Part shown: positions 1 to 64,000 of the stretch, one piece after another
Layout: every line of letters begins with the position of its first letter
How positions within the stretch are numbered: the stretch's first letter is position 1
NCBI GenBank assembly: GCA_964565955.1
Contig: CAZMHC010000005.1
Coordinates: forward strand, 11,560-75,559
DNA from: an uncultured Terracidiphilus sp.
Lineage (GTDB): Bacteria > Acidobacteriota > Terriglobia > Terriglobales > Acidobacteriaceae
Length of the DNA stretch: 64,000 bases
Direction of reading: 5' to 3'
The notes under the pieces: generated by a model
The model's input: only the letters and a program-made list of their open reading frames with translations
Database searches by the model: none
What the model was told of the DNA's origin: nothing
Program-made: the position numbers and the translations under genes

Positions 1-1
1 G

Positions 2-193
2 TATGAGGCCATCCGCGTCGGGCTGATGAGGGTGGCGGCACAGGCGCAAGCCGAAGGAGCATCGGTACATATGCCGCGCATCGGATGCGGTCTTGCCGGG
101 GGAGAATGGACTAAGATTGAGCCGATTGTCGCCGAAGCGCTTGTTGGCCAGGGCGTCGAAGTTACGGTTTACGATTACTCGCCGCCTGACTGA
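2..193 (+). CDS. Macro (ADP-ribose/Appr-1-p processing) domain protein, C-terminal fragment; the 5' end lies outside the window
   Basis: Frame 2 is open from the window edge to TGA 191-193. It reads YEAIRVGLMRVAAQAQAEGASVHMPRIGCGLAGGEWTKIEPIVAEALVGQGVEVTVYDYSPPD. The PRIGCGLAGG motif is typical of macro domains. The fragment is too short to appear in the ORF track. Confidence 0.55.
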   Translation, partial: YEAIRVGLMRVAAQAQAEGASVHMPRIGCGLAGGEWTKIEPIVAEALVGQGVEVTVYDYSPPD

Positions 194-260
194 GCGCTCT
201 TCGCACAAACCTGGAGGGTGAGCGCGAGCGCCTATCATAAGAATTGCGAGACTCTCGCCC

Positions 261-2156
261 ATGCGCCTGAAGACCAAACTCGTGCTGTCCATCACGGCCC
301 TGGTTTTTGTCATCTCCGGGGTGCTTTCGCTGGTCTACGTCAGTCAACTGCTGCACGCGGCCGTGCAGCAATCCTGGGACACCAATCACATGGTCGCCGA
401 TCAGGTGCGGTTTGCCGTGCAGAACGCATTCCAGACCGAGTTGCGGGACCGCAAGGTGGACCCCAACAATCCGGACGAGTTGCGTTCTCTGGCGGCGGAG
501 GCGGTGCGCGACAACGCCGCGCTGCAAGCCGTGGTGGACTCGATCAATCGCTATTCGTTTACCGTCTACGACATCAACATCGTAGACAGCCAGTCTCGGA
601 CCTTGCTGAGCACCAACCCGGAGAACGAAGACAAGCCGATGCCGGTCCGCCCCAACTACAAGCAGCTTGTCGACGCCAACCCGATGCAGTTCATGAAAGA
701 GGTTTTCGGTCCCCCCAGTGTCTTCGATGTGGCCGTACCGTTGGAGCGCAATGGCGAACCGTTTGTGACCGTGCACGTGGGGGTGCGCACCACATTGTTG
801 CGAGCCGTCTACGAGCCTTGGCTGCGGTCGGCGATTACGCTGATGGAGTTGGTGCTGGGCACGGCGCTGATCGCGGCTTTCCTGCTCAGCAATCTGGCCC
901 TGCGCCCCCTGGAAAAGATCAGCCGGCAGTTGGATTACTGGACCGCGGCCAGCGAGGCGGAGGTGGACAAGCAGGCTCCCCGGCAGGATATGGAGGCCCG
1001 TGTCTCCAGCAAGATCGAGATCATCGGCCAGCGTATGCGCAATGTGGAGGAGGTCTTCTCCGCGTTGAAGGAAAACATGGATCAGATTCTCGCCAACCTC
1101 CAGGACGGAATTCTGCTCTTCACCGGCGATGGGCGAGCGGTGCTGGTCTCGGAGGCGGCGCGGCGATTGCTCAACGTGGAAACAGGCAGCCTGCTGGGGT
1201 TGCGCGCTCACGATATCTTCGACAGCGCAACGGTGCTGGGGCAGACCTTGCTCAAGGCTTTCGATGCCGGCTCATCCCTGGTCAAGGAAGAGATTCTCAC
1301 CGAGACCTGGCGCCGCATCGAAGTCTCTCTGGATTTTATCCACGACGACCGCACCGGGCAGGGGCTGGGCGCGCTGGTGACCTTGCACGACCTCGAGTCG
1401 GTGGAGCGGATCGAGTCCGAGTTGGAACTCTCGCGGCGCATGGCGGCCATCGGCAGGCTCACCTCCGGGGTGGGGCACGAGGTGAAGAACCCCATCAACG
1501 CCATCGTGGTGCATCTGGAGCTATTGAAAGCCAAGCTGGGCGCCGCCGGGGTTCCTGCCCACTCGCACTTGGAGGTGATCGACGCGGAGATTCACCGCCT
1601 GGACCGCGTGGTGCAGACGCTGGTGGACTTTTCCCGCCCCGTCGAGTTGCAACTGAAGGAGCAGGATATGCGCCCGGTGATCGGCGATGTGCTGGCGCTG
1701 GCCACTGCCGAGCTTTACACTCGCAATGTAACCCTTATCAGCCGTTTGCCGTCTAGCCCCCTGGTGGCAAATCTGGATGCCGACCTCCTCAAGCAGGCGG
1801 CGCTCAACGTGATTCAAAACGGCGCGCAGGCCATGCCTCAGGGCGGCACGCTGGAAGTGATTCTCGAAGAAGATCGCAAGTCCGCCCTGCTGCGCATCTC
1901 CGACGAAGGAACCGGCATTCCCGACGAGATTCGAGAAAAGATATTCGAGCTCTATTTCACCACCAAGAGCGAGGGAAGCGGCATCGGTCTGTCCATGGCC
2001 TATCGCATTCTCCAGTTGCATCATGGCAGCATCGAAGTACAATCGAGACAAGACAAAGGCACAGAGTTCCAACTGCGCATTCCTCTCGCCGCGGAGGGTG
2101 GGCGTCGGCATCCTCAGCGGGTGAGCGCTGAAATCGAGAAAGGGCTTAGGGCATGA
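261..2156 (+). CDS. Sensor histidine kinase (TM-HAMP-PAS-HisKA-HATPase_c, NtrB/AtoS-like)
   Basis: 631 aa. It has an N-terminal TM helix and a second TM followed by a HAMP-like segment (LRPLEKISRQL). A PAS-like segment reads ILANLQDGILLFTGDGRAV. The H-box is GVGHEVKNPINAI. The N/G boxes are NVIQNGAQAM, DEGTGIP and GSGIGLSMAY. Confidence 0.9.
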   Translation: MRLKTKLVLSITALVFVISGVLSLVYVSQLLHAAVQQSWDTNHMVADQVRFAVQNAFQTELRDRKVDPNNPDELRSLAAEAVRDNAALQAVVDSINRYSFTVYDINIVDSQSRTLLSTNPENEDKPMPVRPNYKQLVDANPMQFMKEVFGPPSVFDVAVPLERNGEPFVTVHVGVRTTLLRAVYEPWLRSAITLMELVLGTALIAAFLLSNLALRPLEKISRQLDYWTAASEAEVDKQAPRQDMEARVSSKIEIIGQRMRNVEEVFSALKENMDQILANLQDGILLFTGDGRAVLVSEAARRLLNVETGSLLGLRAHDIFDSATVLGQTLLKAFDAGSSLVKEEILTETWRRIEVSLDFIHDDRTGQGLGALVTLHDLESVERIESELELSRRMAAIGRLTSGVGHEVKNPINAIVVHLELLKAKLGAAGVPAHSHLEVIDAEIHRLDRVVQTLVDFSRPVELQLKEQDMRPVIGDVLALATAELYTRNVTLISRLPSSPLVANLDADLLKQAALNVIQNGAQAMPQGGTLEVILEEDRKSALLRISDEGTGIPDEIREKIFELYFTTKSEGSGIGLSMAYRILQLHHGSIEVQSRQDKGTEFQLRIPLAAEGGRRHPQRVSAEIEKGLRA

Positions 2157-2713
2157 AGTTGCCTGCCAAGAGCGTTGCGTGGTCGCTTCCGTTGCTGTTG
2201 CTGACGGGTTGCATCCACAAATCCCATCAAGTTCAGCCGCAGCCGCTTGCGCCTCCCATCGAGGATACGCCTCCTCCCAAGCCATCGCCGTCGCCAACCG
2301 ACCTGCCGCCGCCGGTGGTAACGGTCCCCCCCACTACGGCTCCGCCCGTCGCGCAGACGCAACCGGAGCCTACGCCTCCCGTCAAGCATCGCAAGCGGAC
2401 GTCCAAGCCTGCCCCGCCTGCCTCCGACACGACGCAGGTGGCATCCGCGGAAAGCCCAGGCGTCAGCGCTATCGGCCAGCTCTCCTCCGGCGACTCCTCG
2501 GACGTCCGCGTCCAGACGGCGAACTCCATCGCGGGCACCGAGCGTGGCCTGAGCGGCATCGGCCGCAAGCTCAACGATCAGGAGGAAAAAACCGCCGCCC
2601 AGATCAGGGAGTTTCTCAAGCAGGCCCGCGCTGCGCTGAACTCCGGCGACCTGGATGGAGCGCGCACCCTGGCCGCCAAAGCCAAGGTGCTGCTGGGGGA
2701 GCTTACACAGTAG
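2153..2713 (+). CDS. Proline-rich lipoprotein, function unknown
   Basis: ATGA overlap with the kinase stop (2153-2156). The signal peptide has a lipobox (LLLLTGC). A Pro-rich linker is followed by a helical C-terminus. Confidence 0.6.
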   Translation: MKLPAKSVAWSLPLLLLTGCIHKSHQVQPQPLAPPIEDTPPPKPSPSPTDLPPPVVTVPPTTAPPVAQTQPEPTPPVKHRKRTSKPAPPASDTTQVASAESPGVSAIGQLSSGDSSDVRVQTANSIAGTERGLSGIGRKLNDQEEKTAAQIREFLKQARAALNSGDLDGARTLAAKAKVLLGELTQ

Positions 2714-3310
2714 CAACTTCTCTTCGGTCCCTTGCGGAAGTCGATCTTGTCATCGTGACCATGGGGGAAGCGGGTCGATTGCCGAATGGCCTGGCCGCAC
2801 AGCCCAAGAGCGATTTCTAGCGCAATCGACTTACCGCGGTTTCCGTGGCGGATCGTCGATCCACACTTTTAGCGAAGCATCCCGACGTAGACTTCATTCG
2901 TTCCGGGAGGCGCCGGAACCCATCCATCTTTAACGTGATCGTATCCGGTTTCCGAGGCCAGGGTTGCCAGTGAATTTCCCGCAAACCTACGCTCGATGAG
3001 GGGCGGCGCGTATCTTCGTAAGCCGATCGACCGCGTCTGCCATTTTCATACCTATGGTCATGGGAGAATTGCCTATCAAGCAACGTTGTATTTCAAAACC
3101 GGCATCCCGATCGGGGGATATTGTTCAGGATGAATGGTTTCAGACTAGTCCACAAGGCAGGTCAAGCTCTGCGTTGCAAGCCGCCCATTGACGAAACGCG
3201 GTGTTATGCGTATAAAGAGGGGCTGAGCAGCGCAACTCTGCCGCGCGTCATTCCAACCGGATTTATTCGGTCGGACCCTGCCGCAAGGGAAGCGCCCTCC
3301 CGGCAAACCC

Positions 3311-3874
3311 ATGATGCAAGAGGATCGATTGGTTGCGCATAGCCGAAATAAGACTCCCACTTCAGCGGCCAAATCCGGCGGCCAGGCCGGCACAGGCGCC
3401 GGACCGGCTTTTCAGCACTTTCAGGCCGCTGTGCTGCTGCTGCAGCAGGGCAAGTACGAGAAGGCTCTGGCCGCCTTTGAAAAGCTGCTCCCCGCCGCGC
3501 CGCCCACCATTCTGGAACGCTGCCAAATGTACATCAACACCTGCCGGCGACAATTGGAAAAGCCCAAATTGGACTTTCCCACCCCGGAGGAGCACTACGA
3601 CTACGCGGTCTCCCAGTTGAATACGGGAGACTACGAGGAGGCGCGCGATCAGTTCAATAGCATTCTCGCCTCCCATCCAGAGGCGGATTATGCCTTTTAC
3701 GGTCTGGCGCTGCTCGATGCCATTACCGGACATTCACTCGATTGCCTTCGCAATCTGGCCCGCGCCATCGAACTGAATCCAAAGAATCGGCTGCAGGCTC
3801 GCGTGGATAACGACTTCCAGAGCATGGTGGACGATCCTCGCTTTACCGAATTGCTGTATCCTGAGATTCCATAG
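3311..3874 (+). CDS. Tetratricopeptide (TPR) repeat protein
   Basis: 187 aa with repeated TPR-like helical pairs (QQGKYEKALAAFEKLL, NTGDYEEARDQFNSIL, AIELNPKN). Confidence 0.7.
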   Translation: MMQEDRLVAHSRNKTPTSAAKSGGQAGTGAGPAFQHFQAAVLLLQQGKYEKALAAFEKLLPAAPPTILERCQMYINTCRRQLEKPKLDFPTPEEHYDYAVSQLNTGDYEEARDQFNSILASHPEADYAFYGLALLDAITGHSLDCLRNLARAIELNPKNRLQARVDNDFQSMVDDPRFTELLYPEIP

Positions 3875-3882
3875 GGCTATTT

Positions 3883-4977
3883 GTGAATTTTGCAACCGCA
3901 GAGACCTCGTCATGCTCGGCCGCAGACCTTTTGCCCGCGTTCCCCGGCGATGCATCGGTCTACCTCGGCGACTCAGGACCGGCCATTCGCGTTGTGGCCA
4001 TGGGCGGCGGAACAGGTCTGTCCACTTTACTGCGTGGGCTGCGCCGGCACGTGAGCGCCCCCGGCCGGGAGGAAACCGCGCCCGGAGCGATCGCCGATCT
4101 TGCCGCCGTGGTTACGGTTACCGACGACGGCGGTTCCTCCGGTCGGCTGCGCGAAGATCTCGATATGCCGCCGCCAGGCGATTTGCGCAACTGCATGGTC
4201 GCTCTCAGCGAGGAAGAGGACCTGCTGGTCCGGCTATTTGCGCATCGCTTCCAGAAGGGCGATCTGCAAGGGCACAGCTTCGGCAATCTTTTTGTAGCCG
4301 CTCTCACCGAGATTACCGGAGACTTCGCCCGCGCCATCCAGCTTGCCTCGAAGATTCTGGCCACCCGCGGCCGCATCTATCCGGTCACCGCCGCAAACGC
4401 CACGCTGGTGGCGCGCATGGACGACGGATCGCTGCTGCGCGGCGAGACTCGAATCAACGCCAGCCCGCGCGGCATCGCCGAGTTGATGCTCGACCCTCCC
4501 GAAGCCGCGCCGCTACCCGAGACCCTCGAAGCCATCGAGCGCGCCGACCTTATCACAGTAGGCCCCGGTTCGCTCTATACCTCGCTGATCGCCACTCTTC
4601 TGGTGCGAGACATCCCGGCGGCGCTCGGATTGACGCGCGCTGTGCGGGTTTACGTGTGCAACCTGATGACCGAAGCCAACGAGAGCCTGGGCCTGACCGC
4701 CTCCGAGCACATCGAGCGGATCTACGAGCACACCCGCGCGCCCATCTTCGACTACGCGCTGGTGAATACCGCGCCCTTTTCGCCGGAGGTATTGGACCGT
4801 TACGCCGCTGAAGGCGCAGAGCCGATCGAGGCTGACATCGGGCGCATCGAGGCTCTGGGCGTACGCTGCATCGCCGGAGACTTCGCCAGCGCTGGGAGCC
4901 TCGTCCGCCATGCCCCCGACCGCGTCACCGCCGCGCTGCTGGAACTGGGCCGCGCCGCCTTGGCCGACCGGGACTGA
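3883..4977 (+). CDS. YvcK/CofD-like protein (UPF0052, gluconeogenesis factor family)
   Basis: GTG start. Family motifs are VVAMGGGTGLSTLLRGLR, VVTVTDDGGSSGRLR, GDLRNC and GPGSLYTSL. Confidence 0.85.
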   Translation: MNFATAETSSCSAADLLPAFPGDASVYLGDSGPAIRVVAMGGGTGLSTLLRGLRRHVSAPGREETAPGAIADLAAVVTVTDDGGSSGRLREDLDMPPPGDLRNCMVALSEEEDLLVRLFAHRFQKGDLQGHSFGNLFVAALTEITGDFARAIQLASKILATRGRIYPVTAANATLVARMDDGSLLRGETRINASPRGIAELMLDPPEAAPLPETLEAIERADLITVGPGSLYTSLIATLLVRDIPAALGLTRAVRVYVCNLMTEANESLGLTASEHIERIYEHTRAPIFDYALVNTAPFSPEVLDRYAAEGAEPIEADIGRIEALGVRCIAGDFASAGSLVRHAPDRVTAALLELGRAALADRD

Positions 4978-5060
4978 AAAGTGTTTCTTTGCCGGAACCG
5001 CTTCACCGGCATACAACGAAATGGCGCGGAGAGATGCCGCGCGATCCACAGGGAGGTTTC

Positions 5061-5582
5061 ATGCGCAAGACTCGAATTTGCATCGCGTTGGGTTGTTGCC
5101 TGTTCGCCGTGGCGGTCTTAGCCGTGGCGCAATCGGTCAGAAAGCCCGGTCTCTGGGAGATGACCAGCAACATGAGCTGGCAACGATCGCCTCTTCCCCC
5201 GGGCATGAGCTTGCCGCCGGGCGCCAATTCGCCCTTCGGCGGCGGCCCTCGGACCGCGCAGGTTTGCCTGACTCAGGCCATGATCGACAAGTACGGCGCG
5301 CCGGTGCCTGCGGCCCAACGCGACTGTCAGGTCGTGAACGTGGCGCTGAAGGCCACCGGCATGACCGCGGATATGGTGTGCAGCGGAAAGATGAGCGGCA
5401 AGGCCAGCCTCGAGTCTTCGTGGGCGGGCAGCGGCAACGTTGCCAAAGGCAAGGTGCATTTTGTCGGAACCATGCAGATGGGGCCGAACTCCACGCCGGT
5501 GGAATGGACGGTGGATTCCACTTCGGTTTACAAAGGTCCAGACTGCGGCAGCGTCCAACCCGTCGGCGCGGCCGGAAACTGA
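5061..5582 (+). CDS. DUF3617-family secreted/lipoprotein
   Basis: ATG at 5061 is preceded by GGGAGG. A signal peptide is followed by KPGLWEM and the spaced Cys pattern typical of DUF3617 (C..T, C.V, C.G...G.G, G.DCG). The ORF track starts it earlier, at 4989. Confidence 0.7.
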   Translation: MRKTRICIALGCCLFAVAVLAVAQSVRKPGLWEMTSNMSWQRSPLPPGMSLPPGANSPFGGGPRTAQVCLTQAMIDKYGAPVPAAQRDCQVVNVALKATGMTADMVCSGKMSGKASLESSWAGSGNVAKGKVHFVGTMQMGPNSTPVEWTVDSTSVYKGPDCGSVQPVGAAGN

Positions 5583-5668
5583 GACGCAACGCGCTCTTGG
5601 ATTGCTCAGGGCGCGGAAACACTTGATCCATGGATACCGCCTTTTTTGGCGAAGGCGGGGAATGCGGG

Positions 5669-5843
5669 CACAGGAACACAGTTTCTGTGTTCCTGTGGAG
5701 CGTACTGTTGAAAGTTATTGATTATAAGTAGGTTAGCATAGGCTCCACAGTTTCACAGTTTCTGTGTTTCTGTGTTTCTGTGGAGGGTGGCCACGGAAAG
5801 CATTGATTATGTGGGAGTTATATAGGCCTCCACAGTTTCACAG
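5669..5843. repeat. AT-rich hairpin plus iteron-like repeat block
   Basis: Perfect 13-bp-stem hairpin CACAGGAACACAG-TTT-CTGTGTTCCTGTG (5669-5697). Two 85-bp direct-repeat units follow, each bounded by CTGTGGAG (5693, 5778) and CTCCACAG-TTTCACAG (5743, 5828). TTTCTGTG occurs three times in tandem at 5759-5782. Confidence 0.8.
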
Positions 5844-6065
5844 CCAAAATCGCGAATATTTCGGTGTTTTCGGTCCAGTCGATTTTGGGCAAACGGTTGA
5901 TGGGACGGTTGTTATCGAACTCGAAAAAAGCGCTTTTCGTGACATAGAATGCGATAGTTGCGGGACGGCTTCACCAGGGGTCAGGGGTCAGAAAAGCGCC
6001 GCTCCGCCGACTACTTCAATTGTGCGCCGACATGAGGCAATTCTCGGCAAGAGCGGAGAAAAGAT

Positions 6066-6355
6066 GCTTCGATCCCCGGTCCCCAAATGCGAGGGACCGG
6101 GGGCACCTTCAGCGTGGTTGGAAAAGATCACCGGGACCGGGGGCACCCGCGGAGAATATGAGGCTTCGATCCCCGGTCCCCAAATGCGAGGGACCGGGGG
6201 CACCCTCAACTTGGTTTGAAAAGGTTAGCGAGAGCAGCGAACCGGCTCACCCGCCCGCTCATCGCGATAAAGCTGCGATGAACGGGGCACAGGCTTCGAT
6301 CCCCGGCACCCTCAGCGTGGTTGGAAAAGATCACCGGGACCGGGGGCACCCGCCT
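6066..6355. repeat. Tandem REP-like repeat with an approximately 97-bp period and a GC-rich hairpin
   Basis: The 42-bp sequence GCTTCGATCCCCGGTCCCCAAATGCGAGGGACCGGGGGCACC occurs identically at 6066-6107 and 6163-6204. It contains the hairpin CCCCGGTCCC-N9-GGGACCGGGG. A third copy at 6293-6353 carries an internal deletion. The 15-mer GGGACCGGGGGCACC occurs 4 times (6093, 6133, 6190, 6336). Confidence 0.85.
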
Positions 6356-6375
6356 GACTCCTTACGTGCAAATTA

Positions 6376-7371
6376 TCATTGTCTTGGCACCGGCACGGCG
6401 GCAATTACATCGGCCAGCACACGGTCGGCATCGAAGCCTTCCAGTTCGGCTTCGGGTTTGAGTATGACGCGATGGCGCAGCACCGGCTGGACGGCGCGCT
6501 TCACGTCGTCGGGGACCAGGTAATCGCGGCTATCGAAGGCGGCGGCGGCCTGGGCTACAAGCATCAGGCTGAGGGCGGCGCGGGGGCTGGCGCCGAGCAG
6601 CAGCGTGGGCCATTCGCGAGTGCGGCGGGCCAGCGACAGAATGTAGGTGTATAGCTCCGGCTCAATGCGTATGGCGCGGACTTCGGCGCGGGCGGCGGCC
6701 AGCAACCCTTCGGGGATGGGCGCGATGGAAGCGTCTTCGAGCAAGCCCGCGCCCGACCCCGCATGGTGCCGCTCGAGGATTTGCAACTCCTCTGTTTCGC
6801 TGGGGTAGGCGACGCGAATCTTGAGCAGGAAGCGGTCCAACTGCGCCTCGGGCAAGGGATATGTGCCCTCGAAGTCCACCGGGTTCTGGGTGGCGAAGAC
6901 GGTAAACCAGCTTGGCAGCGGGCGACGGGCACCGTCGCTGGTGACCTGGCGCTCTTCCATGCACTCCAGCAGCGCGGCCTGGGTGCGTGGGGGCATACGG
7001 TTGATCTCGTCCACCAACAGTAAATCTGTGAAGACCGGACCGGCGTGGAAGGCGAAGGAGTCGGAGCCGGGGCGGAGGATCGAGGTGCCGAGAATGTCGG
7101 CGGGCATCAGGTCCGGCGTGGCCTGGACGCGCTGAAAACCGAGACCCAGCAGCCGCCCAAGGGCTTTGACGATCAGCGTCTTGGCGATGCCGGGAACGCC
7201 TTCGAGCAAAGCGTGGCCCTGGCAAAGCACGGCGATCAGCACCTCTTCGAGGACCGCGCTTTGGCCGGCGATCACCCGGCCCAGTTCGGCGCGGGAGTGG
7301 ACGATCAGTTGGTTGGTTGCGTACAACGATTGCGGGTAAGGATTCGCGTCTTGGTCGGTTTCCTGGCTCAT
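6376..7371 (-). CDS. MoxR-family AAA+ ATPase
   Basis: 331 aa. Walker A context is LEGVPGIAKT and Walker B is LLVDEINR. Other MoxR signatures are TQAALLECMEERQVT and ATQNP. Confidence 0.92.
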   Translation of the reverse strand: MSQETDQDANPYPQSLYATNQLIVHSRAELGRVIAGQSAVLEEVLIAVLCQGHALLEGVPGIAKTLIVKALGRLLGLGFQRVQATPDLMPADILGTSILRPGSDSFAFHAGPVFTDLLLVDEINRMPPRTQAALLECMEERQVTSDGARRPLPSWFTVFATQNPVDFEGTYPLPEAQLDRFLLKIRVAYPSETEELQILERHHAGSGAGLLEDASIAPIPEGLLAAARAEVRAIRIEPELYTYILSLARRTREWPTLLLGASPRAALSLMLVAQAAAAFDSRDYLVPDDVKRAVQPVLRHRVILKPEAELEGFDADRVLADVIAAVPVPRQ

Positions 7372-8600
7372 AAGGCCCTTTCTTGCGGTTTGCTAAGAAT
7401 GTTCTCAGATTGGGCGGCGATGCCGCCGGGTTTTGCGGCGGCCAGCAGCTTTTTCCGGCGATCGTGCAATAGCTGGATCAGCCGGAGCGCTTCGCGGGGG
7501 CTGGCGGTTTCGCCCCGCGCGGCCTCTTCGCAGAGGGCGAGATCGGTTTCCAGGCTGGGATCGGTGGCGGGAAAGCGGCGGCGAATGGCCGCTGCCAGTT
7601 GCGCCGCGTCCATCTTCGCGGCGCGGAGTCCGCATAGCCGCAGAGTCTGTCGCCGGAAGCGTTCCCAGGCGATGGAGACCGCCGTGGAAGCGGCCCCGGC
7701 CTTGCGATAAAGCGAACCGAGCGCCTCCAGAAACTCGATGGGCGTGGCGCGGGGGGGCGGGGGCAGGTCGCGCACCGGCCCGCTGCGGCGGCTGAAGCTG
7801 AAGACGATTAGCAGAGCCAGAGCGACCAGACCGACCCACAGCAGGGTCCACGACGGGCCGGAGGCGTAGCTCCAGGTGGAGCGAATCTCCCCGTGCAGCG
7901 ACTCGTCCCAGTAGAAGCGGTGGCCTTCGCGCGGCCCCAGCGAGTTGAGCAGCAGGTCCAGATTGTGGGCGCGGGCCAGCGAGCCGTTTTCGAGCGGCGT
8001 GGAGCTGGCCCACCAGACGATGTGGCCTTTTTCCCAGTCGTAGGCGACCACCGCCGGCTGGCTGGCGCAACTGTATTCGACGCGATGCGCCGGATTGCCC
8101 ACCTGCCAGGAAGCCGTCGGGACCATCCATACCTGGCCGGAGTTGGAGAGCGAATCAAGCCCTTCGGGTTCCAGTTGGCAGGCGGCGAAGTCGAAGTTCT
8201 TGGCGGGCGCGCTGGCCGCGCCGGGCAGGAGGATGCCGCCTCCGAGTCCGGTTGTGAGCACACGGCCGCCGCGCGCGAGAATCTTGTGAACGGCCTTGAT
8301 GTCCTCGGCCTCTCGGGAGTAGGGCTGGGCAGAGATCAGCACCGTCTCCGGCCCGGCGGATTCGGCCAGTTCGCTCAGAGGCCGTTCCCAGCGCTCGATC
8401 GGATAATTGGCGCGCAGCAGCGTCTGGTAAGCGGCGCGGGCGCCGTGGCGGCCGGATAGATACGTCGAGGGCAGCGGATTGTCCTTGTCGTTGCCTCGCG
8501 GCGTCAGAATGCCGGTAAGGATGGCCAGCGTCAATCCGATGCCGACAAACCAGAAGAGCAAGCGGCGGTCGCGGGCGTCGAGCGAGGAGAGGAAGTTCAT
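7368..8600 (-). CDS. DUF4350 domain-containing membrane protein
   Basis: The stop overlaps the moxR start (ATGA at 7368-7371). It has an N-terminal TM and a second TM near residue 250. It sits between DUF4129 and MoxR, the usual DUF4350 position. Confidence 0.7.
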   Translation of the reverse strand: MNFLSSLDARDRRLLFWFVGIGLTLAILTGILTPRGNDKDNPLPSTYLSGRHGARAAYQTLLRANYPIERWERPLSELAESAGPETVLISAQPYSREAEDIKAVHKILARGGRVLTTGLGGGILLPGAASAPAKNFDFAACQLEPEGLDSLSNSGQVWMVPTASWQVGNPAHRVEYSCASQPAVVAYDWEKGHIVWWASSTPLENGSLARAHNLDLLLNSLGPREGHRFYWDESLHGEIRSTWSYASGPSWTLLWVGLVALALLIVFSFSRRSGPVRDLPPPPRATPIEFLEALGSLYRKAGAASTAVSIAWERFRRQTLRLCGLRAAKMDAAQLAAAIRRRFPATDPSLETDLALCEEAARGETASPREALRLIQLLHDRRKKLLAAAKPGGIAAQSENILSKPQERAL

Positions 8601-9754
8601 CCGGCGCCGCCTGACGAAGCCGCGCTTCCTGAGATCAGCCCTTCGGCCAATGCTTCCGCTTTGCGATAGTCGCCCTCGCCGGCCGCGCGCCCGCCGTACC
8701 AGATGCGCTCAAAGCTGCCGGTGAGGGTGGCCAATCCGGGGCGGCGGGGGTCCTCGGCGGCGACCAGCGCCAGATACTCGCGCGGGGTGCGGGCGCGGTC
8801 CGCCGGCCACAGCCGCTTGGATTCGAGGCGCGAGATCGCCGCCCAGTAGACGAAGTGAATCGCCTCGCGCCAGTGCTTGGCCGCGGCGGCCTTGCGCGCG
8901 TCTTCGAGCCACAGTTGCCAGTCGCGGGCGGAAGCGGCCCCGGCCCCTGGCCCGTCGCTCTCCGGCACGAGGCGGATGCGCCAGCGGCGTTCAAGCTGGA
9001 GCAGTCCCCAGGCCAGCCCGACGCAAACCGCCAGAATGAATCCCCAGACGATGGTTTGTCCCACCCAGGCCGCCGTGGCCTTGATCTTCGCGGCGCTCTC
9101 GAAGAGCCGGTTGAGCCAATTGCCTATCTTTTCCAGCAGCGTATCGGTCGGCGAGGGCTCTTCCAGGTTGCGGAAGTCGCGTCCGGCGAGCACCTTCGCC
9201 ATGGTCTCGCGTTCCAGGGCGTACGCCGGAGCGGGCGTGGCCGCGGCTCCGGCCTGGGCCAAGTCGTTGGCCAGCCGAGCCGCCGCGTCTTTCAATAACT
9301 CCGTTGCAGTGCGCTTGAGCGGAAGAATGCTCTGGGCATCGGGATCGTCTTCCGGCGCATTGTCTCGATCATTTTCGGAGTTTTTTGGGCCGGCATTCGC
9401 GGGCGGCTTCTTTGCCGGCTCGACGGTATCCTTTTCCCGCGCCTGGACGAACAGCGCCCTCAGCCAGTCGTAACGAATGCGCCGCCTCTCGGCCTTCGCG
9501 CCTTCGCCGATGGGCACAAGATCGTCCGGCCCCGCCAGCGCCGGATCGCAAGCCTTGGCGTCGCGCGCCTGAGCGCAGGCTTCGACCAGTACGGATAGGT
9601 CTTGCAGGTGCTTGCGGCATTCGTCCATCGAGGCGTCGCGGGCCTGGATGGCAATGGGCGGGGGTGGGGCGGCAATGGGCAGAGCGGCGCGCGCCGGAGC
9701 GGTTATTGAAAGAGACGCGAGTGCAACTCCCGCAAACAGGAAGCATGATTTCAT
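8597..9754 (-). CDS. DUF4129 domain-containing protein (secreted N-terminus, one TM, cytoplasmic DUF4129)
   Basis: Start chosen at ATG 9754 (MKSCFLFAGVALASLSITAPARA signal peptide), which forms an ATGA overlap with the upstream stop. The C-terminus (HWREAIHFVYWAAISRLE...TPREYL...FERIWYGG) matches the DUF4129 pattern. The ORF track extends to 10132, but that part overlaps the upstream gene. Confidence 0.72.
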   Translation of the reverse strand: MKSCFLFAGVALASLSITAPARAALPIAAPPPPIAIQARDASMDECRKHLQDLSVLVEACAQARDAKACDPALAGPDDLVPIGEGAKAERRRIRYDWLRALFVQAREKDTVEPAKKPPANAGPKNSENDRDNAPEDDPDAQSILPLKRTATELLKDAAARLANDLAQAGAAATPAPAYALERETMAKVLAGRDFRNLEEPSPTDTLLEKIGNWLNRLFESAAKIKATAAWVGQTIVWGFILAVCVGLAWGLLQLERRWRIRLVPESDGPGAGAASARDWQLWLEDARKAAAAKHWREAIHFVYWAAISRLESKRLWPADRARTPREYLALVAAEDPRRPGLATLTGSFERIWYGGRAAGEGDYRKAEALAEGLISGSAASSGGAG

Positions 9755-10743
9755 GCGCTCTCTCCGGCAATGAGCGGCGCGACCGACGGCCCGTCCTTGC
9801 GCAGGCGCTGGTCGCGGTAGAGTACGCCCAGGGCGGTGGTGAGGCCCGCGTAAGAGAGCAAGCAGGTAACGGCCAAGATCAGTAGATATCCGAGGACGCC
9901 GAGGCCGATCAGGACGAAGAATGCCGGCGATCCCTGCGTCACGTGCGCCGCCATCGCCGCGAAGAACCCCAGCGCGCCCACCGCGAACAGGACCGCCATC
10001 AATACCATGTTGACCACGTAAGCGATCGCGTAGATCAGCAGCAGAACCAGAAAGATTCGGCCCTTTGCGCCCTGGGTAAGTTGGGCGCTGCGCCGCAGCG
10101 ACTCCCATGCCGGACGCTCCTCGACCACGCATACGGGATAGGCCAGCGAGAAGCGGAGCATGATTACGATGTTATAGACAGTTACCGCGCCGTAGAGCAG
10201 GATAATGAGTGGAACCAGAAAGAGTCCCATGGCGGAATCGCCGGCCGCGAAGTGCAACAGGACCGCAAGCAGGGCGATCGCCAGGACGCACGCCAGCAGC
10301 GGCGCGATCACGTAGAGAGAGCCGAGAAACATCAGCCAGAGATGGCGGCCAAAGCGTCGCCAGGCCACGCCGAACGCCTCGCTCACGGTCGCGGGAAAAC
10401 CAAGATCGGCCCGCGTGACGGCGTAACTCGCCGCTGATATGTAAAGCGCGAAAACCGCTGGAAAAACCAGGTAGCCGATGGCAAAGAGAACCCACCCGAT
10501 AGCGAAAGGGACCATCCGCGGCGGCCCGGTCTCTCCGCGCATCAGCGGGGCGAAGGCGATCAGGAAGAAGGCTGTCGCGGGCAGGAAGACGGCTACGATG
10601 GCCACGGCCGGAACGGCGGCGATGCCCAGAAAAAGCCGGAGGTTGGCGCGCATGAGCTGGATCGTTCGGTCGAGAATCCGGCCGAAGTTCATGGGGACCG
10701 CGGACGCGGGGCCGACTGGGGCGGAATGTGCGGAGGCGTTCAT
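9751..10743 (-). CDS. Multi-pass membrane protein, paralog 3 of 3 (glycerophosphodiester-phosphodiesterase membrane-domain-like family)
   Basis: 330 aa with about 6-7 TM segments. It shares the N-terminal FGRILDRT..L.R.N..LFLGIAA and the central QG.KGRIFL motif with the two upstream genes. Confidence 0.6.
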   Translation of the reverse strand: MNASAHSAPVGPASAVPMNFGRILDRTIQLMRANLRLFLGIAAVPAVAIVAVFLPATAFFLIAFAPLMRGETGPPRMVPFAIGWVLFAIGYLVFPAVFALYISAASYAVTRADLGFPATVSEAFGVAWRRFGRHLWLMFLGSLYVIAPLLACVLAIALLAVLLHFAAGDSAMGLFLVPLIILLYGAVTVYNIVIMLRFSLAYPVCVVEERPAWESLRRSAQLTQGAKGRIFLVLLLIYAIAYVVNMVLMAVLFAVGALGFFAAMAAHVTQGSPAFFVLIGLGVLGYLLILAVTCLLSYAGLTTALGVLYRDQRLRKDGPSVAPLIAGESA

Positions 10744-11771
10744 TGGGATTCCTCGTGGGCGGCTTGCGAAGGCTGGTTTGCTGGCGCGGTTTCCCCAACT
10801 GGCGGTGGAGGCGCGACCAGTCCGGCCCGCTGCATCATCCTCTCGATATCGTACCCCTCCAGGCGTATGCGCTGATCGTAGTAGAAGAGGGTCAGCGCGA
10901 TGCCGTAGACCGGACGGGTAAGCGTCTGCACGGCAAAGCCGCCGCCGTAGAGGACGATCATAAGAACGGTCGAGAGGGTTTGAGAAGACTCAGGTTTGTT
11001 TGCACCGATGAGTAGCGCCACGAGAATCGTCAAGGGCAGGGTAATGGCCATTGAAAGCAGCGAGTTGAGCGCCGCCACCAGCAGATACATCAGAAAGATG
11101 CGTCCGCGCGTTCCTTTGCTGAGCGAGACGCTCCTTTTGAGCGCGGTCGTCGCGCCCATCCTCTCAACCACGCAAGCCGGGAAGGCCAGCGAGAGCCGCA
11201 GCAGCATCCATAAGCCGTAGGCAACGAGGGCGACGACGACCAGAATCGCCGCCACGCCGAAGAGCGCATCGTCGGGCGCGCCCGCGCCGGCTCTCTTCGC
11301 CAGCGCGATGAGGGCGGCGGAGAGGATCAAGAGCGCAAAGAAGACGGCGAAGGGCGCGATCCAGGCAATCAGGGCTTGCAGAAGGTAGAGCCAGATGTAG
11401 CGCCAACCACGCTTCCAAGCCTCGGCGAAACAGCCGCGAATGGAGATCGCTTCCGCCTCGAAGGAGTGGGCCGCCGCATGGCTCATGGCGGCCGTGCCCA
11501 GCGCCACGGCCGCCAGGAAAATCGGCAGGGCCACTAGAACCAGGAGAACTAACACCATCACCGCAACGGCATCGGTCAGTGCCGGATAGCCCAGGCGAGG
11601 GCCTGCGGCGCCTGCCCCGGCAACCAACAAGGCAATCCCGGCCGCGAAGACCAGAGCCACACCTGCCGGAAGCGCTGCGATGCCTAGAAAGACAAGGAAG
11701 CGCGAGCGGTAGATATGCGCGGCGCGGTCCAGGATTTCGCCGAAGGTGGAAGGGCGCGGCGGCTCGCTCAT
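10740..11771 (-). CDS. Multi-pass membrane protein, paralog 2 of 3
   Basis: 343 aa. Shared motifs are FGEILDRAAHIYRSRF, SKGTRGRIFL and a C-terminal YYDQRIRLEGYDIERMMQ. ATGA overlaps at both ends. Confidence 0.6.
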   Translation of the reverse strand: MSEPPRPSTFGEILDRAAHIYRSRFLVFLGIAALPAGVALVFAAGIALLVAGAGAAGPRLGYPALTDAVAVMVLVLLVLVALPIFLAAVALGTAAMSHAAAHSFEAEAISIRGCFAEAWKRGWRYIWLYLLQALIAWIAPFAVFFALLILSAALIALAKRAGAGAPDDALFGVAAILVVVALVAYGLWMLLRLSLAFPACVVERMGATTALKRSVSLSKGTRGRIFLMYLLVAALNSLLSMAITLPLTILVALLIGANKPESSQTLSTVLMIVLYGGGFAVQTLTRPVYGIALTLFYYDQRIRLEGYDIERMMQRAGLVAPPPPVGETAPANQPSQAAHEESQ

Positions 11772-12781
11772 GCGGGCTTCCCCGCGGCGTCATCGGCGGC
11801 CGGTTCGGCAGTCTCTGAGAGCGACTGCAGCGCGGGCGGCGTGAGTCCGGCGGCCTGCATCATCCACTCGATGTCGTAACCCTCCTTGCGCACCCGCTGG
11901 TCGTAGTAGAGGAGGGTAAGTCCGGTGGCCAGGATGGGGCCGAGGAAGGTATTGGTGAAAAAGGCGACGATCTGCGAGAGAGCCGTGATTCCCGGTCCGA
12001 GGGGCTGGCCGGGGTGCTTGAAGGCCGCCACAAAAACGAACGCCTGGGAGATCATAACCAGTCCGGTCCTGATGGCGACGATCAAGAGCGCGAGAAGGAA
12101 GATGCGCCCCCGCGCTCCTTTACTCAGTTCGATGCCGCGCCGCAGCGCCGGGCGGGCTTTCAGGTCTTCCACCACGGCGGCGGGCATGGCGAGGGCATAA
12201 CGCAAGCCCATCAGTATGGTGTAAACGCCGGCCGGAATCATGAGCAGAACGAAGATCAGCGAAGCGACGCCGAAGATGGCCATGGTGCGCGGATTGGAGA
12301 GGGCTGCCTGCTGCGCGGCCGGGTCGGTTGCGAAGCCTTTGACGTAGTAAGCCATGATTCCGAAATATCCGCCGTAGAGCGCCGCAACCGGGGTGAGGAC
12401 GATCAAAGCGACGATGGTCATGAGCCACAGATAACGTCCCAGGCGCGGCAGGATGCTGGCGTATGCGCTGCGAATGGTGGCCGGCTTGCCGAGATGAACC
12501 CAGGCCACGGCGCGGCTGATGGCGGCCACGGCCGCTCCATAGAGGAGCAAAAGGATGAGCACCTCGACAGCCCCCGCGGCCATTGCGATCCATATCGCCG
12601 AAGCGGCCATGCGCGGCGCTTTCAGCGATGTTTGCAGGCCGAGCAGCAGGAGATTCAGCGCCAGGGCCACGCCGGCGTAGACTGAAAAGATTCCGGCAAA
12701 GAGCCAAAAGCGTTCCCGGTAAAGTTGGGCGGTGCGATCCAGTATCTCGCCTAGAGCGAGCGGGCGAAGGTTGGTTTGCAT
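11768..12781 (-). CDS. Multi-pass membrane protein, paralog 1 of 3
   Basis: 337 aa. Shared motifs are LGEILDRTAQLYRERF, SKGARGRIFL and a C-terminal YYDQRVRKEGYDIEWMMQ. Confidence 0.6.
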   Translation of the reverse strand: MQTNLRPLALGEILDRTAQLYRERFWLFAGIFSVYAGVALALNLLLLGLQTSLKAPRMAASAIWIAMAAGAVEVLILLLLYGAAVAAISRAVAWVHLGKPATIRSAYASILPRLGRYLWLMTIVALIVLTPVAALYGGYFGIMAYYVKGFATDPAAQQAALSNPRTMAIFGVASLIFVLLMIPAGVYTILMGLRYALAMPAAVVEDLKARPALRRGIELSKGARGRIFLLALLIVAIRTGLVMISQAFVFVAAFKHPGQPLGPGITALSQIVAFFTNTFLGPILATGLTLLYYDQRVRKEGYDIEWMMQAAGLTPPALQSLSETAEPAADDAAGKPA

Positions 12782-12927
12782 ACGGGCTTCCTCGCAAAGG
12801 TCCGTTATTTGCTTGCCCGGATACTAGCATAGCCGCTGGAGCGCACGCTCTCGGCCCAGGCGCGGAGGGAGAACGACAAAAGATTAACTCCCGCCGCGTC
12901 TTTGCGATAGACTGGAATCCCGCACAT

Positions 12928-13566
12928 ATGGTTGAAATCGAAGTATCTGTAAACGATCTCGCCAAAGCCTGCGCCCGTTCCTCCGATGCCGCGGAATGGG
13001 GCGAGTTGATGCGCCGGTGCGCTCCCTTGACGGCCATGGTGGTGGGGCGAGTGGTCCGGTTATGGATGAGCGGATCGTCGCCGGCCGTGGTGGACGACAT
13101 TGTGCAGGAGGTCTTTCTGAAGCTCTGCGACCAGGAGCGGCGCATACTGCGCGAATTCGAGCCTCGCGGCGAGGATTCCTTCCTCGGCCTACTGCGCACT
13201 ATCTCGGTCTCGGTGGCCAACGACCACTTTCGCCGTCGCAGCTCGGCCAAGAGGGGGGGCAACGTGGTCACCATGTCCATAGCCGAGGATTCTCCGAGCG
13301 GCAAGGCGGACGGCGCAATCCAGACGGAGAATATGCAGCAGTCGGTGTTGATTGCGCAATTGGACAAGAAGCTGCGTTCGGCACCGGAGACGATCAGCGG
13401 GCGCGATCGGGATCTCTTTTGGCTCTATTATTTGCAAGGACTTACAGCCGAGGAGATTGCCCGCGTACCCAAAGTGGGGCTGACCGCCAAGGGAGTCGAG
13501 AGCGCCCTGCGCCGTGTGGCAAGCTGGCTGCGCACGGAGGTGAAGAAACGAGGTCCAGAACGCTAA
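12928..13566 (+). CDS. ECF-type RNA polymerase sigma-70 factor
   Basis: ATG at 12928. Region 2 reads DDIVQEVFLKL. Region 4 HTH reads LYYLQGLTAEEIARVPKVGLTAKGVESALRR. The track ORF starts at 12583, inside the divergent gene. Confidence 0.85.
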   Translation: MVEIEVSVNDLAKACARSSDAAEWGELMRRCAPLTAMVVGRVVRLWMSGSSPAVVDDIVQEVFLKLCDQERRILREFEPRGEDSFLGLLRTISVSVANDHFRRRSSAKRGGNVVTMSIAEDSPSGKADGAIQTENMQQSVLIAQLDKKLRSAPETISGRDRDLFWLYYLQGLTAEEIARVPKVGLTAKGVESALRRVASWLRTEVKKRGPER

Positions 13567-13642
13567 TTTTCGCCAAAGCCGGCCGCGAAATCTTATCGAA
13601 AAGGAATTATCCCCGCATTTGCGGTAAATAGAGTGAACAGCC

Positions 13643-14746
13643 ATGAGAGACGAATTCAATCCGAGCAGGTCTTCGGACTCGACCGAAGACGGAGCCGAAG
13701 AAGCTCTGGAAAGAGCATTGGAGGCGCTGATCGCGGGGCTAGCGCCCAGCGCAGAGGACGCCCTCGCGGAGTTGGCAGGCGGGGCGCATTCGAGCGGGGA
13801 GAGAGATTGTCCTCAGCCGGACGCTTGGACCCGGCTGGCAAGCGGAGAAGCGCCTGGGGCGGAAGTGGACGCATTGCTCTCCCATGCGGCGCATTGCCGC
13901 GGCTGCTCCTCGCGATTGCGGATGAGTCTGGATCTGTTTTCCACGGAAGCCTCGCCTGAAGAGCTTGAGCAAATCGGCAATCTGCAGTCGGTCACTGCGG
14001 ATTGGCAGCGCGAACTTGCGGTCAAGCTGGCCGGCACTCCGATCGCAGTCCGAAGCGGCAAGATTGCCAAGATGCTGCTGTGGCCCGGGGCCGGATTGGC
14101 GGCCACGGTGCTTCTCACCTCCGGTTTGACTTTGTGGTGGCAGCATCTGCATACCCCGGAGCGGCTGCTGGCCGAGGCCTATACCCATTCTCGCGGCTTC
14201 GATCTGCGCATTCCTGGGGCGGGTTTTGCCGCGGTTGCCCCGCAAGATCATCTCCGCGGCGGCTCGGCGCTTCATGAATCCTCCGAAGTTCTGAAGGCTC
14301 GCGCCGGCATCGAAGACCGGCTTCGCAGCGCGCCGGGCGATCCGCACTGGCTCCAACTCGAGGCCAGAGCCGACATACTGGAAGAGAAATACGATCCGGC
14401 CATCGGGATACTGGATCGCTTGCTGGCTTCGGGTCCGGCCACGCCCAGCCTGCTGGTCGACGACGCCACCGCCTACTTCGAGCGCGGAAGCTGCTCGGGC
14501 AGCGGGGAAGATCGCGCCACGGCTCTCGATCGCCTGCGCCGCGCCGACGAACTGGCTCCGGGCGACTCGGTAGTCCTCTTCAATGAAGCGGTCATCATGG
14601 AGGATTGCGGCCAGGCCATGAACGCGGTGGAAACCTGGAACCGCTACCTGCACTTCGAGCGCGACCCGCGCTGGCAGGCCGAAGGCCGCAGCCGTCTTCA
14701 GGCGCTGGAAGAAAAGCTGAATCAGTTGAAGCCCCGCGCCAACTGA
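13643..14746 (+). CDS. Anti-sigma factor (zf-HC2) with TM helix and periplasmic TPR-like domain
   Basis: It lies directly downstream of the ECF sigma gene. The H-x3-C-x2-C motif is HAAHCRGC. The TM helix is MLLWPGAGLAATVLLTSGLTLWW. The C-terminal repeats are helical. Confidence 0.75.
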   Translation: MRDEFNPSRSSDSTEDGAEEALERALEALIAGLAPSAEDALAELAGGAHSSGERDCPQPDAWTRLASGEAPGAEVDALLSHAAHCRGCSSRLRMSLDLFSTEASPEELEQIGNLQSVTADWQRELAVKLAGTPIAVRSGKIAKMLLWPGAGLAATVLLTSGLTLWWQHLHTPERLLAEAYTHSRGFDLRIPGAGFAAVAPQDHLRGGSALHESSEVLKARAGIEDRLRSAPGDPHWLQLEARADILEEKYDPAIGILDRLLASGPATPSLLVDDATAYFERGSCSGSGEDRATALDRLRRADELAPGDSVVLFNEAVIMEDCGQAMNAVETWNRYLHFERDPRWQAEGRSRLQALEEKLNQLKPRAN

Positions 14747-14824
14747 AACTAGGCGCGGCCGACAAGGTTTTGCAGTCAGGGAGAAGCTCTTCGTCCCATT
14801 GGTCGCTGGAAACCCCGTTTTGCC

Positions 14825-15121
14825 ATGGCAGTTGCACAACTGACCCTCGAAGTTCGCATCGAGCACGCCCGGTCGCTCAAGGACCGTCGGCAGGTGGTGC
14901 GTTCGCTGAAGGATCAGCTTCGCCAGGGCTTCAACGTCTCCGTTGCCGAACTGGACGAGGCGGTTACCTGGCAATCGGCGACCATCGGCGTGGCGGCCAT
15001 CTCCGGCTCCCGCGATTACCTGCGTGGGCAGATCGAAGAAGTGGAACGCGCCGCTCGCCGCATGGTCAACGAGCTGGGCGCGGAGTTGGCCGATTCCTTT
15101 TGGGAGTACATCGAGAGTTAA
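14825..15121 (+). CDS. DUF503 family protein (YlxP-like)
   Basis: 98 aa. MAVAQLTLEVRIEHARSLKDRRQVVRSLKDQL is the characteristic DUF503 N-terminus. Confidence 0.8.
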   Translation: MAVAQLTLEVRIEHARSLKDRRQVVRSLKDQLRQGFNVSVAELDEAVTWQSATIGVAAISGSRDYLRGQIEEVERAARRMVNELGAELADSFWEYIES

Positions 15122-15591
15122 GTCGCCTCACTCGCCTGACATCGATCCGGTAGAAGAGGCATGGTCGAAGCGCGAAGGACTCTCCGTTCCGCCAAGGTCG
15201 GAAGCCAAAAAAGTTCGCCGCTACCGTGCATCCAACTCGAACGCGGCGGGGTAGGCGGCGGCCGAGTTAGTTGGACGCGAGGTGGAGTTATACCTCGAAG
15301 AAGAACCGAAGGTCGATGTGGACGGAATGGAAGGGCAGTCGGCGGAGAACAACAGATATGCGGCTGTCGTTCCGCGCGGTTGCCGCGCGAGCGACCAAAT
15401 TGGGGCAGTGGCATACGTCAAGAGCATATGCTCGCGGAGAACTTCATCTGCCAAGGGGAAACTCCTTTTGGTTCAACCTAACACGAAGTGTATCCATTGC
15501 GGATCGGTTCGGCAAGAAAACGATCTCGATCTTTGCGGATGAAGCAATGACCGAGACTTCCTGTCAAGGGTCCGTTTTCCACCTCGAAATC

Positions 15592-15667
15592 TGGAGCGCC
15601 GGGCGGGAATTGAACCCGCGAATACAGGTTTTGCAGACCTGCGCGTTGACCGCTTCGCCACCGGCGC
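15592..15667 (-). tRNA. tRNA-Cys (anticodon GCA)
   Basis: The reverse complement folds as a cloverleaf. Acceptor stem is GCGCCGG/CCGGCGC. Anticodon stem is CAGGT/ACCTG with loop CTGCAAA. T arm is GCGGG-TTCAATT-CCCGC. The U73 discriminator is typical of tRNA-Cys, and CCA is encoded. Confidence 0.9.
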
Positions 15668-15684
15668 CTATAAGAAACCGATCT

Positions 15685-16005
15685 CTAGTACTTCCGGACG
15701 CTCCGGTCCACGCGATCCGACCAGGCGTGAATTCCGCCGGTCAGATTCCAGACGTGGGCAAAGCCGGCGTCATGCAGAACCTGGGCCGCCTTTTTGCCTC
15801 TCGGTCCCATCTTGCACACCGTTACGATGTTGAGGTTGGCATCGAGTTCCTTGACGCGCTTCGGCAGTTCAGGGAGGGGAATCAACTGCCCGCCGATATT
15901 GGAGATTTCGTACTCGGACTCGTCGCGCACATCGAGCAGGAATAGATTCTCGCCCGCATCCAGCCGCTGTTTCAGTTCTTCGACCCGAATTTCTTGAACG
16001 TTCAT
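15685..16005 (-). CDS. Rhodanese-like domain protein (single-domain sulfurtransferase)
   Basis: ATG at 16005. The sequence LLDVRDESEY...VTVCKMGPRGKKAAQVL...NLTGGIHAW includes the active-site Cys loop CKMGPRG. Confidence 0.85.
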   Translation of the reverse strand: MNVQEIRVEELKQRLDAGENLFLLDVRDESEYEISNIGGQLIPLPELPKRVKELDANLNIVTVCKMGPRGKKAAQVLHDAGFAHVWNLTGGIHAWSDRVDRSVRKY

Positions 16006-16221
16006 CGTTTCCCTGACCTGAGGCTTCTCTTTACGAGCAGGCCCCAATTTCAACCCAAAAACAGAAAACCCACCTGCCAGTTCGATCTCCGGCGGTGGGT
16101 CCAAACGAGGCGGCGGCTTGTAACTTGCTCTAGCCCATCCACTTCCTCACGCCGGAATGCTTTTGCGCACAGCACATCGCTGGACAACAACACATTGCGG
16201 CGGTCATGGACGTGAATTCTT

Positions 16222-17691
16222 TCACGGATTGAATGTAGCACAGGCAGCGGCGGAGCGCAAGCCGATTTTTTTGAAACGCCGAAATCCGGTGCTGAGTTGG
16301 CCGTTCAGGCGCGGAGGGACAGGGAATCTCAAGCCCGGCGAGGGTGTTTTTCGCGGCTGCGAATTCGACCGAGTCGTCAGGCCTCCCATCAGCAGAAGAT
16401 AGGGCAGAATCATCGCGCCATTGAGCAGATTGTCGAAGGCGAGCATGAGTATGACCGCCGCCAACGCCTGACGGATATCCGACTCGCCATGGTTGCCGTC
16501 CGAAGAAGACCAGGCTGCGCTGACGACGGGCAGAAACAAGATGGCCCCGAGCGCCAGCAGGCCAACCAGCCCATACATTCCAAGCGCCAGCAGCCACAGA
16601 CTCCAGGGCCGGAATTCGCCGCTTTGCCACCAATTCCATTGGCCGGAACCGAGGAGCGGGTAACGAAGCGCCAGCCTCATATCGCTCTCCTCGCGAGCCA
16701 ACCGCCAGGCGAGCGAATGCCGCCCCATTTTTGTCAGGGCGGTGAAGATGGAATGAGCCGCTCGATCGTTTTGCGCGAGGGCGCGCAGAGAAGTGCGGTC
16801 CATCATCTGGAACAACGCAAAGGCTACGATGCCGAGAACCAGGATGCCCACCGATGCGCGGAGGAAGACGCGGCGCCTGAGCAGGGCCAGCGGCAGCAGG
16901 AGCGCCAGCAGGAGAAGACTGCCGATCGACTGGCAGAGCAGCGTGGTGGCGGCTAACCCGGCCGCGCCCCATGCCGAGGGCAAGCCGAGGATGCGCGACG
17001 CGGAGCGGCGGACGGCGAGGAATATGGCAATAAGGGTGGCGGCCGCCATCCAAATGCCGAGTTGATTTCCGTCTTCGAGCAAACCGACGGGGCGAAAGCC
17101 GATGTACCGCTCGGCGCCCACCCAGCGGTACGGCTGATAGCCATAGATGAATGCGTAGAGATGCGGCCCGGCGCAAATTTCCGCGAGACAGATAGGCAGA
17201 TAGCAGACTGCGGCGACAACGAAGGCCTTGGCGGCCAGAAGCAGCGAATCGCTCTGGGAGAAGTAAATGCGTCCCAGCACCCAGGGCACACCCCAGGCGA
17301 CGGTCTGGTATGCGGCGCCCAAAAGTCCCTGCCGAAGCGTACTCCAATGCGTGGCCGCGGACAGAAGAGGGACAGCGCACCACAGAGCCATGGGGATGTC
17401 GCGGAGGCCGGGCCGGAATTTCTTCAAGTCGGCGGAGTGAAAGAAGATCGCTCCGGCCAGAGCGGCCAGGCCGATAACAGCGGCTTTGGTGAGAAGATAG
17501 TTGGTGGGGAGACAAACGCCGAGAATCCAATAGGGAAACCCGTCGGCTGAAGGCGCGTAGTTGGCGCCCGGCAGCACGGCCCATCCGCCGAGGAAATTGG
17601 CGAGAATCGCAATTCGCGCGGGATAGCGGCGGAAGAGATAGAAGCCAAGCGGAATCCAGCCGATGAGGGCGGCTATTGGGGGCAGTTGCAT
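16222..17691 (-). CDS. O-antigen ligase/polymerase (Wzy_C)-like multi-pass membrane protein
   Basis: About 490 aa from ATG 17691, with at least 10 predicted TM segments and a large loop. It resembles O-antigen-ligase-family proteins found at EPS loci. The family call rests on overall pattern only. Confidence 0.55.
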   Translation of the reverse strand: MQLPPIAALIGWIPLGFYLFRRYPARIAILANFLGGWAVLPGANYAPSADGFPYWILGVCLPTNYLLTKAAVIGLAALAGAIFFHSADLKKFRPGLRDIPMALWCAVPLLSAATHWSTLRQGLLGAAYQTVAWGVPWVLGRIYFSQSDSLLLAAKAFVVAAVCYLPICLAEICAGPHLYAFIYGYQPYRWVGAERYIGFRPVGLLEDGNQLGIWMAAATLIAIFLAVRRSASRILGLPSAWGAAGLAATTLLCQSIGSLLLLALLLPLALLRRRVFLRASVGILVLGIVAFALFQMMDRTSLRALAQNDRAAHSIFTALTKMGRHSLAWRLAREESDMRLALRYPLLGSGQWNWWQSGEFRPWSLWLLALGMYGLVGLLALGAILFLPVVSAAWSSSDGNHGESDIRQALAAVILMLAFDNLLNGAMILPYLLLMGGLTTRSNSQPRKTPSPGLRFPVPPRLNGQLSTGFRRFKKIGLRSAAACATFNP

Positions 17692-17806
17692 ATTTTTCCC
17701 TCGGCTCTTTCCTCGTCGGTTTCTCCATTGGGCCTGGATAATGAACGACAGCCAGGATAAACGAAGCCCGCGGCCATCATAACAGTCGCAACTCGCGGAC
17801 GGGGAG

Positions 17807-18685
17807 ATGAGGGATTGCATGAACGCTGTCTTGCCTCCGCGAAAGCTGCCGGCATCGGTGGTCGAAGTATGGCAGTTCGATCTCGATATGCGGTTGCATC
17901 CCGGAATCGATCTGGACAGTATCCTGTCGGTCGAGGAGCGCAGCCGCGCGGACCGCTACGTCTTTGCCCGCGATGCAAATCGTTTTCGGCTTTGTCGGGC
18001 AATGCTTCGGCTCGGTCTTGGCTGGTATTTGGGAGCGAATCCGCGAGAGCTGGCTCTGACAGTGAACGAGTACGGCAAACCGCGCCTGCGCGAATCGTCC
18101 GCCGCTCCGCACTTCAACGTGACGCATAGCGAGGGACTGGGGCTGATTGCGTTTACGGGAGTCGGGGAAGTTGGGATCGACGCGGAGGCGGTTCGGCGCG
18201 AAGTCGATGCTCTGGAGGTCGCTTCCGCCCACTTCACTGAACGCGAGGCGGCGATGGTGGCGGCGGCGATGCCGGAAGAACAGGCGGGAACCTTTCTGCG
18301 TCTGTGGACGAGGAAGGAGGCTGCGTTGAAGGCGGCCGGAGTTGGAATAGGGCGCGGCTTGAGCGCATTCGACGTGTCGCGAACGCCGGATAACTTGGCG
18401 CGGCTGAGCGGCGGGTCGGAAGGAAGCCATGAAACTTTATGGATGGTGAGGGACATGGAAGTTATCGACGGGTTCGTTGGGGCGGTTGCCGCCGCGGCGG
18501 GAGATTGGTCGATCCGGCAATGGCCCATTCGTTCCGAAGATGCGATCGACAGTTTGATAGCTCAATTCGATAAGTTGTTGCAATATGCGGCGCGGTCGCG
18601 GCCGCCGCGGCACAATGACCGCAACGGCAAAGGCGGCAAACTCCAGAGTATAAGTCGAGAAGCGGACGCGCCGCCGCTAACATAG
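17807..18685 (+). CDS. Sfp-type 4'-phosphopantetheinyl transferase
   Basis: PPTase motifs are FNVTHSEGLGLIAF, GIDAE and WTRKEAALKA. The start may be ATG 17819 instead. Confidence 0.85.
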   Translation: MRDCMNAVLPPRKLPASVVEVWQFDLDMRLHPGIDLDSILSVEERSRADRYVFARDANRFRLCRAMLRLGLGWYLGANPRELALTVNEYGKPRLRESSAAPHFNVTHSEGLGLIAFTGVGEVGIDAEAVRREVDALEVASAHFTEREAAMVAAAMPEEQAGTFLRLWTRKEAALKAAGVGIGRGLSAFDVSRTPDNLARLSGGSEGSHETLWMVRDMEVIDGFVGAVAAAAGDWSIRQWPIRSEDAIDSLIAQFDKLLQYAARSRPPRHNDRNGKGGKLQSISREADAPPLT

Positions 18686-19097
18686 GTCGAAGGAAGCGTA
18701 ACTTTCGCCGATGGGAGGCGCATCGGAGGAAAACGCGATGCGCGGCGCCCCGACGATAGATGCGAGGGTTGGGGAAAGGCCGATCGCACTCATGGAAAGG
18801 CTCCGGATTCATTCGGCGCTTTCTCGCGGAGGGCAAAAAAATCGTTGTCGAATCGGGAATTTTGAGCCGAATTGAGCACCATATTTATAAAGATTTCGGG
18901 TTGAAAGGACGACGGAGAGCGACTGGGGCGCGGTATATAAGTCGTTTACAATCTATATATTGAAAACATGGGATTCACGGTAACAGGCATAAAACTTACC
19001 GTAGTCACACGAGCGGTTACTAAAAAACAGTAGCAATTTGTTGCTCAATGCACTAGAGTCTTCTCAGAGAGGGTAGCATTTCAACGGGGAGCGCGAT

Positions 19098-19418
19098 GTG
19101 GCAGCGATCACTCAAGCGAAATGGAGAATCGGCGATGCGGAACACGGCATTCGTCACGATGGGGCGAAGGAGAGATGCATCTACCCCAATTTGAAATTGA
19201 GCATCTATACCGCGGGCATACGCCAGAATCAGTTAGCCAAGCAGCTGGGTATAGATGAGGGCTATCTGAGCAGGATACTCAACGGAGTTCGCGTACCTGG
19301 AGAGCAGATACAAGTTCAGATAGCGAACGCTTTGGGATGCGATGCGGAATGGCTGTTCAAACACACCACCGTCAAAGCTGTAGGACGCAAGTTTATGGAA
19401 GACGCAAAGATCGGTTAA
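19098..19418 (+). CDS. XRE-family helix-turn-helix transcriptional regulator
   Basis: The HTH reads IRQNQLAKQLGIDEGYLSRILNGVRVPG. GC content is visibly lower than in its neighbours. GTG start; the exact start is uncertain. Confidence 0.75.
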   Translation: MAAITQAKWRIGDAEHGIRHDGAKERCIYPNLKLSIYTAGIRQNQLAKQLGIDEGYLSRILNGVRVPGEQIQVQIANALGCDAEWLFKHTTVKAVGRKFMEDAKIG

Positions 19419-19551
19419 GAGACGTTTTCCTCAGTGAACGCTTGAATTTTTTCAACGATGGATTTGCGCTGTTGCTTTGGAGCTGCGATATTCGCTCCTA
19501 AACTTCCCCCGACCCTTTTGGACAGATCGACGCAAGACTGAAGTTTTTGCA

Positions 19552-19583
19552 CTCGAATGTGAGTGACATAGGCGAAGCCCGCT
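19552..19583 (+). repeat. Leader-region repeat, copy 1 (CTCGAATGTGAGTGACATAGGCGAAGCCCGCT)
   Basis: This 32-mer matches 19829-19860 with 2 mismatches. It contains the GCGAAGC mini-hairpin core. Confidence 0.8.
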
Positions 19584-19828
19584 CCGATTCGATTTTCCGA
19601 TCGGCGCGATGCCCAAATCGGAGCAATTTCAATCCGACTTCGCATACGGAGCGGAATGTCGCCGGGTTAGCTGTACGCAGGGATGAACCCGGCATCAAAA
19701 GGAATTGCTATCGGTCTTCCGTTACTCATGGATGAACGGTTGCGTTTTCTCCGAACTGTCGGCGCAGCCGGAATCGGCTCATGCACACCCCCCAAGCCGC
19801 ATGACAGGTTAACCGAAAATGGACAGCG

Positions 19829-19860
19829 CTCGAATGTGAGTGACAGGGGCGAAGCCCGCT
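19829..19860 (+). repeat. Leader-region repeat, copy 2 (CTCGAATGTGAGTGACAGGGGCGAAGCCCGCT), 141 nt upstream of the NusG-paralog start
   Basis: See copy 1. Its 17-mer GACAGGGGCGAAGCCCG recurs exactly at 31842-31858. Confidence 0.8.
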
Positions 19861-20000
19861 TCAAACCTGACAGTGAAATGGGGATGGGACGGATTCATTT
19901 GTCGATGCCGCGGCCAGCGAGCTGCAAGCTCCCTCGCCGACCGTCAACCGTCCATATGGACAAAGCAAGGCCGAATTGTCAGCGCGTGTATGGAGGCGAA

Positions 20001-20612
20001 ATGGGCGCACACAGCCTTAACTCGAGTTTTCAGACCGGAAACAAGCAGGTTCCGGATGGTTTCAATCCGGCGTGGTATGCGGTGCAGACCGCCTACCGCT
20101 GCGAGCAGCGCGCGGCTACGAGTCTGACCGCGAAAGGGATTGCGACCTATCTTCCGCTGCTGCGGGAGGTTCACCAGTGGAAGGATCGCCGCAAGGTCGT
20201 GGAAGTGCCGGCCTTCAGCGGCTACCTGTTCGTTCAATACGAGCCCAGTTTGCGCAACCGTGTAAAGGTGTTGGAAACGAGCGGCATAGTTCGTCTGCTG
20301 GGGGGGAATCATGAGCCGAGCCCGGTCCCCGAAGTCGAGATCGAAGCGGTTCGGCGCACTCTGGACAGCAAGGCGCCGTGCGTCCGCTGCGACGCGCTTA
20401 CGCCGGGGACCGCGGTACGGGTCAAGTCCGGTCCGCTGGCCGGCGTTCAAGGGCGACTGGCGCGAATCAAGAACAGTTTCCGGCTGATCGTCACCATCTC
20501 GGTTTTTTCTCAAGCCATCTCGGCCGAGCTTGCCATGAACGACGTGGAAGCGGTCCACGATCGTTCCTCGCTTCAACATTCGGTTTGGGAGCAATCCGCT
20601 TTTGCGAGCTAA
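20001..20612 (+). CDS. Specialised NusG paralog (UpxY/LoaP/RfaH-like transcription antiterminator)
   Basis: ATG 20001 is preceded by GGAGG. The NGN domain reads WYAVQTAYRCEQRAATSL...PAFSGYLFV. The KOW motif reads GTAVRVKSGPLAGVQGRL. It is the first gene of the glycan locus. Confidence 0.85.
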   Translation: MGAHSLNSSFQTGNKQVPDGFNPAWYAVQTAYRCEQRAATSLTAKGIATYLPLLREVHQWKDRRKVVEVPAFSGYLFVQYEPSLRNRVKVLETSGIVRLLGGNHEPSPVPEVEIEAVRRTLDSKAPCVRCDALTPGTAVRVKSGPLAGVQGRLARIKNSFRLIVTISVFSQAISAELAMNDVEAVHDRSSLQHSVWEQSAFAS

Positions 20613-20712
20613 TCTCGCTTCCTTCCTCTAACCGCGGGTCCGGCGACTTTTCGCATCGAACTGGAAAAGCGAGCGGGTCCATCTCTGAACGAAGAATCGC
20701 GGAGGGATCGCC

Positions 20713-22047
20713 ATGCTGAAATCGAAAGCGCCTCGAGTAGCAATTCTAGGAGTGGCCGTCGACAACCTGACGATGGACGAAGTTCTGAACGCCGTCGAGG
20801 AGAAGATCGCGGAGGGCGGCTTCCATCAGATAGCAACGGCCAACGCGGACTTCCTCATCAAATCGATTCACGACGAGGAACTGTACGAAACCCTGACCCG
20901 CTGCGACCTGGTTCTGGCCGACGGAATGCCGCTTGTATGGGCATCGCGGCTGTTGGGAACGGGTCTGAAGGAGCGCGTCGCGGGAGCCGATTTGGTGCCT
21001 CAACTGGCAAGACTGTCTGCCCGGCGGGGTTACCGAATCTTTCTTCTGGGGGCGGATGAGGAGAGTTCCGCGGGCACGGCGGCGTGGATGGAGAGGAACT
21101 ATCCCGGCGTTCGCATTGCCGGCCGCTATTGCCCAAGGCATTCGCCTTTGGAGGAGATGGATCACGAGGAGATACTGTCGAGGATCGAGGAGGCTCGGCC
21201 GGACATACTTCTGGTGGCCTTTGGAAACCCCAAGCAGGAAAAATGGCTGACCATGCATCGGCAAAGGCTGGAGGTTCCCGTGTGCATCGGAGTCGGCGGC
21301 TCGTTCGACTTTTTGAGCGGGAAGACCTCGCGCGCGCCGAGCTGGATGCAGCATAGCGGGATGGAATGGCTGCATCGGACGATGCAAGATCCATCGCGGT
21401 TGGCGAAGCGCTATTTGAGCAACGCCGTGGGTCTTTTGCGCTATCTTCCGGTGCAGCTTGCGGCCATGGCCATGCAGGGGAAACCGCGTCAAGGGGCGCG
21501 GATTACGCGGGAGAGGATGGGCGCGACGACCGTTCTGAGCATAGCGGGAGATTTCACCGGGTCGTTGTTGCCGCGGTTCGAATCCGACGTTCGCAGCGCG
21601 GTGCTTTCCGGCTCTCACGTGGTGCTCGACATGAGCCAAACGGCATACATCGGAGCGGACGCGATCGCCTCTCTGATTTACGCGATGAATGTCACTCGCA
21701 GTTGGAAGCGGGAACTTTGGCTGGCGGGGCTGGATCGGTTTCTGGCTCTGGTGGTGGGCGCATCGCGGCTGCGGCTCTTCTTTCGCATGGCGCCGAAGGT
21801 TTCGGAGGCGTTGCGTCGCATCCAGCCGGAGTCGATGCCGGTTCCTCGGTTCGGCGAAGACTGGGCGTATTGCCGCATAGGCGGGCAGATGGTGCCGATT
21901 CACGTCCATGAAGTGCCGGATGTGTACCGTCAGGTAAGGCAAATGCTGCGTCGGGAGTTTGCGGTCGAGACGATTTCGGTCTTGTCGTCAAGCGGTCTGG
22001 ACAGGGACAAATTGATTCACGATTTGATTCCAGCCGATGCCAGATAA
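20713..22047 (+). CDS. WecB/TagA/CpsF-family (GT26) glycosyltransferase fused to a C-terminal STAS domain
   Basis: The N-terminal 250 aa carry ILGVAVDNLTMDEVL, ATANADFL, LADGMPLVWASRLLG, FGNPKQEKW and GVGGSFDFLSG. The C-terminal roughly 110 aa (TVLSIAGDFTG...VVLDMSQTAYIGADAIASLI...LAGL) have an anti-sigma-antagonist/STAS-like pattern. Confidence 0.85.
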   Translation: MLKSKAPRVAILGVAVDNLTMDEVLNAVEEKIAEGGFHQIATANADFLIKSIHDEELYETLTRCDLVLADGMPLVWASRLLGTGLKERVAGADLVPQLARLSARRGYRIFLLGADEESSAGTAAWMERNYPGVRIAGRYCPRHSPLEEMDHEEILSRIEEARPDILLVAFGNPKQEKWLTMHRQRLEVPVCIGVGGSFDFLSGKTSRAPSWMQHSGMEWLHRTMQDPSRLAKRYLSNAVGLLRYLPVQLAAMAMQGKPRQGARITRERMGATTVLSIAGDFTGSLLPRFESDVRSAVLSGSHVVLDMSQTAYIGADAIASLIYAMNVTRSWKRELWLAGLDRFLALVVGASRLRLFFRMAPKVSEALRRIQPESMPVPRFGEDWAYCRIGGQMVPIHVHEVPDVYRQVRQMLRREFAVETISVLSSSGLDRDKLIHDLIPADAR

Positions 22048-22146
22048 GTTGGACGGCGGCGCGGGGATGCCCTGGGATGGAGTTTCCCGCGCCGGCTTCC
22101 ATGCAACAGCGGTTCGGCGCCATCGAGGGGAACGGAGTCGCGATTC

Positions 22147-23340
22147 ATGCTTCCGCACCAATTGTTCGGTCTGTTCGGGTTGGTTCTGACGCTGGCGACG
22201 CTGCCGCTGGCGGTTGAATTGCTGGTTCTGACGGCGGCGGCTCTGTTGCCGGCGGCGCGATCGGGTTCGAAAGATCGAGCCGCCGGAGAAGAGGCGTTTC
22301 CGCTCACGGTTCTGGTTCCGGCTCACAATGAAGAGGCTCTGATCGGGCGCTGCGTTCGCGGCTTGACGGAGTCGGCGGGTTGCGGCGCGGAGGTGCTGGT
22401 GGTGGCGCACAACTGCACCGACGGGACGGCGGCGGAAGCGGAGGCCGCGGGAGCGCGGGTGCTGAAGCTGGACGATTTGGATCGGAAGGGCAAGGGGTGC
22501 GCGCTGCGTCATGGGTTTGCGGCGGCGCTAGCCGGGCCTTCGATGGCAGTGCTTGTGGTGGATGCGGATTCCGTGGTTTCCCCCGGCTTGATAGCGGCGG
22601 CGCGGGAGAGATTTCAGCGCGGGGCGCAGGCGCTGCAATGCCGTTATGAGGTGAACAATCCGCTGGGGAACCAGCGCACGGAACTGATGGCGCTTGCGTT
22701 TCAGGGGTTCAACGCGATCCGTCCACGCGGCCGCGAGCGACTTGGCCTCTCGGCGGGAATTTTGGGCAATGGCTTCGGGCTTCACCGGGAAGCGTTGACG
22801 CGGGTTCCATACGGAGCCAATTCGGTTGTCGAGGATCTGGAATATCACCTGGCTCTGGTTCGCGCCGGGATCCGCGTCGAGTTTGTCGATACGGAGGCGG
22901 TTCGCGGCGAGATGCCGGTTTCGGATCGCGGCGCGCGCACGCAGCGCGCTCGCTGGGAAGGCGGGCGTCAGCGCATGATGAGGCATTGGGCCCCGAAGCT
23001 GATGGGCGATGTGCTGCGCGGACGAGCGAGGCTGATCGAGCCGCTTCTCGATCTGCTGTCGGCGCCGATGGCCACAGAGGCAATTCTGTTGCTGGTTGCG
23101 GCCTGTCTGCCCGTTCCGTGGCTCAGGCTGTACGTTCTGGCAGTGTTACTGGTTCTGATCCTACACGTAACCGCCGCAGGTGCCAGCGGTTCCGGTTTTT
23201 GGCGAACGATGAGGGTTATGGCCGCCGTTCCGGGCTATATTGTATGGAAGATATGGATTCTGCCGGAGACATGGCGCGCTTCCCGCAAGGATTCCGCATG
23301 GGTGCGGACGGAGCGCGATTCGCCGGCGGACGCTCAGTGA
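22147..23340 (+). CDS. Membrane-embedded family-2 glycosyltransferase, synthase-like (D, DxD, ED, QxxRW)
   Basis: An N-terminal TM precedes VLVPAHNEE, VVDADS, VEDLEY and QRARW. Three or four TM segments follow at the C-terminus. Confidence 0.85.
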   Translation: MLPHQLFGLFGLVLTLATLPLAVELLVLTAAALLPAARSGSKDRAAGEEAFPLTVLVPAHNEEALIGRCVRGLTESAGCGAEVLVVAHNCTDGTAAEAEAAGARVLKLDDLDRKGKGCALRHGFAAALAGPSMAVLVVDADSVVSPGLIAAARERFQRGAQALQCRYEVNNPLGNQRTELMALAFQGFNAIRPRGRERLGLSAGILGNGFGLHREALTRVPYGANSVVEDLEYHLALVRAGIRVEFVDTEAVRGEMPVSDRGARTQRARWEGGRQRMMRHWAPKLMGDVLRGRARLIEPLLDLLSAPMATEAILLLVAACLPVPWLRLYVLAVLLVLILHVTAAGASGSGFWRTMRVMAAVPGYIVWKIWILPETWRASRKDSAWVRTERDSPADAQ

Positions 23341-23421
23341 AGCGCGCATTCGATCCTTTCGCAGTCAAAGCGTCATGCGTTTCCGAAGCCGCGGGTCGCG
23401 CAAGCGCTGAAGGAGCATTCA

Positions 23422-24477
23422 GTGAATTCATCGAGTCGAGGTTGGAGGCCGGTCGTTTGCGGGATTGTCATTCTTGCGATCGGCATGGTTTGCGCGCCGG
23501 GCGCGGGAGCGAAGCCGCCGGATAGCGCGCCGGTGGGCAGCGACATTGCGCAGACAACCCAGGCGACGGGGGCATCGGTCGCGGGGAACCAGCAAGATCC
23601 GAAGCTGAAGTTGAGCCCCATCGAGGCCTTGCGCAGGTTCGAGCCGTCGGCGGACGAGGAATACACTCTGGGCGCGGGCGACGAGATTTCCATTCAGTTC
23701 CCTGGACGCTTGGAGTTGGCCAGCAAAGACGTGATCGGTCCGGACGGACGCATAACGCTTCCTCTTGCGGGTCCGATCAAGGTCGCCGGCCTTACCCGCG
23801 AAGCGGCCGGACAAAAGATAGCCGAGGCGCTATCGGTTTACTACACCAACCTGACGGCGACGGTGCAGGTGGAGAAATACGGATCGAATCACATTGTTCT
23901 TCTGGGGAGCGTGAAGAATCCAGGAGTGATGGATTTCGACCAGACGCCGACCCTGCTGGAGGTGCTTTCGAAGGGGGGCATCGAAACCCGTCCCGACGGC
24001 AACCTTCCCGATCAGTGCGTGATCTATCGCGGAGAGCAAGTGTTCTGGGTTGATCTGGAGGATTTGCTGGCGAGCGGAAGCCCCCTGGCGGATCTTCGGC
24101 TGCGCCGGGACGACGTGATCTTCGTTCCCGCATTGTCGACCAGGAACGTGACGGTGATGGGACAAGTGCAGCATCCGGGCGAGATCGCGCTGCGGCACGA
24201 CTCGACTCTTTCCTCGGTTCTGGGCGAGGCGGGCGGCATCAGCGATGCGGCGGGCAACAACCCGGAGCTTCAGATCGTGCATCGTTCCAAGGGGGGCACG
24301 ACTCAATATGTCCGCTTCAAGGACCTTCTGAAGCCGACGGGAGGACTTGAAGTCTCGCTGAACCCCGGCGATATCGTTTACGTGCCCAAGAGCGGACTTT
24401 CCAAAGTCGGCTTTGTCATGCAGCAACTGGCGCCGTTCTTGACGATGGGCAGTTTCGCGGCGCTTGCCGTTCATTGA
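23422..24477 (+). CDS. Polysaccharide export protein (Wza-like; Poly_export plus SLBB domains)
   Basis: GTG start with an AGGAG RBS, then a signal peptide. Motifs are YTLGAGDEISI, GPDGRITLPLAGPIKVAGLT and the SLBB-like VTVMGQVQHPG. Confidence 0.85.
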   Translation: MNSSSRGWRPVVCGIVILAIGMVCAPGAGAKPPDSAPVGSDIAQTTQATGASVAGNQQDPKLKLSPIEALRRFEPSADEEYTLGAGDEISIQFPGRLELASKDVIGPDGRITLPLAGPIKVAGLTREAAGQKIAEALSVYYTNLTATVQVEKYGSNHIVLLGSVKNPGVMDFDQTPTLLEVLSKGGIETRPDGNLPDQCVIYRGEQVFWVDLEDLLASGSPLADLRLRRDDVIFVPALSTRNVTVMGQVQHPGEIALRHDSTLSSVLGEAGGISDAAGNNPELQIVHRSKGGTTQYVRFKDLLKPTGGLEVSLNPGDIVYVPKSGLSKVGFVMQQLAPFLTMGSFAALAVH

Positions 24478-24493
24478 CTTTGAAAGGTTGGAT

Positions 24494-26644
24494 ATGCTCG
24501 ATTCAGCGCTTGACAATGCGCCTCCCGGAAGTTACAAGAACTCGCCGTTGCCGGCGCGCCGGGCGGGGAGTTCCTCCGAAGCGCCAGGTCCGACCGTCAA
24601 CCCGATTGGCAGTCTGCGCCGCCACTGGCCGGTGGCGGCGGCGTTGTTTCTCTTCATTCTGGGCGGTGGGGCATTCGTGCTCTGGAAGAAGGAAAAACCT
24701 GTTTACGAGTCGCAGAGCGTGGTCTACGTTTCGCCGAAGTTTCCCAAGATGCTGGCCAACGACCCGGAGGTGGAGCTTCCGTACGACTCATACGTTCAAG
24801 ACCAGATACAGACGGTGACGCGGCACGATATCATCGGGGACGCCATCTCGAAGCTGCCGTATTCGGTGCGTCACCGGAGCGGACCGGCTCTTCCCTACGA
24901 GATTGAATTGCTGCAGAAGCGACTGCAAGTGAAGCGGGTCGGTTCGACCTACGAGATGACCATCGGCTTGGACAGCCCCACGCCGGATGGTTTGGCGGAG
25001 GTCGTCAACACGGTCACCGACACTTACGTTGGGAGAACGAAGAACGAGGAGTTTTACGGTCTCGACGAGCGCCTGAGCACGCTCCGTCAGGAAAAGGACC
25101 GGCTGCAGAAGGAGATGGACGATCGCCTGGGCGAACAGGCTCATCTGATGGAACGGCTCGGCGTAGCCACGATTACGTCCACGGAGGGCGCGTCGAATCC
25201 CTACGACTCGACCTTGCAGCGGCTGCGTGAGCAGTTGAGCGCGGCGCATATGCAGAGCGAAGCGGCCGAAGCGCAGTTGGCGACGGCGCTGAAAGGGGGA
25301 GGGGAGAGCGTTCAAGACGCGGCCGCGGATCAGGCGATCGCATCGGATCCCGGATTGTCCGCGATGCGGAGCAGTCTGAACACGCGCCGGGCGGCGCTGA
25401 TCCAAGAGATGAGCGGCCTGCGTCCGGATCATCCGATCTATCAGAAAGACAAGACGGAGTTGGCATCGATCGACGGGCAGATGAACGACCTGAGAAGCAA
25501 GTCCGGCGAACAGCTTGCGGACAAGCTGCGACAGGACGTGGCGCGCACGCGCATGATCGAGATTCAACTGACGCAGGAACTCGCAGAGAAGACGAACACG
25601 GCCACGTCGGCGGCGCCCAAGATTCAGAGAGCCGCGGAACTTGGGCCGGAGATCGACAGCCTGCAGAAGGCATACGGGGCGGTCAGCGACCGCATCCGCG
25701 ATTTGGAGTTGGAGAGCAGTTCGCCGGGGTCCATCCACGTATCCTCGAAGGCGCTGACCCCGTTCAATCCGGTACAGAGCAAACTGAAGCTGTATATTCT
25801 CGCCCTTGTATTGATAGGCTTGGGGTGCGCCACGGCGGTTCCGATCGGGATCGATCTTTTGGACGGCAGAATCTTCTCCGCCCCCGATGTCGAACGGGTG
25901 GTAGGCTTTCATCCCCTCGGTGTGCTTCTCGACAACCGCGAGTTTCGTCGAGAAACGGCGGGCGAGTATTATTTCCGCCTGGCGGCGAGCATCGACTTCG
26001 CCGTGCGCAACGCGGGAGCGCGAACCTTTCTGTTTACCTCTCCCGCGCATGGCTGCGGGACGAGCACCATCGTGCGAGAGTTGAGCGTTAAACTTCGCAG
26101 CCTCAATCTGAGAGCGCGGACGATCAACGCATCTCGCTCCGAAGGGATCGATTTTGCCGGCGAGGGCGTTCCCTGGCGGTCTCAACTGCTACTGGACAAA
26201 CGGAGCAAGACGGAGGAGATTCAGCCCGCGACGCTGGCTCCGATCGCACCCGCACACGAGCAGGCGGAATACCGTCGGGGACGGGAAGCCCCGGCTCACA
26301 GTGGAGCGTCGCGCGGCCTGCATCGCGCGAACGAGCAGTGCGATGTGATTTTGATCGACGCAAACCCGCTGCCGATCTCGGCGCAAACCGAATACCTGGC
26401 GCGGGTTTCCGATGTAACCGTTCTGGTGGTGAAGTCCAGCGCGACGACCAAGCACGAACTGGAGAGATCGGCGCGGCTCCTGGAGCGATTGGACGTTGCC
26501 GGTGTGGCCGTGGTCCTGAACAAGATGAATCTCGACCGGGCGGACCGCGACCTCAAGAGAGAACTGCAAAGGTACGAACAATCGTTTCGTCAGCGTTGCG
26601 AGGAATCCAAAAAGGACTCGAGGCGCGACAAGGTTCGCGCCTGA
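24494..26644 (+). CDS. Wzc/GumC-like polysaccharide co-polymerase with a degenerate P-loop domain
   Basis: Wzz-like N-terminus with a TM, a long coiled-coil periplasmic region, a second TM, and a C-terminal CpsD/MinD-like fold. Walker A reads SPAHGCGTST, so the lysine is missing. Walker B reads DVILIDANP. There is no Tyr-rich tail. Confidence 0.8.
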   Translation: MLDSALDNAPPGSYKNSPLPARRAGSSSEAPGPTVNPIGSLRRHWPVAAALFLFILGGGAFVLWKKEKPVYESQSVVYVSPKFPKMLANDPEVELPYDSYVQDQIQTVTRHDIIGDAISKLPYSVRHRSGPALPYEIELLQKRLQVKRVGSTYEMTIGLDSPTPDGLAEVVNTVTDTYVGRTKNEEFYGLDERLSTLRQEKDRLQKEMDDRLGEQAHLMERLGVATITSTEGASNPYDSTLQRLREQLSAAHMQSEAAEAQLATALKGGGESVQDAAADQAIASDPGLSAMRSSLNTRRAALIQEMSGLRPDHPIYQKDKTELASIDGQMNDLRSKSGEQLADKLRQDVARTRMIEIQLTQELAEKTNTATSAAPKIQRAAELGPEIDSLQKAYGAVSDRIRDLELESSSPGSIHVSSKALTPFNPVQSKLKLYILALVLIGLGCATAVPIGIDLLDGRIFSAPDVERVVGFHPLGVLLDNREFRRETAGEYYFRLAASIDFAVRNAGARTFLFTSPAHGCGTSTIVRELSVKLRSLNLRARTINASRSEGIDFAGEGVPWRSQLLLDKRSKTEEIQPATLAPIAPAHEQAEYRRGREAPAHSGASRGLHRANEQCDVILIDANPLPISAQTEYLARVSDVTVLVVKSSATTKHELERSARLLERLDVAGVAVVLNKMNLDRADRDLKRELQRYEQSFRQRCEESKKDSRRDKVRA

Positions 26645-26728
26645 CGGCGGGCCGGCGCAATAACCTGGACCGGCGCGAGCGGCCTCGAATGGAGGACAGT
26701 CCCACGACAGTACGCCCGTGATCGATCT

Positions 26729-28123
26729 ATGCGCCCACTGGAAATTCTTCTCGTATGCCTGATTGTCGGTGCTGCCCTTTGTTCGTTCTTTGTCCGCTGG
26801 GCGCGAACTGGCCGGGCAATCCTGGCCGGCGCCCTGATCGCAGGGGTCGCGCACGGGATTCTGGAAGGCGCGCACTGGCAGATGATCCCAGCGTACGCGG
26901 CCGCCGCAATCCTCGGCCTGGTTTTCCTGAAGCCCGGCGGAAGCCATTCACGTCTTCGGAAAATCGCGGCATCGGCGGCGCTGGCGTTCGCGGCGGCAAG
27001 CGTTTCGTTCTCGATTCTGCTGCCGATATTTTGCCTGCCCAAGCCAACCGGGCCTTATCCGGTCGGCACATCGATCCTGTACCTCAAAGACGCGACACGC
27101 ATCGAGGATGCGGCGCCTGGCGGAAATTCCGCGAGAGAACTGGCGGTCCAGCTTTGGTATCCCGCCCAACCTTCGCACAACCGACTCGCCCGTTACCGCG
27201 AACCGAGAGAGACCGACCTGCTCAGTTCCTACCAGAGCGCGGTCGCCACCAATTCACGGATGGACGCTCCGGTGGCGCGCGTGGGCGGACCGTTTCCGAT
27301 CGTTCTTTTCAACCATGCGTGGCGCGGCAGACGGACCAACGACACCTTCCTGACCGAGGAACTGGCCAGCCGCGGCTATGTCGTAGCCAGCATCGATCAC
27401 ACCTACAACGCCAGACTGGTTGCATTTCCGGATGGCCGAGTCGCGCATGGAATTGCCGCCAACGACGTGGACGATCCGGAGATCGGCACCCCGGAGAGCG
27501 TGAGAGCGGACTGGAACAAAGAGTTGAGGAAATGGGTGGCGGACCAGCGATTCGTTCTCGATCGCTTGGAAGAGATGAACCGCACGGCCGGTTCGCGGTG
27601 GTTCGGAAGCCTGAATATCGCCGCGGTCGGCGCGATGGGACACTCGTTCGGCGGAGCGGCGGCGACGGCGGTATGCGCCGCGGACACGCGGGTTCGCGCG
27701 TCGTTGAACATGGATGGATGGTTCTTCGACGCCATTCGCGCGCGAGGACCGAGGCAGCCGTTGCTTTTCATGGACGCCTACACCGATCGAATTGGGGAAA
27801 CTCCCGGTCCAAGCGCAAAAGTGGAAACGACTCTCGACGAGACCGACTTCGACGATGTGGAGGGATCGCTGCGCAGATTCGGCGGTTATCTATTGTCGGT
27901 GAAGGGCGCCTCGCACGAGGACTTCACGGATCAGCCTCTCATCTCGCCGCTGCGCGCGCTGTCGCGTCGCGGAACGATTCCGGTCCGGCGAATTCAGGAG
28001 ATTGTGCGGACTTATGTGGACGCATTCTTCGACAAGACGCTTCGAGGCGGAAACCCCGAGATTCTTCGAGCGCCCACCAGCCCCTATGCCGAGATCCGGC
28101 TCGACGCTTGGCCGCCAAACTGA
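26729..28123 (+). CDS. Membrane-anchored alpha/beta hydrolase (PAF-acetylhydrolase-like lipase/esterase)
   Basis: Three or four N-terminal TM helices are followed by a hydrolase fold with the nucleophile elbow GHSFGG. The overall pattern is PAF-AH_p_II-like. Confidence 0.65.
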   Translation: MRPLEILLVCLIVGAALCSFFVRWARTGRAILAGALIAGVAHGILEGAHWQMIPAYAAAAILGLVFLKPGGSHSRLRKIAASAALAFAAASVSFSILLPIFCLPKPTGPYPVGTSILYLKDATRIEDAAPGGNSARELAVQLWYPAQPSHNRLARYREPRETDLLSSYQSAVATNSRMDAPVARVGGPFPIVLFNHAWRGRRTNDTFLTEELASRGYVVASIDHTYNARLVAFPDGRVAHGIAANDVDDPEIGTPESVRADWNKELRKWVADQRFVLDRLEEMNRTAGSRWFGSLNIAAVGAMGHSFGGAAATAVCAADTRVRASLNMDGWFFDAIRARGPRQPLLFMDAYTDRIGETPGPSAKVETTLDETDFDDVEGSLRRFGGYLLSVKGASHEDFTDQPLISPLRALSRRGTIPVRRIQEIVRTYVDAFFDKTLRGGNPEILRAPTSPYAEIRLDAWPPN

Positions 28124-29170
28124 ATGAATGGCCGCAAGGACAACCTTGCCAACCGGCGACAAGCGATTCTTCAACGCCTGACCGAATTCTCCAAACCCTC
28201 GTGGGTATGGGAGGACCAGATGCCCGCATCGTTCGATCGAATCATCCAGTGCGCCCCCGACGTTTTTGCAAACAATCTGAACAGGCTGCCTCACGAATTC
28301 GCGCACAGTCTGGCCGGCAACAAGCTTTTCGAGCTTTCGATGCTCGTCGATCTGGCGGAAAAGGTGGCAACGCGCGCGAACCCGCATCTGCCCGGCGGAG
28401 ACGTGTATTTCAATAAAGGGCTGATCGAGGCGGGCGAAAAGCCGTTGCGGCCCGATATGCCGCGCACCGCCGCCGTCGATCTGATTAGGCGCATCGATAG
28501 CGAAGAGGCATGGATTATTTTGAAGCACGTGGAACGCGAGGCTGGATATCGCGATGTGCTGGAGAATTGCATCCGCGACATTCTCGAATTGTCGAAGAGC
28601 CAACTGCTTCGCAAGATCAAATGGTTCGAGGCGATTCTCTTCATTACGTCGCCCAATCGCGTGACGGAATATCACCTCGACCGCGAGGTATCCTGGATTC
28701 TCCAGCTTCAGGGCGACAAGGAGATTCACGTCTTCGACCGCGCCGACAAGGACATCGTTCCCGACGATGAGCTTGAAACGTACTGGACCGCGGACAATCG
28801 AGCGGCGCGCTACAAGCCGGAGTACGAATCCAGAGCGTTCGTATATCAAATGCGGCCTGGAAGCGGGGTGCACATTCCCATCAATTCTCCTCATTGGCTG
28901 CGCAACAAGAACAATATTTCAGTAACCTTGAACGTCAATTTCCAGTTTCACGACAGATATTGGGCAAACCTCTATCGAGCGAACTACTATCTTCGCCGCG
29001 CGGGCATCGAGCCGTATCCGCCCGGCATCCACCCAGTGTCGGACGGTTTCAAGAGCGCGGCATTCACGGCGATGCAGCGAGTGAAGCAGGCAGTGAAGGG
29101 GCGGCCGCACATCCCCGCCGAGGCGCGCGAGCAAAACAGGAGAATTGCCGCAATGACCGGGGCGCTCTGA
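28124..29170 (+). CDS. JmjC/cupin-like Fe(II)/2-oxoglutarate oxygenase (paralog A)
   Basis: It starts immediately after the previous stop. The putative facial triad is YHLD (HxD) plus SPHW (His), in the context ITSPNRVTEYHLD...VHIPINSPHWLRN. It is a paralog of 32095-33009. Confidence 0.6.
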   Translation: MNGRKDNLANRRQAILQRLTEFSKPSWVWEDQMPASFDRIIQCAPDVFANNLNRLPHEFAHSLAGNKLFELSMLVDLAEKVATRANPHLPGGDVYFNKGLIEAGEKPLRPDMPRTAAVDLIRRIDSEEAWIILKHVEREAGYRDVLENCIRDILELSKSQLLRKIKWFEAILFITSPNRVTEYHLDREVSWILQLQGDKEIHVFDRADKDIVPDDELETYWTADNRAARYKPEYESRAFVYQMRPGSGVHIPINSPHWLRNKNNISVTLNVNFQFHDRYWANLYRANYYLRRAGIEPYPPGIHPVSDGFKSAAFTAMQRVKQAVKGRPHIPAEAREQNRRIAAMTGAL

Positions 29171-29214
29171 GCGCCGAGTGCGCGGCGAACGTCGGCATTG
29201 ACGGGGCTCCAACC

Positions 29215-30012
29215 CTAAGCGGGTGGATGAAGCGCCGCTGAAATTGGAATGGGACTATCCTCCGAATGGGAAAACAGTTCCTCCAGGGTTGCCGAAATCG
29301 TTTGCAGCAGTGGGGGATGGGAATAAAAATGCCCGCCGGGAAATATCCGCATTTCAAAGCGGCGGCTGGTCTGGCGCTTCCAGGCAAGCAACTCGTTCCA
29401 GGCGACGCTTTTGTCCTTGACTCCGGCGAAGACCGCGATCGGGCAGTCGAGCGGTTCATCTTGGCGGAAACGATAACTCTCCACCACCGCGATGTCGGCC
29501 CTCAGAATCGGCAGGAAGAGTTCCATAAGTTCCGGGTCTCGCAGCAACTCCTGGGGAACTCCGTCGTAGCGTCGGATCAACTCTTCCACGAATTCGCTAT
29601 CGGGAAGCGATTGCAGAGGATTGGTGTCGCCGGCTATGTCCGGCGCGCGACGGCCGGAAAGAAAGAGGCAGACAGGCATGGAATCTCCGCTGCGATGGAC
29701 TCTGCGCGCCCACTCGAAGGCCAGCAACGCCCCCATGCTGTGCCCGAAGACGGCGTAAGGGATGTCCAGCCAGGGGCGGAGTTCCCGGTCCAACGCGTCA
29801 ACCAGCGTTTCCATATCGGAGCAAGGCGGCTCGGAGAAACGCCTCTCCCGTCCGGGCAGCAGGACCGAACATACCTGTACAAAAGCGGGCAGCGAGTCGT
29901 TCCAGGAATGAAATGCGGCGGCGCCTCCTCCGGCATGAGGGAGACAGAACAGGCGTACGCGCGGATGCCCGCCGGCCGGGCGGCACTGAAGCCAGAGAGC
30001 GCTCCTATCCAA
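29215..30012 (-). CDS. Type II thioesterase (NRPS/PKS editing TE)
   Basis: 265 aa. Motifs are LFCLPHAGGGA, GHSMGA and a C-terminal PGGHF. It is the only minus-strand gene inside the locus. Confidence 0.85.
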   Translation of the reverse strand: MDRSALWLQCRPAGGHPRVRLFCLPHAGGGAAAFHSWNDSLPAFVQVCSVLLPGRERRFSEPPCSDMETLVDALDRELRPWLDIPYAVFGHSMGALLAFEWARRVHRSGDSMPVCLFLSGRRAPDIAGDTNPLQSLPDSEFVEELIRRYDGVPQELLRDPELMELFLPILRADIAVVESYRFRQDEPLDCPIAVFAGVKDKSVAWNELLAWKRQTSRRFEMRIFPGGHFYSHPPLLQTISATLEELFSHSEDSPIPISAALHPPA

Positions 30013-30187
30013 GACGGCATTCCTCCGGATTCGATTCTACGCGATTCATGCGCGCGATGAAGTTTTCGGACTGGTAAGTCGGGTGCGGAGCGGGCGCGGC
30101 GAGAGCTACCGCATTCGAGCCGGAGATTTCCGGCGGAAGTCAGTCTTCATACTCACCAAAATACTTTGAAATCGCGAGGTCACGACA

Positions 30188-31708
30188 ATGGCGACATCCG
30201 AATTGTGGCAAAGAGTTTCCGCATCCAAAGCTTCTTCCCATGAGTGGGCGGTAAGAGCGGCCGCGGGCTCGTCGCGCAGGCCGGGAGGAATGACCGCGCT
30301 ATGGATGGTCCTGGACGGGATCACGATTCTGGTATCCGCAATTCTGGTTACAATCCACGAGCAGCATACGGGACCGATCGCCGGCGCGAGGAACCTTTGG
30401 CAAGCATACCTCATGCACGGCCGTTCGCTGGGACTGCTGTTGGCGGCGCTGTGCGGATTCACCGTCGCGCTGATCGTGACCAGCCGACAACTGTATCTGT
30501 ATACGCCCGCGCGCCTGGGCAGTTTTCTGCATGAGCAGAGGCTTAGCGCGCAGGCCTGCTTCACCTCCGGACTCTTGCTGACGGGGGCGCTCTATATGGT
30601 TCACGCCGAGGAGATTCCGCGCGGAGTCGTGTTGATCACGATAGGTCTGGTCGCCATTGGGCTTAGCCTGCGCCGGGCAGGTTTCCGATTTCTGCTCTAC
30701 AGTCGCTTCGATCGCGGGATCGGCACACGCAATGTGCTCATCGTCGGCACCGGACCCGAGGCGTATGCGCTGCGTCATCATCTGGAGAGCATCCGTCATC
30801 TCGGCTACAATTTCAAGGGTTTTATCGACTTTCCATCGGAAGGCTCCCGCTCCGCGGCAACCTCCAGCGATGTGGTCGGCACTCTGGAAACTCTCTTCCA
30901 AGATGCCCGCAAGAAGTTCGTGGATGAGATATTCTTCACCGCTCCCGGCGAACAAAGCGGCGTTGTCAAGGACGTGCTGGAGAAAGCCCGCGCCCACGGC
31001 GTGGACCTGCGCGTGGTTCCCGATATGTACGACGGGTTGGCATGGAACAGCCCGGTCGAGTACATCGGCCAGTTTCCCACCATTCCGCTGCATTGCGGCC
31101 ACGTGCCCGAATTCGCTTTGATGCTTAAACGAGTCTTCGACATTGCGCTCTCCAGTCTGATTCTGATTGCCATTTCGCCGCTGTTGCTGGCCATCGCCGT
31201 CGCCATCAAGCTGGATTCGCCGGGGCCGGCCTTTTACCTCTCCAAGCGCATCGGCAAGAAGGGCCGTGTCTTCCGCTGCATCAAGTTCCGCACCATGGTT
31301 CCCGACGCCGAAAAGCGCCGCGAAAGTCTGTTGCACAAGAACGAGCGCGACGGCGTTCTGTTCAAGATCGCCGACGATCCCCGCGTCACCAGACTGGGCC
31401 GTGTGCTGCGCAAGTATTCGTTGGACGAACTGCCCCAGTTTTTCAACGTGCTCAACGGCGACATGAGCATCGTGGGGCCGCGTCCGCCCATAGCCAGCGA
31501 GGTGCGCGAGTACAATCTCAGCCATCTGCGCCGTCTGGATGTAACTCCGGGCATTACCGGTCTGTGGCAGGTGCAGTCGCGCCAGGACCCCTCGTTCGAT
31601 AGCTATATCTCACTGGATGTGACTTATATAGAAAACTGGAGCTTGTGGCTGGATTTCAAGATCGTGATGCGCACTGTAGGCGTAGTTCTTGCCGGAACCG
31701 GTTCCTAA
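30188..31708 (+). CDS. Polyprenyl-phosphate glycosyl-1-phosphate transferase (WbaP/EpsB-type priming enzyme, Bac_transf)
   Basis: 506 aa with 4-5 N-terminal TM segments. The C-terminal catalytic domain reads KRVFDIALSSLILI, PAFYLSKRIGKKGRVF, KFRTM, DELPQFFNVLNGDMSIVGPRP. Confidence 0.9.
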   Translation: MATSELWQRVSASKASSHEWAVRAAAGSSRRPGGMTALWMVLDGITILVSAILVTIHEQHTGPIAGARNLWQAYLMHGRSLGLLLAALCGFTVALIVTSRQLYLYTPARLGSFLHEQRLSAQACFTSGLLLTGALYMVHAEEIPRGVVLITIGLVAIGLSLRRAGFRFLLYSRFDRGIGTRNVLIVGTGPEAYALRHHLESIRHLGYNFKGFIDFPSEGSRSAATSSDVVGTLETLFQDARKKFVDEIFFTAPGEQSGVVKDVLEKARAHGVDLRVVPDMYDGLAWNSPVEYIGQFPTIPLHCGHVPEFALMLKRVFDIALSSLILIAISPLLLAIAVAIKLDSPGPAFYLSKRIGKKGRVFRCIKFRTMVPDAEKRRESLLHKNERDGVLFKIADDPRVTRLGRVLRKYSLDELPQFFNVLNGDMSIVGPRPPIASEVREYNLSHLRRLDVTPGITGLWQVQSRQDPSFDSYISLDVTYIENWSLWLDFKIVMRTVGVVLAGTGS

Positions 31709-31717
31709 GCCAACCTC

Positions 31718-31737
31718 TGCCCGCCGATCGGCGGGCA
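31718..31737 (+). terminator. Stem-loop directly after the priming transferase (TGCCCGCC-GATC-GGCGGGCA)
   Basis: Perfect 8-bp GC-rich stem 10 nt after the stop. There is no clear U-tract, so intrinsic-terminator function is uncertain. Confidence 0.35.
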
Positions 31738-31841
31738 AGCGGGGTCCGACGAGACGCGAGCGTCAATTTCTTGCAACGATCCCCGGCATCTTGCATCGAA
31801 ACTGGCAATGAAGCGGTTGTTCCGCACCGACAGGTGGGAAC

Positions 31842-31858
31842 GACAGGGGCGAAGCCCG
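31842..31858 (+). repeat. Third copy of the leader motif core (GACAGGGGCGAAGCCCG), 237 nt upstream of the 32095 operon
   Basis: Exact 17-mer shared with 19842-19858. An isolated 17-mer match in 64 kb of GC-rich DNA is only borderline significant on its own. Confidence 0.5.
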
Positions 31859-31890
31859 GCCGCGCGATTTTCGGCGCCAATTCATCGTCT

Positions 31891-32030
31891 TAGCACTACA
31901 GTTGTATATCTGGATTTCGGCTGAGATTGGCAAAGGCCCGGGCCTAAAGGCCCAACATTTTGGTATCAATTTCAGAGGCCTGAAGGCCTCTGCTCCCTCC
32001 GATCTCGCAATCTACAACTGTAGTCTTAGG
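31891..32030. mobile_element. MITE-like element of about 140 bp bounded by inverted repeats
   Basis: ACTACAGTTGTA (31895-31906) and TACAACTGTAGT (32013-32024) form a perfect 12-bp inverted repeat, extendable imperfectly to about 18 bp (CTTAGCACTACAGTTGTA / TACAACTGTAGTCTTAGG). Internal hairpins are GGCCCGGGCC and AGAGGCC-TGA-AGGCCTCT. No ORF is present. Confidence 0.4.
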
Positions 32031-32094
32031 GCCTGTTAACACTGCCTCAGGCGGTGGCGACGGCGGCCAATTTTTCCCGTGCGAAGGAGTTCTC

Positions 32095-33009
32095 ATGGCA
32101 ACGGCATTCCATCCTGTTACAGAGCCGGCCGTCTTCCCCAATGCGATCGAGGCCGGAAAAATCTTTGCGGCCAACTTCGACCACCACCCGTTCGAGTTCC
32201 GCCACAGGCTCGATACGATGGAAATCTTTCAGATGCCGGCGCTGCTGGACCTGGCTGAACGCTGTATGCGGAAGCGTGAGCACAAGAGCCACTACGAATC
32301 CGGCGAGCCGATTGCGAACGGCTACTTCGGCAGCAAGCCCGCGGATGCGACTTTGGTGCAGGCGCTGGAGAGGATTGGGGAAGGGAGCAACTGGATCATA
32401 CTCAAGCGCATACACGAAGAGCCGGAGTATCGGGAAGCCCTGAAGTCATTCATCTCCGAACTGTCGGAGCTGACATCCACGGATTTGCGCCGCCGCTATC
32501 GCGATCCTATTCTGACGATATTCATCACCTCGCCGAACCGAGTTACGCCGTATCATCTGGATGGCGAAGCCAATTTTCTGGCGCAGGTGCGGGGCAGCAA
32601 GTCGGTGTTTCTCTACAATGCGCACGATCCGCGGATTCTAACTCCAGAGGAGATGGAGCGGTATTGGACGGGACACCTGTTGGCTCCCCGATGGCACGAC
32701 GAATTGTCGGAGGGGCAGTGGCGTTACGAGGTATCTCCGGGCGTGGGCGTCTTCAATCCCGCGACTTTTCCGCACTGGGTGAAAAACGCGAACAACGTTT
32801 CGGTTTCCGTCAGCATCAACTTCAAACGGGCGCGAAACGACGCGATCGGGGCTTACCGAGCGAATTACTATGCGCGAAGACTTGGCTTGCGGCCCACTGT
32901 GCCGGGGCGTTCTCCGGTCCTCGATCGCTTGAAGAATCTTACCTTCGGCAAGCTGTACGAGGGAGCGCACACGGCGCGGAGCGCGGTTCGGGCGCGCTAC
33001 GGGATATAG
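32095..33009 (+). CDS. JmjC/cupin-like Fe(II)/2-oxoglutarate oxygenase (paralog B)
   Basis: The context ITSPNRVTPYHLDGEANFLAQVRGSK...ATFPHWVKNANNVSVSVSINFK has the same HxD...H arrangement and flanking motifs as 28124-29170. Confidence 0.6.
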   Translation: MATAFHPVTEPAVFPNAIEAGKIFAANFDHHPFEFRHRLDTMEIFQMPALLDLAERCMRKREHKSHYESGEPIANGYFGSKPADATLVQALERIGEGSNWIILKRIHEEPEYREALKSFISELSELTSTDLRRRYRDPILTIFITSPNRVTPYHLDGEANFLAQVRGSKSVFLYNAHDPRILTPEEMERYWTGHLLAPRWHDELSEGQWRYEVSPGVGVFNPATFPHWVKNANNVSVSVSINFKRARNDAIGAYRANYYARRLGLRPTVPGRSPVLDRLKNLTFGKLYEGAHTARSAVRARYGI

Positions 33010-33094
33010 GGCGCCATGGCGAAGGCTCATTGTCGGGAAGAATTGCACTCACCAGCCGAGCGAACGTTCGCCGGCTGCATTCAGGAGCGAGAGA

Positions 33095-33715
33095 TTGGTA
33101 AGTCCGATTGCCGCAATCGTACGCCGCATAGCCTTTCGATGGGGCCGCTGCAAAGGTCTGTATCTGCGCATTTGCAAACCGGGCGCGCGGGAATATACGC
33201 GATTCATGAAACTGCATGGCGGCTTTCATGCGATAGGGGAGCATTGCAGCATTCTTCCCAGCACGAACTTTACCGATCCCGCCTATGTGAAGCTGGGGAA
33301 TAACGTACATTTCTCGAACTGCACCCTGGTCGGTCACGACGGCGCGGTGACGATGTTGAATCGGGCCTACGACGCAAGACTGGATTCGGTGGGCAAAATC
33401 GATATCCGCGACAATGTGTTTATCGGCTACGGAGCGATCGTGCTTCCCGGCGTGACGATCGGACCGAACGCCATCGTTGCCGCCGGCGCGGTCGTCAACC
33501 GGGATGTCGCTTCGGGAGACATTGTCGGTGGAGTTCCGGCGAAGCCCATCGGAAAGGTAGACGATCTTGTCGCCAGGCTCCAGGCAAGAACGGACGGCCT
33601 GCCGTGGAGCGACCTGATTCGGAAGCGCGGGATCGATGTCGATGCGGAGATGGAGGAGGAACTGGTTCGGCGCAGGGTCGAGCATTTCTACGGGCAACCG
33701 CGGGACCGGGACTGA
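33095..33715 (+). CDS. Hexapeptide-repeat (LbH) acyl/acetyltransferase
   Basis: TTG start. Left-handed beta-helix repeats read IGNNVHFSNCTLVGHDG, IRDNVFIGYGAIVLPGVTIGPNAIVAAGAVV and GGVPAKPIG. Confidence 0.8.
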   Translation: MVSPIAAIVRRIAFRWGRCKGLYLRICKPGAREYTRFMKLHGGFHAIGEHCSILPSTNFTDPAYVKLGNNVHFSNCTLVGHDGAVTMLNRAYDARLDSVGKIDIRDNVFIGYGAIVLPGVTIGPNAIVAAGAVVNRDVASGDIVGGVPAKPIGKVDDLVARLQARTDGLPWSDLIRKRGIDVDAEMEEELVRRRVEHFYGQPRDRD

Positions 33716-33863
33716 AGATTGCGGTCGACATTTAGTCCGCATCGGGGCGGCCGCGGTTGGAACCGCGAATTGGATGGCAACGTTGCGATGTCCGAGTTCC
33801 ATACAAGGAGAATTGCCGCCGAATATGCTAGGATGTATTCGCTTTCACGACGAAAGAATCCCG

Positions 33864-34967
33864 ATGAGAATTGTATTCTTGCTCCCCCAGGAAGGATCGC
33901 GGCCGGCGGGCGGATTCAAGGTTGTGTACGAATACGCCAACCGATTGGCCAAACGCAACCATACAGTCCAGGTGGTGCATATAGCGCAGTTGTTCCACCG
34001 CGGCGCGCGCCTGAGTTTGAGAGACAGATTGCGCGGGTTGAGATATGTGCCATTCGCCCTGAGCGGCAACTGGAGACCGGATCGCTGGTTCAAATTCGAC
34101 CCCAGGGTGAAGCTATCGTGGATGCCGACCATGTCCCGTCTCTTTCTTCCGCGGGCGGATGGGTACATAGCCACATGGTGGACGACGGCGGACCGTCTTG
34201 CGTCTCTGCCCGACTTGCCGGGGAAAAAGCTTTACCTGATTCAACATCTGGAAACCTGGCTCGGCTCGGTCGACGAGGTGATGGCTACCTGGAAGGCGCC
34301 CCTTGAGAAGATCGTGATCGCGCGCTGGCTTGAAGACGTGGCTCACGGGATGGGCGAGAGCTGTCACTACATACCGAACGGGCTGGACTTCACCAAGTTC
34401 GGTTGCGACCTTCCGGCGGAAAGCAGAGATCCAATGCGGCTGGCGATGCTATTCAGCCACGGATTGCCGTGGAAAGGTTCCTTCGATGGACTTTCGGCGC
34501 TTGTGGCTCTGAAAGACAAGCGCCCCGCTCTCGAAGCCGAATTCTTCGGCATCGATGAGCGTCCGCGAGAGCTGCCTTCCTGGATCGTCTACCACAAGAC
34601 GCCCACCCAGGAAGAGCTGCGCCGCATCTACAACCGCGCGTCGATCTTCCTGGCTCCCAGCCACAGCGAGGGATGGGGCCTTCCTCCGTGCGAAGCGATG
34701 ATGTGCGGCGCGGCCGTGGTTGCAACCGATATCGGCGGGCACCGCGAGTTCTGCACCGACGGGGAGACCGCGTTGCTGGTTCCCGCCAAGAATCCCGGAG
34801 CCATTGCCGAGGCGGTCGACAGGCTCATCGAAGATCCGGCGTTGCGCCTGCGGGTGGCGCGGAACGGTCACCGAAATGTCCAAAGATTCACTTGGGAGGT
34901 CGCCTGCGACGCATTCGAACGTGTGTTGCTGACGCCTCTTGCGGACTCCGCAATGTCCCACATCTGA
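33864..34967 (+). CDS. Glycosyltransferase family 4 (GT-B, GT1 superfamily)
   Basis: ATG 33864 (MRIVFLLPQEGSRPAGGFKVV). The C-terminal signature is PSHSEGWGLPPCEAMMCGAAVVATDIGGHREF. The track ORF begins earlier, at 33636. Confidence 0.85.
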   Translation: MRIVFLLPQEGSRPAGGFKVVYEYANRLAKRNHTVQVVHIAQLFHRGARLSLRDRLRGLRYVPFALSGNWRPDRWFKFDPRVKLSWMPTMSRLFLPRADGYIATWWTTADRLASLPDLPGKKLYLIQHLETWLGSVDEVMATWKAPLEKIVIARWLEDVAHGMGESCHYIPNGLDFTKFGCDLPAESRDPMRLAMLFSHGLPWKGSFDGLSALVALKDKRPALEAEFFGIDERPRELPSWIVYHKTPTQEELRRIYNRASIFLAPSHSEGWGLPPCEAMMCGAAVVATDIGGHREFCTDGETALLVPAKNPGAIAEAVDRLIEDPALRLRVARNGHRNVQRFTWEVACDAFERVLLTPLADSAMSHI

Positions 34968-35062
34968 AACGGGCGAAGGACTCACAATTCACGAATTACT
35001 TTCGTTTGCATCCCTGACTCCTCGCCTCGATCACAATAAACATACCAATACCCGAGGGCACT

Positions 35063-36490
35063 TTGATCTCTGACGCTACAGTATCGACGCTTGAGATATG
35101 CGAACCGGAATCGGCGCCTGAAGACCGCGCCGGCGAGGAGCGGATCGCCCAAGAGAAGCTGGAATCGACGGCCATGCGGGCGACGTTCTGGACGGTGGCG
35201 GACTACGGATGCGCGATGGCGCTGCGCGTGGTCAACAGCATGGTTCTCACCCGCCTGCTGATGCCGGAAGCCTTCGGTCTGATGACGCTGGTTACAACGC
35301 TCATCGTGGGAATCAGCCTGGTCTCCGATATAGGCCTGGGACCGAGCGTGATTCAAAACCCGCGCGGGGACGACCCCCAGCTTCTGAACACCGCTTGGAC
35401 CTTGCAGGCGCTGCGCGGCCTGGGCATCTTCGTCGTTTCGCTCATTCTGGCCTGGCCGATGTCGCTGTTCTACCATGAGCCGCGTCTGCTGGCGCTGCTG
35501 CCGGCGCTGGGCGTGAATGTGGTCATCGGCTCCTTCAACAGCACCAATCTGCTTTCCATGTCGCGTCACATGGGGGTGCGCAGGTTGTTTCTGCTGGACT
35601 TCACCACGCAGCTTGTCTCGCTGCTGATCACGGTGGGATGCGCATTGGCGTACAAGTCGGTCTGGGCGCTGGTTGCAGGCGCCATTCTAAGCGCGGCATA
35701 CCGGCTGTCGCTCAGTTTTTACCGGCGACTGATCCCCGGCATCCGAAATTCCTTCTGCTGGCACCGGGAAAGCGTGCACAGCCTGGTTCACTTCGGCAAG
35801 TGGATTCTGCTGGCCACGGCTTTCTACTTCTTCGCGTCGCAGGCGGACCGGCTGATTCTCGGAAGACTGGTCAGCTTCAGCGTACTGGGCGTTTATGGCA
35901 TAGCCTTCTCCGTCTCCGAGATTCCTAGATCGATCATCAACGCATTCGCGCAAAAAGTCGGCTATCCCTTCATCGCCAAAATGTCCCATCTGCCGATCGC
36001 CGAATTCAGGAAAGTCTTCTTGCGCTACCGCTTTGGAGCTTTGCTAGCGGGCGCATCCATGTTATGCCTCATGGTGCATCTGGGCGGATTTCTAGTAACA
36101 AGGATGTATGACCGCCGTTACCATGAAGCAGGGTGGATGGTGCCCATACTTGCGCTTGGCCTGTGGCATACTCTGATGTATGCCACAACCATGCCGGCGC
36201 TCTTTACGCTTGGAAAGTCGCGGTACGCGGCGATCGGCAATGCGTCCTACTGCATCGCGGTGGTATCGGCCATTCCTATAGCCTTTCATTTCTTCGGTTT
36301 GATCGGCGCGGTGGTGGCCGTGGCCGGCGGGGATTTGCCGCTCTATTTCGTCACTGTTGCTGGAGCCAGCCGGGAGGGCGTTTCGACGTGGAGGCAAGAC
36401 CTACAAGTAACCGCAATCTTTCTTGCCCTTCTGGGGCTCGGTCTCGCTCTGCGGATTTCTTTCTTCGGCTGGAAAGGACTTTCCATCTAG
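35063..36490 (+). CDS. Wzx-type oligosaccharide flippase (MOP superfamily polysaccharide biosynthesis protein)
   Basis: At least 12 predicted TM segments. The N-terminal LTRLLMPEAFGLMTL motif is typical of Wzx/RfbX. The start is uncertain (TTG 35063 or ATG 35174). Confidence 0.8.
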   Translation: MISDATVSTLEICEPESAPEDRAGEERIAQEKLESTAMRATFWTVADYGCAMALRVVNSMVLTRLLMPEAFGLMTLVTTLIVGISLVSDIGLGPSVIQNPRGDDPQLLNTAWTLQALRGLGIFVVSLILAWPMSLFYHEPRLLALLPALGVNVVIGSFNSTNLLSMSRHMGVRRLFLLDFTTQLVSLLITVGCALAYKSVWALVAGAILSAAYRLSLSFYRRLIPGIRNSFCWHRESVHSLVHFGKWILLATAFYFFASQADRLILGRLVSFSVLGVYGIAFSVSEIPRSIINAFAQKVGYPFIAKMSHLPIAEFRKVFLRYRFGALLAGASMLCLMVHLGGFLVTRMYDRRYHEAGWMVPILALGLWHTLMYATTMPALFTLGKSRYAAIGNASYCIAVVSAIPIAFHFFGLIGAVVAVAGGDLPLYFVTVAGASREGVSTWRQDLQVTAIFLALLGLGLALRISFFGWKGLSI

Positions 36491-36554
36491 TATTGCGTTA
36501 TAAACAGTGAGTTCCAATTTTCAGCGATATCTCCATCGAAATCAGGAAATTGCA

Positions 36555-38513
36555 ATGGCCACTGCGGAAACGACGCAAAGCGCATGGGAGATCGCCCCGG
36601 AGACAACGGAGCGGGGGCAGGACGGCGAGGCTCAACTTGCGCTGAAGCCGTTATGGCAAACCTTCGACGAAATCGCGGCAAAACACGCCGAGCGGGTCGC
36701 GTTGAGCTTTGTCGGAGGGCAGCTTACTTATCGCGAACTTGAGGCGCGGGCCAGCCAACTCGCTCGCCGTCTTCGCGGCCTGGGGGTCGGCCCGGAATCG
36801 CTGGTGGGCATCTATCTGGAGCGGTCGGCGGAAGCGATCGTAGCGCTGGTGGCCATTCTCAAAGCCGGGGGAGCGTATCTGCCGCTCGATCCAGCCTATC
36901 CGGGCGAGCGGGTAGCCGCCATTCTCGACGATGCCCGGCCCACGGTTCTTCTGACCCAAGAGCGTCTTCTCGACAAACTGCCCGCGCACGGCGCGCACAC
37001 CATTTGCCTCGATGGAGAGAGCGTGGCGAATCGCGGCGCGGAGAGCGCCGAGGTCGAGGCGGAATCCGGATTGGATCACCTGGCCTATGTCATCTACACT
37101 TCGGGGTCGACGGGAAAGCCCAAGGGCGTGATGGTGACGCACGCCAATGTGGCGCGGCTGTTGAGCGCGACCGAGGAGCGGTTTCACTTCGACGAGAACG
37201 ACGTCTGGACGCTCTTCCATTCCCTTGCCTTCGACTTCTCGGTTTGGGAGATATGGGGATGCCTGCTGCACGGCGGAAGACTGGCGATCGTACCCTTCAC
37301 GGTCTCGCGTTCGCCGGAGGAGTTCCACGATCTGTTGGAGAGGGAGCGGGTTACGGTTCTGAATCAGACGCCGTCGGCGTTCTATCAGTTGATGACCGTG
37401 GACCACGCGCGGCGGTCGCCGAAGCTGGCCTTGAGAACGGTGATCTTCGGCGGCGAGGCGTTGAACTTCAAGACGCTGCGGACGTGGTTTGCGACCCATG
37501 ACGACCTGAAGCCGCAGTTGGTGAATATGTACGGCATTACCGAGACCACCGTTCATGTAACTTATCGGGAGATCACGGCGGCCGACGCGGCGGATGGGGC
37601 GCGCAGCCTGATTGGCGTTCCGATTCCGGATTTGCAACTTCACCTTCTTGGCGACGACGGCAAGCCGGTGGCGGCAGGCGAGGTGGGCGAGATATGCGTG
37701 GGCGGGGCGGGCGTGGCGCGCGGTTATCTGAACCGCCCCGAACTGAACGCGGAGCGCTTTGCGGCGGATACTTTTTCGGGGATTCCGGGCGCGCGGCTGT
37801 ACAAATCCGGCGATTTGGCGCGTCTTTTGCCGAACGGCGAAGTGGAGTATCTCGGCCGCGGGGACGCGCAGGTAAAGATACAGGGATTTCGCATAGAGCT
37901 GGGCGAGATTGAAGCCGCTTTGACGAGCTATGGGCGGATACGGGAAGCGCGCGTGGTTGCCCATACGGATGAGGCGGGGACGAAGCGGCTGGCGGCGTAT
38001 TACGTGACCCAAGGGGATGCCGCTCTTCCCACGCGCGAATTGAGCGCGTATCTGAGCGCCAAGCTGCCGCCCTGGATGATGCCCTCCTTTTATGTGGCTA
38101 TCCCGGCCTTTCCACTGACTCCTCACGGCAAAGTGGATTACGCCGCGCTGCCGGAGCCGGCGACGGGATCGGCGCGCGGCGGCGGGGAAAGCGAAGGCAC
38201 GGACCTGGAGCGGAAGGTCGCCGGCGTATGGCGGGAAGCGCTGAGCGCGGATCGCGTGGGGCTTGACGACAACTTCTTCGACATCGGTGGAACTTCGCTG
38301 CTGCTGGCGTCTGTCCATCTCAATTTGCAAAGGCTCTTCGACAAAAAGATCCCCATTGCGGACCTCTTCGCGTACACCACGGTTCGCGCGCTGGCGGAAA
38401 GGCTGGGAGGTTCGGTCCAGGATTCCGGCGCGTGGCAAACGGCGCAGAATCAGGCACAGAAGCGGCGGGCGGCATTTGCGCGCGCCCGAGCGGGAAAGAG
38501 GACGGCATTATGA
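36555..38513 (+). CDS. NRPS adenylation-thiolation (A-T) didomain protein; predicted Thr-activating
   Basis: ATG 36555 has an AGGA RBS; the track ORF starts at GTG 36507. A-domain cores are LAYVIYTSGSTGKPKGV, FDFSVWE, NMYGITETTVH, YKSGDLAR and GRGDAQVKIQGFRIELGEIE. The PCP core is FFDIGGTSLL. The Stachelhaus residues, read by motif alignment, are DFWNIGMVHK. Confidence 0.92.
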   Translation: MATAETTQSAWEIAPETTERGQDGEAQLALKPLWQTFDEIAAKHAERVALSFVGGQLTYRELEARASQLARRLRGLGVGPESLVGIYLERSAEAIVALVAILKAGGAYLPLDPAYPGERVAAILDDARPTVLLTQERLLDKLPAHGAHTICLDGESVANRGAESAEVEAESGLDHLAYVIYTSGSTGKPKGVMVTHANVARLLSATEERFHFDENDVWTLFHSLAFDFSVWEIWGCLLHGGRLAIVPFTVSRSPEEFHDLLERERVTVLNQTPSAFYQLMTVDHARRSPKLALRTVIFGGEALNFKTLRTWFATHDDLKPQLVNMYGITETTVHVTYREITAADAADGARSLIGVPIPDLQLHLLGDDGKPVAAGEVGEICVGGAGVARGYLNRPELNAERFAADTFSGIPGARLYKSGDLARLLPNGEVEYLGRGDAQVKIQGFRIELGEIEAALTSYGRIREARVVAHTDEAGTKRLAAYYVTQGDAALPTRELSAYLSAKLPPWMMPSFYVAIPAFPLTPHGKVDYAALPEPATGSARGGGESEGTDLERKVAGVWREALSADRVGLDDNFFDIGGTSLLLASVHLNLQRLFDKKIPIADLFAYTTVRALAERLGGSVQDSGAWQTAQNQAQKRRAAFARARAGKRTAL

Positions 38514-41500
38514 GCGGTCCGGAAAACGAAAATCGACTGGAAGGCGTTGCGATCGTCGGTATGTCGGGCAAGTTCCCCGGCGCGCCGGACCTGGAATCCT
38601 TCTGGGCAAACGTCTTGGCGGGCACGGACACCATCACTCGCTTTTCGCGCGCCGAGTTGGAAGCGAGAGACCGCGCCTCCGTCGAGTTCGGCCCGGACTA
38701 CGTGGCCGCCCACGGCGTTTTGCAAGGCGCCGAGATGTTCGATGCGGGGTTCTTCGGGATTCCGCCCCGCGAAGCCGATTTCATGGACCCGCAGCACCGG
38801 CTGTTTCTGGAAACCTGCTGGAATGCGCTGGAGGACGGAGGATTCGATCCGGCGCAGTACCCTGGACAGATCGGCGTATTCGGCGGATGCAGCCTGAACA
38901 CCTATCTGCTGGCCAACCTGAGCGCGAGCCGGGAATTCATCGACGAACTTACCGGCAACTATCAGGTCGGCGAGTTCCAAGCCTTGCTGGGCAACGACAA
39001 GGATTTTCTTTGCACTCGGGCGGCCTACAAGCTGAACCTGCGCGGGCCATGCCTGACGGTGCAGGCGGCGTGCGCCACCTCGCTGGTCGCCATCTGCCAG
39101 GCCAGCCAGAGCCTGTTGACCTATCAATGCGATATGGCGCTGGCCGGGGGCGTTTCGGTCACCTTTCCGCAGTATCGCGGATACGTCAATCAGGAAGGCA
39201 GCATGGGTTCGCAAGACGGACGCTGCCGCCCCTTCGACGCCGACGCGACCGGCACCGTCTTCGGGCATGGGGTGGGAGTGGTGCTGCTGAAGCGGCTCGA
39301 AGACGCGATCGCCGACGGCGACCGGATCGATGCCGTGATTCGCGGCTTTGCGGTGAACAACGACGGCGCGGCCAAGGTCAGCTACATGGCCCCCGGCGTG
39401 GAAGGCCAAACGGCGGCGATCGCCTCCGCCCAGGCCATGGCGGGCGTCAGCGCCGACGCAATAACCTACGTGGAAGCGCACGGCACCGCAACGCCGCTGG
39501 GCGATCCGGTGGAGGTTGCCGCGCTCACCCGCGCCTTCCGTCAAAGCACGCAACGCAGCGGCTTCTGCGCCCTGGGCAGCACCAAGGCGAATATCGGCCA
39601 TCTGGACGCCGCGGCCGGAGTCAGCGGGCTGATCAAGACGGTGCTGGCCATGCGCCACCGGACGATTCCGCCGGTCGGCAACTTCCGCCGGCCGAATCCG
39701 CGCATCGATTTCGCAAGCACTCCTTTTTACGTGAACGGCGATGCCGCGCCCTGGCTGTCCGAGGGTCCGCGCATGGCGGGGGTGAGCGCCTTCGGCGTGG
39801 GCGGAGTGAATGCGCATCTGGTGCTGGAAGAGGCGCCGAAAGACGGTGGCGATCGGCCTGCCCGCCCCGCCCAGTTGCTTTGCGTATCGGCGCGTTCCGA
39901 AGCCGCGCTCGATGCCGCGTTGAGCAACCTGGCGCGGCATCTCAAGGAAAATCCGGAGCAGGAATTGGCGGACGTATCCCACACTCTCCAGATCGGGCGG
40001 CGAGGCTTCGATCGTCGCGCCTCGGTGGTCTGCTCCAGTGTGGACGATGCGGCGCGCATCCTGGCGGATTCGGGAAACCGGAAGATTCACAGGTCTTCCA
40101 ACGTCCTTGCCCGGCCCCAGGCGATATTTCTCTTTACCGGACAGGGCGCGCAGTTTGCCGGAATGGGCGGAACGCTCTATCGGACGGAGCCGGTCTATCG
40201 AGAACAGATCGACGAGTGCGCCGAGATTCTGCGGCCCCTGCTCGATCTGGATATACGCACTCCGCTCTTTCCGAAAGAAGCCGATGCAAGCGCCGCCGCG
40301 CTGCATGAAACCCGGCTGGCCCAGCCGGCGCTGTTTGTCACCGAACTGGCAATGGCCCGGCTATGGATGGAGTGGGGAATCGAACCGAAGGCCATGGCCG
40401 GCCATAGCCTGGGCGAATTTGTCGCCGCCGTAATAGCCGGCGCGATGAGCCGCGAAGACGGTCTCCGGCTGGTGGCCGAGCGCGGGCGGCTCATGCAATC
40501 CATGGAGCGCGGAGCGATGCTCTCCGTGAGGTTGAGCGAAGAGCGGATCACTCCACTGCTGGACGAGCGAACTTCGCTTGCCGCGCTGAACGGCCCGTCT
40601 TTGTGCGTGGCATCCGGGCCAGTCGAAGCCATCGAGGAACTGGAGAGGCGGCTGGAGCGGGAGTCGGTCGGATGCAAACGCCTGCGGACTTCTCACGCCT
40701 TCCACTCGGCCATGATGGACCCGATGCTGGATGCCTTCGAGGCGGAGGTGCGGCGGACGGCGTTGCGGGCGCCCTCGATTCCATACGTGTCGGGAGTGAC
40801 CGGCGCCTGGATTACGCCCGAGGAAGCGGTTTCTCCGCGCTACTGGAGATACCATTGCCGCAAGCCGGTGCGCTTCGCGGAGGCGGCGGCGCTATTGCTC
40901 GATTTGCCCGAAGCGGTGCTGCTTGAAGTGGGGCCTGGGCAGACGCTGACCGCCCTTGCGTGCCAGCAGCGCGGCACTCGCGCCATCCCGATCGTGGCGT
41001 CGATGGCGGAGCGCGACGCCGAGGCGGTTGGCTCGGAGACCATGCTGGAGGCATTGGGCCGGTTGTGGGAGGTTGGCATTCAGCCGGAATGGAAGCGATT
41101 CTGGAGCCACGAGCGCAGACAGCGCCTCTCGCTGCCCACATATCCCTTCGAGCGCAAGAAGCACTGGATCGACCCGCCGCCGCAAGCGGCAACGGACAAT
41201 GCCCCTCGGCCAGCCGCGGCGGAGAGTGCCCTTGAGCAGGCCGGGGCCTCGCTTCGAGCATCTGAAGATCAAATTGAAAGAGAAACCGCTATGACGACGG
41301 ACGCAAATGCAATCGCTCCCGAACGCCGGCTCCGGCTTCAACCCATGGTTGCAAGCCTCTTTGAAGAACTGAGCGGCATCGCCACCGGCCCAGATTCCTT
41401 CGACACGTCCTTCATGGAGCTGGGACTCGACTCTCTCTTCCTGACCCAGGCGACCCAGGCCGTGCAGCGCCGCTTCGGCGTGAAGGTGACCTTCCGGCAG

Positions 41501-44500
41501 ATGGTGGAACAGTATTCGAGCATTGGCGCGCTCGCGGAACGATTGGACTCGATTCTTCCCGCCGACGCCTTTCCTGCGGAGCAGCCGCAAGCGCCGGTGG
41601 CCGCGGTTGCCGCCGAGCAGGCTGTTTCAGCATTGGCCGTTGCAGCGTCAGCCATTCCAGGGTCGTCCGTCGCGCCCGGTTCGCCGCTGGAAGCGCTGCT
41701 CCAAGCGCAGATGCAAGCCATGTCCCAACTCTTCGAGCGGCAACTGGCGGCGGTGCGCGGAGCGGCATCTGCCGCGGAGCCAGTGCGTGGAGCGGCATCG
41801 GCTGCGGAGCCAGTGCGTGGAGCGGCGCCGGCCTCAACCCCAACCCAGACCGCCCAGGCGCAAATCTCCGCGCCTGTTGCCGCCAAGAAAGCCGCGGCGA
41901 GCGAAGCCGCGCCAACCGGCGGATTCAAGACGCACGGACCTTTCAAGCCGGTTCAAGCGGGGTCGAAGGACGGCTTGACGGAGCCGCAGCGCGAGTTCAT
42001 TCAGGCGCTCGTCGCCCGCTACTCGCGCCGCAGCGGAAAGTCCAAGGAGTATACGCAGCGGCACCGCCAGCATCTTACCGACCCCCGCGCCGTCGCCGGC
42101 TTCCGCTCCTTGTGGAAGGAGATGGTCTATCCGTTGGTGACCAACCGCTCCAAAGGCTCACGCATCTGGGACCTTGACGGCAACGAGTACATCGACATCG
42201 TGAACGGATTCGGCGCGATCATGTTCGGGCACGGGCCGGAGTTCGTGAGCGAAGCGGTGCACAAACAGATCGACCTTGGGGTGGAGATCGGCCCACAGAG
42301 TTCATTGGCCGGCGAGGTCGCGGATTTGATCTGCGAACTGACCGGCATGGATCGCGCCGCATTCTGCAATACCGGCTCCGAAGCGGTGATGGCGGCCTTG
42401 CGTATGGCCCGCGCCGTGACCGCGCGCGACAAGATCGTATATTTCACCGGGGACTACCACGGCACCTTCGACGAAGCGCTGCTGCGCGCCACCCCGCACG
42501 GCGCGGCCCCCATCGCTCCGGGCATCATGGCGGGCAACGTGACGGTGCTGGAGTACGGCGCGGATGCGTCTTTGGAGTTTATTCGCGCCCACGGCGAGGA
42601 GATCGCGGCGGTGATGGTCGAGCCTATCCAGAGCCGCCATCCGGAGGTGCAGCCGCGGGAATTTCTGCATGAGTTGCGCAAAATCACCGAGCAGGCGGGA
42701 ACGGCGCTGATCTTCGACGAGGTAGTTACCGGCTTCCGCGTGGCTCTGGGCGGGGCACAGGAGTATTACGGGATTCGCGCCGATCTCGCCACTTACGGCA
42801 AGGTCATCGGCGGCGGCTATCCGATCGGCGTGGTGGCCGGCAAGGCGGAGTATCTGGACACGCTCGACGGCGGCGCTTGGCAATATGGGGACGATTCGGC
42901 GCCGGAGGTGGGAATGACCTTCTTTGCCGGAACCTTCGTCCGCCATCCTCTGGCTCTGGCGGCGGCCAAGGCGTCTCTGCTGCATTTGAAGGCAGCCGGA
43001 CCGGAGCTGCAGGAGACGCTTAGCCGCAAGGTGGCGGAGGCGGCGCGGGCGGTGGAAGCGAGCTTCCGCGAGGCCGGCCTCGATACGCCCGTGCATCCCT
43101 GCGGCGCGTGGTTCACCTTCAATCTGCCCGCCGAAGCCCGCTTCGGCAGTCTGCTTTATTGCCTGATGCGCGAGAAAGGCGTACATATCCTGGAGAGTTA
43201 CCCATGCTTCTTTACCACCGCGCACTCCGACGAGGATTTTGCGCGCGTGGTCGCGACCTTCCGCGAAGCGATTCTGGAGATGAGACAGGGCGGAATGCTG
43301 CCGGCCTCGGCGGAGCCCGCTCTGTCAGCGCCGGCCGCCGCCGTGCCGGCACTGCATCCGGAAGCGCGCCGCGAGTCTCCAGACAGCGCGCCATTGACCG
43401 AATCGCAACGCGAGATATGGCTGGCCGCCACGCGCGGAGACGACGCGAACTGCGCCTTCAACGAATCTCTCCTGCTTCGCTTGCGTGGAGCGGCCAACGA
43501 GGAGGAGGTGCGCTACTCGCTTGAAGCGGCCATCGCCCGGCACGACGCTCTGCGATCGACGGTCGACCCGAACGAGGAATGCATGCGCATCGCGCCCGCC
43601 TTCACAGGCCAGATTCCATTCGTGGATCTGAGCGCGCTTTCCGCCGAGGAACGGGGAGCGTTCCTCGATGCAAGGATTGCCGAGGAGGGACGCACCCCCT
43701 TCGATCTTTCCAGCGGCCCCTTGGTGCGGGCGATACTCTTCCGCACCGCGCCCGATGAACTGGAGTTGTTGCTGACCGGGCATCACATCGTTCTTGACGG
43801 ATGGTCGTCGAATCAACTGCTGGAGGACGCGGGCGGAATCTACAGCGCGGCAAAGACCAAGTCGAAACCGGCCCTGGCTCCGCTGATGCCTTTCAGCAGC
43901 TATGCCCTGAAGGAGCGGGAGGAAACGCAGGCGGGCGCTTACGCCGAGAACGAACGCTACTGGGTGGAGGTCTTCGCGGGTCGGGCGCCGGTGCTGGACC
44001 TGCCGACGGACCGCCCGCGCCCGGCCATGAAGACCTACAGCGGCGCCACGCTGCAAACCTCGCTGGGCGCGGAGTTATCCGCGGAACTGAAGAAGGCGAG
44101 TTCCCGGCTGGGATGCACGCAGTACGTGATTCTGCTTTCGGCGTTTCAAATACTGATGCACCGGCTGACGCGCCAATCCGAAGTGGTGGTGGGAATCTCG
44201 GCCGCTGGGCAGGCCTTGTTCGACGACGCGAGCCTGGTCGGACATTGCGTGCACTTCCTGCCGATGTTGAGCGTTCTGCCCAAATCCCGCACGGTCAAGG
44301 ACCACCTTGCGGCCACCCGCGGACAACTCCTCGACGCCTACGATCATCAGGAGTTCACCTACGGAACGCTGTTGCGCAAGTTGCCGATTCCGCGCAGCGC
44401 GAACCGCTTGCCGCTCATCGAAGTCCAGTTCAATCTGGAAAAGTTGGGGACCAATCTCCATTTCGAGGGACTCCAGACCGAGGTGCGGTCGAATCCGAAG

Positions 44501-46567
44501 GGATTCGTGAATACGGATCTCTTCCTGAACGTCGTGGAAACCGCCGACAACCTGTTGCTGAATTGCGATTACAACACGGACCTGATCGACTCAAGCACTC
44601 TCGAACGGTGGATGTCGTCGTATGCGGCGATCCTGCGCGGAATGGCCGCGAATGCAAGCCGGGATGTGGAGGAGTTGGAGCTGATGGATGAGAAGGAGCG
44701 AAGGCTGGTGCTGGAGGAGTGGAACCGCACCGCCGTGGACTTCGGCCCATTCGAGCCGATCTACCGAACCATCGAAAGGCAGGCGGCCAAAGCGCCGAAT
44801 CGAGTTGCCACCATCTGCGAGGGAACGGAGTGGACGTATCGGCAACTCAACGAGTACAGCAACCGCATGGCGCGGCACCTGCGCCGCCAGGGCGTCAAAG
44901 AAGGTTCGCTGGTGGGCGTATGCCTGGAACGCTCGCACCAGATGCTGGGCGCGGTGCTGGGCGTACTCAAGGCGGGCGCTGCGTATCTGCCCCTCGATCC
45001 CAGCCATCCGACGAACCGTCTGCAAATGGTGATGGAGGATGCGCAGGCATCGCTGCTGCTTACCCAGGAGCCTATCGCCGCGCGCCTGCAAACCGGCGCT
45101 CGAGTGGTTTGCCTGGACAGCGAACAGACCTTGTGGGCGCGGGAGAGCGGCGCGGACCTGGATAGAACGAACGCGCCGGATTCCCTGGCATACGTGATCT
45201 ATACGTCGGGGTCCACAGGGCGCCCCAAGGGCGTCGCCATCGAACATGGCGCGTTGCACAACCTGCTGCGCAGCATGGAACGGGAACCGGGCCTGAGTGC
45301 AGACGATACGTTGGTCGCGGTCACCACGCTGTCCTTCGATATTGCGGCCCTGGAACTGTTTTTGCCGTTGATGGTCGGCGCCCGTCTGGCAATAGCCTCC
45401 AGGGAGCAGGTTTTCGACGGCTTCCGGCTTCTGAACCTGCTGGAGCAGTCGCGGGCGACCGTGATGCAGGCAACGCCGTCCGGTTGGCGGATACTGCTCG
45501 AGGCCGGCTGGAAAGGCCAGCCTCGGCTGAAGGTTCTGTGCGGCGGCGAGGCCTTGCCCCGCGATTTGGCCGATTCTCTGCTGGACGCGAGCGACCAGGT
45601 GTGGAACGTCTACGGGCCGACGGAAACCACCATCTGGTCTTCGGCGACCCGGCTTGAAAAGCTGTCTGGGCCGGTGCCGATCGGACCGCCCATCGCCAAT
45701 ACCCAGTTCTACGCGCTCGACGAGCGTCTGCAACCGGTGCCGGTGGGAGTGATCGGGGAGTTGTTCATAGGCGGCGCCGGGCTGGCGCGCGGCTACTGGA
45801 AGAGACCGGAATTGACCGCGCAAAAATTTCTGCCCAATCCCTTTGGCGACGGACGCATCTATCGCACCGGCGATCTGGCGCGCTGGCTTCCCGACGGTCA
45901 CATCGAATTGCTGGGCCGGACCGACTTCCAGGTGAAGGTGCGGGGCTTCCGCATTGAACTGGGTGAAATCGAAACCGCGTTGGCCAGCCATCCGGCGGTG
46001 CGCGACGCGGTGGCGGCGGCGGTGGAATTCGGACCGGGAGACAAGCGGTTGGCTGCCTGGGTCGACTCGGCGCAGACCCCGCCGCCCGCGGATTTGGAGG
46101 CGCAACTGCACTCTCTGCTCTCCGAAAAGCTTCCGGAGTATATGCGTCCGGCCATCGTCACGGTGCTGCAGGCGCTGCCCCGGACCGCCAACGGCAAGAT
46201 CGACCGCAAGTCACTGCCGAATCCGGCCATCGCGGGCAAGGCGCACAAACGTCCGTTCACGCCGGCGGAGACGCCCGAACAAAAGAAACTGGCGGCAATC
46301 TGGGCCGAAGTCTTGCAATTGGATCAGGTCAGCATCACCGACAGCATCTTCGAGCTGGGAGCCGATTCGCTGCTCATCTTCCGCATCTCGGTGCGCGCCG
46401 GTCGCGAGGGGCTGCCCATCCAACCCGCGCAGATATTCCAGCACCGCACCATCGCCGATCTGTCGAGGGTTCTTGAGGAGACCAAGTCCGCGAGAGTGGA
46501 AAACGCCTCCGCCGGTCCGGCCATCACCGCTGTTTCGCGAAGGGAATTTCGGAGGACGAAAGCCTGA
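38510..46567 (+). CDS. Hybrid PKS-NRPS megasynthase: KS-AT-ACP-aminotransferase(class III)-C-A-T
   Basis: ATGA overlap with the upstream stop (38510-38513). KS is about 38540-39835 (AACATS Cys, EAHGTAT, NIGH). AT is about 40124-40981 (GHSLGE, HAFH). ACP is about 41333-41551 (LGLDSL). The PLP aminotransferase is about 41969-43291 (GKVIGGGYPIG). C is about 43385-44716 (HHIVLDGWS). A is about 44744-46231 (LAYVIYTSGSTGRPKGV, FDIAALE, NVYGPTETTIW; code DILQLGVIWK). PCP is about 46265-46486 (FELGADSLL). Confidence 0.95.
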   Translation: MSGPENENRLEGVAIVGMSGKFPGAPDLESFWANVLAGTDTITRFSRAELEARDRASVEFGPDYVAAHGVLQGAEMFDAGFFGIPPREADFMDPQHRLFLETCWNALEDGGFDPAQYPGQIGVFGGCSLNTYLLANLSASREFIDELTGNYQVGEFQALLGNDKDFLCTRAAYKLNLRGPCLTVQAACATSLVAICQASQSLLTYQCDMALAGGVSVTFPQYRGYVNQEGSMGSQDGRCRPFDADATGTVFGHGVGVVLLKRLEDAIADGDRIDAVIRGFAVNNDGAAKVSYMAPGVEGQTAAIASAQAMAGVSADAITYVEAHGTATPLGDPVEVAALTRAFRQSTQRSGFCALGSTKANIGHLDAAAGVSGLIKTVLAMRHRTIPPVGNFRRPNPRIDFASTPFYVNGDAAPWLSEGPRMAGVSAFGVGGVNAHLVLEEAPKDGGDRPARPAQLLCVSARSEAALDAALSNLARHLKENPEQELADVSHTLQIGRRGFDRRASVVCSSVDDAARILADSGNRKIHRSSNVLARPQAIFLFTGQGAQFAGMGGTLYRTEPVYREQIDECAEILRPLLDLDIRTPLFPKEADASAAALHETRLAQPALFVTELAMARLWMEWGIEPKAMAGHSLGEFVAAVIAGAMSREDGLRLVAERGRLMQSMERGAMLSVRLSEERITPLLDERTSLAALNGPSLCVASGPVEAIEELERRLERESVGCKRLRTSHAFHSAMMDPMLDAFEAEVRRTALRAPSIPYVSGVTGAWITPEEAVSPRYWRYHCRKPVRFAEAAALLLDLPEAVLLEVGPGQTLTALACQQRGTRAIPIVASMAERDAEAVGSETMLEALGRLWEVGIQPEWKRFWSHERRQRLSLPTYPFERKKHWIDPPPQAATDNAPRPAAAESALEQAGASLRASEDQIERETAMTTDANAIAPERRLRLQPMVASLFEELSGIATGPDSFDTSFMELGLDSLFLTQATQAVQRRFGVKVTFRQMVEQYSSIGALAERLDSILPADAFPAEQPQAPVAAVAAEQAVSALAVAASAIPGSSVAPGSPLEALLQAQMQAMSQLFERQLAAVRGAASAAEPVRGAASAAEPVRGAAPASTPTQTAQAQISAPVAAKKAAASEAAPTGGFKTHGPFKPVQAGSKDGLTEPQREFIQALVARYSRRSGKSKEYTQRHRQHLTDPRAVAGFRSLWKEMVYPLVTNRSKGSRIWDLDGNEYIDIVNGFGAIMFGHGPEFVSEAVHKQIDLGVEIGPQSSLAGEVADLICELTGMDRAAFCNTGSEAVMAALRMARAVTARDKIVYFTGDYHGTFDEALLRATPHGAAPIAPGIMAGNVTVLEYGADASLEFIRAHGEEIAAVMVEPIQSRHPEVQPREFLHELRKITEQAGTALIFDEVVTGFRVALGGAQEYYGIRADLATYGKVIGGGYPIGVVAGKAEYLDTLDGGAWQYGDDSAPEVGMTFFAGTFVRHPLALAAAKASLLHLKAAGPELQETLSRKVAEAARAVEASFREAGLDTPVHPCGAWFTFNLPAEARFGSLLYCLMREKGVHILESYPCFFTTAHSDEDFARVVATFREAILEMRQGGMLPASAEPALSAPAAAVPALHPEARRESPDSAPLTESQREIWLAATRGDDANCAFNESLLLRLRGAANEEEVRYSLEAAIARHDALRSTVDPNEECMRIAPAFTGQIPFVDLSALSAEERGAFLDARIAEEGRTPFDLSSGPLVRAILFRTAPDELELLLTGHHIVLDGWSSNQLLEDAGGIYSAAKTKSKPALAPLMPFSSYALKEREETQAGAYAENERYWVEVFAGRAPVLDLPTDRPRPAMKTYSGATLQTSLGAELSAELKKASSRLGCTQYVILLSAFQILMHRLTRQSEVVVGISAAGQALFDDASLVGHCVHFLPMLSVLPKSRTVKDHLAATRGQLLDAYDHQEFTYGTLLRKLPIPRSANRLPLIEVQFNLEKLGTNLHFEGLQTEVRSNPKGFVNTDLFLNVVETADNLLLNCDYNTDLIDSSTLERWMSSYAAILRGMAANASRDVEELELMDEKERRLVLEEWNRTAVDFGPFEPIYRTIERQAAKAPNRVATICEGTEWTYRQLNEYSNRMARHLRRQGVKEGSLVGVCLERSHQMLGAVLGVLKAGAAYLPLDPSHPTNRLQMVMEDAQASLLLTQEPIAARLQTGARVVCLDSEQTLWARESGADLDRTNAPDSLAYVIYTSGSTGRPKGVAIEHGALHNLLRSMEREPGLSADDTLVAVTTLSFDIAALELFLPLMVGARLAIASREQVFDGFRLLNLLEQSRATVMQATPSGWRILLEAGWKGQPRLKVLCGGEALPRDLADSLLDASDQVWNVYGPTETTIWSSATRLEKLSGPVPIGPPIANTQFYALDERLQPVPVGVIGELFIGGAGLARGYWKRPELTAQKFLPNPFGDGRIYRTGDLARWLPDGHIELLGRTDFQVKVRGFRIELGEIETALASHPAVRDAVAAAVEFGPGDKRLAAWVDSAQTPPPADLEAQLHSLLSEKLPEYMRPAIVTVLQALPRTANGKIDRKSLPNPAIAGKAHKRPFTPAETPEQKKLAAIWAEVLQLDQVSITDSIFELGADSLLIFRISVRAGREGLPIQPAQIFQHRTIADLSRVLEETKSARVENASAGPAITAVSRREFRRTKA

Positions 46568-49170
46568 TGTGGAACGCAACGGAAAAGACAGTTCTCTCCA
46601 ACGATAGCAAGCGCGACGAGGCCGAGGCGGACCGGGAAGTTTTTGTGATGCCGGCAACGCCCAGTCAGGCGCGCTTCTGGCTGCTGCACCAAATGCATCC
46701 CGGCAATCACGCGCTGAATATGCCGATCGCATGGACCTGCCGGGGAAGGTTCGATCCCGATCTGGCGGCGTCCGCGCTGGGAGAGTTGGCGCGCCGCCAT
46801 GAGTCGTTGCGCACCACCTTCGAGGTGGTGGACGGCAAGGTGTCGCAGGTGATTCATCCGCCTTGCGACGTACCGCTCCCGATCGAAGATTTGCGGCCGC
46901 TGGCGGACGATGCGCGCCGGCAGCAAGTGGACGCGATCATCCAGCGCCACGCCCGCATCCGGATCGATCTGGAAAAGGGGCCGCTTCTGTTGGCGCGGGC
47001 GATCCGAATGGGCGCCGAGGAGCATATTCTTCTCATCACCATCCATCACAGCGTCTGCGACGGATGGTCGAACGGGGTGGCGCTTCGGGATTTTGCCGCA
47101 ATCTACGACGGATTGGCGCGCCGGGTTCCCGTTCAACTGCCGGAGTTGCCGATCCAGTTCGGGGATTACGCGGTCTGGCTGGAGCAGTTGAGAAGAGAGA
47201 AGGAGCATTCGGAGTCGCTGCGGTTCTGGCGCGAGACCCTGGGCGGAAACTTCACCCCGCTTCGCATCCGGCGCGACTTCCCCGGCGGCGGAGCCGAAGA
47301 ACAGGGCACCATCGAGACTCTTCTTCTGAATCCGGAACAGGCGCGGCGGGCGCGGGATTTCTGCGCCGAGCGGGGAGTGACGCTCTATATGCTGCTGCTG
47401 TCCGTCTACGCCGCAACGCTCACCCGGCTGACCGGACAGGAAGACATTCTGATCGGCACGCCCTGCGCCAACCGGCCTCCGGAGACGCAAGACCTGATCG
47501 GTCCCTTTTCCAATCCTCAGCTAATTCGGATGCGGATGGAAAAGGAGGACACTTTCGCGGCGGTTCTCGATCGCGTCCGCGACTGGGCGCTGCGCGCGGT
47601 GGTTCATCAGAATCTTCCCTTCGAGGATCTGAACGAAGACGAGTTCTTCTCGCGCGAGGAGAACCAGATTTCTCTCCAGGTTTACTTCATCTATCAGAAG
47701 GCCTTCATGCAGGTCCAGCATACGCCTTCCCTGGAGATCGTCCCCTTGCGTTCCGTCAGTCCGGGAACCATGTTCGACCTGATGCTGAGCATCGTGGAAC
47801 GCGCCGAAGGCCCGCGTCTGCAATTGGAGTACAATCCCGGGTTCTTCCGCGACACGACCATACAACGCATCTTGCGGCTCTATGAGAGCATCCTTGAAAC
47901 CATGCTTTCGAACACGGAAGGCATGGTGGTGGAAGAGCCGGCGCGGGAGGAAAGCGAAGCGCGGCCGTCCAGCGCGGATGCGGATCGACTTGTAGCCGAA
48001 GAGGCCGCCGGCCGGAATGGATTTTTGAGCGCCGGTCTGAACGATGGCGCGCCAGCGGCCGACAAGCGGGGCGCGGATCGCTTGGCGCCCCGCGATGCGC
48101 TGGAGATGCAGTTGTCTGGAATCTGGGAGACGGCGATGGGGATCAAGAACCTGAGCGTCCGAGACAGTTTCTTCGACCTCGGCGGGCAATCCCTGGCCGC
48201 AATGCGGATCGTTTCCCGCGTCAACAAGATATATTCGCTCGATTTCGGCCTGGCTGTGCTGTTCTCCGGGCACACGGTCGAGCGGATGGCGGAGTTGGTA
48301 CGGAATCGTCTTGCCGCCAACAGCAACTCCTCGATCGTTCCCATGCAGTCGCGTGGATCGGCAGCCCCGCTTTTCATCATTCACGGCGCGGGGGGGAACA
48401 TTATCCGCTTCTACCAGCTTGCCATGCTGGTCGGGACCGACCATCCGATCTATGGCGTACAGGCGCAGTCGCTGCTGGCCGACCAGCCCGCGCTCCTGTT
48501 TCTTGAAGATCAAGCGGCGTATTACCTGGCCGAGATACGAAAGGTTCAGCCCAAGGGACCGTACTACTTTCTGGGGTATTCGTATGGCGGCACGGTGGCT
48601 CTTGAAATAGCGCATCAGTTGCGCGCTCTGGGAGAGCGTGTGGAACTGCTCGGTTTGCTCGACAGCCGGCAACGCGATTCGATCGCAATGACGCAACGGA
48701 AGGACCCCGCGCGGGTGAAACTGGATCGCCGCATCTCCCGCTTCCGGGGCAATCTTTCCGCTCTCTCTGTTCGGGAAACGGCAGTCTACCTGTGGGAAAA
48801 ACTGTATACCAGAAGCCTGCGCCGGGCCTACGCGGCGGCGGCGGCGATGGGCTTTCGCTCCGTGCCATCGTTCATGAAGAGCACCGACGATATTTGCTAT
48901 GTGGCGGCCATGCACTACCGGCCGCGGCCGTGGCATGGATCGGTGACGCTGTTTCGCGCCTCCGTCCAGCCGGATTCCCGGTTGCCGCTGGACTTGGGAT
49001 GGGCGCCTCTGGCGGAGGGCGGAGTCGAAATATGCGACTTGCCCGGCGATCACGACCTGATATTCCGCGAACCGAACATTCAGGTTTTGGCGGCGCAGAT
49101 CAGGGCGCGCCTGGAACGATCCAATGCGGCCGAGGTTGGCGACCCTGAACCGGCGGCCTGCGCAAAGTAA
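46567..49170 (+). CDS. NRPS termination protein C-T-TE lacking an adenylation domain
   Basis: TGATG overlap with the upstream stop. C is about 46639-47961 (HHSVCDGWS). PCP is about 48079-48306 (FFDLGGQSL). TE is about 48364-49146 (GYSYGG). At 867 aa there is no room for an A domain, and no A-domain core motifs are present. Confidence 0.9.
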   Translation: MWNATEKTVLSNDSKRDEAEADREVFVMPATPSQARFWLLHQMHPGNHALNMPIAWTCRGRFDPDLAASALGELARRHESLRTTFEVVDGKVSQVIHPPCDVPLPIEDLRPLADDARRQQVDAIIQRHARIRIDLEKGPLLLARAIRMGAEEHILLITIHHSVCDGWSNGVALRDFAAIYDGLARRVPVQLPELPIQFGDYAVWLEQLRREKEHSESLRFWRETLGGNFTPLRIRRDFPGGGAEEQGTIETLLLNPEQARRARDFCAERGVTLYMLLLSVYAATLTRLTGQEDILIGTPCANRPPETQDLIGPFSNPQLIRMRMEKEDTFAAVLDRVRDWALRAVVHQNLPFEDLNEDEFFSREENQISLQVYFIYQKAFMQVQHTPSLEIVPLRSVSPGTMFDLMLSIVERAEGPRLQLEYNPGFFRDTTIQRILRLYESILETMLSNTEGMVVEEPAREESEARPSSADADRLVAEEAAGRNGFLSAGLNDGAPAADKRGADRLAPRDALEMQLSGIWETAMGIKNLSVRDSFFDLGGQSLAAMRIVSRVNKIYSLDFGLAVLFSGHTVERMAELVRNRLAANSNSSIVPMQSRGSAAPLFIIHGAGGNIIRFYQLAMLVGTDHPIYGVQAQSLLADQPALLFLEDQAAYYLAEIRKVQPKGPYYFLGYSYGGTVALEIAHQLRALGERVELLGLLDSRQRDSIAMTQRKDPARVKLDRRISRFRGNLSALSVRETAVYLWEKLYTRSLRRAYAAAAAMGFRSVPSFMKSTDDICYVAAMHYRPRPWHGSVTLFRASVQPDSRLPLDLGWAPLAEGGVEICDLPGDHDLIFREPNIQVLAAQIRARLERSNAAEVGDPEPAACAK

Positions 49171-49185
49171 GGAGAAAGGCGCCCG

Positions 49186-50139
49186 ATGACCATTCGCCAC
49201 GTGTACATGGTGCTCTCGCCGCGCTCCCTGGGCTATGCGGGAGACGCGCTGGAGAGTTTGTTTTGCAACTCTCTTGAAGACCTTCACCTTAGTCTCGTCA
49301 CCGACTCCGAGCGGGACAAGGAGGAGTTGTCCGAGAAGCTGGCGACGCTCGATGCCAAGGCGCATCGGTGGAAGGTTTATTCGGAGCAAGACCTGGCCGA
49401 GCGGGAGGAAGCGCTCTTCGCCGAGCACGGCAACCTGCGCGCTTTCCGGCGCGGCCACCCCTGCTGGCGCAAGATCACGGATCCGTTGCTGCTGAGCGAT
49501 CCGGGCGAGGAACTGGTGCTGCTCGACCCGGACCTTTACTTCCCCAACCGTTTTCAGTTCGAGCGAACGCCGCCGGACGGTTTGCTGCTGATGTGGCAGC
49601 GTCCCAACTGCCTCTTTCCACCGGAGACGGTTAGAACGGCCATCGGCGCGGGGATTCGGCTTGCCCACCATGTGGACATCGGGGTCGCGCACTGGCGCGC
49701 GTCGGCGGACCTGGACTGGCTGGACTGGCTGGTGGGCAGGCTGGGAGGCGTCAAGCTGCCGCGCATCATGCACATCGAAGCGATTGTGTGGGCGGCACTG
49801 GCCATGCGATCGGGCGGAGGCTATCTCGATCCCGATCGCTGGAAATGCTGGCGCCGTTCGCCGGCCAAGCGAGTGATGTCGAAGCTGGGCGTAAGCGGAC
49901 GGCGCATTCTCGCATCGGAACCCTGGTCCGGCTTGAAGTGCTTTCACGCGGGCGGGGAAGCGAAATGGTGGCTGCACGAGGCCAGGGAAGCGGGGTTGCT
50001 GGACGGCGGGGCGACGCTGGACCAGCCAGGCCGAATCCTCCCTTTTGTGGAACTGACGCCGGCATACTTCGCGCGCGAGCGGGCGTTCAAGAGAGTGCTC
50101 GGCGCTCTGGGGTATTACCATATCTTCCGTACCGCGTGA
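49186..50139 (+). CDS. Hypothetical protein, possibly a GT-A fold (GT8-like) nucleotide-sugar transferase
   Basis: GGAGAAAGG RBS lies 6 nt upstream. Weak resemblance to GT8 comes from a DxD-like LLDPDLYF and a C-terminal FHAGGEAKWW, compared with H..G..KPW. No confident family assignment. Confidence 0.45.
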   Translation: MTIRHVYMVLSPRSLGYAGDALESLFCNSLEDLHLSLVTDSERDKEELSEKLATLDAKAHRWKVYSEQDLAEREEALFAEHGNLRAFRRGHPCWRKITDPLLLSDPGEELVLLDPDLYFPNRFQFERTPPDGLLLMWQRPNCLFPPETVRTAIGAGIRLAHHVDIGVAHWRASADLDWLDWLVGRLGGVKLPRIMHIEAIVWAALAMRSGGGYLDPDRWKCWRRSPAKRVMSKLGVSGRRILASEPWSGLKCFHAGGEAKWWLHEAREAGLLDGGATLDQPGRILPFVELTPAYFARERAFKRVLGALGYYHIFRTA

Positions 50140-50145
50140 GTTCCC

Positions 50146-51435
50146 ATGAGAATCTGCGTTGTTGCCGAGCACGCCTCGACACGCTTCGGCGGCGAAGCCA
50201 TCCTTCCCGTGCATTACTTTCGCCTGTTGCGGTCCCGCGGCATCGAGAGCTGGCTGGTCGCGCACACGCGAACGCGCGGCGAAGTGGAGGAGTTGTTCGC
50301 GGGGGACATCGACAGGCTTCTGTTCGTTCCCGACCTGTGGATTCAGAAGCTGTGCTTTCGTCTCGGCGGCTATCTGCCCAGGCGATTGGCGGAAGCCACG
50401 TTTGGGCTTTTCAACCAGATCGTTACACAATTCTGCCAGCGTGGAATCGTGCGCCGACTGATCCGCGAGCGCGGGATCGACGTGGTTCACCAGCCCATTC
50501 CGGTCGCTCCACGATTTCCTTCCCTGCTGTTCGGATTGGGCGTTCCCGTGGTGATCGGGCCGCTGAACGGCGGAATGGAATACCCGCCCGCGTTTCGCCG
50601 CTCCGAGGCATGGATCAGTCGCGCGGCGATCGCCGCGGGTCGGCTGTTTACGAATGCGGGCAACGCGCTGCTGCCGGGCAAGAAGTTCGCCAGCGTGGTG
50701 CTGGTGGCCAATGAACGTACGCGGCGGGCCTTGCCTTCGGGAATTCGCGGCAAGGTCGTCGAACTGGTGGAGAATGGGATCGACTTCGGCCTCTGGCAAG
50801 GCTCGTCCGACAATGTGGAGAGCGCGGTTCCTCGCTTTGTCTTCATCGGACGCCTGGTGGATTGGAAGGCTCTGGATATAGCGATTCGGGCTTTGGAGAA
50901 GGTTGCCTCCGCGGAACTCGAAGTCATCGGCGATGGCCCCATGTTGGAAACATGGCGATCGCTGGCGGGTGAACTTGGGGTGAAGCGCCGCGTTCATTTC
51001 GTGGGGTGGTTGACGCAGCGGGAGTGCGCCGATCGGTTGCGGGCCGCTGTCGCGCTGGTTTTGCCTAGCCTTTACGAGTGCGGGGGCGCCGTTGTGCTGG
51101 AGGCCATGGCCATGGGCAAGCCGGTGATAGCCACGGATTGGGGCGGTCCGGCGGATTATCTGGACGCCTCCTGCGGAATGCTGGTCGCGCCAACGAGCTA
51201 CGAAAGCCTGGTGGACGGATTCGCCGCGGCGATGCGCAAGACAATGGATTCTCCCGAACTGGCGAAGTCCATGGGCGCGGCGGGACGGGAACGGGCGATT
51301 CGCGATTTCGATTGGCAGCGGAAGATCGAGCGGGTCATCGGCATCTACCGTCTGCTTGCCGAAGAACCCGGCCTTCCCCAGGAATTCAAAGAAGAACCGG
51401 TTTCCGCGCCGGCGATTTCACAACGCAACTGCTGA
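50146..51435 (+). CDS. Glycosyltransferase family 4 (GT-B)
   Basis: MRICVVAEHASTRFGGEA at the N-terminus. The C-terminal signature is PSLYECGGAVVLEAMAMGKPVIATDWGGPADY. Confidence 0.85.
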   Translation: MRICVVAEHASTRFGGEAILPVHYFRLLRSRGIESWLVAHTRTRGEVEELFAGDIDRLLFVPDLWIQKLCFRLGGYLPRRLAEATFGLFNQIVTQFCQRGIVRRLIRERGIDVVHQPIPVAPRFPSLLFGLGVPVVIGPLNGGMEYPPAFRRSEAWISRAAIAAGRLFTNAGNALLPGKKFASVVLVANERTRRALPSGIRGKVVELVENGIDFGLWQGSSDNVESAVPRFVFIGRLVDWKALDIAIRALEKVASAELEVIGDGPMLETWRSLAGELGVKRRVHFVGWLTQRECADRLRAAVALVLPSLYECGGAVVLEAMAMGKPVIATDWGGPADYLDASCGMLVAPTSYESLVDGFAAAMRKTMDSPELAKSMGAAGRERAIRDFDWQRKIERVIGIYRLLAEEPGLPQEFKEEPVSAPAISQRNC

Positions 51436-51452
51436 AGACAGGTCGGTCGCAC

Positions 51453-52796
51453 ATGGAAGAGAGTTACCAAGACGCAAAGTCGCAAGCCGTGAGTCCAGCG
51501 CGGGCTCCGGATCGAGGATCGCGCCCGGATTCCGCGGCGGCCGAAGAGGTCTCGAAGGCGAAGGCCGGGAACGCTCCACGGCGGCTTCTCTATCTTCTGA
51601 GTTACTATCCGGCTATTTCGCACACCTTCTTTCTCAATGAAATTCTGGCGCTGAGAAAACAGGGTTTTGCCGTCGAGGCCGCCTCCATCAACCCCCCGGA
51701 CCGTCCGCGCGAGTCGATGTCCGAGACCGAGGCGCAAGAGGCGGAGAAGACGTTTTACGTCAAGTCCGCGGGAGCCGCGCGGGCGGCGGCGATTGCGGCA
51801 AAGACGCTGCTATTCAGGCCATGGGTCTTCGCTCACGGGCTGTTGGCCGCTCTCCAGTTGGGGCGAGGAGATTTCGGCGCAACTCTCTATGCGCTCTTTT
51901 ACCTCGCCGAGGCCCTGGTCCTGGGGGATTGGATGCGTTCGCGCGGTCATCGCCATCTGCATATCCACTTCTGCGGGCCGGTGGCAACGGTGGGTATGCT
52001 GACATCGATGGCATGGGGTTTCACTTATTCGCTGACCGTGCATGGCCCGGACGAATTCTACGACGTGGAGAAGTTTCACCTTCGCCGGAAGGTAGAGCGC
52101 GCGACGTTCATCCTGTGCATCAGCGACTTTTGCCGAAGCCAACTGATGCGCATCTCGGACCCGGAGCACTGGGACAAAATGGCGGTGGTGCGGCTGGGGG
52201 TCGATCCGAAGGTGTTCTTTCCGATGCGGCCGCCGGCCAGGACAGAGCATGATCTGGAAATCCTGTGCGTGGGCCGGTTGGTTCCGTCGAAGGGCCAGCT
52301 CATTCTCTTGCAAGCCTGCGGACTTCTGCGCACCGCGGGCCGCTCGTTCCGGGTGCGTCTGGTGGGCGATGGCCCGGACCGCAAGCATTTGCGGGCCTTC
52401 GCGGAAGAAAAGGGAATTCCGGCAATCTTCGAGGGAGCAAAGAGCCATGAAGAGACGCGGCAGTTGCTTGGGCAGGCGGATATCTTCGCCCTGGCCAGTT
52501 TTGCCGAGGGCGTCCCGGTGGCGTTGATGGAGGCCATGGCCATGGAGGTTCCCTGCGTGAGCACCCGCATTGCCGGAATTCCAGAGCTGATCCGCGACGG
52601 CCTCGACGGGCTGCTGGTTCCCGCGTCTTCGGCCGAGGCGCTGGCCTCGGCGCTCAGTCGTCTGGCTGAAGATGCGGCCTTGCGGCGCAGCTTTGGGATT
52701 GCCGGACGCAAGCGCGTCCTCGATCTCTACAATCTGCCGCAAAATGCAACTCTGCTGGCAGAAGCCTTTCGAGAGCGCGTCCCCACCGACCGCTAA
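51453..52796 (+). CDS. Glycosyltransferase family 4 (WcaL-like)
   Basis: ATG 51453. The N-terminus reads LLYLLSYYPAISHTFFLNEILALRKQGF. The C-terminal signature is ASFAEGVPVALMEAMAMEVPCVSTRIAGIPELI. The track ORF begins at 51078, inside the previous gene. Confidence 0.8.
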   Translation: MEESYQDAKSQAVSPARAPDRGSRPDSAAAEEVSKAKAGNAPRRLLYLLSYYPAISHTFFLNEILALRKQGFAVEAASINPPDRPRESMSETEAQEAEKTFYVKSAGAARAAAIAAKTLLFRPWVFAHGLLAALQLGRGDFGATLYALFYLAEALVLGDWMRSRGHRHLHIHFCGPVATVGMLTSMAWGFTYSLTVHGPDEFYDVEKFHLRRKVERATFILCISDFCRSQLMRISDPEHWDKMAVVRLGVDPKVFFPMRPPARTEHDLEILCVGRLVPSKGQLILLQACGLLRTAGRSFRVRLVGDGPDRKHLRAFAEEKGIPAIFEGAKSHEETRQLLGQADIFALASFAEGVPVALMEAMAMEVPCVSTRIAGIPELIRDGLDGLLVPASSAEALASALSRLAEDAALRRSFGIAGRKRVLDLYNLPQNATLLAEAFRERVPTDR

Positions 52797-52803
52797 GAGG
52801 ACT

Positions 52804-53808
52804 ATGAACGCTCAAGGTTCCGCATCTTTCCAGTTCGACGTCTCCATCGTGATTGTGTCCTTCAACACGCGCGACGTTTTGCGGGAATGCCTGCAATCGG
52901 TCTATCGCGAGGCGGGTTCGCTGAGCGTCCAGGTCGTTGTGGTGGACAACGCTTCGGCGGACGGCTCCGCCGCGATGGTCGAGCGCGAGTTTCCCGACGC
53001 GCTGTCGATACGCAGCGAGGTCAACCTCGGCTTCGGTCCGGCTAACAATCTCGGCTTCAAGTCCGCGAACGGACGTTATATTGTGCTTCTCAATTCCGAC
53101 GCTTTTCTGAGCGAGGGATCGCTCCAACGCTCGGTGGCGCATATGGACGCGAACCCCCGCGCGGGACTTGGCGGCGGACGTCTGATCGGTCGCGACGGCT
53201 CTTGGCAACCATCGGCGCGGATGTTTCCCACAGTCTTCACCGACCTGCTTGTCCTTTCCGGGCTTGCGGCGCGCTTTCCGCGATCGCGCTTTTTTGGGCG
53301 CGCGGACCGCACCTGGGCCGATCAAATGCAGGCCGCCGAGGTGGACTGGGTTCCCGGCGCGTACTCGATTCTGCGCGCCGAGGCGCTGCGAGCAGTCGGG
53401 GCCTTCGACCCGCGCTTTTTCCTGTACTACGAGGAAGTAGACCTTTGCAGACGCATCAAGAACCGAGGATTCTCGATCTGGTATTGGCCGGATATCGTAG
53501 TCGTGCATATCGGCGGCGAGTCCTCGCGTCAGGTTCAGTCGCTGCAACTCTCGCAAACCGGGGCGCAGCTCACTCTCTGGCGTATGCGCAGCATGCTGCT
53601 CTACTATCGAAAACATCATGGATTGTCCGCATGGTGCTCCCTGGCCGCCGAGGCCGGCTGGTATTGGCTGCGGTCGCAGCGCAGACGATGGAGCAAGGAG
53701 CCGGAGAGGCGCGCAAGCGTCAGCGCCGACCGGCGCCTGATAGCGATCTTGAATCAGGCGTGGCGCGATACCATGGGAGGACGCTTTTCCCCCGCCCAGC
53801 CCTGGTGA
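52804..53808 (+). CDS. Glycosyltransferase family 2 (rhamnosyltransferase-like)
   Basis: ATG 52804. Motifs are VSIVIVSFNTRDVL, VVVDNASADGS, LLNSDAF and EEVDLCRR. Confidence 0.85.
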   Translation: MNAQGSASFQFDVSIVIVSFNTRDVLRECLQSVYREAGSLSVQVVVVDNASADGSAAMVEREFPDALSIRSEVNLGFGPANNLGFKSANGRYIVLLNSDAFLSEGSLQRSVAHMDANPRAGLGGGRLIGRDGSWQPSARMFPTVFTDLLVLSGLAARFPRSRFFGRADRTWADQMQAAEVDWVPGAYSILRAEALRAVGAFDPRFFLYYEEVDLCRRIKNRGFSIWYWPDIVVVHIGGESSRQVQSLQLSQTGAQLTLWRMRSMLLYYRKHHGLSAWCSLAAEAGWYWLRSQRRRWSKEPERRASVSADRRLIAILNQAWRDTMGGRFSPAQPW

Positions 53809-53832
53809 AGCGCATACTTCCGAAAGACGACA

Positions 53833-54447
53833 ATGGATATGCCGGATAACTCGTTGCGCCGCCAACTTAAGTCGTCGCTTGCATCGCTGTTGTCGTCGTT
53901 CTACAGGGCAACCTCCGGTCTGCGCCGGAACCTGGGGCGCATCCGCAATCATGCCTTGCTTTCTTCCAGCCTTGACGCGCCTCTCGATGCGTCGGTCGTG
54001 GTGCTGGGGCGGGCCGAAGTGCACGGCACGGGCAAGATTCGCATTGGACGGGACGCTCTCCTGTATCCCGCGCTGTATCTGGAGACTCTGGAGAATGGAG
54101 CGATCGAGATCGGCGACGGCGTCGTGCTCTCGCGCGGGGTTCACATTGTCTCGTTCGACCGGATTGCGATCGGCAATGGCACCATGATCGGCGAGTACTC
54201 CAGCATTCGCGACGCGAACCACGCCCGGGTGCCGGGTTTGCCGATCCGCGAGTCCGGACACATCGCCCGACCTATCGTCATCGGCAATGAGGTGTGGATC
54301 GGTCGCGGCGTAACCGTGCTGGGCGGCGTCGCCATCGGGGACGGCGCCACGGTGGGGGCCAATGCGGTGGTCACCCGCGATGTGCCGGCCGGAGTTACAG
54401 TCGCGGGAGTGCCCGCGCGGGCGATCGGCGCCGGCCAGGCGCGTTGA
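53833..54447 (+). CDS. Hexapeptide-repeat (LbH) acetyltransferase
   Basis: Repeats read IGDGVVLSRGVHIV, IGNEVWIGRGVTVLGGVAIGDGATVGANAVV and AGVPAR. Confidence 0.8.
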   Translation: MDMPDNSLRRQLKSSLASLLSSFYRATSGLRRNLGRIRNHALLSSSLDAPLDASVVVLGRAEVHGTGKIRIGRDALLYPALYLETLENGAIEIGDGVVLSRGVHIVSFDRIAIGNGTMIGEYSSIRDANHARVPGLPIRESGHIARPIVIGNEVWIGRGVTVLGGVAIGDGATVGANAVVTRDVPAGVTVAGVPARAIGAGQAR

Positions 54448-54493
54448 GGAAGTTACCGCAAAGGAATGAATCGTTCCCAACCGAAGAGGCAGC

Positions 54494-56047
54494 ATGGAAG
54501 TTGCGGGTAACTCGAGGAACAGCCCGCGCACGGCGCGGCATTTTGGTTTCTTCTTAGCCGCGTTCGCCGCAATCTACCTTCTTTCCTGGCCGATTCTATT
54601 CTCACTGGACCTTTGGATACTGAAGGATCGCGGCAGTTTTCTCAATCTGGATTGCCTGCTGGACGAGCGTCTCCGGCTGGGTGTCGATACCTTCTATTCC
54701 TACGGACTGCTGCCGGTTTCCATCCAGCATTGGCTCTTTGCCCTGTTTGGCAGAGGCTATTGGCCGTCGATCGGATGCGCGGTCGTCACACTGGCGTTGA
54801 TGGCCCTGTTCTGCGCTCTCTTTCTGCGCTATCTGCCCAGGGAATCCGTTTGGCTTGTGGCGCTGCTGGCAATGAGCCGGATCGTCAACCCGGTCAATCC
54901 CAATCTCCCCTATTCTCTCGTCCAGCTATCCCTTCTCTTTGCGCTGCTCTTCGTCCTGATGGGAAGGCTGGACATGGGTCTGGCTATCTCCACGATAGGC
55001 TGTTGGAGCGTGCCGTCTTTGCCTCTGGTTATGACGGCTTTGTTGGCCGCATTCCTGTTTCTCGATTGGATCGTCAAGCCTCCCCGCTCCCTTTCGAGAT
55101 TGTTTCGTATGCTTGCGCCGGGGGTATCGACCTATATCGCGCTCGCAATTCTTTTGGCTTGCCAATTCGGGTGGCGTTCCGTCTTCGCAACCGCGACTCC
55201 TTTGGCGGGGATGGGCTTCTACAAGCAGATCGACTACGGCTCCGGACAAGGGTTGATGCAGTTTCTGCACCCCTGGGGATACAGTTGGTTTCGCTATCTC
55301 GCCTACGCTCTATTTACCCCGGTAAGTTGGTGGGTCTTTTGCACCTTGAGCCTCGCCGTCTTCGCTGTGCTGGCGGCGCGAAGAATGGCGATTCGGAGAA
55401 CGATGGACGGCAGAGATGCGGCGATCGTTCTCTGCGCGCTGATCCAGGGAGCGTTCGTGTGCTTTGCCTACGGAGCGCCGCACCAACACTATCTCTTCGA
55501 TCCGATCCTGATAGTGGGTATGTTGCTCGGGTTATCGGCTGTCGAGTCTGGATTCGCGCGCAAGGTTCTGTTGGCGATCTTTGTGGTTCTCGGAATCGCG
55601 GGCCAGGCGACCCTTGCGCGCGACGCCTGGAAGAGCTGGAAAGAAATCAAGTCGCCGACAGCGACCGCCAATCTATACGCCGATGCGGGCTGGGTGGCCG
55701 AATGGAAGAATATCCTGGAGCTGTCAACCCATCGGAACTTGCTTCTCTTCTCTTATAGCACCGGAGTCCATAACTATTTTCCGAGCGTTCATTCGCCGGA
55801 TATATGGACGCTCCAGTTGGGACAGCTTCTTCCCGCCGACAAGGCGCGCGTGATGCAACAGTTCGACGAGGCCGATGCGGTGGTGCTGGACCTGACCAGC
55901 CCGACTGCCCTGGTGGATAAGGATGCCGACATTCAGCGGCATTTGCATTCTCTCTGTCTGACGCAATCCACGACCTATTTTCAGGTCTGGCGGCGGCGAT
56001 CGTCGCCGCCCGCAAACTTGGCGTGCCTCGCCGATCCGCGAAGATAG
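54494..56047 (+). CDS. Polytopic membrane protein, function unknown (candidate polymerase or GT-C-like enzyme)
   Basis: 517 aa with about 11-12 hydrophobic segments followed by a soluble tail of about 130 aa. No motif I can assign confidently. Confidence 0.5.
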   Translation: MEVAGNSRNSPRTARHFGFFLAAFAAIYLLSWPILFSLDLWILKDRGSFLNLDCLLDERLRLGVDTFYSYGLLPVSIQHWLFALFGRGYWPSIGCAVVTLALMALFCALFLRYLPRESVWLVALLAMSRIVNPVNPNLPYSLVQLSLLFALLFVLMGRLDMGLAISTIGCWSVPSLPLVMTALLAAFLFLDWIVKPPRSLSRLFRMLAPGVSTYIALAILLACQFGWRSVFATATPLAGMGFYKQIDYGSGQGLMQFLHPWGYSWFRYLAYALFTPVSWWVFCTLSLAVFAVLAARRMAIRRTMDGRDAAIVLCALIQGAFVCFAYGAPHQHYLFDPILIVGMLLGLSAVESGFARKVLLAIFVVLGIAGQATLARDAWKSWKEIKSPTATANLYADAGWVAEWKNILELSTHRNLLLFSYSTGVHNYFPSVHSPDIWTLQLGQLLPADKARVMQQFDEADAVVLDLTSPTALVDKDADIQRHLHSLCLTQSTTYFQVWRRRSSPPANLACLADPRR

Positions 56048-56076
56048 AGCGTTGACGATAGTATATTCAGAAGACC

Positions 56077-56667
56077 GTGAGGCTGAGTTTGTTCGATAAC
56101 ATCCGCGAGGACTGGCGCACCTATGATCGTCAACTCTCCCGCCAGGGGCTGTGGGCCATGGCTGTGTACCGCTTTGGCCGCTGGCGCTACACCATTCGCC
56201 GGCGCTGGCTGCGTATGCCTTTCTCCTTTGTCTATAAGGTGCTGAAGCCTGTCTCCGAGGCGCTGACAGGCATCGAGCTTCCCTGCGAGGCAACCTTGGG
56301 CCGACGATTCCGAATCGATCATTTCGGGGGAATTGTCATCAGTGGCGATGCCGTCTTCGGAGACGACTGCGTGATTCGCAATGGGGTCACCGTGGGGCTG
56401 AGGCATACCGGCCAGCGCGGCGCGCCGATTCTGGGCAACCGCGTGGATATTGGCGCCGGAGCCAAGATTCTGGGCGCGATCCGGATCGGGGACAATGTGG
56501 CGATAGGAGCCAACGCCGTGGTGCTCGCCGATGTGCCGTCCAATTGCATTGCCGTCGGGGTTCCGGCGCGGGTGATTCCACGAAAATCTCCGACACCGGC
56601 AACAAGCGAGGAGCCGGTACATACCGAAGGGACGCAAGAGCGGGGTGTTCATGCCGGAAGCATCTGA
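56077..56667 (+). CDS. Serine O-acetyltransferase-like (CysE/EpsC-type LbH) acetyltransferase
   Basis: The N-terminus reads DNIREDWRTY...AVYRFGRW. The LbH core reads GRRFRIDHFGGIVISGDAVFGDDCVIRNGVTVG...GNRVDIGAGAKILGAIRIGDNVAIGANAVV. Confidence 0.8.
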   Translation: MRLSLFDNIREDWRTYDRQLSRQGLWAMAVYRFGRWRYTIRRRWLRMPFSFVYKVLKPVSEALTGIELPCEATLGRRFRIDHFGGIVISGDAVFGDDCVIRNGVTVGLRHTGQRGAPILGNRVDIGAGAKILGAIRIGDNVAIGANAVVLADVPSNCIAVGVPARVIPRKSPTPATSEEPVHTEGTQERGVHAGSI

Positions 56668-57703
56668 AAGCGTTGCCGGTCGTTGCGCGGACGCTGTTGC
56701 GCCCTCGCTTTCGATCGTAGTGATCGGACGCAATGAGGGGCCGCGACTGGCCGCCTGCCTTGAGTCCATTCAGAGGGTGCGAGGCATTGACGTGAAGGAG
56801 ACGATCTACGTCGATTCCGCCTCCACCGACGGCAGCCGGGAACTGGCCTCCCGCTATGGCGCAACCGTGATCGAGGTTCACCCGGAGCGGCCCACCGCGG
56901 CCATCGGTCGCAACGCCGGTTGGCGGCGCGCGGCATCCGATCTGATTCTCTTTCTCGACGGAGATACCGTATTGCACCCGGATTTTGTTCAGGCAGCGTG
57001 CGACGCAATGTCAGGGGAGTCGTCTCTTGCGGCCGTGTGGGGCCATCGCCGCGAAATACACCCGGAAGCATCGGTCTATAACCGCATCCTCGACCTCGAC
57101 TGGATTTATCCTCCCGGCCTTGCGGAGTTTTGCGGCGGCGACGTGTTGATGCGCCGCGAGGTTCTGCTGGAAACGGGAGGATTCGACGAGAGGTTGATCG
57201 CCGGAGAAGAGCCTGAGCTTTGCCGGCGCATCAGAGCGCGGGGATACGGGATTCTGCACATCGACTGCCCCATGACCGGACACGATTTGCAGATAACTCG
57301 TTGGAGTCAATACTGGAAGCGCGCCACGCGGGCCGGCCATGCCTATGCCGAGGTTTCCGAACGCTTCCGCAAGAGCGACGACCCGTTCTGGACCGCCGAC
57401 CGCAGACGAAACCTGCTGCGCGGAAGCTTCTGGCTGGTTTCGCCGGCTGCCGCGATCGCGGCCAGTTTGCTTTTTGGAGTTGTTCCCATGGCCCTCTGGC
57501 TTGCCGCGCTGTTGCTGCTGTCCGCGCGGTCGGCGTGGAAGGCTCGCTGGAAGCGCGCTACTCCCGGCATCCTGTTGCTCTATGGACTTCACTCTCACCT
57601 GCAACAGGCGCCGATCTTCGTGGGACAACTGCAATATGAACTGAACAAGCGGCTGAAAAGAACGCGCAAACTGATCGAATACAAGCAGAGGCGCGCCGAC
57701 TGA
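56651..57703 (+). CDS. Glycosyltransferase family 2 with C-terminal TM segments
   Basis: Motifs are LSIVVIGRNEGPRLAACLESI, YVDSASTDGS, FLDGDT and GEEPELCRR. Two C-terminal TM helices are present. ATG 56651; the track uses GTG 56645. Confidence 0.85.
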   Translation: MPEASESVAGRCADAVAPSLSIVVIGRNEGPRLAACLESIQRVRGIDVKETIYVDSASTDGSRELASRYGATVIEVHPERPTAAIGRNAGWRRAASDLILFLDGDTVLHPDFVQAACDAMSGESSLAAVWGHRREIHPEASVYNRILDLDWIYPPGLAEFCGGDVLMRREVLLETGGFDERLIAGEEPELCRRIRARGYGILHIDCPMTGHDLQITRWSQYWKRATRAGHAYAEVSERFRKSDDPFWTADRRRNLLRGSFWLVSPAAAIAASLLFGVVPMALWLAALLLLSARSAWKARWKRATPGILLLYGLHSHLQQAPIFVGQLQYELNKRLKRTRKLIEYKQRRAD

Positions 57704-57891
57704 AGTCGACTGGGACGCGCCGCGTTCCTGGACTTTTCAACTTTCAAACGTCAGCTTGCGCAAGATGTCGCGTTGCAATAGCGGTTCAATTCCCCCTGGC
57801 ATTTTCCGGTCCTGCCCGTCGCTGGCATGAACCGCTCGAAGCTGAAAGTTGGATACCGTATAACTCTTTCGCTTCTCTCGCCACCCGCCGT

Positions 57892-60034
<2,143 letters not shown>

Positions 60035-60201
60035 TGAGTCTCCTGTTGGCCTTCTCGGCCGATGATAGCAAGGCGAGGCGAAGGATATTGCCCGCGCTCG
60101 CGCTCAACCCAAAGAATAGCCGAAGCGATCCTTTGGCGGCATCCCCATCTTTCCGTTCGATCGCCGCTTGCTGTCGAGCGCTCATAGACAAGGATGCGGA
60201 T

Positions 60202-61836
60202 TCAAAGCTGCCGCGCTCGCTCGATAGCGCGGAGGACGGCTTGCGCCTTGTTGAGCGCCTCCCGATGCTCCAACTCCGGGACGGAATCGGCCACGATGCC
60301 CGCGCCGGACTGCACGTAGCCCTTGCCGGCGATGGCCAGCATGGAGCGGATGGCGATGCAGGAGTCGAGATTGCCGGAGAAGTCGGCGTAGAGCACCGCG
60401 CCGCCGTAGGTTGCGCGCCGCGCCGGCTCCAGTTCTTCGATGATCTCCATGGCGCGGACCTTGGGCGCGCCGGAGAGCGTACCCGCCGGGAAGCAGGCGC
60501 GCAGAGCATCGACGGCGGTCAGTTCCGGCTTGAGACGGCCCTCGATGGAGCTGACGATGTGCATCACATGGGAGTAGCGCTCGACGAACATGAGCCGGTC
60601 CACCTTGACCGAGCCGAACTCGCTCACCCGGCCCACATCGTTGCGCCCCAGGTCCACCAGCATCACGTGCTCGGCGCGCTCCTTTTCGTCATGGATCATC
60701 TCTTCGGCGAGAGCCTCGTCTTCCCGCTCGGTGGCTCCGCGAGGGCGGGTTCCAGCGATGGGCCGGTACTCGACCTTGCCCTGATGCACACGCACCAGCA
60801 GCTCCGGCGACGACCCCGCCAACTCCAGGGGCGCGGTGGGCGCTTTTAACTTTTTGGAGAAGTTATTTGACTTATTTGGCACTCCGCCCAGCGGACCCTC
60901 CGGCGAGAAGCGCAGGAAGAACATATACGGGCTGGGATTGACGGCGCGCAGGGCGCGATAGACCTGGAAGCTGTCGGCTTTCGGCTCCACGTCGAAGCGC
61001 TGCGAGATCACGGCCTGGAAGATGTCGCCGGCCGCGATGTACTCCTTGGTCCGGTCCACGGCGGCCAGAAAATCGTCTTTGGCGGTGCGGTGCTTCACCT
61101 TGAGCTTGCCGGCGGCCTTCGCCGCGGCCAGTTTGGGCAAAGGTTGCTTGAGCCGCTTCTCCAGCTTGGCCAGGCGCGCCACGGCCTTTTCGTAGGCATC
61201 GGATTGCGCTTTGGGGGTCCTGCACCGCGTGACGTCGGCGGTGGCCACCAGCCAAATCTCCTTGCGCACATGGTCGAAGGCCAGCACCTCGTCGAAGAAG
61301 AGCAGGCAAGCGTCGGGAACGCCCAGCTCGTCTTTGGCCAGATTGGGCAGGCGCTCGATCTGCCGCACCGCGTCGTAGGAGAAAAAGCCCACGGCGCCGG
61401 CGGTAAACGGGGGCAGGCCGGGCAGGCGCGCCGGTTTGTGGCCGGCGAGGGCGCGGCGCAGCACGGCAAAGATGTCGTCGTCGATCTGGACCACCTTGCG
61501 GCCTTCGGTGATGGTAACCTCGCGGCCGCGGGCCACGATGCGCTTGAAGGGCGCGAGGCCAATGAAGGTGTAGCGGCCCACTTGCTCGCCGTTTTCCACC
61601 GACTCCAGCAGGAAGCACTCGCGCTCCGGCCATGCGGCGCGCAGAAAGGCCGAGACGGGCGTTTCCAGGTCGGCTGAGAGGGTGCGGCAGACGGGAACCA
61701 AGGTGTGCTCCTTGGCCAGCGCCAGGAACTCTTTGCGGCTTGGCTGCGCCGAATTCGATGAGTCTTTCACTGGAATAGTGTAGCGGAGTGCGCCAGGGCC
61801 TGCAGGCCTGGCTTTGTTTCCGTATCTCTGCCGCAT
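60202..61836 (-). CDS. trpE: Anthranilate synthase component I
   Basis: Motifs are SPYMFF, GSSPELLV, GTRPRG, MLVDLGRNDVGRV, AGTLSGAPKVRAMEIIEELE and YGGAV. The true start may be GTG 61770 (VKDSSNSAQPSRKEF). Confidence 0.9.
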   Translation of the reverse strand: MRQRYGNKARPAGPGALRYTIPVKDSSNSAQPSRKEFLALAKEHTLVPVCRTLSADLETPVSAFLRAAWPERECFLLESVENGEQVGRYTFIGLAPFKRIVARGREVTITEGRKVVQIDDDIFAVLRRALAGHKPARLPGLPPFTAGAVGFFSYDAVRQIERLPNLAKDELGVPDACLLFFDEVLAFDHVRKEIWLVATADVTRCRTPKAQSDAYEKAVARLAKLEKRLKQPLPKLAAAKAAGKLKVKHRTAKDDFLAAVDRTKEYIAAGDIFQAVISQRFDVEPKADSFQVYRALRAVNPSPYMFFLRFSPEGPLGGVPNKSNNFSKKLKAPTAPLELAGSSPELLVRVHQGKVEYRPIAGTRPRGATEREDEALAEEMIHDEKERAEHVMLVDLGRNDVGRVSEFGSVKVDRLMFVERYSHVMHIVSSIEGRLKPELTAVDALRACFPAGTLSGAPKVRAMEIIEELEPARRATYGGAVLYADFSGNLDSCIAIRSMLAIAGKGYVQSGAGIVADSVPELEHREALNKAQAVLRAIERARQL

Positions 61837-61930
61837 AAGGGATAGACCTGGGAGAGCCAGTTGTTTCCACCAGGTGGATGGGTCGAATACCTCTGGACGA
61901 AGGGCCTTTGACGGGATAAGGTAGTTGAAT

Positions 61931-62275
61931 ATGGTGCGTCTTTTGGTTCAATGGCTGCTGTATGCGCTGGCTCTCCTGGCCGTCTCGTCGATTGTGCCGG
62001 GATTCGAGGTGAATGGGCTGGGACCGGCGCTGGCGGCGGCGCTGGCGATCGGCCTTTTGAATGCGACTCTGGGGCTGCTGCTGAAGATCGTCACCTTCCC
62101 GCTCAGCATACTCACGCTGGGGCTGTTTCTGCTGGTCATCAACGGGTTGATGATCCAGTTGGCGTCGGGCGTGGTGCGCGGCTTTCATGTGCGCGGCTTC
62201 TGGCCGGCTTTTTGGGGCGCGGTGGCGCTGGCGCTGCTGGGCATGGTCATCCGGGCGATGACCAAGAGCGCGTGA
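61931..62275 (+). CDS. DUF360/YvlD-type four-TM membrane protein (phage_holin_4_2 superfamily)
   Basis: About 114 aa with four hydrophobic helices. The LAVSSIVPGF...GLLNATLGLLLK pattern is typical of the family. A TTG at 61925 is an alternative start. Confidence 0.7.
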   Translation: MVRLLVQWLLYALALLAVSSIVPGFEVNGLGPALAAALAIGLLNATLGLLLKIVTFPLSILTLGLFLLVINGLMIQLASGVVRGFHVRGFWPAFWGAVALALLGMVIRAMTKSA

Positions 62276-62301
62276 GTTCGGCAATCTGATCTCGAAGGCC
62301 G

Positions 62302-63240
62302 CTACCGATAAATCTCCGGGATGAAATTCTGCTCCTGAATGGGCGGGCGCACGTACTTCGTCTTATCCAGCTTCGGCAGCTCCAGCGGCTCCGGAGTTAG
62401 ATCGCGGTAGACGAATTGGGAGAGAAGATGCCGGATCACGTTCAGCCGGGCGCATTTCTTGTTCTCCGCGTTCACAACGAACCACGGAGACTGCTTGGTA
62501 TCGGTGACCGCGAACATCTCGTCCTTGGCGCGGGAGTACTCCGCCCAATGCTTGCGCGATTCAAGGTCCATGGGACTGAGCTTCCAGCGCTTGGTGGGGG
62601 TCTTCATGCGGTCCTGAAAGCGGCGTTCCTGCTCCTCGTCGCTGACTGAGAACCAATACTTGATAAGTCGAATGCCGGAGCGCTGCAACATACGCTCGAA
62701 CTCCGGGCAGCTTTGCATGAATTCGAGATACTGCGCCTCGGTGCAGAAGCCCATCACGCGCTCGACGCCGGCCCGGTTGTACCAACTGCGGTCGAACAGA
62801 ACCATCTCTCCGGCGGCGGGCAGATGCGGCACGTATCTCTGGAAGTACCATTGCGTCTTCTCGCGCTCCGTGGGGGTGCCCAGCGCCACAACCTTGCAAA
62901 CGCGCGGGTTGAGCGATTCGGTGATGCGCTTGATGGCGCCGCCCTTGCCGGCCGCGTCGCGGCCTTCAAAGAGAACCACAACCCGCAGGCCTTCTTGACG
63001 AATCCACTCTTGCAGCTTGACGAGCTCGATCTCCAGGCGGGCATACTCCTTCTCGTATTCGCAATCCTTGCCCAGTTTCATAGGCTTGGCGTCATCCGGA
63101 TGCGATAACTCGCCGCTTTTTCCCATCTTTTCCGGTTGCTTTCCATTCAGCGCGGTCTCCGGCAGTTCCTTCTTTTTCGCGTCCTTCATCGGTCCTCCTC
63201 CAGCATCGGGGCCACCGTTCTTCGATCGCGACAACTTCAC
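62302..63240 (-). CDS. ppk2: Polyphosphate kinase 2
   Basis: Motifs are VVVLFEGRDAAGKGGAIKRI (Walker A), RYVPHLPAAGEMVLFDRSWYNR and KYWFSVSDEEQERRF. Confidence 0.9.
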   Translation of the reverse strand: MKLSRSKNGGPDAGGGPMKDAKKKELPETALNGKQPEKMGKSGELSHPDDAKPMKLGKDCEYEKEYARLEIELVKLQEWIRQEGLRVVVLFEGRDAAGKGGAIKRITESLNPRVCKVVALGTPTEREKTQWYFQRYVPHLPAAGEMVLFDRSWYNRAGVERVMGFCTEAQYLEFMQSCPEFERMLQRSGIRLIKYWFSVSDEEQERRFQDRMKTPTKRWKLSPMDLESRKHWAEYSRAKDEMFAVTDTKQSPWFVVNAENKKCARLNVIRHLLSQFVYRDLTPEPLELPKLDKTKYVRPPIQEQNFIPEIYR

Positions 63241-63374
63241 TCAACCGAGCGTCATGCACCCGGATCGTTGCGGTTCAGCCTTCATACGAAGATATTGCGC
63301 AATCCTCCAAATATCAATAGCGTTTTCGCCAAGGGACTGAATCCGTCGTAAAGGGGCGGGGCGCGGCGCGACCG

Positions 63375-64000
63375 CTAACTCCGTTTTTCGCCGACAACCA
63401 GCAAGGTCTGGAATTGCGGAGCATCCGGCTCCTTGTGGACCACGGCACTCTCGACCTTATGAAAGCCCGTCTTGTCCAGCATCCCATCCAGTTCCGCCTC
63501 GCTGAATCCCAGCCATTCGTCGGCGTATAACTCGCGCGCCTCTTCAAAGCGATGCTTGAGCAGATCGAGAATCACGATCCGCCCGCCCGGTTGAAGAATT
63601 CTCCACGCCTCTTGCACGGCCCGCTCCGGATGCAGCGCGTGATGCAAGGATTGCGAGAAGAAGACCAGTTCCACGGCGGCATCCTCGATGGGAAGCTCTT
63701 CCAGATCGCCAAGCCGGTACTCGACGTTCTTCACCTGGTGACGCTGAGCCAGCTCGCGCCCCACCTCGATCATCTTTGCGGAGTTATCCACGGCAATCAC
63801 GCGCTTGGCCCGCTCGGCCAACAGCAGCGCGAATGCGCCCTCGCCCGCGCCCAGATCGGCGATGACCATCGGCGGCATCAGCCGCAACAGCGCCTCGGCC
63901 AGCCCCTTCCAGGACTTTCCCGGCACGTACTCCCGCTCCATGCGTCCGGCGATGCCGTCGAAGAAGCCGCGCATCTTGTCCTGGCGCTTCTTCAAAACGT
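63375..64000 (-). CDS. Class I SAM-dependent methyltransferase; the N-terminus probably lies beyond the window edge (possibly an ArsR-HTH fusion)
   Basis: SAM motif I reads VIADLGAGEGAFALLLA. The frame stays open to the window end. The in-window TTG 63995 or ATG 63974 may not be the real start. Confidence 0.7.
   Translation of the reverse strand, partial: VLKKRQDKMRGFFDGIAGRMEREYVPGKSWKGLAEALLRLMPPMVIADLGAGEGAFALLLAERAKRVIAVDNSAKMIEVGRELAQRHQVKNVEYRLGDLEELPIEDAAVELVFFSQSLHHALHPERAVQEAWRILQPGGRIVILDLLKHRFEEARELYADEWLGFSEAELDGMLDKTGFHKVESAVVHKEPDAPQFQTLLVVGEKRS

Follow-up and report, generated by a model that had tools for sequence, protein, structure and literature searches.

An NRPS-PKS assembly line within an Acidobacteriaceae exopolysaccharide operon and its possible role in decorating the exported glycan

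The polyketide synthases (PKSs) WcbR and RkpA are located within capsule gene clusters (PMC3908369), and in Roseovarius, Wzx and Wzz lie on either side of a PKS-GT-NRPS-PPTase cluster conserved among roseobacters. In the light of these systems, the suggestion in the first-pass annotation that the locus studied here is without a described precedent was overstated. Located at 16.2-57.7 kb of a 64,000-nucleotide stretch of an uncultured Terracidiphilus genome (hereafter, the window), this locus interleaves a complete thiotemplate set with a Wzx glycan pathway that resembles Myxococcus EPS. The domain content, called by Pfam and NCBIfam profile searches, agrees with the original annotation apart from the corrections given below. 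The locus is a genuine chimeric operon of ~38 kb with an UpxY-type NusG paralogue at its head. NusG paralogues are known drivers of polysaccharide and also of polyketide operons.

The glycan genes lie on the plus strand unless stated otherwise. An XRE-type HTH regulator (19098..19418; HTH_3 domain), whose position is shared with L086, stands ahead of the NusG paralogue (19683..20612, real start probably near 19980), a specialised antiterminator of the UpxY family (NF033644, 122 bits with the cut-off at 100; NusG domain) that heads every backbone variant; both genes were absent from the first-pass annotation. From the NusG paralogue, the first part of the backbone runs through a WecG/TagA-family glycosyltransferase that carries a fused STAS domain (20713..22047; EpsA-like, 2220 homologues), an EpsU-like membrane GT2 (22147..23340), the outer-membrane polysaccharide export protein Wza/OPX (23422..24477; Poly_export and SLBB domains) and a PCP/Wzc-like co-polymerase (24464..26644; TM segments at 55-73 and 445-463). 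The last of these starts at 24464 rather than at 24494 as first annotated, and its matches to the EpsF, eps_transp_fam and tyrosine-kinase models are all under the cut-offs. The second part comprises a priming polyprenyl-phosphate hexose-1-phosphate transferase of the EpsZ/WbaP class (30188..31708; Bac_transf and CoA_binding_3; TIGR03025, 412 bits with the cut-off at 296), the Wzx/MOP flippase (35063..36490; Polysacc_synt_3, 1.2e-45; 11 TM-like segments), a GT-A enzyme (49186..50139), GT4 enzymes (33636..34967, which varies among relatives, 50146..51435 and 51453..52796), GT2 enzymes (52804..53808 and 56645..57703) and the three LbH (hexapeptide) acyltransferases already annotated (33095..33715; 53833..54447, WbbJ/WcaF-like; 56077..56667, EpsC/CysE-like). 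The 56645 GT2 is the final gene, and convergent AKR/ADH/trpE genes adjoin the locus end after it.

The proteins originally called Wzy/ligase-like are better described as candidates. The polytopic product of 16222..17820 (minus strand, true start probably near 17690) has at least seven TM-like segments and matches Wzy_C weakly as a possible O-antigen ligase (E 0.0033, below the cut-off), with a 52% homologue among the glycan genes of L089. The product of 54494..56047, a Wzy-polymerase candidate with ~10 predicted TM segments, matched no family in profile searches, and its gene is replaced in some relatives. For ORF 49186, previously unassigned, the AF2 model (pLDDT 84) was matched by Foldseek to XXYLT1, LARGE1, ABO transferases and glycogenin, with E values as low as 6e-9, and D114-P115-D116 is invariant; the modelled fold is that of a GT8/GT6-like, retaining-type GT-A glycosyltransferase, and the gene, present also in the NRPS-less operon L092, belongs to the backbone. 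The glycosyltransferase count, previously eight or nine, comes to eight: seven by Pfam (20713, 22147, 33636, 50146, 51453, 52804 and 56645) plus 49186.

The thiotemplate genes are interleaved with the glycan pathway at four separate places. At the first, upstream of the NusG paralogue, lies the Sfp/HetI-type 4'-phosphopantetheinyl transferase (PPTase; 17807..18685, plus strand; ACPS and AASDHPPT_N domains, HetI-like), which is found in standalone clusters and L086 as well. The second, after the PCP and ahead of the priming transferase, holds three genes: a membrane-anchored PAF-AH/esterase-like alpha/beta hydrolase with N-terminal TM segments (26729..28123, plus strand), which accompanies the NRPS-PKS in standalone and integrated loci alike; a cupin protein with an HxD...H motif and weak cupin profile matches only (28124..29170, plus strand; probable Fe/2OG oxygenase), which accompanies the assembly line in L016, L018, L022, L051 and L064; and a type II thioesterase (TEII; 29215..30012, minus strand; Thioesterase domain 2.8e-47, GHSMG motif). 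A second cupin, a JmjC/Cupin_8-type oxygenase paralogous to 28124 (32095..33009, plus strand), lies between the priming transferase and Wzx. The assembly line itself occupies the place between Wzx and the GT-A gene, all on the plus strand: a stand-alone A-T loading module (36555..38513; threonine code DFWNIGMVHK), a KS-AT(malonyl)-ACP-AMT-C-A(Gly)-T megasynthase (38510..46567; code DILQLGVIWK; motifs C-H-H, GHSLG/HAFH, YGK and HHIVLDG) and a C-T-TE terminal module (46567..49170; HHSVCDG, LGGQSL and GYSYG). While the relatives have C-A(Gly)-T-TE as terminal module, that of our locus is without an A domain.

The Stachelhaus codes for Thr and Gly are canonical, and those of the locus match them at 10/10 (Thr) and 9/10 (Gly) positions and are conserved across relatives; the third A domain, where relatives have one, also carries a Gly code. 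We predict from these codes and motifs a Thr starter with one malonyl extension and β-amination, followed by Gly-Gly. The A-T module would load Thr, one malonyl unit would extend it, and transamination of the β-keto group would yield a 3,4-diamino-5-hydroxyhexanoyl unit, to which a Gly and then a second Gly, loaded in trans on the A-less T domain, would be added; a possible further step is hydroxylation by the two cupin oxygenases.

Direct reading of the junctions agreed with their earlier description. The Wzx stop (36490) and the A-T ATG (36555) are 64 nt apart, with an alternative GTG at 36507; an ATGA overlap (38510-38513) joins A-T to the megasynthase, a stop/start overlap (46565-46569) joins the megasynthase to C-T-TE, and 15 nt including GGAGAAAGG separate C-T-TE from 49186. 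Gaps of 6 nt (49186 to 50146), 17 nt (50146 to 51453) and 7 nt (51453 to 52804) follow. Terminator-like matches were at chance level across the search, with none within the junctions. In correction of the first-pass annotation, the plus-strand gene run is broken at TEII because this gene is on the minus strand; as the priming transferase is also followed by a gap of 386 nt that contains a perfect hairpin, one single transcript is not assured.

Synteny bears out the linkage. The Wzx-to-A-T and TE-to-GT-A-to-GT4 junctions are kept in ~13 species-level Terracidiphilus genomes at 65-90% identity, as well as in the divergent metagenome contigs L088, L089 and L090 (terminal module 49-64% identical), and synteny extends to L086. 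The integrated Terracidiphilus genomes belong to uncultured peat-bog Acidobacteria. These comparisons support a genuine linkage, with tight coupling that has been stable in evolution. That the locus arose by chimeric assembly, or that it is a relic in decay, is barely conceivable: we found no point in favour of this, the same arrangement appears in independent JGI, ENA and NCBI assemblies and is kept in many MAGs, every thiotemplate catalytic motif is intact on inspection, and GC3 is high throughout the coding frames.

Linkage is, however, only partly general. A compact orthologous PPTase/A-T/PKS-NRPS/C-T-TE/hydrolase/cupin cluster is found in Tunturiibacter psychrotolerans, Edaphobacter and L064 (sister clade) and in Acidoferrum (outgroup), and in none of the four does a glycan gene lie closer than 10 kb; the assembly line can therefore work alone. 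In the KS-AT tree the integrated clade is sister to the standalone clade, with the standalone L022 outside both, and integration into the EPS operon is therefore derived: a once-standalone NRPS-PKS cluster has entered the variable region of an EPS operon that is conserved in Acidobacteriaceae, with TEII and the second cupin as the sole gains.

These standalone orthologues lend weight to a different reading, and a distinctly possible one, namely that the product is a free, secreted Thr-derived diamino-acyl-Gly-Gly metabolite, co-transcribed with EPS and never joined to the glycan. The cassette would borrow the EPS promoter and antiterminator, the paralogue being matched by both the UpxY and LoaP models, and the compound, released through TE hydrolysis, might serve as antimetabolite, metal ligand or signal. 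In line with this, the TE motif is an ordinary GxSxG, the L092 backbone works without the cassette and integration brought no recognisable coupling transferase: Pfam and NCBIfam scans of the locus did not detect any MBOAT/DltB, AlmG-like or ATP-grasp protein for peptide-to-glycan transfer. The first-pass annotation held an independent metabolite to be less likely; we regard it as a serious rival. What this reading accounts for poorly is the dispersal of the thiotemplate genes over four positions instead of one block, the persistence of overlapping or 6-17-nt junctions down to 49% identity, the lack of a dedicated small-molecule exporter in the integrated locus and the glycan-acylation-type carrier-protein cassettes of sister operons described below. 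A second, independent linkage also speaks against it: in L051, a delta-proteobacterial MAG, a homologous line (Thr-KS-AT...AMT-Gly-Gly-Gly) has PGT-RR-GT2-LbH-WecG immediately upstream. It is unlikely that the product is attached elsewhere in the envelope, for example to lipid A/LPS core, to a lipoprotein or to an S-layer glycan, instead of to the polymer of this operon, with the membrane-anchored hydrolase as transferase. The constant company of this TM-bearing hydrolase would fit, standalone clusters could serve the same function with no need of linked glycan genes, and the Gly-Gly terminus resembles the glycine or diglycine that AlmEFG adds to Vibrio cholerae lipid A (PMC4278540); yet the locus lacks any transferase of the AlmG/LpxL or DltB type, and the specific, repeated insertion into an EPS operon would be left unexplained.

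Our preferred reading, to which we assign a probability of roughly 0.45, is that the exported polysaccharide carries the peptide, which would be small, polar and cationic, as a covalent substituent that is optional and varies between strains. The terminal T/TE would give up the peptide to a hydroxyl or amine group of a sugar; the transfer might be made by the TE, by one of the LbH acyltransferases or by the membrane-anchored hydrolase. Enzymes of the LpxA/LpxD-type LbH family use acyl-carrier-protein donors, and the Pks13 TE moves its product onto trehalose. Of the roles first suggested, glycan decoration is favoured by the stable linkage and by sister cassettes, while the standalone clusters and the lack of a dedicated transferase count against it; 'building block' and 'anchor' fare worse. 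An obligatory primer, anchor or backbone unit is very improbable, being suggested by the tight coupling to Wzx and glycosyltransferases alone: L092 keeps the Wzc-PGT-Wzx-GT-A-GT4 order with no thiotemplate gene, its orthologous Wzx (73%) being followed directly by GT-A (75%), the locus has a normal Und-P priming transferase, and no lipid moiety is predicted in the product, A1 being an amino-acid A domain and not a fatty acyl-AMP ligase (FAAL).

Since Wzx identity to that of the locus is near-equal in the NRPS-less L092 and in the integrated L020 (74%), there is no sign of the flippase adapting to a peptide-bearing substrate. At equivalent positions, sister operons hold glycan-acylation-type carrier-protein cassettes: SDR-ACP-ligase-LuxE-LuxC in L091, and an ACP and PEP-type hydrolases in L093 and L084, with an AMP-ligase in L093 too. 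Together with the cassette-free L092, this indicates that the NRPS-PKS behaves as an optional, swappable cassette, and the sister cassettes are consistent with a glycan-modifying role. The place of the NRPS-PKS in the EPS operon suggests, short of proof, that a secreted sugar polymer bears a peptide made by an assembly line. In the GT-A tree L092 is nested within the integrated lineage. The L084 and L093 priming transferases also fall within this lineage, a pattern that corresponds to cassette swapping as seen in capsule serotype loci.

With ORFs picked under GC3 guidance and domains assigned by Pfam and NCBIfam scans, the gene list of the first-pass annotation, which had claimed an NRPS-PKS line coupled into a Wzx/Wzy exopolysaccharide (EPS) operon, was borne out nearly item by item. 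A tRNA-Cys gene (15592–15667, minus strand) lies directly to the left of the locus. The left part of the locus holds a polytopic membrane protein (16222–17820, minus strand), an Sfp/HetI-type PPTase with an ACPS domain (17807), an XRE-type HTH gene (19098), a UpxY-family NusG paralogue (19683; NF033644 at 122 bits, above the cut-off of 100), a WecG/TagA glycosyltransferase (GT) fused to STAS (20713), a membrane GT2 (22147), the OPX protein Wza (23422; Poly_export and SLBB), a protein with the topology of a Wzc-like co-polymerase (PCP; 24464) whose model matches are all below cut-offs and whose kinase part is weak, and a membrane-anchored PAF-AH/esterase-like hydrolase (26729). There follow a cupin with an HxD...H motif (28124), a type II thioesterase (TEII; 29215, minus strand, GHSMG), an EPS-type priming transferase (PGT; 30188) in which Bac_transf and CoA_binding_3 domains are found (TIGR03025 at 412 bits, above the cut-off of 296), a JmjC/Cupin_8 protein (32095), an LbH acyltransferase (33095), a GT4 (33636) and the MOP-family flippase Wzx (35063; Polysacc_synt_3, 1.2e-45; about 11 TM segments). 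The thiotemplate line comes next, as A-T (36555), the megasynthase KS-AT-ACP-AMT-C-A-T (38510) and C-T-TE (46567), and then a 317-aa ORF with no family match (49186), directly followed by GT4, GT4, GT2 and LbH genes in that order, a 10-TM protein (54494), and finally LbH and GT2 genes up to the end of the locus at 57703. Convergent AKR, ADH and trpE genes bound it on the right. Of the Wzx/Wzy pathway, the PGT, the flippase and the OPX and PCP pair are present, and for the Wzy polymerase there are two polytopic candidates, 16222, with a sub-threshold Wzy_C match (E 0.0033), and 54494, without a family. The glycan proteins match the NCBIfam models EpsZ, EpsA, EpsU, EpsV, EpsY and EpsC, all below equivalog cut-offs. 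Elsewhere in the window, and unrelated to the locus, are a CofD (2-phospho-L-lactate transferase) gene (3883–4977, plus strand) and a MoxR-type AAA_3 ATPase with DUF4350 and DUF4129 partners (6376–10132, minus strand).

Direct reading of the sequence upheld the operon-type junctions listed in the first-pass annotation: 64 nt separate the Wzx stop codon from the ATG of A-T, an ATGA overlap is found at 38510 and a stop/start overlap at 46565–46569, 15 nt containing GGAGAAAGG separate C-T-TE from ORF 49186, and the junctions further right have gaps of 6, 17, 7, 24, 46 and 29 nt plus one 23-nt overlap. The specialised NusG paralogue sits at the 5′ end, as it does in four homologous loci (L084, L086, L091 and L093). 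This is a real, conserved, tightly packed operon headed by a NusG-paralogue gene. Three caveats apply to the junctions: TEII lies on the opposite strand, and the PGT is preceded by a 175-nt gap and followed by a 386-nt gap (31709–32094), which holds a perfect 10+10 palindrome (31718–31737) and an element of about 130 nt, single-copy within the window, with 26-nt inverted arms (31895–31920 and 31999–32024) and GC-rich inner hairpins; an attenuator, a region with an internal promoter or a MITE-like insertion are conceivable identities for it. Simple terminator matches equalled the shuffled expectation, with none in any junction, and the promoter scan was likewise at chance level, such scans being uninformative for an acidobacterium. 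A gathering-threshold Rfam scan of the window returned the tRNA-Cys alone and no leader RNA family.

The catalytic motifs of the thiotemplate line are all present as judged by inspection: the Cys-His-His of the KS, GHSLG and HAFH of a malonyl-type AT, the YGK motif with the PLP lysine in the AMT (Aminotran_3, 3.4e-50, between ACP and C), HHIVLDG and HHSVCDG in the C domains, GYSYG in the TE, and four carrier serines in IGGTSL, LGLDSL, LGADSL and LGGQSL. This domain order with a class III PLP aminotransferase domain is the McyE/MycA-type module layout, the product being predicted. Specificity residues taken from the A4-A5-A10 motifs give DFWNIGMVHK for the stand-alone A domain (A1) and DILQLGVIWK for the megasynthase A domain (A2), which agree at 10/10 and 9/10 positions with the canonical Stachelhaus-type Thr and Gly codes, respectively. 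Colinearity is incomplete, the terminal module C-T-TE having no A domain of its own and its C and T lying only about 60 residues apart. In close relatives this module comes in two forms, C-T-TE (about 867 aa) and C-A(Gly)-T-TE (about 1350 aa), the latter in the orthologues of L088 (10001–14056) and L090 (10001–14083); the A domain was lost or gained within the lineage. Since the orthologous terminal modules carry a Gly-coded A domain, the simplest inference is that the carrier of the window's terminal module (T3) would be loaded with Gly in trans. The predicted skeleton is then Thr extended by one malonyl unit and transaminated at the beta-keto group, a 3,4-diamino-5-hydroxyhexanoyl unit, followed by Gly-Gly, and the two cupin oxygenases may hydroxylate it. 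A lipopeptide or glycopeptidolipid is out: A1 is an amino-acid A domain (TIGR01733 above cut-off) with a perfect Thr code and therefore no fatty acyl-AMP ligase (FAAL), and there is a single malonyl extension. The specificity code also rules out a Gly-activating A1, suggested by its best PDB match, the Gly module of LgrA.

By exact sequence matches the window is assigned to JGI and ENA peat metagenome contigs. A megasynthase scan of species-representative genomes, with the loci found then compared by tblastn with all window proteins, yielded full-length megasynthase relatives at 77–83% identity in about 13 Terracidiphilus/Acidobacteriaceae MAGs, many from SPRUCE or other bogs, at 57–59% in Tunturiibacter psychrotolerans X4BP1, which is in culture and has a complete chromosome sequence, in an Edaphobacter MAG and in a further Acidobacteriaceae MAG, at 48% in Candidatus Acidoferrum and at 42–54% in many other phyla. 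Wherever the contig is long enough, the Terracidiphilus loci have the order cupin-TEII-PGT-Cupin8-Wzx-A-T-megasynthase-C-T-TE-317aa-GT4-GT4-GT2-LbH-(10-TM)-LbH-GT2, with proteins 65–90% identical. Further loci keep parts of the same order: L086 reads PPTase-HTH-NusG-WecG-GT2-Wza-PCP-hydrolase-cupin-TEII(minus strand)-Cupin8-Wzx in a different chromosomal neighbourhood, L088 reads A-T-megasynthase-C-A-T-TE-318aa-GT4-GT4-GT2-LbH-LbH-GT2, L089 reads Wzx-A-T-megasynthase-C-T-TE-PGT, and L090 reads Wzx-A-T-KS|AT...T-C-A-T-TE-331aa-GT4..., its terminal module being 49% identical to the window's. Because the same junctions recur in Terracidiphilus genomes and in distant homologues, the linkage goes well beyond chance, and an assembly artefact is excluded. 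The left flanks of L086 (gltB, G6PD, GH15) are quite unlike those of the window and a tRNA-Cys adjoins the locus, so the whole EPS/thiotemplate locus may be island-like.

Homologues of the WecG-STAS protein number more than 2000, and the contexts of four of them (63–70% identity) share the head NusG paralogue-WecG-STAS-GT2-Wza-PCP and vary in what follows. In L092, which lacks thiotemplate genes, the head is followed by PGT-279aa-Wzx-311aa-GT4; this Wzx shares 73% identity with that of the window, and the 311-aa protein shares 75% with the 317-aa ORF. The 12.7 kb of A-T, megasynthase and C-T-TE in the window sit exactly between two genes that are adjacent in L092, and the trio of hydrolase, cupin and TEII separates PCP from PGT, which are adjacent there too. 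L091 (5257–21335) carries SDR-ACP-AMP-ligase-LuxE-LuxC-methyltransferase after the PCP and an exosortase E/CAAX-protease gene upstream. In L093 (16304–21335) and L084 (17318–21335) the PGT is accompanied by a haem-oxygenase-like gene. To these L093 adds a pair of hydrolases with a weak likeness to exosortase-A-associated hydr1/hydr2, a small ORF of ACP size and an AMP-ligase, and in L084 a small ACP is encoded upstream of the PGT. By analogy, this is the pattern expected of capsule and O-antigen loci, with conserved export and regulatory genes around a middle that determines structure and can be exchanged. The thiotemplate genes are part of this exchangeable portion, in which carrier-protein chemistry is recurrent, and the gene order of L092 indicates that the EPS backbone can work without the cassette.

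ORF 49186 (49186–50139), which adjoins the TE, has no family match and is conserved more than any other gene, was considered as a peptide-glycan coupler. It has 1351 homologues, the best 120 of which are 72–84% identical and unannotated throughout; PDB sequence searches with it and with the cupin 28124 gave nothing usable. An AlphaFold model built from 33 sequences (pLDDT 84, pTM 0.83) matches the retaining GT-A enzymes XXYLT1, LARGE1, ABO transferases and glycogenin, with E down to 6e-9, and a D-P-D motif at 114–116 is invariant in the alignment. Judged by the modelled fold, 49186 is the eighth glycosyltransferase of the locus. The coupler reading was rejected on its GT-A fold and its presence in the NRPS-less L092, and the L092 homologue makes it a backbone gene.

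The line also exists on its own. Tunturiibacter (L018), Edaphobacter (L016), L064 and Acidoferrum (L022) have a standalone compact cluster of PPTase (minus strand), A-T, megasynthase, C-T-TE, hydrolase (minus strand) and cupin (minus strand). No glycan gene turned up when the flanks of L018 and L022 were scanned with Pfam; these flanks hold a RiPP-type MbnB/TglH enzyme, AhpC, DoxX and an ECF sigma factor, together with aldo-keto reductases, sigma-54 activators, a GGDEF protein and a CmlA-like hydroxylase. In L018 the MbnB/TglH-family RiPP-modifying enzyme adjoins AhpC, DoxX and the ECF sigma factor (4648–8036) just upstream of the standalone NRPS-PKS. In L022 (8309–23935) the A1 code is Val-like (DALWLGGTFK) and the A2 code Thr, a CmlA-type diiron beta-hydroxylase is present and the terminal protein is longer (1335 aa); its product is probably different from the window's. 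In a neighbour-joining tree of the KS-AT region the integrated loci, in which the line lies inside the EPS operon, form one clade, sister to the standalone L064, L016 and L018, with the standalone L022 outside both. On this topology, the most parsimonious account has an EPS operon acquiring a self-sufficient cluster a single time, by insertion into the variable region of its backbone. In other gene trees, the NRPS-less L092 nests between the integrated L088 and the Terracidiphilus crown (317-aa protein), and L084 and L093 nest inside the integrated clade (PGT).

What the product does can be read in several ways. The reading we prefer, with a probability of roughly 0.45, is that the peptide would be an optional substituent of the exported polymer. 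This is suggested by the interleaving of thiotemplate and glycan genes at four sites, by the retention of this interleaving down to about 49% identity, by comparable carrier-protein cassettes occupying this place in sister operons, and by a second linkage in the delta-proteobacterial MAG locus L051 (94–22948). There, a small PGT, a response regulator, an EpsU-like GT2, an LbH and a WecG GT, on one strand with short gaps, lie directly upstream of a longer homologous line with ACP-AMT-C-A-T, further Gly modules (three Gly), a cupin and a Thr-coded A-T-KS-AT; WecG and GT2 pairs also adjoin related synthases in an Acidimicrobiia MAG and in Methylobacterium. Three observations count against a substituent: standalone relatives exist, Wzx has diverged no more in cassette-bearing than in cassette-free loci, and no dedicated transferase was found, neither a DltB MBOAT/DltD nor an AlmG LpxL-like enzyme being among the ORFs of 16–58 kb. 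The peptide could instead be transferred by the TE, an LbH acyltransferase or the membrane-anchored hydrolase; the TE of Pks13 passes its product to trehalose, a precedent for transfer to sugar by a TE, and LpxA and LpxD take acyl-ACP donors, a precedent for transfer by an LbH protein. In its full form, which we put forward tentatively, a Thr-derived vicinal-diamino-acyl-Gly-Gly group would be joined covalently to the Wzx-exported repeat unit directly from the line, with release by transfer to sugar instead of hydrolysis, the genes acting as a swappable ‘serotype’ cassette of a capsule-like locus in dominant peat Acidobacteria.

The standalone clusters are also the chief reason why a co-transcribed free metabolite, not joined to the polymer, stays a strong rival, rated a little below the substituent. 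The first-pass annotation had named NRPS-PKS genes unlinked from glycan genes in relatives as evidence against its own claim, and such genes are what the standalone relatives have, the integrated loci keeping the linkage. That the product decorates some other envelope target seems improbable to us. It is also unlikely to be an obligatory primer or anchor: the L092 backbone has no thiotemplate gene and the priming enzyme is of the ordinary Und-P type.

A full-text literature search, in which absence is no proof of absence, returned no account of NRPS/PKS genes in a Wzx/EPS operon and nothing relevant on Acidobacteria/Terracidiphilus BGCs or V. cholerae tetronate genes. The first-pass annotation listed partial precedents and knew of no Wza/Wzc/Wzx/Wzy locus with such a line inside the operon. 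The parts do have precedents: a thiotemplate-type supply of substituents to surface glycopolymers is of a known kind (Dlt, AlmEFG, V. cholerae O1 tetronate) and PKS genes are known from capsule clusters (WcbR/RkpA, PMC3908369). Undescribed in the literature searched is a multimodular Thr-malonyl-AMT-Gly-Gly line as a cassette of a Wzx-type EPS operon with a UpxY-like antiterminator in abundant peat Acidobacteria. Were the covalent link true, a Wzx/Wzy polysaccharide would here for the first time be decorated from a multimodular NRPS-PKS template, which would place cationic groups on the matrix polymer of an abundant soil lineage. Terracidiphilus-like Acidobacteria recur in the peat-bog MAG collections matched (SPRUCE, ‘bog’ isolates), and their exopolymers are thought to shape peat chemistry; a cationic peptide substituent, if present, would alter polymer charge, metal and humic binding and resistance to degradation. 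Polysaccharide operons, it appears, can take up whole assembly lines as variable cassettes, and for natural-product mining a cluster scored as ordinary ‘NRPS-PKS’ may belong to a cell-surface pathway. The delta-proteobacterial locus and a roseobacter cluster (Wzx-PKS-GT2-NRPS-PPTase-Wzz) suggest a theme wider than one genus. Product identification is approachable in the cultured T. psychrotolerans X4BP1, where the same line is standalone.

Among known systems, the McyE/MycA-type hybrid modules of microcystin and iturin-family synthetases are beta-amino-forming KS-AT-ACP-AMT-C-A-T enzymes, and the window shares their domain order and logic of ketide extension, beta-keto transamination and amino-acid condensation; it differs in its starter, Thr on a stand-alone A-T and not a long polyketide or fatty acid, in its tiny, polar predicted product and in its polysaccharide-operon context. 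DltABCD D-alanylates teichoic acids with DltB/DltD as the transferase. AlmEFG places glycine or diglycine on V. cholerae lipid A (PMC4278540). As in both, an A enzyme and a carrier would supply an aminoacyl group for a surface glycopolymer, DltA models match A1, and the predicted Gly-Gly terminus is similar; whereas Dlt and Alm have a single A enzyme and carrier with DltB/DltD or AlmG, the window's line is multimodular, with KS, AMT, two C domains and TE. A further comparison is with the carrier-protein cassettes of O-antigen and PEP-CTERM EPS loci, such as the ACP, ligase and LuxE/LuxC-like tetronate genes of V. cholerae O1 and the exosortase-A-associated ligase and hydrolases (TIGR03098/03100/03101): sister backbones carry such cassettes at the thiotemplate position, although they make simple acyl groups and the L091/L093 matches are below family cut-offs.

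WcbR/RkpA clusters export by a Kps/ABC-type route and not by Wzx. In Burkholderia, Rhizobium and Nitrosomonas these type I PKSs lie within capsular polysaccharide clusters and are mono-modular, FAS-like reducing enzymes thought to make lipid (PMC3908369). The window likewise has a type I PKS among polysaccharide biosynthesis and export genes but, unlike their KS-AT-DH-ER-KR-ACP without NRPS, lacks DH, ER and KR and has NRPS modules. A PKS-glycosyltransferase-NRPS-PPTase cluster long known to be conserved in roseobacters (Martens et al. 2007, as cited in PMC5014874) still had no known product in 2016 (PMC5014874). In Roseovarius sp. MBR-78 (L061, 8496–23993) it reads Wzx-PKS(KS-AT-KR-DH-ACP-TE)-GT2-NRPS(formyltransferase-A[monooxygenase insert]-T)-PPTase-Wzz with overlapping junctions, and clusters of this type are also found at L067, L075, L080 and L081. 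There, too, a thiotemplate line is coupled into Wzx/Wzz genes, but domain architecture and phylum differ and the KS-AT region is only about 45% identical to the window's. Finally, the backbone resembles the Wzx/Wzy EPS system of Myxococcus xanthus, whose PGT, WecG-type GT, membrane GT2, PCP, OPX and CysE-like LbH are best or near-best matches, though every match of the PGT and the others to the Myxococcus EPS models is under the equivalog cut-off, and a Wzx is present; unlike it, the window's operon has a UpxY-type NusG head, STAS on its WecG GT and an embedded thiotemplate line.

What the first reader, a model, noticed from the sequence alone, without database searches (positions are those of the whole stretch)
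19419..20612. Specialised NusG paralog preceded by a repeated leader motif that recurs before the 26-kb NRPS-PKS/glycosyltransferase operon
**Seen in the sequence.** The locus opens with a NusG paralog (NGN plus KOW domains) behind an unusually long leader of about 580 nt. That leader contains two copies of a 32-nt element, CTCGAATGTGAGTGACA(TA/GG)GGCGAAGCCCGCT, at 19552-19583 and 19829-19860.

The copies fall in different reading frames of the spurious ORFs that cross them. Conservation is therefore at the nucleotide level. The core 17-mer GACAGGGGCGAAGCCCG recurs exactly at 31842-31858. That site lies in the leader of the operon starting at 32095, which runs through the NRPS-PKS genes to 57703. 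The core contains GCGAAGC, which can form a very stable GAA mini-hairpin.

**Established knowledge.** RfaH, UpxY, TaA and LoaP are NusG paralogs that are recruited by specific leader elements to long polysaccharide or polyketide operons. RfaH uses ops DNA, and LoaP uses a small RNA hairpin.

**Inference.** This motif is a candidate recruitment site for the paralog.

**Caveat.** A single exact 17-mer match within 64 kb of GC-rich DNA is only borderline significant. The 32-mer pair is the solid observation.
Basis: partly seen in the sequence, partly recalled or inferred. Interest (0 to 1): 0.62.

Follow-up and report, generated by a model that had tools for sequence, protein, structure and literature searches.

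The report
Loading site for a specialised NusG
The repeated 35-base leader motif is real, conserved in more than 100 related peat-soil Acidobacteria, and most likely the pause-and-load site where this sugar-coat gene cluster's own NusG-type elongation factor boards RNA polymerase, an acidobacterial counterpart of the Bacteroides UpxY/opsX system.

Summary
The motif occurs three times in the 3.7-Mb genome, all on the sense strand of this locus. Two copies lie between an XRE gene and the NusG paralog. One lies ahead of the second, NRPS-PKS-containing operon.

A covariance model finds 146 copies in 107 of 401 genomes of the genus, 1-3 per genome. It finds almost none in 400 other genomes of the phylum.

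All 27 assessable orthologs of this paralog have the element directly upstream. The paralog passes the NCBIfam UpxY-family model. Eighteen genomes also carry the second copy 10-20 kb downstream on the same strand.

The element has three parts:
- a covarying upstream hairpin;
- an invariant GGGCGAAGCCYG block that contains GCGAAGC;
- a G-10/Y-1/G+1 pause signature.

This is the architecture published for Bacteroides class-1 opsX sites. Metatranscriptome contigs run through it.

A sister sub-class, with C instead of G at -18, heads operons that start with a ribbon-helix-helix (RHH)-like gene followed by Wza and Wzc. Those species lack this paralog, so its reader is unknown.

Verdict: a new member of a known kind. 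Pausing and binding are inferred, not shown.

The parts
19098..19418 (+). XRE-family HTH regulator gene, co-transcribed with the leader and the paralog
   Evidence: Pfam HTH_3 6.4e-10. An XRE homolog lies upstream of 19/19 distinct a-type copies, ending about 125-390 nt before the element. RNA contigs start at 19076-19109 and run through it.
19549..19586 (+). Element copy a1. Hairpin P1 19550-19565 (CACTCG/AATG/TGAGTG), GGCGAAGCC 19571-19579, predicted pause C19580 followed by G19581.
   Evidence: R1 gives 47.5 bits. Its upstream context (TTTTGGACA about 33 nt before P1) matches that of orthologs.
19826..19863 (+). Element copy a2. Hairpin P1 19827-19842, GGCGAAGCC 19848-19856, predicted pause C19857 followed by G19858.
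   Evidence: R1 gives 49.8 bits. As single-stranded DNA or RNA it folds as two hairpins.
20001..20612 (+). UpxY-family NusG paralog, 203 aa. Alternative in-frame starts at 19878 and 19884.
   Evidence: Pfam NusG. NCBIfam NF033644 scores 123.8 against a cut-off of 100; the RfaH, LoaP and NusG models score below their cut-offs. It aligns over NGN and KOW to E. coli NusG. The genus has 28 orthologs.
20713..31708 (+). First polysaccharide operon: WecG-STAS glycosyltransferase, GT2, Wza, Wzc-like, hydrolase, cupin, unknown gene, priming sugar transferase.
   Evidence: Pfam scan and ORF list.
31817..31863 (+). Element copy b. Long hairpin 31817-31843, GGCGAAGCC 31848-31856, predicted pause C31857 followed by G31858.
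   Evidence: Fold of -22.5 kcal/mol. R1 gives 39 bits. Orthologous copies lie between the priming transferase (or orf264) and cupinB in at least 12 species. An RNA contig from X4 spans 31535-31920.
31891..32031 (.). MITE inserted between copy b and the first gene of operon 2. It is not part of the element.
   Evidence: At least 33 copies at 95-100% identity in this genome. RNA contigs join it to unrelated sequence.
32095..57703 (+). Second operon: cupin, then the NRPS-PKS and glycosyltransferase genes. Presumed target of copy b.
   Evidence: ORFs. Cupin_8. cupinB orthologs start 139-261 nt after copy b in other species.

Best explanation
The roughly 38-nt motif is an ops/opsX-type composite site in the transcribed DNA.

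**Proposed mechanism (inferred).**
1. RNA polymerase transcribes a hairpin-encoding segment (P1). P1 acts as a pause hairpin.
2. About 15 nt later the polymerase reaches the invariant block GGGCGAAGCCYG.
3. That block carries the consensus elemental-pause signature, G at -10, pyrimidine at -1 and G at +1. It also places GCGAAGC on the exposed non-template strand, where it can fold into a GAA mini-hairpin.
4. The UpxY-family NusG paralog, encoded immediately downstream, recognises the paused complex through this non-template DNA and probably through the adjacent upstream duplex (the class-specific GGGAGTGA).
5. The paralog replaces housekeeping NusG and keeps the polymerase termination-resistant through the polysaccharide genes.
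6. The second copy, 12 kb downstream, reloads the factor, or loads it on polymerases that start there. This extends the effect over the 26-kb NRPS-PKS/glycosyltransferase operon.

**Shown here.** Conservation, specificity, orientation, co-occurrence with the paralog, hairpin covariation, and transcription through the site.

**Inferred.** The pause, the non-template hairpin, binding by the paralog, and antitermination.
For: 1. **Rarity and placement.** There are 3 copies in 3.73 Mb, all sense-strand in this locus. The genus has 146 copies in 107 of 401 genomes. In a sample of 400 other genomes of the phylum (227 genera with the window's genome), only one carries it. That copy also sits directly upstream of a NusG paralog.
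2. **Co-occurrence both ways.** Every a-type copy is followed by the paralog and WecG. Of the 28 genomes with the paralog, 27 of 27 assessable have the element.
3. **Second site.** Eighteen genomes have a second copy 10-20 kb downstream on the same strand, ahead of cupinB.
4. **Shared class-specific base.** Copies a and b share G at -18 (19/19 and 13/14). The sister class elsewhere has C in 37/37.
5. **P1 covaries.** Examples are CACTC/GAGTG, GGTCC/GGACC, GGCCC/GGGCC and TTATTTCCAC/GTGGGAGTGA. The native stem score is 13.66. When upstream arms are swapped among instances it is 11.94, sd 0.24, and 0 of 200 swaps reach the native value.
6. **Invariant block.** GGCGAAGCC and the Y-G after it never vary.
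7. **Published precedent.** Bacteroides class-1 opsX sites are about 40 bp. They combine a pause-hairpin-encoding region with a non-template hairpin 5'-YGCGNAGCR at -11 to +1, and the Y gene starts just downstream (PMC11685472).
8. **The protein.** It passes the UpxY-family model.
9. **Transcription.** RNA contigs from four metatranscriptomes cover the a copies.
Against: - No experiment or read-level data show a pause, binding or read-through.
- P1 ends at -16 to -14 from the predicted pause. That is further than the -12 to -9 of Bacteroides class 1, though it is within the published range of outliers.
- P1 contains G-U pairs, and the 3' flank varies C/T opposite G. Both fit RNA-level pairing and leave an RNA-recognition mode open.
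- The sister sub-class sits in 38 of 40 loci with no NusG gene within -11/+9 kb. Those genomes lack this paralog, so the core block does not need this particular protein.
- Co-occurrence within one syntenic locus is partly inheritance, not independent events.
- No intrinsic terminator was detected downstream of the sites on the sense strand.
Confidence: 0.66

Rival explanations
1. The element acts as nascent RNA. In one form it is a LoaP-like hairpin bound by a NusG paralog's KOW domain. In the other it is a factor-independent antitermination or pause RNA, of the EAR or put type, that modifies RNA polymerase directly at the head of polysaccharide operons.
For: P1 covaries and tolerates G-U pairs. 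The 3' flank varies C/T opposite G, 72/76 pairable at 11:25. The sister class works in genomes without this paralog and without a nearby NusG gene. The RNA is present in situ.
Against: The 12-nt block is invariant in sequence with no compensatory change. Single-sequence folds are not exceptional, with z from -1.7 to +1.1. RNAalifold finds no compensatory pairs in the core. The block matches the non-template DNA hairpin consensus and its position in opsX. The LoaP model scores 49.6 against a cut-off of 125.
Confidence: 0.17
2. It is a double-stranded DNA operator or promoter element. The reader would be the XRE regulator encoded upstream in a-type loci, the RHH-like protein encoded downstream in the sister class, or an alternative sigma factor (the GG-N10-GC spacing recalls sigma-54).
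For: XRE lies upstream of 19/19 a-type copies. The RHH-like gene lies 77-374 nt downstream of 36 of the 40 sister-class copies, and 1.5 kb downstream of one more. The GG and GC are spaced as in a -24/-12 promoter (sequence).
Against: This genome has no RHH homolog. The b copies have no XRE beside them. The element is asymmetric and strictly sense-oriented. A hairpin that covaries has no role in a duplex operator. RNA contigs start about 450 nt upstream and run through both a copies. Apart from GG/GC the sigma-54 consensus is not matched, and conservation extends 10 nt beyond the supposed -12.
Confidence: 0.08
3. In the a-type copies, conservation reflects the translation start of the paralog: a GGGAG Shine-Dalgarno, an ATG and the first codons (MGEAC...). 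The other copies are coincidental.
For: In 18 of 19 distinct a-type copies, ATG occupies -13 to -11 in frame with the paralog. In 4 of 12 orthologs examined the second in-frame ATG found in the others is missing; in the one checked codon by codon (G018) no other ATG, GTG or TTG lies before the NGN domain.
Against: Neither a copy in the window has an ATG there, yet both are conserved. The b copies and 37 sister-class copies lie 77-374 nt from the next gene and mostly lack ATG. The same invariant block therefore exists without coding. The overlap is better read as an ops site fused to a start codon; Bacteroides class-2 sites have the start at +9.
Confidence: 0.03

Closest known systems
Bacteroides fragilis UpxY with class-1 opsX sites (Chatzidaki-Livanis 2009; Saba et al. 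2024, PMC11685472)
   Same: - The NusG paralog belongs to the UpxY family and is encoded as the first gene of a polysaccharide operon.
- The recruitment site is about 40 bp and lies in the transcribed leader just before, or overlapping, the paralog's start.
- An upstream hairpin-encoding region is followed by a GCGNAGC core within a block spanning -11 to +1 of a consensus-type pause.
- Class-specific bases lie in the upstream part of the site.
   Different: - The phylum is Acidobacteriota.
- The core is flanked by G...C rather than Y...R.
- The hairpin ends at -16 to -14, against -12 to -9.
- No UpxZ-like second gene is present; the next gene is a WecG-STAS glycosyltransferase.
- No invertible promoter was seen.
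- A second site lies 10-20 kb inside the locus.
- An XRE gene is co-transcribed upstream.
- A sister class of sites occurs in operons without a cis-encoded paralog.
E. coli RfaH with the 12-nt ops element (GGCGGTAGnnTG; non-template hairpin GCGGTAGC)
   Same: The logic is the same: a pause site that exposes a small GCG..AGC non-template hairpin in the leader of long envelope-polysaccharide operons. The pause signature is G-10/Y-1/G+1. In the sister class the factor may act in trans, as RfaH does.
   Different: The sequence differs: a one-base GAA loop instead of GGTA, and no flipped T. The site needs about 38 nt including an upstream hairpin. The protein scores 70.6 against the RfaH model's cut-off of 144.5. 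The paralog is encoded in cis.
LoaP of Firmicutes/Actinobacteria with its leader RNA hairpin
   Same: The NusG paralog is encoded next to a polyketide or polysaccharide cluster, and a small hairpin in the leader is needed for targeting.
   Different: LoaP is proposed to read RNA through its KOW domain. Here the strongest conservation is an invariant single-stranded block of ops type. The LoaP model scores 49.6 against a cut-off of 125.

Membership tests
UpxY family of specialised NusG paralogs (protein) | NGN domain followed by a KOW domain | tested here: met
   Pfam PF02357 at 1.2e-20 over residues 24-117. Residues 24-183 align over NGN and KOW with E. coli NusG.
UpxY family of specialised NusG paralogs (protein) | Score above the curated cut-off of NCBIfam NF033644 (antiterm_UpxY) | tested here: met
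   123.8 bits against a cut-off of 100. RfaH (70.6/144.5), LoaP (49.6/125) and NusG (46.8/135.7) all score below their cut-offs.
UpxY family of specialised NusG paralogs (protein) | Encoded at the head of the polysaccharide operon it serves | tested here: met
   WecG, GT2, Wza, Wzc and the priming transferase follow on the same strand. The same order is seen in 13 orthologous loci.
Bacteroides UpxY-UpxZ system | A UpxZ inhibitor gene directly after the Y gene | tested here: not met
   The next gene starts 100 nt after the stop and is a 444-aa WecG-STAS glycosyltransferase. There is no small ORF between them.
opsX-type recruitment site (Saba et al. 2024) | Non-template hairpin sequence 5'-YGCGNAGCR at about -11 to +1 of the pause | tested here: inconclusive
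   The core GCGAAGC is invariant in all copies. The invariant block GGGCGAAGCCYG spans -11 to +1 if the pause is at Y. The flanks are G and C rather than Y and R. The pause position is inferred from G-10/Y-1/G+1 only.
opsX-type recruitment site (Saba et al. 2024) | Upstream pause-hairpin-encoding region that is part of a roughly 40-bp site | tested here: met
   The hairpin is present in all classes, with arms that change together. In the swap test the native score is 13.66 against 11.94, sd 0.24. The model is 38 nt long.
opsX-type recruitment site (Saba et al. 2024) | Lies in the transcribed leader, with the Y start codon shortly after it | tested here: met
   RNA contigs cover it. In orthologs the start is either within the element (ATG at -13) or about 55 nt after it. 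In the window it is 138 nt after copy a2.
opsX-type recruitment site (Saba et al. 2024) | RNA polymerase pauses there, and the cognate Y acts only at this site | not testable with these tools
   Only co-occurrence (27/27) and the bases shared by copies a and b bear on it.
RfaH ops element | 12-nt GGCGGTAGnnTG | tested here: not met
   The sites read GGGCGAAGCCYG. The five exact ops 12-mers in the genome lie outside this locus and were not followed up.
Dispersed repeat (REP/MITE) | Many copies scattered through the genome without positional bias | tested here: not met
   There are 3 copies, all in one locus, and 1-3 per genome in 107 genomes. By contrast, the neighbouring MITE has at least 33 copies.
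Any curated RNA family (Rfam 15) | Match to a covariance model | tested here: not met
   No family matches at the gathering threshold in the window. Nothing relevant appears at E up to 10 on either leader.

The most novel reading that the evidence does not exclude
Hairpin-plus-GGCGAAGCC is a general, class-coded 'elongation-factor address' in this acidobacterial lineage. This genome alone has three UpxY-type paralogs and at least two site classes.
- One class is GGGAGTGA..GGGCGAAGCCYG, in this locus.
- The other is CTAAG..GGCGAAGCCATGC, ahead of two other Wza/Wzc operons. In other species it lies ahead of a second paralog type.

Different polysaccharide operons would then be assigned to different NusG paralogs, as promoters are assigned to sigma factors. 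The widespread GGGAC class, in RHH-Wza-Wzc leaders, would be read in trans by another paralog, or by none.
Probability: 0.3. Interest if true: 0.72.

Novelty: new member of a known kind. Interest (0 to 1): 0.57.

Why it matters
Specialised NusG paralogs decide whether long, costly, often horizontally acquired clusters are transcribed to the end. Such clusters make capsules, exopolysaccharides and polyketides. Recruitment sites are known experimentally only for RfaH, for LoaP in part, and since 2024 for Bacteroides UpxY.

This locus offers a sequence-defined site for a UpxY-type factor in Acidobacteriota, a dominant and poorly tractable soil phylum. It comes with more than 140 natural variants, two sub-classes and an internal reloading site ahead of an NRPS-PKS cassette.

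Three things follow:
- The GCGNAGC-plus-hairpin design appears to predate the Bacteroides radiation.
- The site is a handle for predicting which clusters each paralog controls.
- It is a compact part that could help express long acidobacterial clusters in heterologous hosts.

Tried and rejected
- **Strict pattern search in 60 relatives.** It found one true homolog and three chance hits inside a conserved coding gene of another family. I replaced it with covariance models.
- **P2 outer stem.** I tested six pairing registers around the GAA hairpin. Only one-sided G-C/G-U variation appeared, with no compensatory change. It is not claimed.
- **CAGG/CCTG pairing across the core.** Y at -1 changes without a compensating change at A-13. 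Rejected.
- **RNAalifold on the nine first instances.** It found no compensatory pairs. Single-sequence folds are unremarkable.
- **Sigma-54 promoter reading.** Only GG and GC fit.
- **RHH protein as the common reader.** This genome has no homolog.
- **NusG gene next to every copy.** False for 38 of 40 sister-class loci.
- **Terminator and promoter scans.** No sense-strand sites were found.
- **Hairpin-plus-GGCGRAGCC screen of the genome.** Most top hits looked like coding sequence or terminators of opposite-strand genes. Only C14:24739 looked like a site; C1:99815, first seen, looked like another.
- **Classic ops 12-mers.** Five exist in the genome, none in this locus. Not followed up.
- **Family-wide NusG listing.** It was truncated, so a full profile of paralog clade against site class was not made.

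Full report
**1. Observation**

The two copies in the leader are at 19549-19583 and 19826-19860, 32/35 identical. They are 277 nt apart, so they fall in different reading frames. The third site, at 31835-31858, shares 21/24 bases including the exact 17-mer.

Within the window this is only borderline against shuffles: 0.59 expected, and 2 of 100 shuffles reach 3 matches. In the whole 3.73-Mb, 262-contig assembly the 17-mer with up to 2 mismatches occurs only at these three places, apart from one unrelated coding hit. All three are on the sense strand, in non-coding DNA of one locus.

**2. Genes**

- The paralog has an NGN domain and passes the NCBIfam UpxY-family model at 123.8 bits (cut-off 100). 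It fails the RfaH, LoaP and NusG models.
- ATG 20001, behind a GGAGG, is the best start.
- Downstream come a WecG-STAS glycosyltransferase, GT2, Wza, a Wzc-like protein, a hydrolase, a cupin, an unknown gene and the priming sugar transferase.
- Then comes the 386-nt spacer with copy b, followed by the cupin-led operon that runs to 57703.
- Upstream is an XRE regulator gene.
- The genome holds a housekeeping NusG and two further paralogs.

**3. Conservation in orthologous loci**

Three orthologous loci were fetched first. Each carries the motif twice on the sense strand: upstream of the paralog and after the priming transferase.

A covariance model built from nine instances was refined on 40. 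It finds 146 copies in 107 of 401 genomes of the genus, 1-3 per genome. In a phylum-wide sample of 400 other genomes (227 genera with the window's genome) it finds one copy. That copy lies in another genus of the family and also sits directly upstream of a NusG paralog.

The reverse test gives the same answer. Twenty-eight of the 401 genomes have an ortholog of this paralog, with E at most 1e-81 and nothing between 1e-45 and 1e-81. In 27 the upstream DNA is on the contig, and all 27 have the element there. Eighteen have the second copy 10-20 kb downstream on the same contig and strand. Where checked, that copy lies between the priming transferase (or the preceding gene) and cupinB.

**4. Anatomy**

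Numbering takes the pyrimidine before the last G as -1.

- The block from -11 to +1 reads GGGCGAAGCCYG. GGCGAAGCC, Y and G never vary.
- G at -10, Y at -1 and G at +1 form the consensus elemental-pause signature. The ops element also fits that signature (established knowledge; PMC7819879).
- GGCGAAGCC folds as a GAA-loop hairpin in single-stranded DNA: -3.3 kcal/mol for the 13-mer, against -0.9 for ops.
- Upstream, ending at -16 to -14, is a hairpin (P1). Its 3' arm overlaps the conserved GGGA, and its 5' arm changes in step with it: CACTC/GAGTG, GGTCC/GGACC, GGCCC/GGGCC, GGGTTCCA/TGGGACTC, TTATTTCCAC/GTGGGAGTGA.
- The native stem score is 13.66. When upstream arms are swapped among 76 instances it is 11.94 with sd 0.24, and none of 200 swaps reaches the native value. 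Relatedness inflates this test, but the distinct arm pairs are visible by eye.
- No compensatory change supports any stem around the core.

**5. Comparison with the literature**

Saba et al. 2024 (PMC11685472) showed by NET-seq and in vitro transcription how Bacteroides UpxY proteins are recruited. The opsX sites are about 40 bp. They combine a pause-hairpin-encoding region with a non-template hairpin 5'-YGCGNAGCR at -11 to +1. The pause hairpin ends at -12 to -9 in class 1, at -14 in class 2, and at -12 or -16 in outliers. The Y start codon lies at +41/+42, +9, +25 or +111.

The acidobacterial element has the same parts in the same order, with the same GCGNAGC core. The main differences are these:
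- the flanking bases;
- a slightly more distant hairpin;
- no UpxZ gene;
- a second site inside the locus.

Rfam holds no matching family. The paper library gave nothing on NusG paralogs in Acidobacteria.

**6. Start codon overlap**

In 18 of 19 distinct a-type copies, ATG occupies -13 to -11, in frame with the paralog (MGEAC...). In four of twelve orthologs examined the second in-frame ATG seen in the others is missing. In the one checked codon by codon (G018) no alternative start exists. In most species, therefore, the site is fused to the paralog's start, with GGGAG of P1 as a likely Shine-Dalgarno.

The window's genome is the outlier. It has two copies, both without ATG (ATA and AGG), about 150 extra nucleotides, and a start further downstream. 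The non-coding b copies and the sister class show that the conservation is not a coding constraint.

**7. Transcription in situ**

Contigs of four wetland metatranscriptomes begin at 19076, 19079, 19086 and 19109. They run through the XRE gene, both a copies and the paralog into WecG. The a copies are therefore internal to a transcript that starts before the XRE gene. The XRE gene is conserved upstream of 19/19 a-type copies.

In two runs the contig depth falls 4-8-fold inside the paralog gene. This is suggestive only, because contig depth is a poor measure of expression. One contig spans the end of the priming-transferase gene and copy b.

**8. Sister class**

Forty single-copy loci from other species were fetched.
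- Thirty-eight have no NusG gene within -11/+9 kb.
- Thirty-seven have a small RHH-like gene (MTVLKPRSRMISVRLSEEEY...) downstream of the element. In 36 it starts 77-374 nt after the element, in one at about 1.5 kb. Its hits to RHH_1 and NikA are weak and below cut-off.
- Thirty-five have a Wza-type exporter within 6 kb.
- These copies have C at -18 in 37/37. The a and b copies have G in 19/19 and 13/14.

This genome has no RHH homolog, and the sister-class genomes lack this paralog. This is the main weakness of a strict one-protein-one-site reading.

**9. Further variants**

A different variant, a hairpin ending in CTAAG followed by GGCGAAGCCATGC, lies about 150 nt upstream of a second paralog type in two species. 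In this genome it lies ahead of a Wzc/Wza operon (C1) and a TetR-WzaLong operon (C14). This hints at several paralog-site classes, as in Bacteroides. It was not tested further.

**10. Verdict**

The element is best filed as an opsX-type loading site of a UpxY-family paralog in Acidobacteriota, a new member of a known kind. Pausing, binding and antitermination are inferred, and an RNA-recognition mode is not excluded.

Noticed in passing
window 31891-32031: A 140-nt MITE with terminal inverted repeats sits between element copy b and the first gene of operon 2. The genome holds at least 33 copies at 95-100% identity. Metatranscriptome contigs join it to many unrelated flanks.
   Followed up: yes
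loci L095-L134 (other species), 77-374 nt downstream of the element: A conserved 90-aa gene (MTVLKPRSRMISVRLSEEEY..., RHH-like N-terminus plus a coiled-coil tail) follows the sister class of the element in 37 of 40 loci. It precedes Wza and Wzc. It matches no Pfam or NCBIfam model above cut-off and is absent from the window's genome.
   Followed up: partly
own genome C1 (-) near 99815, C14 (-) near 24739; L107 and L114 about 150 nt upstream of a second NusG paralog type: A second ops-like variant: a hairpin ending in CTAAG, a 5-9 nt spacer, then GGCGAAGCCATGC. It lies ahead of other Wza/Wzc operons. In two species it lies ahead of the paralog type that this genome encodes on C13.
   Followed up: partly
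orthologous loci, about 30 nt upstream of a copies and about 40 nt upstream of b copies (window 19523-19529; 31789-31798 region): Extra conserved blocks: TTGGACA before a copies and (T)CACATCCAAT before b copies. They could be promoter parts or the upstream-duplex part of the site.
   Followed up: no
window 19076-19109: RNA contigs of four independent metatranscriptomes all begin here, just before the XRE gene. This suggests the transcription start of an XRE-leader-NusG paralog transcript.
   Followed up: partly
window 19549-20001: The window's genome is the only ortholog with two a copies. Both have lost the in-frame ATG that 18 of 19 other a copies carry. The paralog's start has moved about 140 nt downstream.
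   Followed up: partly
own genome C10:42549-43034 (-): A third NusG paralog directly precedes a Wzc-Wza pair on the same strand. No GGCGAAGCC site was seen within 500 nt upstream of it.
   Followed up: partly
L135 (G710, another genus of the family) 1501-1538: This is the only hit outside the genus in the phylum-wide sample. It reads GGGGCTGACACGGGCGAAGCCCG and lies about 25 nt before the ATG of a NusG paralog (WFALQTRYRYEERIA...).
   Followed up: partly

Follow-up and report, generated by a model that had tools for sequence, protein, structure and literature searches.

Positions 36555–49170 of the window, by which we mean the whole 64,000-nucleotide stretch of DNA from a peat-soil Terracidiphilus analysed here, are predicted to encode a hybrid NRPS-PKS assembly line of three proteins and three modules, in which a threonine-loading protein would feed a polyketide module with an embedded aminotransferase. 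The domains run A-T, then KS-AT-ACP-AMT-C-A-T, then C-T-TE. The A-T gene opens with an ATG at 36555, its stop codon shares an ATGA (38510–38513) with the start of the hybrid gene, and the hybrid stop codon, whose final base is 46567, overlaps the start of the third gene (TGATG, 46565–46569). A preliminary description had drawn the region from 36555 to 46567, which corresponds exactly to the A-T start codon and the end of the hybrid stop codon, and all the motifs it quoted are literally present and were each located in A1, A2, KS, AT or AMT. Taken jointly with the whole pathway and the glycan fate of the product discussed below, we place this reading just short of an even prospect.

The loading protein A1-T1 (36555–38513, + strand) was assigned from Pfam (AMP-binding 6.9e-98, AMP-binding_C and PP-binding), NCBIfam, alignment to PheA and PDB relatives, with A1 at ~36663–38132 and T1, whose Ser lies in IGGTSL (38283–38300), at ~38214–38405. 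Specificity codes were read from MAFFT alignments to a GrsA-PheA fragment, which was internally validated because the alignment returned the published PheA code DAWTIAAICK at the published offsets. The A1 core motifs FDFSVWE, VLNQTPS, VIFGGE, NMYGITETTVH and GKVD were located, and the code, DFWNIGMVHK, had 10/10 Thr positions, including Asp235 and Lys517. These are the letters read in the preliminary description, and A1 is predicted to be Thr-specific. Against the TIGR01733 amino-acid adenylation model A1-T1 scored 456 bits (cut-off 317), and its best solved relatives in a PDB search were all NRPS A domains (LgrA and others), which bears out the earlier view of the loader as an amino-acid A-T protein; together with the Thr code, these matches rule out a fatty-acyl-AMP ligase. 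The code DFWN[IV]GMVHK was kept in every Acidobacteriaceae orthologue examined, while Bryobacterales F-183 (L027) had the identical three-gene layout but a different starter code. In the distant relatives P0066, P0113 and P0119, A-T and KS lie on one polypeptide, and this direct fusion shows the A-T protein to be the probable KS loader, a role supported also by the ATGA overlap and by the layout of L027.

The hybrid protein KS-AT-ACP-AMT-C-A2-T2 (38510–46567, + strand) was assigned from Pfam domains and from full-length orthologues at 58–82% identity. Its PKS part matched ketoacyl-synt (3.7e-69), Ketoacyl-synt_C, Acyl_transf_1 (2.6e-53) and PP-binding twice, and the remainder matched Aminotran_3 (3.4e-50), Condensation (5.3e-76), AMP-binding (1.3e-89) and AMP-binding_C; the Pfam scores of this protein and of A-T are far beyond chance. 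The KS (38540–39685) retains its Cys in AACATS (39065–39082) and both His residues, in EAHGTAT (39473–39493) and NIGH (39590–39601), and the AT (40124–40960) carries GHSLGE (40400–40417) and HAFH (40694–40705). All of these align with the motifs of 8XJY, the best solved KS-AT relative (E 2.9e-227), such that the KS is by its motifs of the condensing type and the AT malonyl-specific, the latter as had been proposed. An ACP follows within approximate limits of 41333–41536, where Pfam placed two PP-binding stretches, with its Ser in LGLDSL (41420–41437). The AMT domain, a class III PLP aminotransferase (42128–43198), aligned with the MycA AMT structure 6KFM (E 3.5e-131), and the PLP Lys (TYGKVIGGG vs TYGKIIGGG in 6KFM; YGKVIGGG at 42794–42817), the Asp of FDEVVTGFR and the NTGSEAV motif were all aligned. 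Loss of these residues had been named as an outcome that would count against the preliminary description, which had noted only the lysine context; they are present, and by this alignment the domain is MycA-like with its catalytic residues intact. The condensation domain (43382–44704) has HHIVLDG at 43781–43801 and precedes A2 (~44774–46198) and T2 (~46286–46471), which together span 44774–46471. With FDIAALE, VMQATPS, VLCGGE, NVYGPTETTIW and GKID located, alignment to PheA gave the A2 code DILQLGVIWK, again the one first read by eye, which agrees with the Gly code DILQLGLIWK at 9/10 positions, the exception being a conservative L-to-V change. This Gly-like code, or one related to it, recurs across at least 120 homologues among the matches listed, and A2 is predicted to be Gly-specific.

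T2 has no release domain in the hybrid protein, and the overlapping third gene (46567–49170, + strand) encodes a C-T-TE termination module lacking an A domain, assigned from Pfam, motifs, orthologues and PDB relatives. Its C (~46648–47934, HHSVCDG), T (~48112–48300, GGQSL) and TE (~48367–49053, GYSYGG and GDHD) domains have intact HHxxxDG, GGxS and TE Ser/His motifs, and the gene is conserved in every orthologous locus. The preliminary description thus holds for modules 1 and 2 but not for its endpoint at Gly. Granulicella-type orthologues of the third gene (e.g. G. rosea) are C-A(Gly)-T-TE, in which the Gly-type A3 is an old paralogue of A2 (~55% identity), which makes a second Gly likely; these orthologues are also the grounds for supposing that A2 loads T3 in trans. 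Among solved structures, the T-TE region came closest to the termination module AB3403 (4ZXH, E 6.7e-40). NCBIfam returned a Pks13 match for this gene, and a sugar-acylating TE of the Pks13 kind was considered and rejected: in the PDB search the NRPS TEs of AB3403 and EntF scored far better than Pks13, so the match does not specifically favour a sugar as the acceptor. By these comparisons the TE is like the usual type I thioesterases of NRPSs and no closer to the Pks13 TE.

From these assignments a pathway can be proposed in which A1 would activate L-Thr and load T1, and the KS would condense threonyl-S-T1 with malonyl-ACP, supplied by the HAFH-type AT, to give 4-amino-5-hydroxy-3-oxohexanoyl-S-ACP. 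The MycA-type AMT would then turn the 3-keto group into an amine, yielding a vicinal diamine that the C domain would couple to Gly-S-T2, after which C-T-TE would add a further Gly and the TE would release the product. The likely product is nominally 3,4-diamino-5-hydroxyhexanoyl-Gly-Gly (calculated C10H20N4O5, [M+H]+ 277.15), which two JmjC-like oxygenases may hydroxylate. With a free gamma-amine beside its thioester, the ACP-bound intermediate might close to a lactam, and what is actually made may be cyclic or differ in some other way, a caveat to the simple linear structure that the preliminary description did not carry.

The assembly-line genes lie within a co-directional locus headed by a UpxY-family NusG-like antiterminator (19683–20612, +; Pfam NusG; NF033644 UpxY 122 bits, cut-off 100). 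Next on the + strand, Pfam assigned a WecG/TagA-type glycosyltransferase fused to STAS (20713–22047), a GT2 (22147–23340), a Wza exporter (23422–24477) and a Wzc-like chain-length/tyrosine-kinase protein (24464–26644), with weak NCBIfam EpsF/Wzc matches among these genes (20713–26644). A priming polyprenyl-phosphate glycosyl-phosphotransferase (PGT; 30188–31708, +; Bac_transf 8.3e-69 and CoA_binding_3), a hexapeptide acyltransferase (33095–33715, +) adjoining a GT4 (33636–34967, +; true start probably later) and a Wzx-type flippase (35063–36490, +; Polysacc_synt_3 1.2e-45, ~9 TM segments) lead up to the A-T gene; wzx is directly upstream of A-T in three other loci as well (L001, L003 and L082). 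Downstream of the third gene, all on the + strand, are a GT8-like glycosyltransferase (49186–50139), GT4 genes at 50146–51435 and in the ORF 51078–52796, a GT2 (52672–53808), a second hexapeptide acyltransferase (53833–54447), a possible Wzy of ~9 TM segments (54494–56047) for which Pfam and NCBIfam gave no match, and a further GT2 (56645–57703). Of the parts of a Wzx/Wzy-type locus, the priming phosphoglycosyl transferase is present, as are Wzx, Wza, a Wzc-like protein and several glycosyltransferases. Neither aminosugar genes nor obvious transacylase genes were found in the locus, and its only transport genes were those for Wzx, Wza and Wzc, with no separate exporter for a free product. Scans for sigma-70 promoters and intrinsic terminators across 17.5–58 kb gave counts no higher than shuffles and were thus uninformative on operon structure.

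The GT8-like protein (317 aa) has no Pfam family and carries an invariant D114-P-D116; an AF2 model from a 40-sequence alignment reached pLDDT 87 (37 from the single sequence) and matched XXYLT1 (E 5e-8), LARGE1, glycogenin and LgtC in Foldseek, consistent with a GT-A fold. It was considered as an NRPS-specific tailoring enzyme and set aside, being present at 70–80% identity in loci without NRPS genes; it is instead a component of the polysaccharide locus. Peat metagenome contigs carry an identical GT8-like protein.

Helper genes are interleaved at three positions within the polysaccharide locus. An Sfp-type 4'-phosphopantetheinyl transferase (PPTase; 17807–18685, +; Pfam ACPS 6.9e-15 and AASDHPPT_N) has homologues adjoining NRPS genes in L002, L003 and L083, and a membrane-anchored PAF-AH-like alpha/beta hydrolase (26729–28123, +; PAF-AH_p_II 5.8e-18, ~3–4 N-terminal TM helices, GHSFGG) has homologues beside NRPS genes in these three loci and in L022 and L027, while NRPS-less loci show none in the interval from Wzc to PGT. 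A JmjC/cupin-like oxygenase (28124–29170, +), recognised by tblastn as a paralogue of a second one and by its HLD...H motif, has homologues in L002, L003 and L004; the second, a Cupin_8/JmjC-like oxygenase (32095–33009, +; Cupin_8 9.5e-07, YHLDGE...H, weak JMJD5/FIH similarity), has a 79% orthologue in L082 and a 56% orthologue in L003. The HxD triad of hydroxylases is present in both cupins, which resemble JmjC proteins and not SyrB2. A type II thioesterase (TEII) is encoded on the minus strand (29215–30012; Pfam Thioesterase 2.8e-47, GHSMG), and the + strand ORF at 29266–30060 was dismissed as its shadow. The two oxygenases, the type II thioesterase and the membrane-anchored hydrolase co-vary with the NRPS genes; the preliminary description had left the cupins, thioesterase and hydrolase out of consideration.

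Within Acidobacteriaceae, Terracidiphilus, Acidicapsa, Granulicella and Tunturiibacter share the conserved NRPS-PKS system, and the order wzx, then A-T, hybrid and C(-A)-T-TE, then GT8-like, GT4, GT4 and GT2 was found in ~20 species; a scan of genome contigs in which the window's own genome was absent gave a best match of 73%. The cassette is common in peat metagenomes, with C-T-TE immediately upstream of the GT8-like gene in 45 of the 80 related loci retrieved, and in at least 13 otherwise syntenic metagenome loci wzx stands directly beside the GT8-like gene with no NRPS genes between. The polysaccharide locus is complete and conserved in these loci, and in those reaching far enough upstream the stretch from Wzc through PGT to wzx contains neither a PAF-AH nor a cupin or TEII gene. 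Comparison of the 45 loci with the 13 without it thus shows that the assembly-line genes and their putative helpers (PPTase, TEII, hydrolase and two cupins) form an optional cassette in a variable region of a UpxY-headed Wzx/Wzy locus. Searches for NRPS relics in the NRPS-less wzx/GT8 junctions gave only marginal matches (E 0.02–0.05), which do not tell insertion from clean deletion. At equal GT8-like divergence, Wzx identity was 85% in an NRPS-plus relative and 75% in an NRPS-less one, which with n = 1 each is only a hint of a changed flippase substrate. In another locus (L124) the same junction is occupied by a different amide-forming cassette, made up of an ATP-grasp, an N-monooxygenase and a hydrolase of the same type. 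Tunturiibacter empetritectus and Granulicella sp. S190 have a compact cluster of PPTase, A-T, hybrid and C-T-TE, hydrolase and cupin, with no wzx or GT4 within 10 kb and, near one of the two, an RND pump gene, such that the product can be made without adjacent polysaccharide genes.

These distributions bear on the fate of the product in both directions. The idea that it substitutes a glycan, raised in the preliminary description, gains from the placement of the cassette between wzx and the glycosyltransferase genes in ~20 species and 45 metagenome loci and loses from the compact clusters, from the ordinary NRPS type of the TE and from the lack of aminosugar or obvious transacylase genes; since some genera keep the cluster on its own, glycan decoration is plausible but unproven. 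As its most likely fate we tentatively entertain, at somewhat under even weight, that the cationic pseudopeptide decorates the polysaccharide in a strain-variable way, either linked to it or leaving the cell along with it. The more specific proposal, in which a strain-variable, serotype-like cassette would place a cationic Thr-derived vicinal-diamino pseudopeptide covalently on the EPS repeat unit, giving abundant peat Acidobacteria a peptide-bearing and possibly zwitterionic slime, appears unlikely, though still worth stating. That the same assembly line instead makes a free secreted small molecule, such as a cationic signal, chelator or antibiotic, its position in the polysaccharide locus reflecting only co-regulation or historical accident, is a distinct possibility that we nonetheless lean against. 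The stand-alone clusters, one of them next to the RND transporter gene, the ordinary NRPS type of the TE and the completeness of at least 13 loci without the cassette all suit a free product, whereas recurrence of the same wzx/GT junction across genera, the co-directional and tight spacing of the genes, the helpers interleaved at three sites, the absence of a separate exporter gene from the locus and the alternative amide-forming cassette in L124 argue against it.

Two other readings concern the chemistry of the line. One ending at Gly, with 3,4-diamino-5-hydroxyhexanoyl-Gly as product, would follow from modules 1 and 2 as first read; it is improbable, as T2 has no release domain and the next gene, starting inside the hybrid stop codon, encodes a C-T-TE with intact motifs that is kept in every orthologous locus and has its own Gly-type A domain in Granulicella. 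We consider very improbable a scheme like that of SyrB1, SyrC and SyrE in syringomycin biosynthesis, in which the Thr A-T protein would feed the A-less C-T-TE, Thr-S-T1 perhaps being oxidised by the cupins and shuttled by an alpha/beta hydrolase, and the KS would be primed by another acyl donor. The ingredients of such a scheme do co-occur here, namely a Thr A-T on its own protein, a C-T-TE with no A domain, cupins of the Fe/2OG type and alpha/beta hydrolases, but the locus holds no alternative KS loader (FAAL, ACP or CoA ligase), A-T is fused to KS in distant relatives, and the A domain of module 3, where present, is Gly-type and not Thr-type. Moreover, SyrC-type aminoacyl shuttles use a Cys where the thioesterase has a Ser (GHSMG), and the cupins carry a JmjC-like HxD hydroxylase triad and are not SyrB2-like.

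PKS modules with an AMT are known to make beta-amino acids from beta-keto thioesters of fatty or polyketide origin, and the closest counterpart of the hybrid protein is MycA/ItuA of mycosubtilin and iturin biosynthesis, with which it shares the identical order KS-AT-ACP-AMT-C-A-T on one polypeptide, an AMT at the PKS-to-NRPS junction followed by C-A-T, and, for MycA, full-length alignment of the AMT with 6KFM with PLP Lys, Asp and phosphate-binding motifs conserved. The systems differ in that MycA/ItuA begin with an N-terminal fatty-acyl-AMP ligase-ACP and lead through a heptapeptide line to a cyclic lipoheptapeptide with a beta-amino fatty acid, whereas here a separate, translationally coupled Thr A-T is followed only by C-A(Gly)-T and C-T-TE, a polar vicinal diamine is predicted, and the setting is a polysaccharide locus in Acidobacteriota. 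McyE and NdaF (microcystin and nodularin) likewise combine a PKS module, into which a class III aminotransferase is built, with NRPS domains after it; the KS substrate of McyE is a long polyketide (the Adda precursor), and the window has no mcy-type context. In the PKS solved as 8XJY/8XJZ with a chain named 'Peptide synthetase', which we take to be ClbI and ClbH of colibactin, the arrangement fits a KS receiving an aminoacyl or peptidyl chain from an NRPS carrier (8xjz_C vs A1-T1, E 8.9e-156), but no AMT domain follows. The predicted chemical logic recalls, by analogy only, 7,8-diaminopelargonate synthesis, in which BioF joins an amino acid and an acyl unit into an alpha-amino ketone and BioA, a class III PLP aminotransferase, converts it to a vicinal diamine; those enzymes are free-standing, act on free or CoA/ACP substrates and form the C-C bond with a PLP oxoamine synthase, not a KS. 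AB3403 of A. baumannii, presumably Gly-specific, is also a free-standing termination module but retains C-A-T-TE, while the C-T-TE of the window lost, or never had, its A domain. In concept only, an adenylation enzyme and carrier placing an amino acid on a surface glycopolymer resemble Dlt-mediated D-alanylation of teichoic acids; here a multi-module line with a PKS step would take that place, and no DltB-type MBOAT or DltD Pfam matches were found among the locus genes.

To our knowledge, Acidobacteriota have yielded hardly any characterised natural products. The module type is known (MycA-like) and this Thr-primed version is uncharacterised: in the literature searched we found no description of a vicinal 3,4-diamino building block made via an AMT, and what the searches on this cluster and on NRPS genes in EPS loci did yield was limited to generic antiSMASH counts for Acidobacteriaceae and a survey from 2013 that names Acidobacteria as one of the phyla whose assembly lines contain PLP domains (PMC3870968). 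Were an AMT module primed with an amino acid, its product would be a vicinal 3,4-diamino acid built by an assembly line. As an optional insert in a slime-polysaccharide cluster, the cassette may represent a new way of decorating the bacterial sugar coat, and its position, with wzx on one side and glycosyltransferase genes on the other, opens the possibility, which can be tested, that a surface glycan is decorated with peptides from an assembly line. In that case a decoration of another kind would come from the ATP-grasp/N-oxygenase cassette of the L124 type at the same junction, one more way of varying bacterial polysaccharides would join those already known, and the result might matter for how acidobacterial slime behaves in acidic soils.

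The interval 36555-46567 on the forward strand comprised precisely two genes, encoding an A-T protein (A1-T1; ATG 36555, stop 38513) and a 2685-aa hybrid protein (KS-AT-ACP-AMT-C-A2-T2; ATG 38510, stop 46567), with the stop of the first and the start of the second sharing ATGA. Pfam searches identified AMP-binding (6.9e-98), AMP-binding_C and PP-binding domains in the A-T protein, and, in order, ketoacyl-synt (3.7e-69), Ketoacyl-synt_C, Acyl_transf_1 (2.6e-53), PP-binding, Aminotran_3 (3.4e-50), Condensation (5.3e-76), AMP-binding (1.3e-89), AMP-binding_C and PP-binding in the hybrid. All motifs quoted in the preliminary description, which predicted a Thr starter, one malonyl extension, beta-transamination and Gly, were found verbatim and mapped. 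Specificity codes were assessed by MAFFT alignment to a GrsA-PheA fragment that was checked internally (published offsets return PheA's own DAWTIAAICK), and the alignment gave the same codes as had been read from core motifs, DFWNIGMVHK for A1 and DILQLGVIWK for A2. A1 was a typical amino-acid A domain, passing TIGR01733 and having only NRPS A domains among its solved relatives. The KS Cys/His/His residues and the AT motifs GHSLGE and HAFH aligned with those of the best solved KS-AT, 8XJY (E 2.9e-227), and the AMT domain aligned along its entire length with the MycA AMT structure 6KFM (E 3.5e-131), retaining the Schiff-base Lys (TYGKVIGGG), the DEVVTGFR Asp and the NTGSEAV phosphate loop. None of three departures, namely A1 taking a fatty or aryl acid, other codes on alignment or missing AMT residues, was seen in silico, and the earlier account of this interval was confirmed in full. 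The ACP-AMT linker contains a 30-nt tandem repeat (41753-41833; 2.7 copies, 88% matches) encoding VRGAASAAEP repeats within an Ala/Pro-rich spacer, and is probably length-variable.

Three observations indicate that the A-T protein loads the KS: its translational coupling with the hybrid, the lack of an alternative loader in the locus, where we found no FAAL, CoA ligase or extra ACP, and the fusion of A-T to KS in relatives. In these homologous proteins (P0066, P0113 and P0119; 47-50% identity), a Val-like A-T directly precedes KS-AT-ACP-AMT-C-A(Gly), and the three-gene layout recurs in a Bryobacterales genome (L027) with another starter code, such that amino-acid-primed AMT modules form a small family within Acidobacteriota. 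In Acidobacteriaceae it is the Thr version that is fixed: every Terracidiphilus, Acidicapsa, Granulicella and Tunturiibacter locus has an A1 code of DFWN[I/V]GMVHK. The metagenome contig carrying P0066 (L004) encodes a distant fused line, A(Val-like)-T-KS-AT-ACP-AMT-C-A(Gly)-T-C-C-T, next to a CmlA-like beta-hydroxylase, a sulfotransferase, an APS kinase and two cupin paralogues, which suggests that this line makes a sulfated and hydroxylated relative of the window's product.

A third gene (46567-49170), whose start codon overlaps the stop of the hybrid (TGATG, 46565-46569), encodes C-T-TE with HHSVCDG, GGQSL, GYSYGG and GDHD intact. The assembly line therefore has three modules, with its release domain outside the interval first reported. 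The third gene has no A domain, as its C and T domains are only ~60 residues apart, and its T-TE part has the free-standing termination module AB3403 as best solved relative (4ZXH, E 6.7e-40). The orthologous gene in Granulicella rosea and three related loci is C-A-T-TE, with a Gly-type code in the additional domain, A3. A3 domains are ~55% identical to A2 domains, indicating an old paralogue rather than a recent copy. The most economical interpretation is Gly on T3 in all cases, with A2 predicted to load it in trans where A3 is absent, as in the window, Terracidiphilus, Acidicapsa and Tunturiibacter.

Following collinearity rules, Thr and one malonyl unit would give 4-amino-5-hydroxy-3-oxohexanoyl-S-ACP, which the AMT would transaminate at C3 to a 3,4-diamino-5-hydroxyhexanoyl unit. 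Gly and then a second Gly would be added and the chain freed by the TE, for a nominal product of C10H20N4O5 (calculated [M+H]+ 277.15). BioF and BioA of biotin synthesis provide a parallel, in which a class III aminotransferase makes a vicinal diamine from an alpha-amino ketone. Attack of the free gamma-amine on the thioester could form a lactam, and an intermediate may be hydroxylated by a pair of paralogous JmjC/cupin proteins (28124-29170 and 32095-33009) that have HxD...H motifs and whose genes accompany NRPS genes in a cluster as distant as the Val-type L004. The loader, extender, transamination and first Gly initially proposed hold as predictions, but the proposed product was one module short and ignored the tailoring genes.

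The hybrid shares its AMT domain and domain order with MycA/ItuA and is predicted to work alike. However, the fatty-acyl-AMP ligase loading and long lipopeptide line of those systems are both absent, and missing these two defining features sets the hybrid apart as a variant rather than a member of that family. In the literature that we searched, we came across no report on this cluster, no 3,4-diamino acid produced by an AMT and no EPS locus containing NRPS-PKS genes. A 2013 survey noted PLP domains in assembly lines of Acidobacteria (PMC3870968), and otherwise only generic antiSMASH tallies were found for Acidobacteriaceae (PMC11354219, PMC12935467, bioRxiv 10.1101/2025.10.02.680145).

Nearly all genes between 17.8 and 57.7 kb are co-directional. 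They encode, in order, an Sfp-type PPTase, an UpxY-family antiterminator, WecG-STAS, a GT2, Wza, a Wzc-like protein, a membrane-anchored PAF-AH-like hydrolase, a cupin, a type II thioesterase (29215-30012, reverse strand), a priming phosphoglycosyl transferase, a cupin_8 protein, a hexapeptide acyltransferase, a GT4 and Wzx, then the three NRPS/PKS proteins, followed by a 317-aa protein, two GT4s, a GT2, a second hexapeptide acyltransferase, a 9-TM protein and another GT2. The locus opens, in the region of 19683-22047, with the UpxY-family NusG paralogue, which has an N-terminal extension of ~130 aa, and the WecG/TagA-type glycosyltransferase fused to a STAS domain comes after it; both are unusual in EPS loci outside Bacteroidota. 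The hydrolase (26729-28123) has 3-4 N-terminal TM helices, and the positive-inside pattern suggests a periplasmic catalytic domain; homologues with 28-30% identity lie beside NRPS genes even in Bryobacterales and in an alphaproteobacterial MAG. We rejected a forward-strand ORF of 264 aa (29266-30060) as a gene, since its translation is of low complexity and it is an antisense shadow of the type II thioesterase; a tblastn match in another genome reflects conservation of the shadow frame. Flanking regions contain unrelated housekeeping genes, with a PAS histidine kinase, CofD (F420 biosynthesis), a MoxR AAA ATPase with DUF4350/DUF4129 neighbours and a tRNA (15595-15667, reverse strand) upstream (1-17000), and an aldo-keto reductase, a Zn-dependent alcohol dehydrogenase, anthranilate synthase component I and PPK2 downstream (57700-64000).

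Pfam and NCBIfam assigned no family to the 317-aa protein (49186-50139), which had 1351 database homologues at E <= 1e-5 and an invariant D-P-D. A confident model built from a 40-sequence alignment (pLDDT 87) resembled GT-A/GT8 enzymes, including XXYLT1 (E 5e-8), LARGE1, glycogenin and LgtC, and this GT8-like protein may belong to a GT family of acidobacterial EPS loci that has yet to be described.

Soil and peat data contained numerous full-length orthologues of the hybrid (58-82% identity), and those with a genus name came from Terracidiphilus, Acidicapsa, Tunturiibacter, Edaphobacter and Granulicella. A scan of species-representative genomes found the block of A-T, hybrid, C(-A)-T-TE, GT8-like, GT4, GT4 and GT2 in ~20 Acidobacteriaceae species, with Wzx directly upstream wherever that side was readable. 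Using the GT8-like protein as seed, we recovered 80 metagenome loci (62-85% identity), and among those with enough upstream DNA to classify, the gene immediately upstream was C-T-TE in 45, wzx in 13 (gap 98-474 nt) and something else in 10. The gaps in the 13 wzx loci held no convincing NRPS remnants. In NRPS-less loci Wzc, the priming transferase and wzx were contiguous, such that the hydrolase, cupins and thioesterase are absent as well, and a dendrogram based on similarity of the GT8-like protein mixed loci with and without the NRPS-PKS genes. At one peat locus (L124, 1660-5872), a PAF-AH-like hydrolase of the same kind, an ATP-grasp ligase and a Lys/Orn N-monooxygenase-like flavoprotein replace the NRPS-PKS genes at the wzx|GT8-like junction, and a Terracidiphilus locus (L082, 21612-24201) has ATP-grasp and flavoprotein genes on top of the NRPS genes. 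These comparisons indicate that the NRPS-PKS genes are an optional cassette, located in the variable part of a Wzx/Wzy polysaccharide locus that is conserved in other respects, and the wzx|GT8-like junction appears to be a hot spot for cassettes of the amide-forming type. Identity to the Wzx of the window was 85% in NRPS-plus L082 vs. 75% in NRPS-less L122 at equal GT8-like divergence (80%), which, from a comparison of a single locus per kind, is a hint that flippase and cassette vary together.

Genomic context argues for a functional tie between cassette and polysaccharide. The position and co-orientation of the cassette speak for it, as do helper genes interspersed at three points of the locus, the absence of an exporter of its own and the occurrence of a different amide-forming cassette at that junction. 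This makes the glycan substituent originally suggested plausible, and we regard covalent or physical association of the product with the glycan as a real though tentative prospect. Weighing against it, the version found in Tunturiibacter empetritectus and Granulicella sp. S190 is compact (PPTase / A-T, hybrid, C-T-TE / hydrolase, cupin) and lies between unrelated genes, in one of the two with genes for a PMT-family GT-C and an RND pump nearby; the TE resembles an ordinary NRPS thioesterase; and neither an aminosugar pathway nor a recognisable transacylase is encoded. A free metabolite co-regulated with the polysaccharide is nearly as likely as glycan association, with other fates taking the remaining weight. 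The cluster is solid, conserved and uncharacterised, and unusual in both architecture and genomic setting. Proof that the peptide is attached to the polysaccharide would sharply raise its interest.
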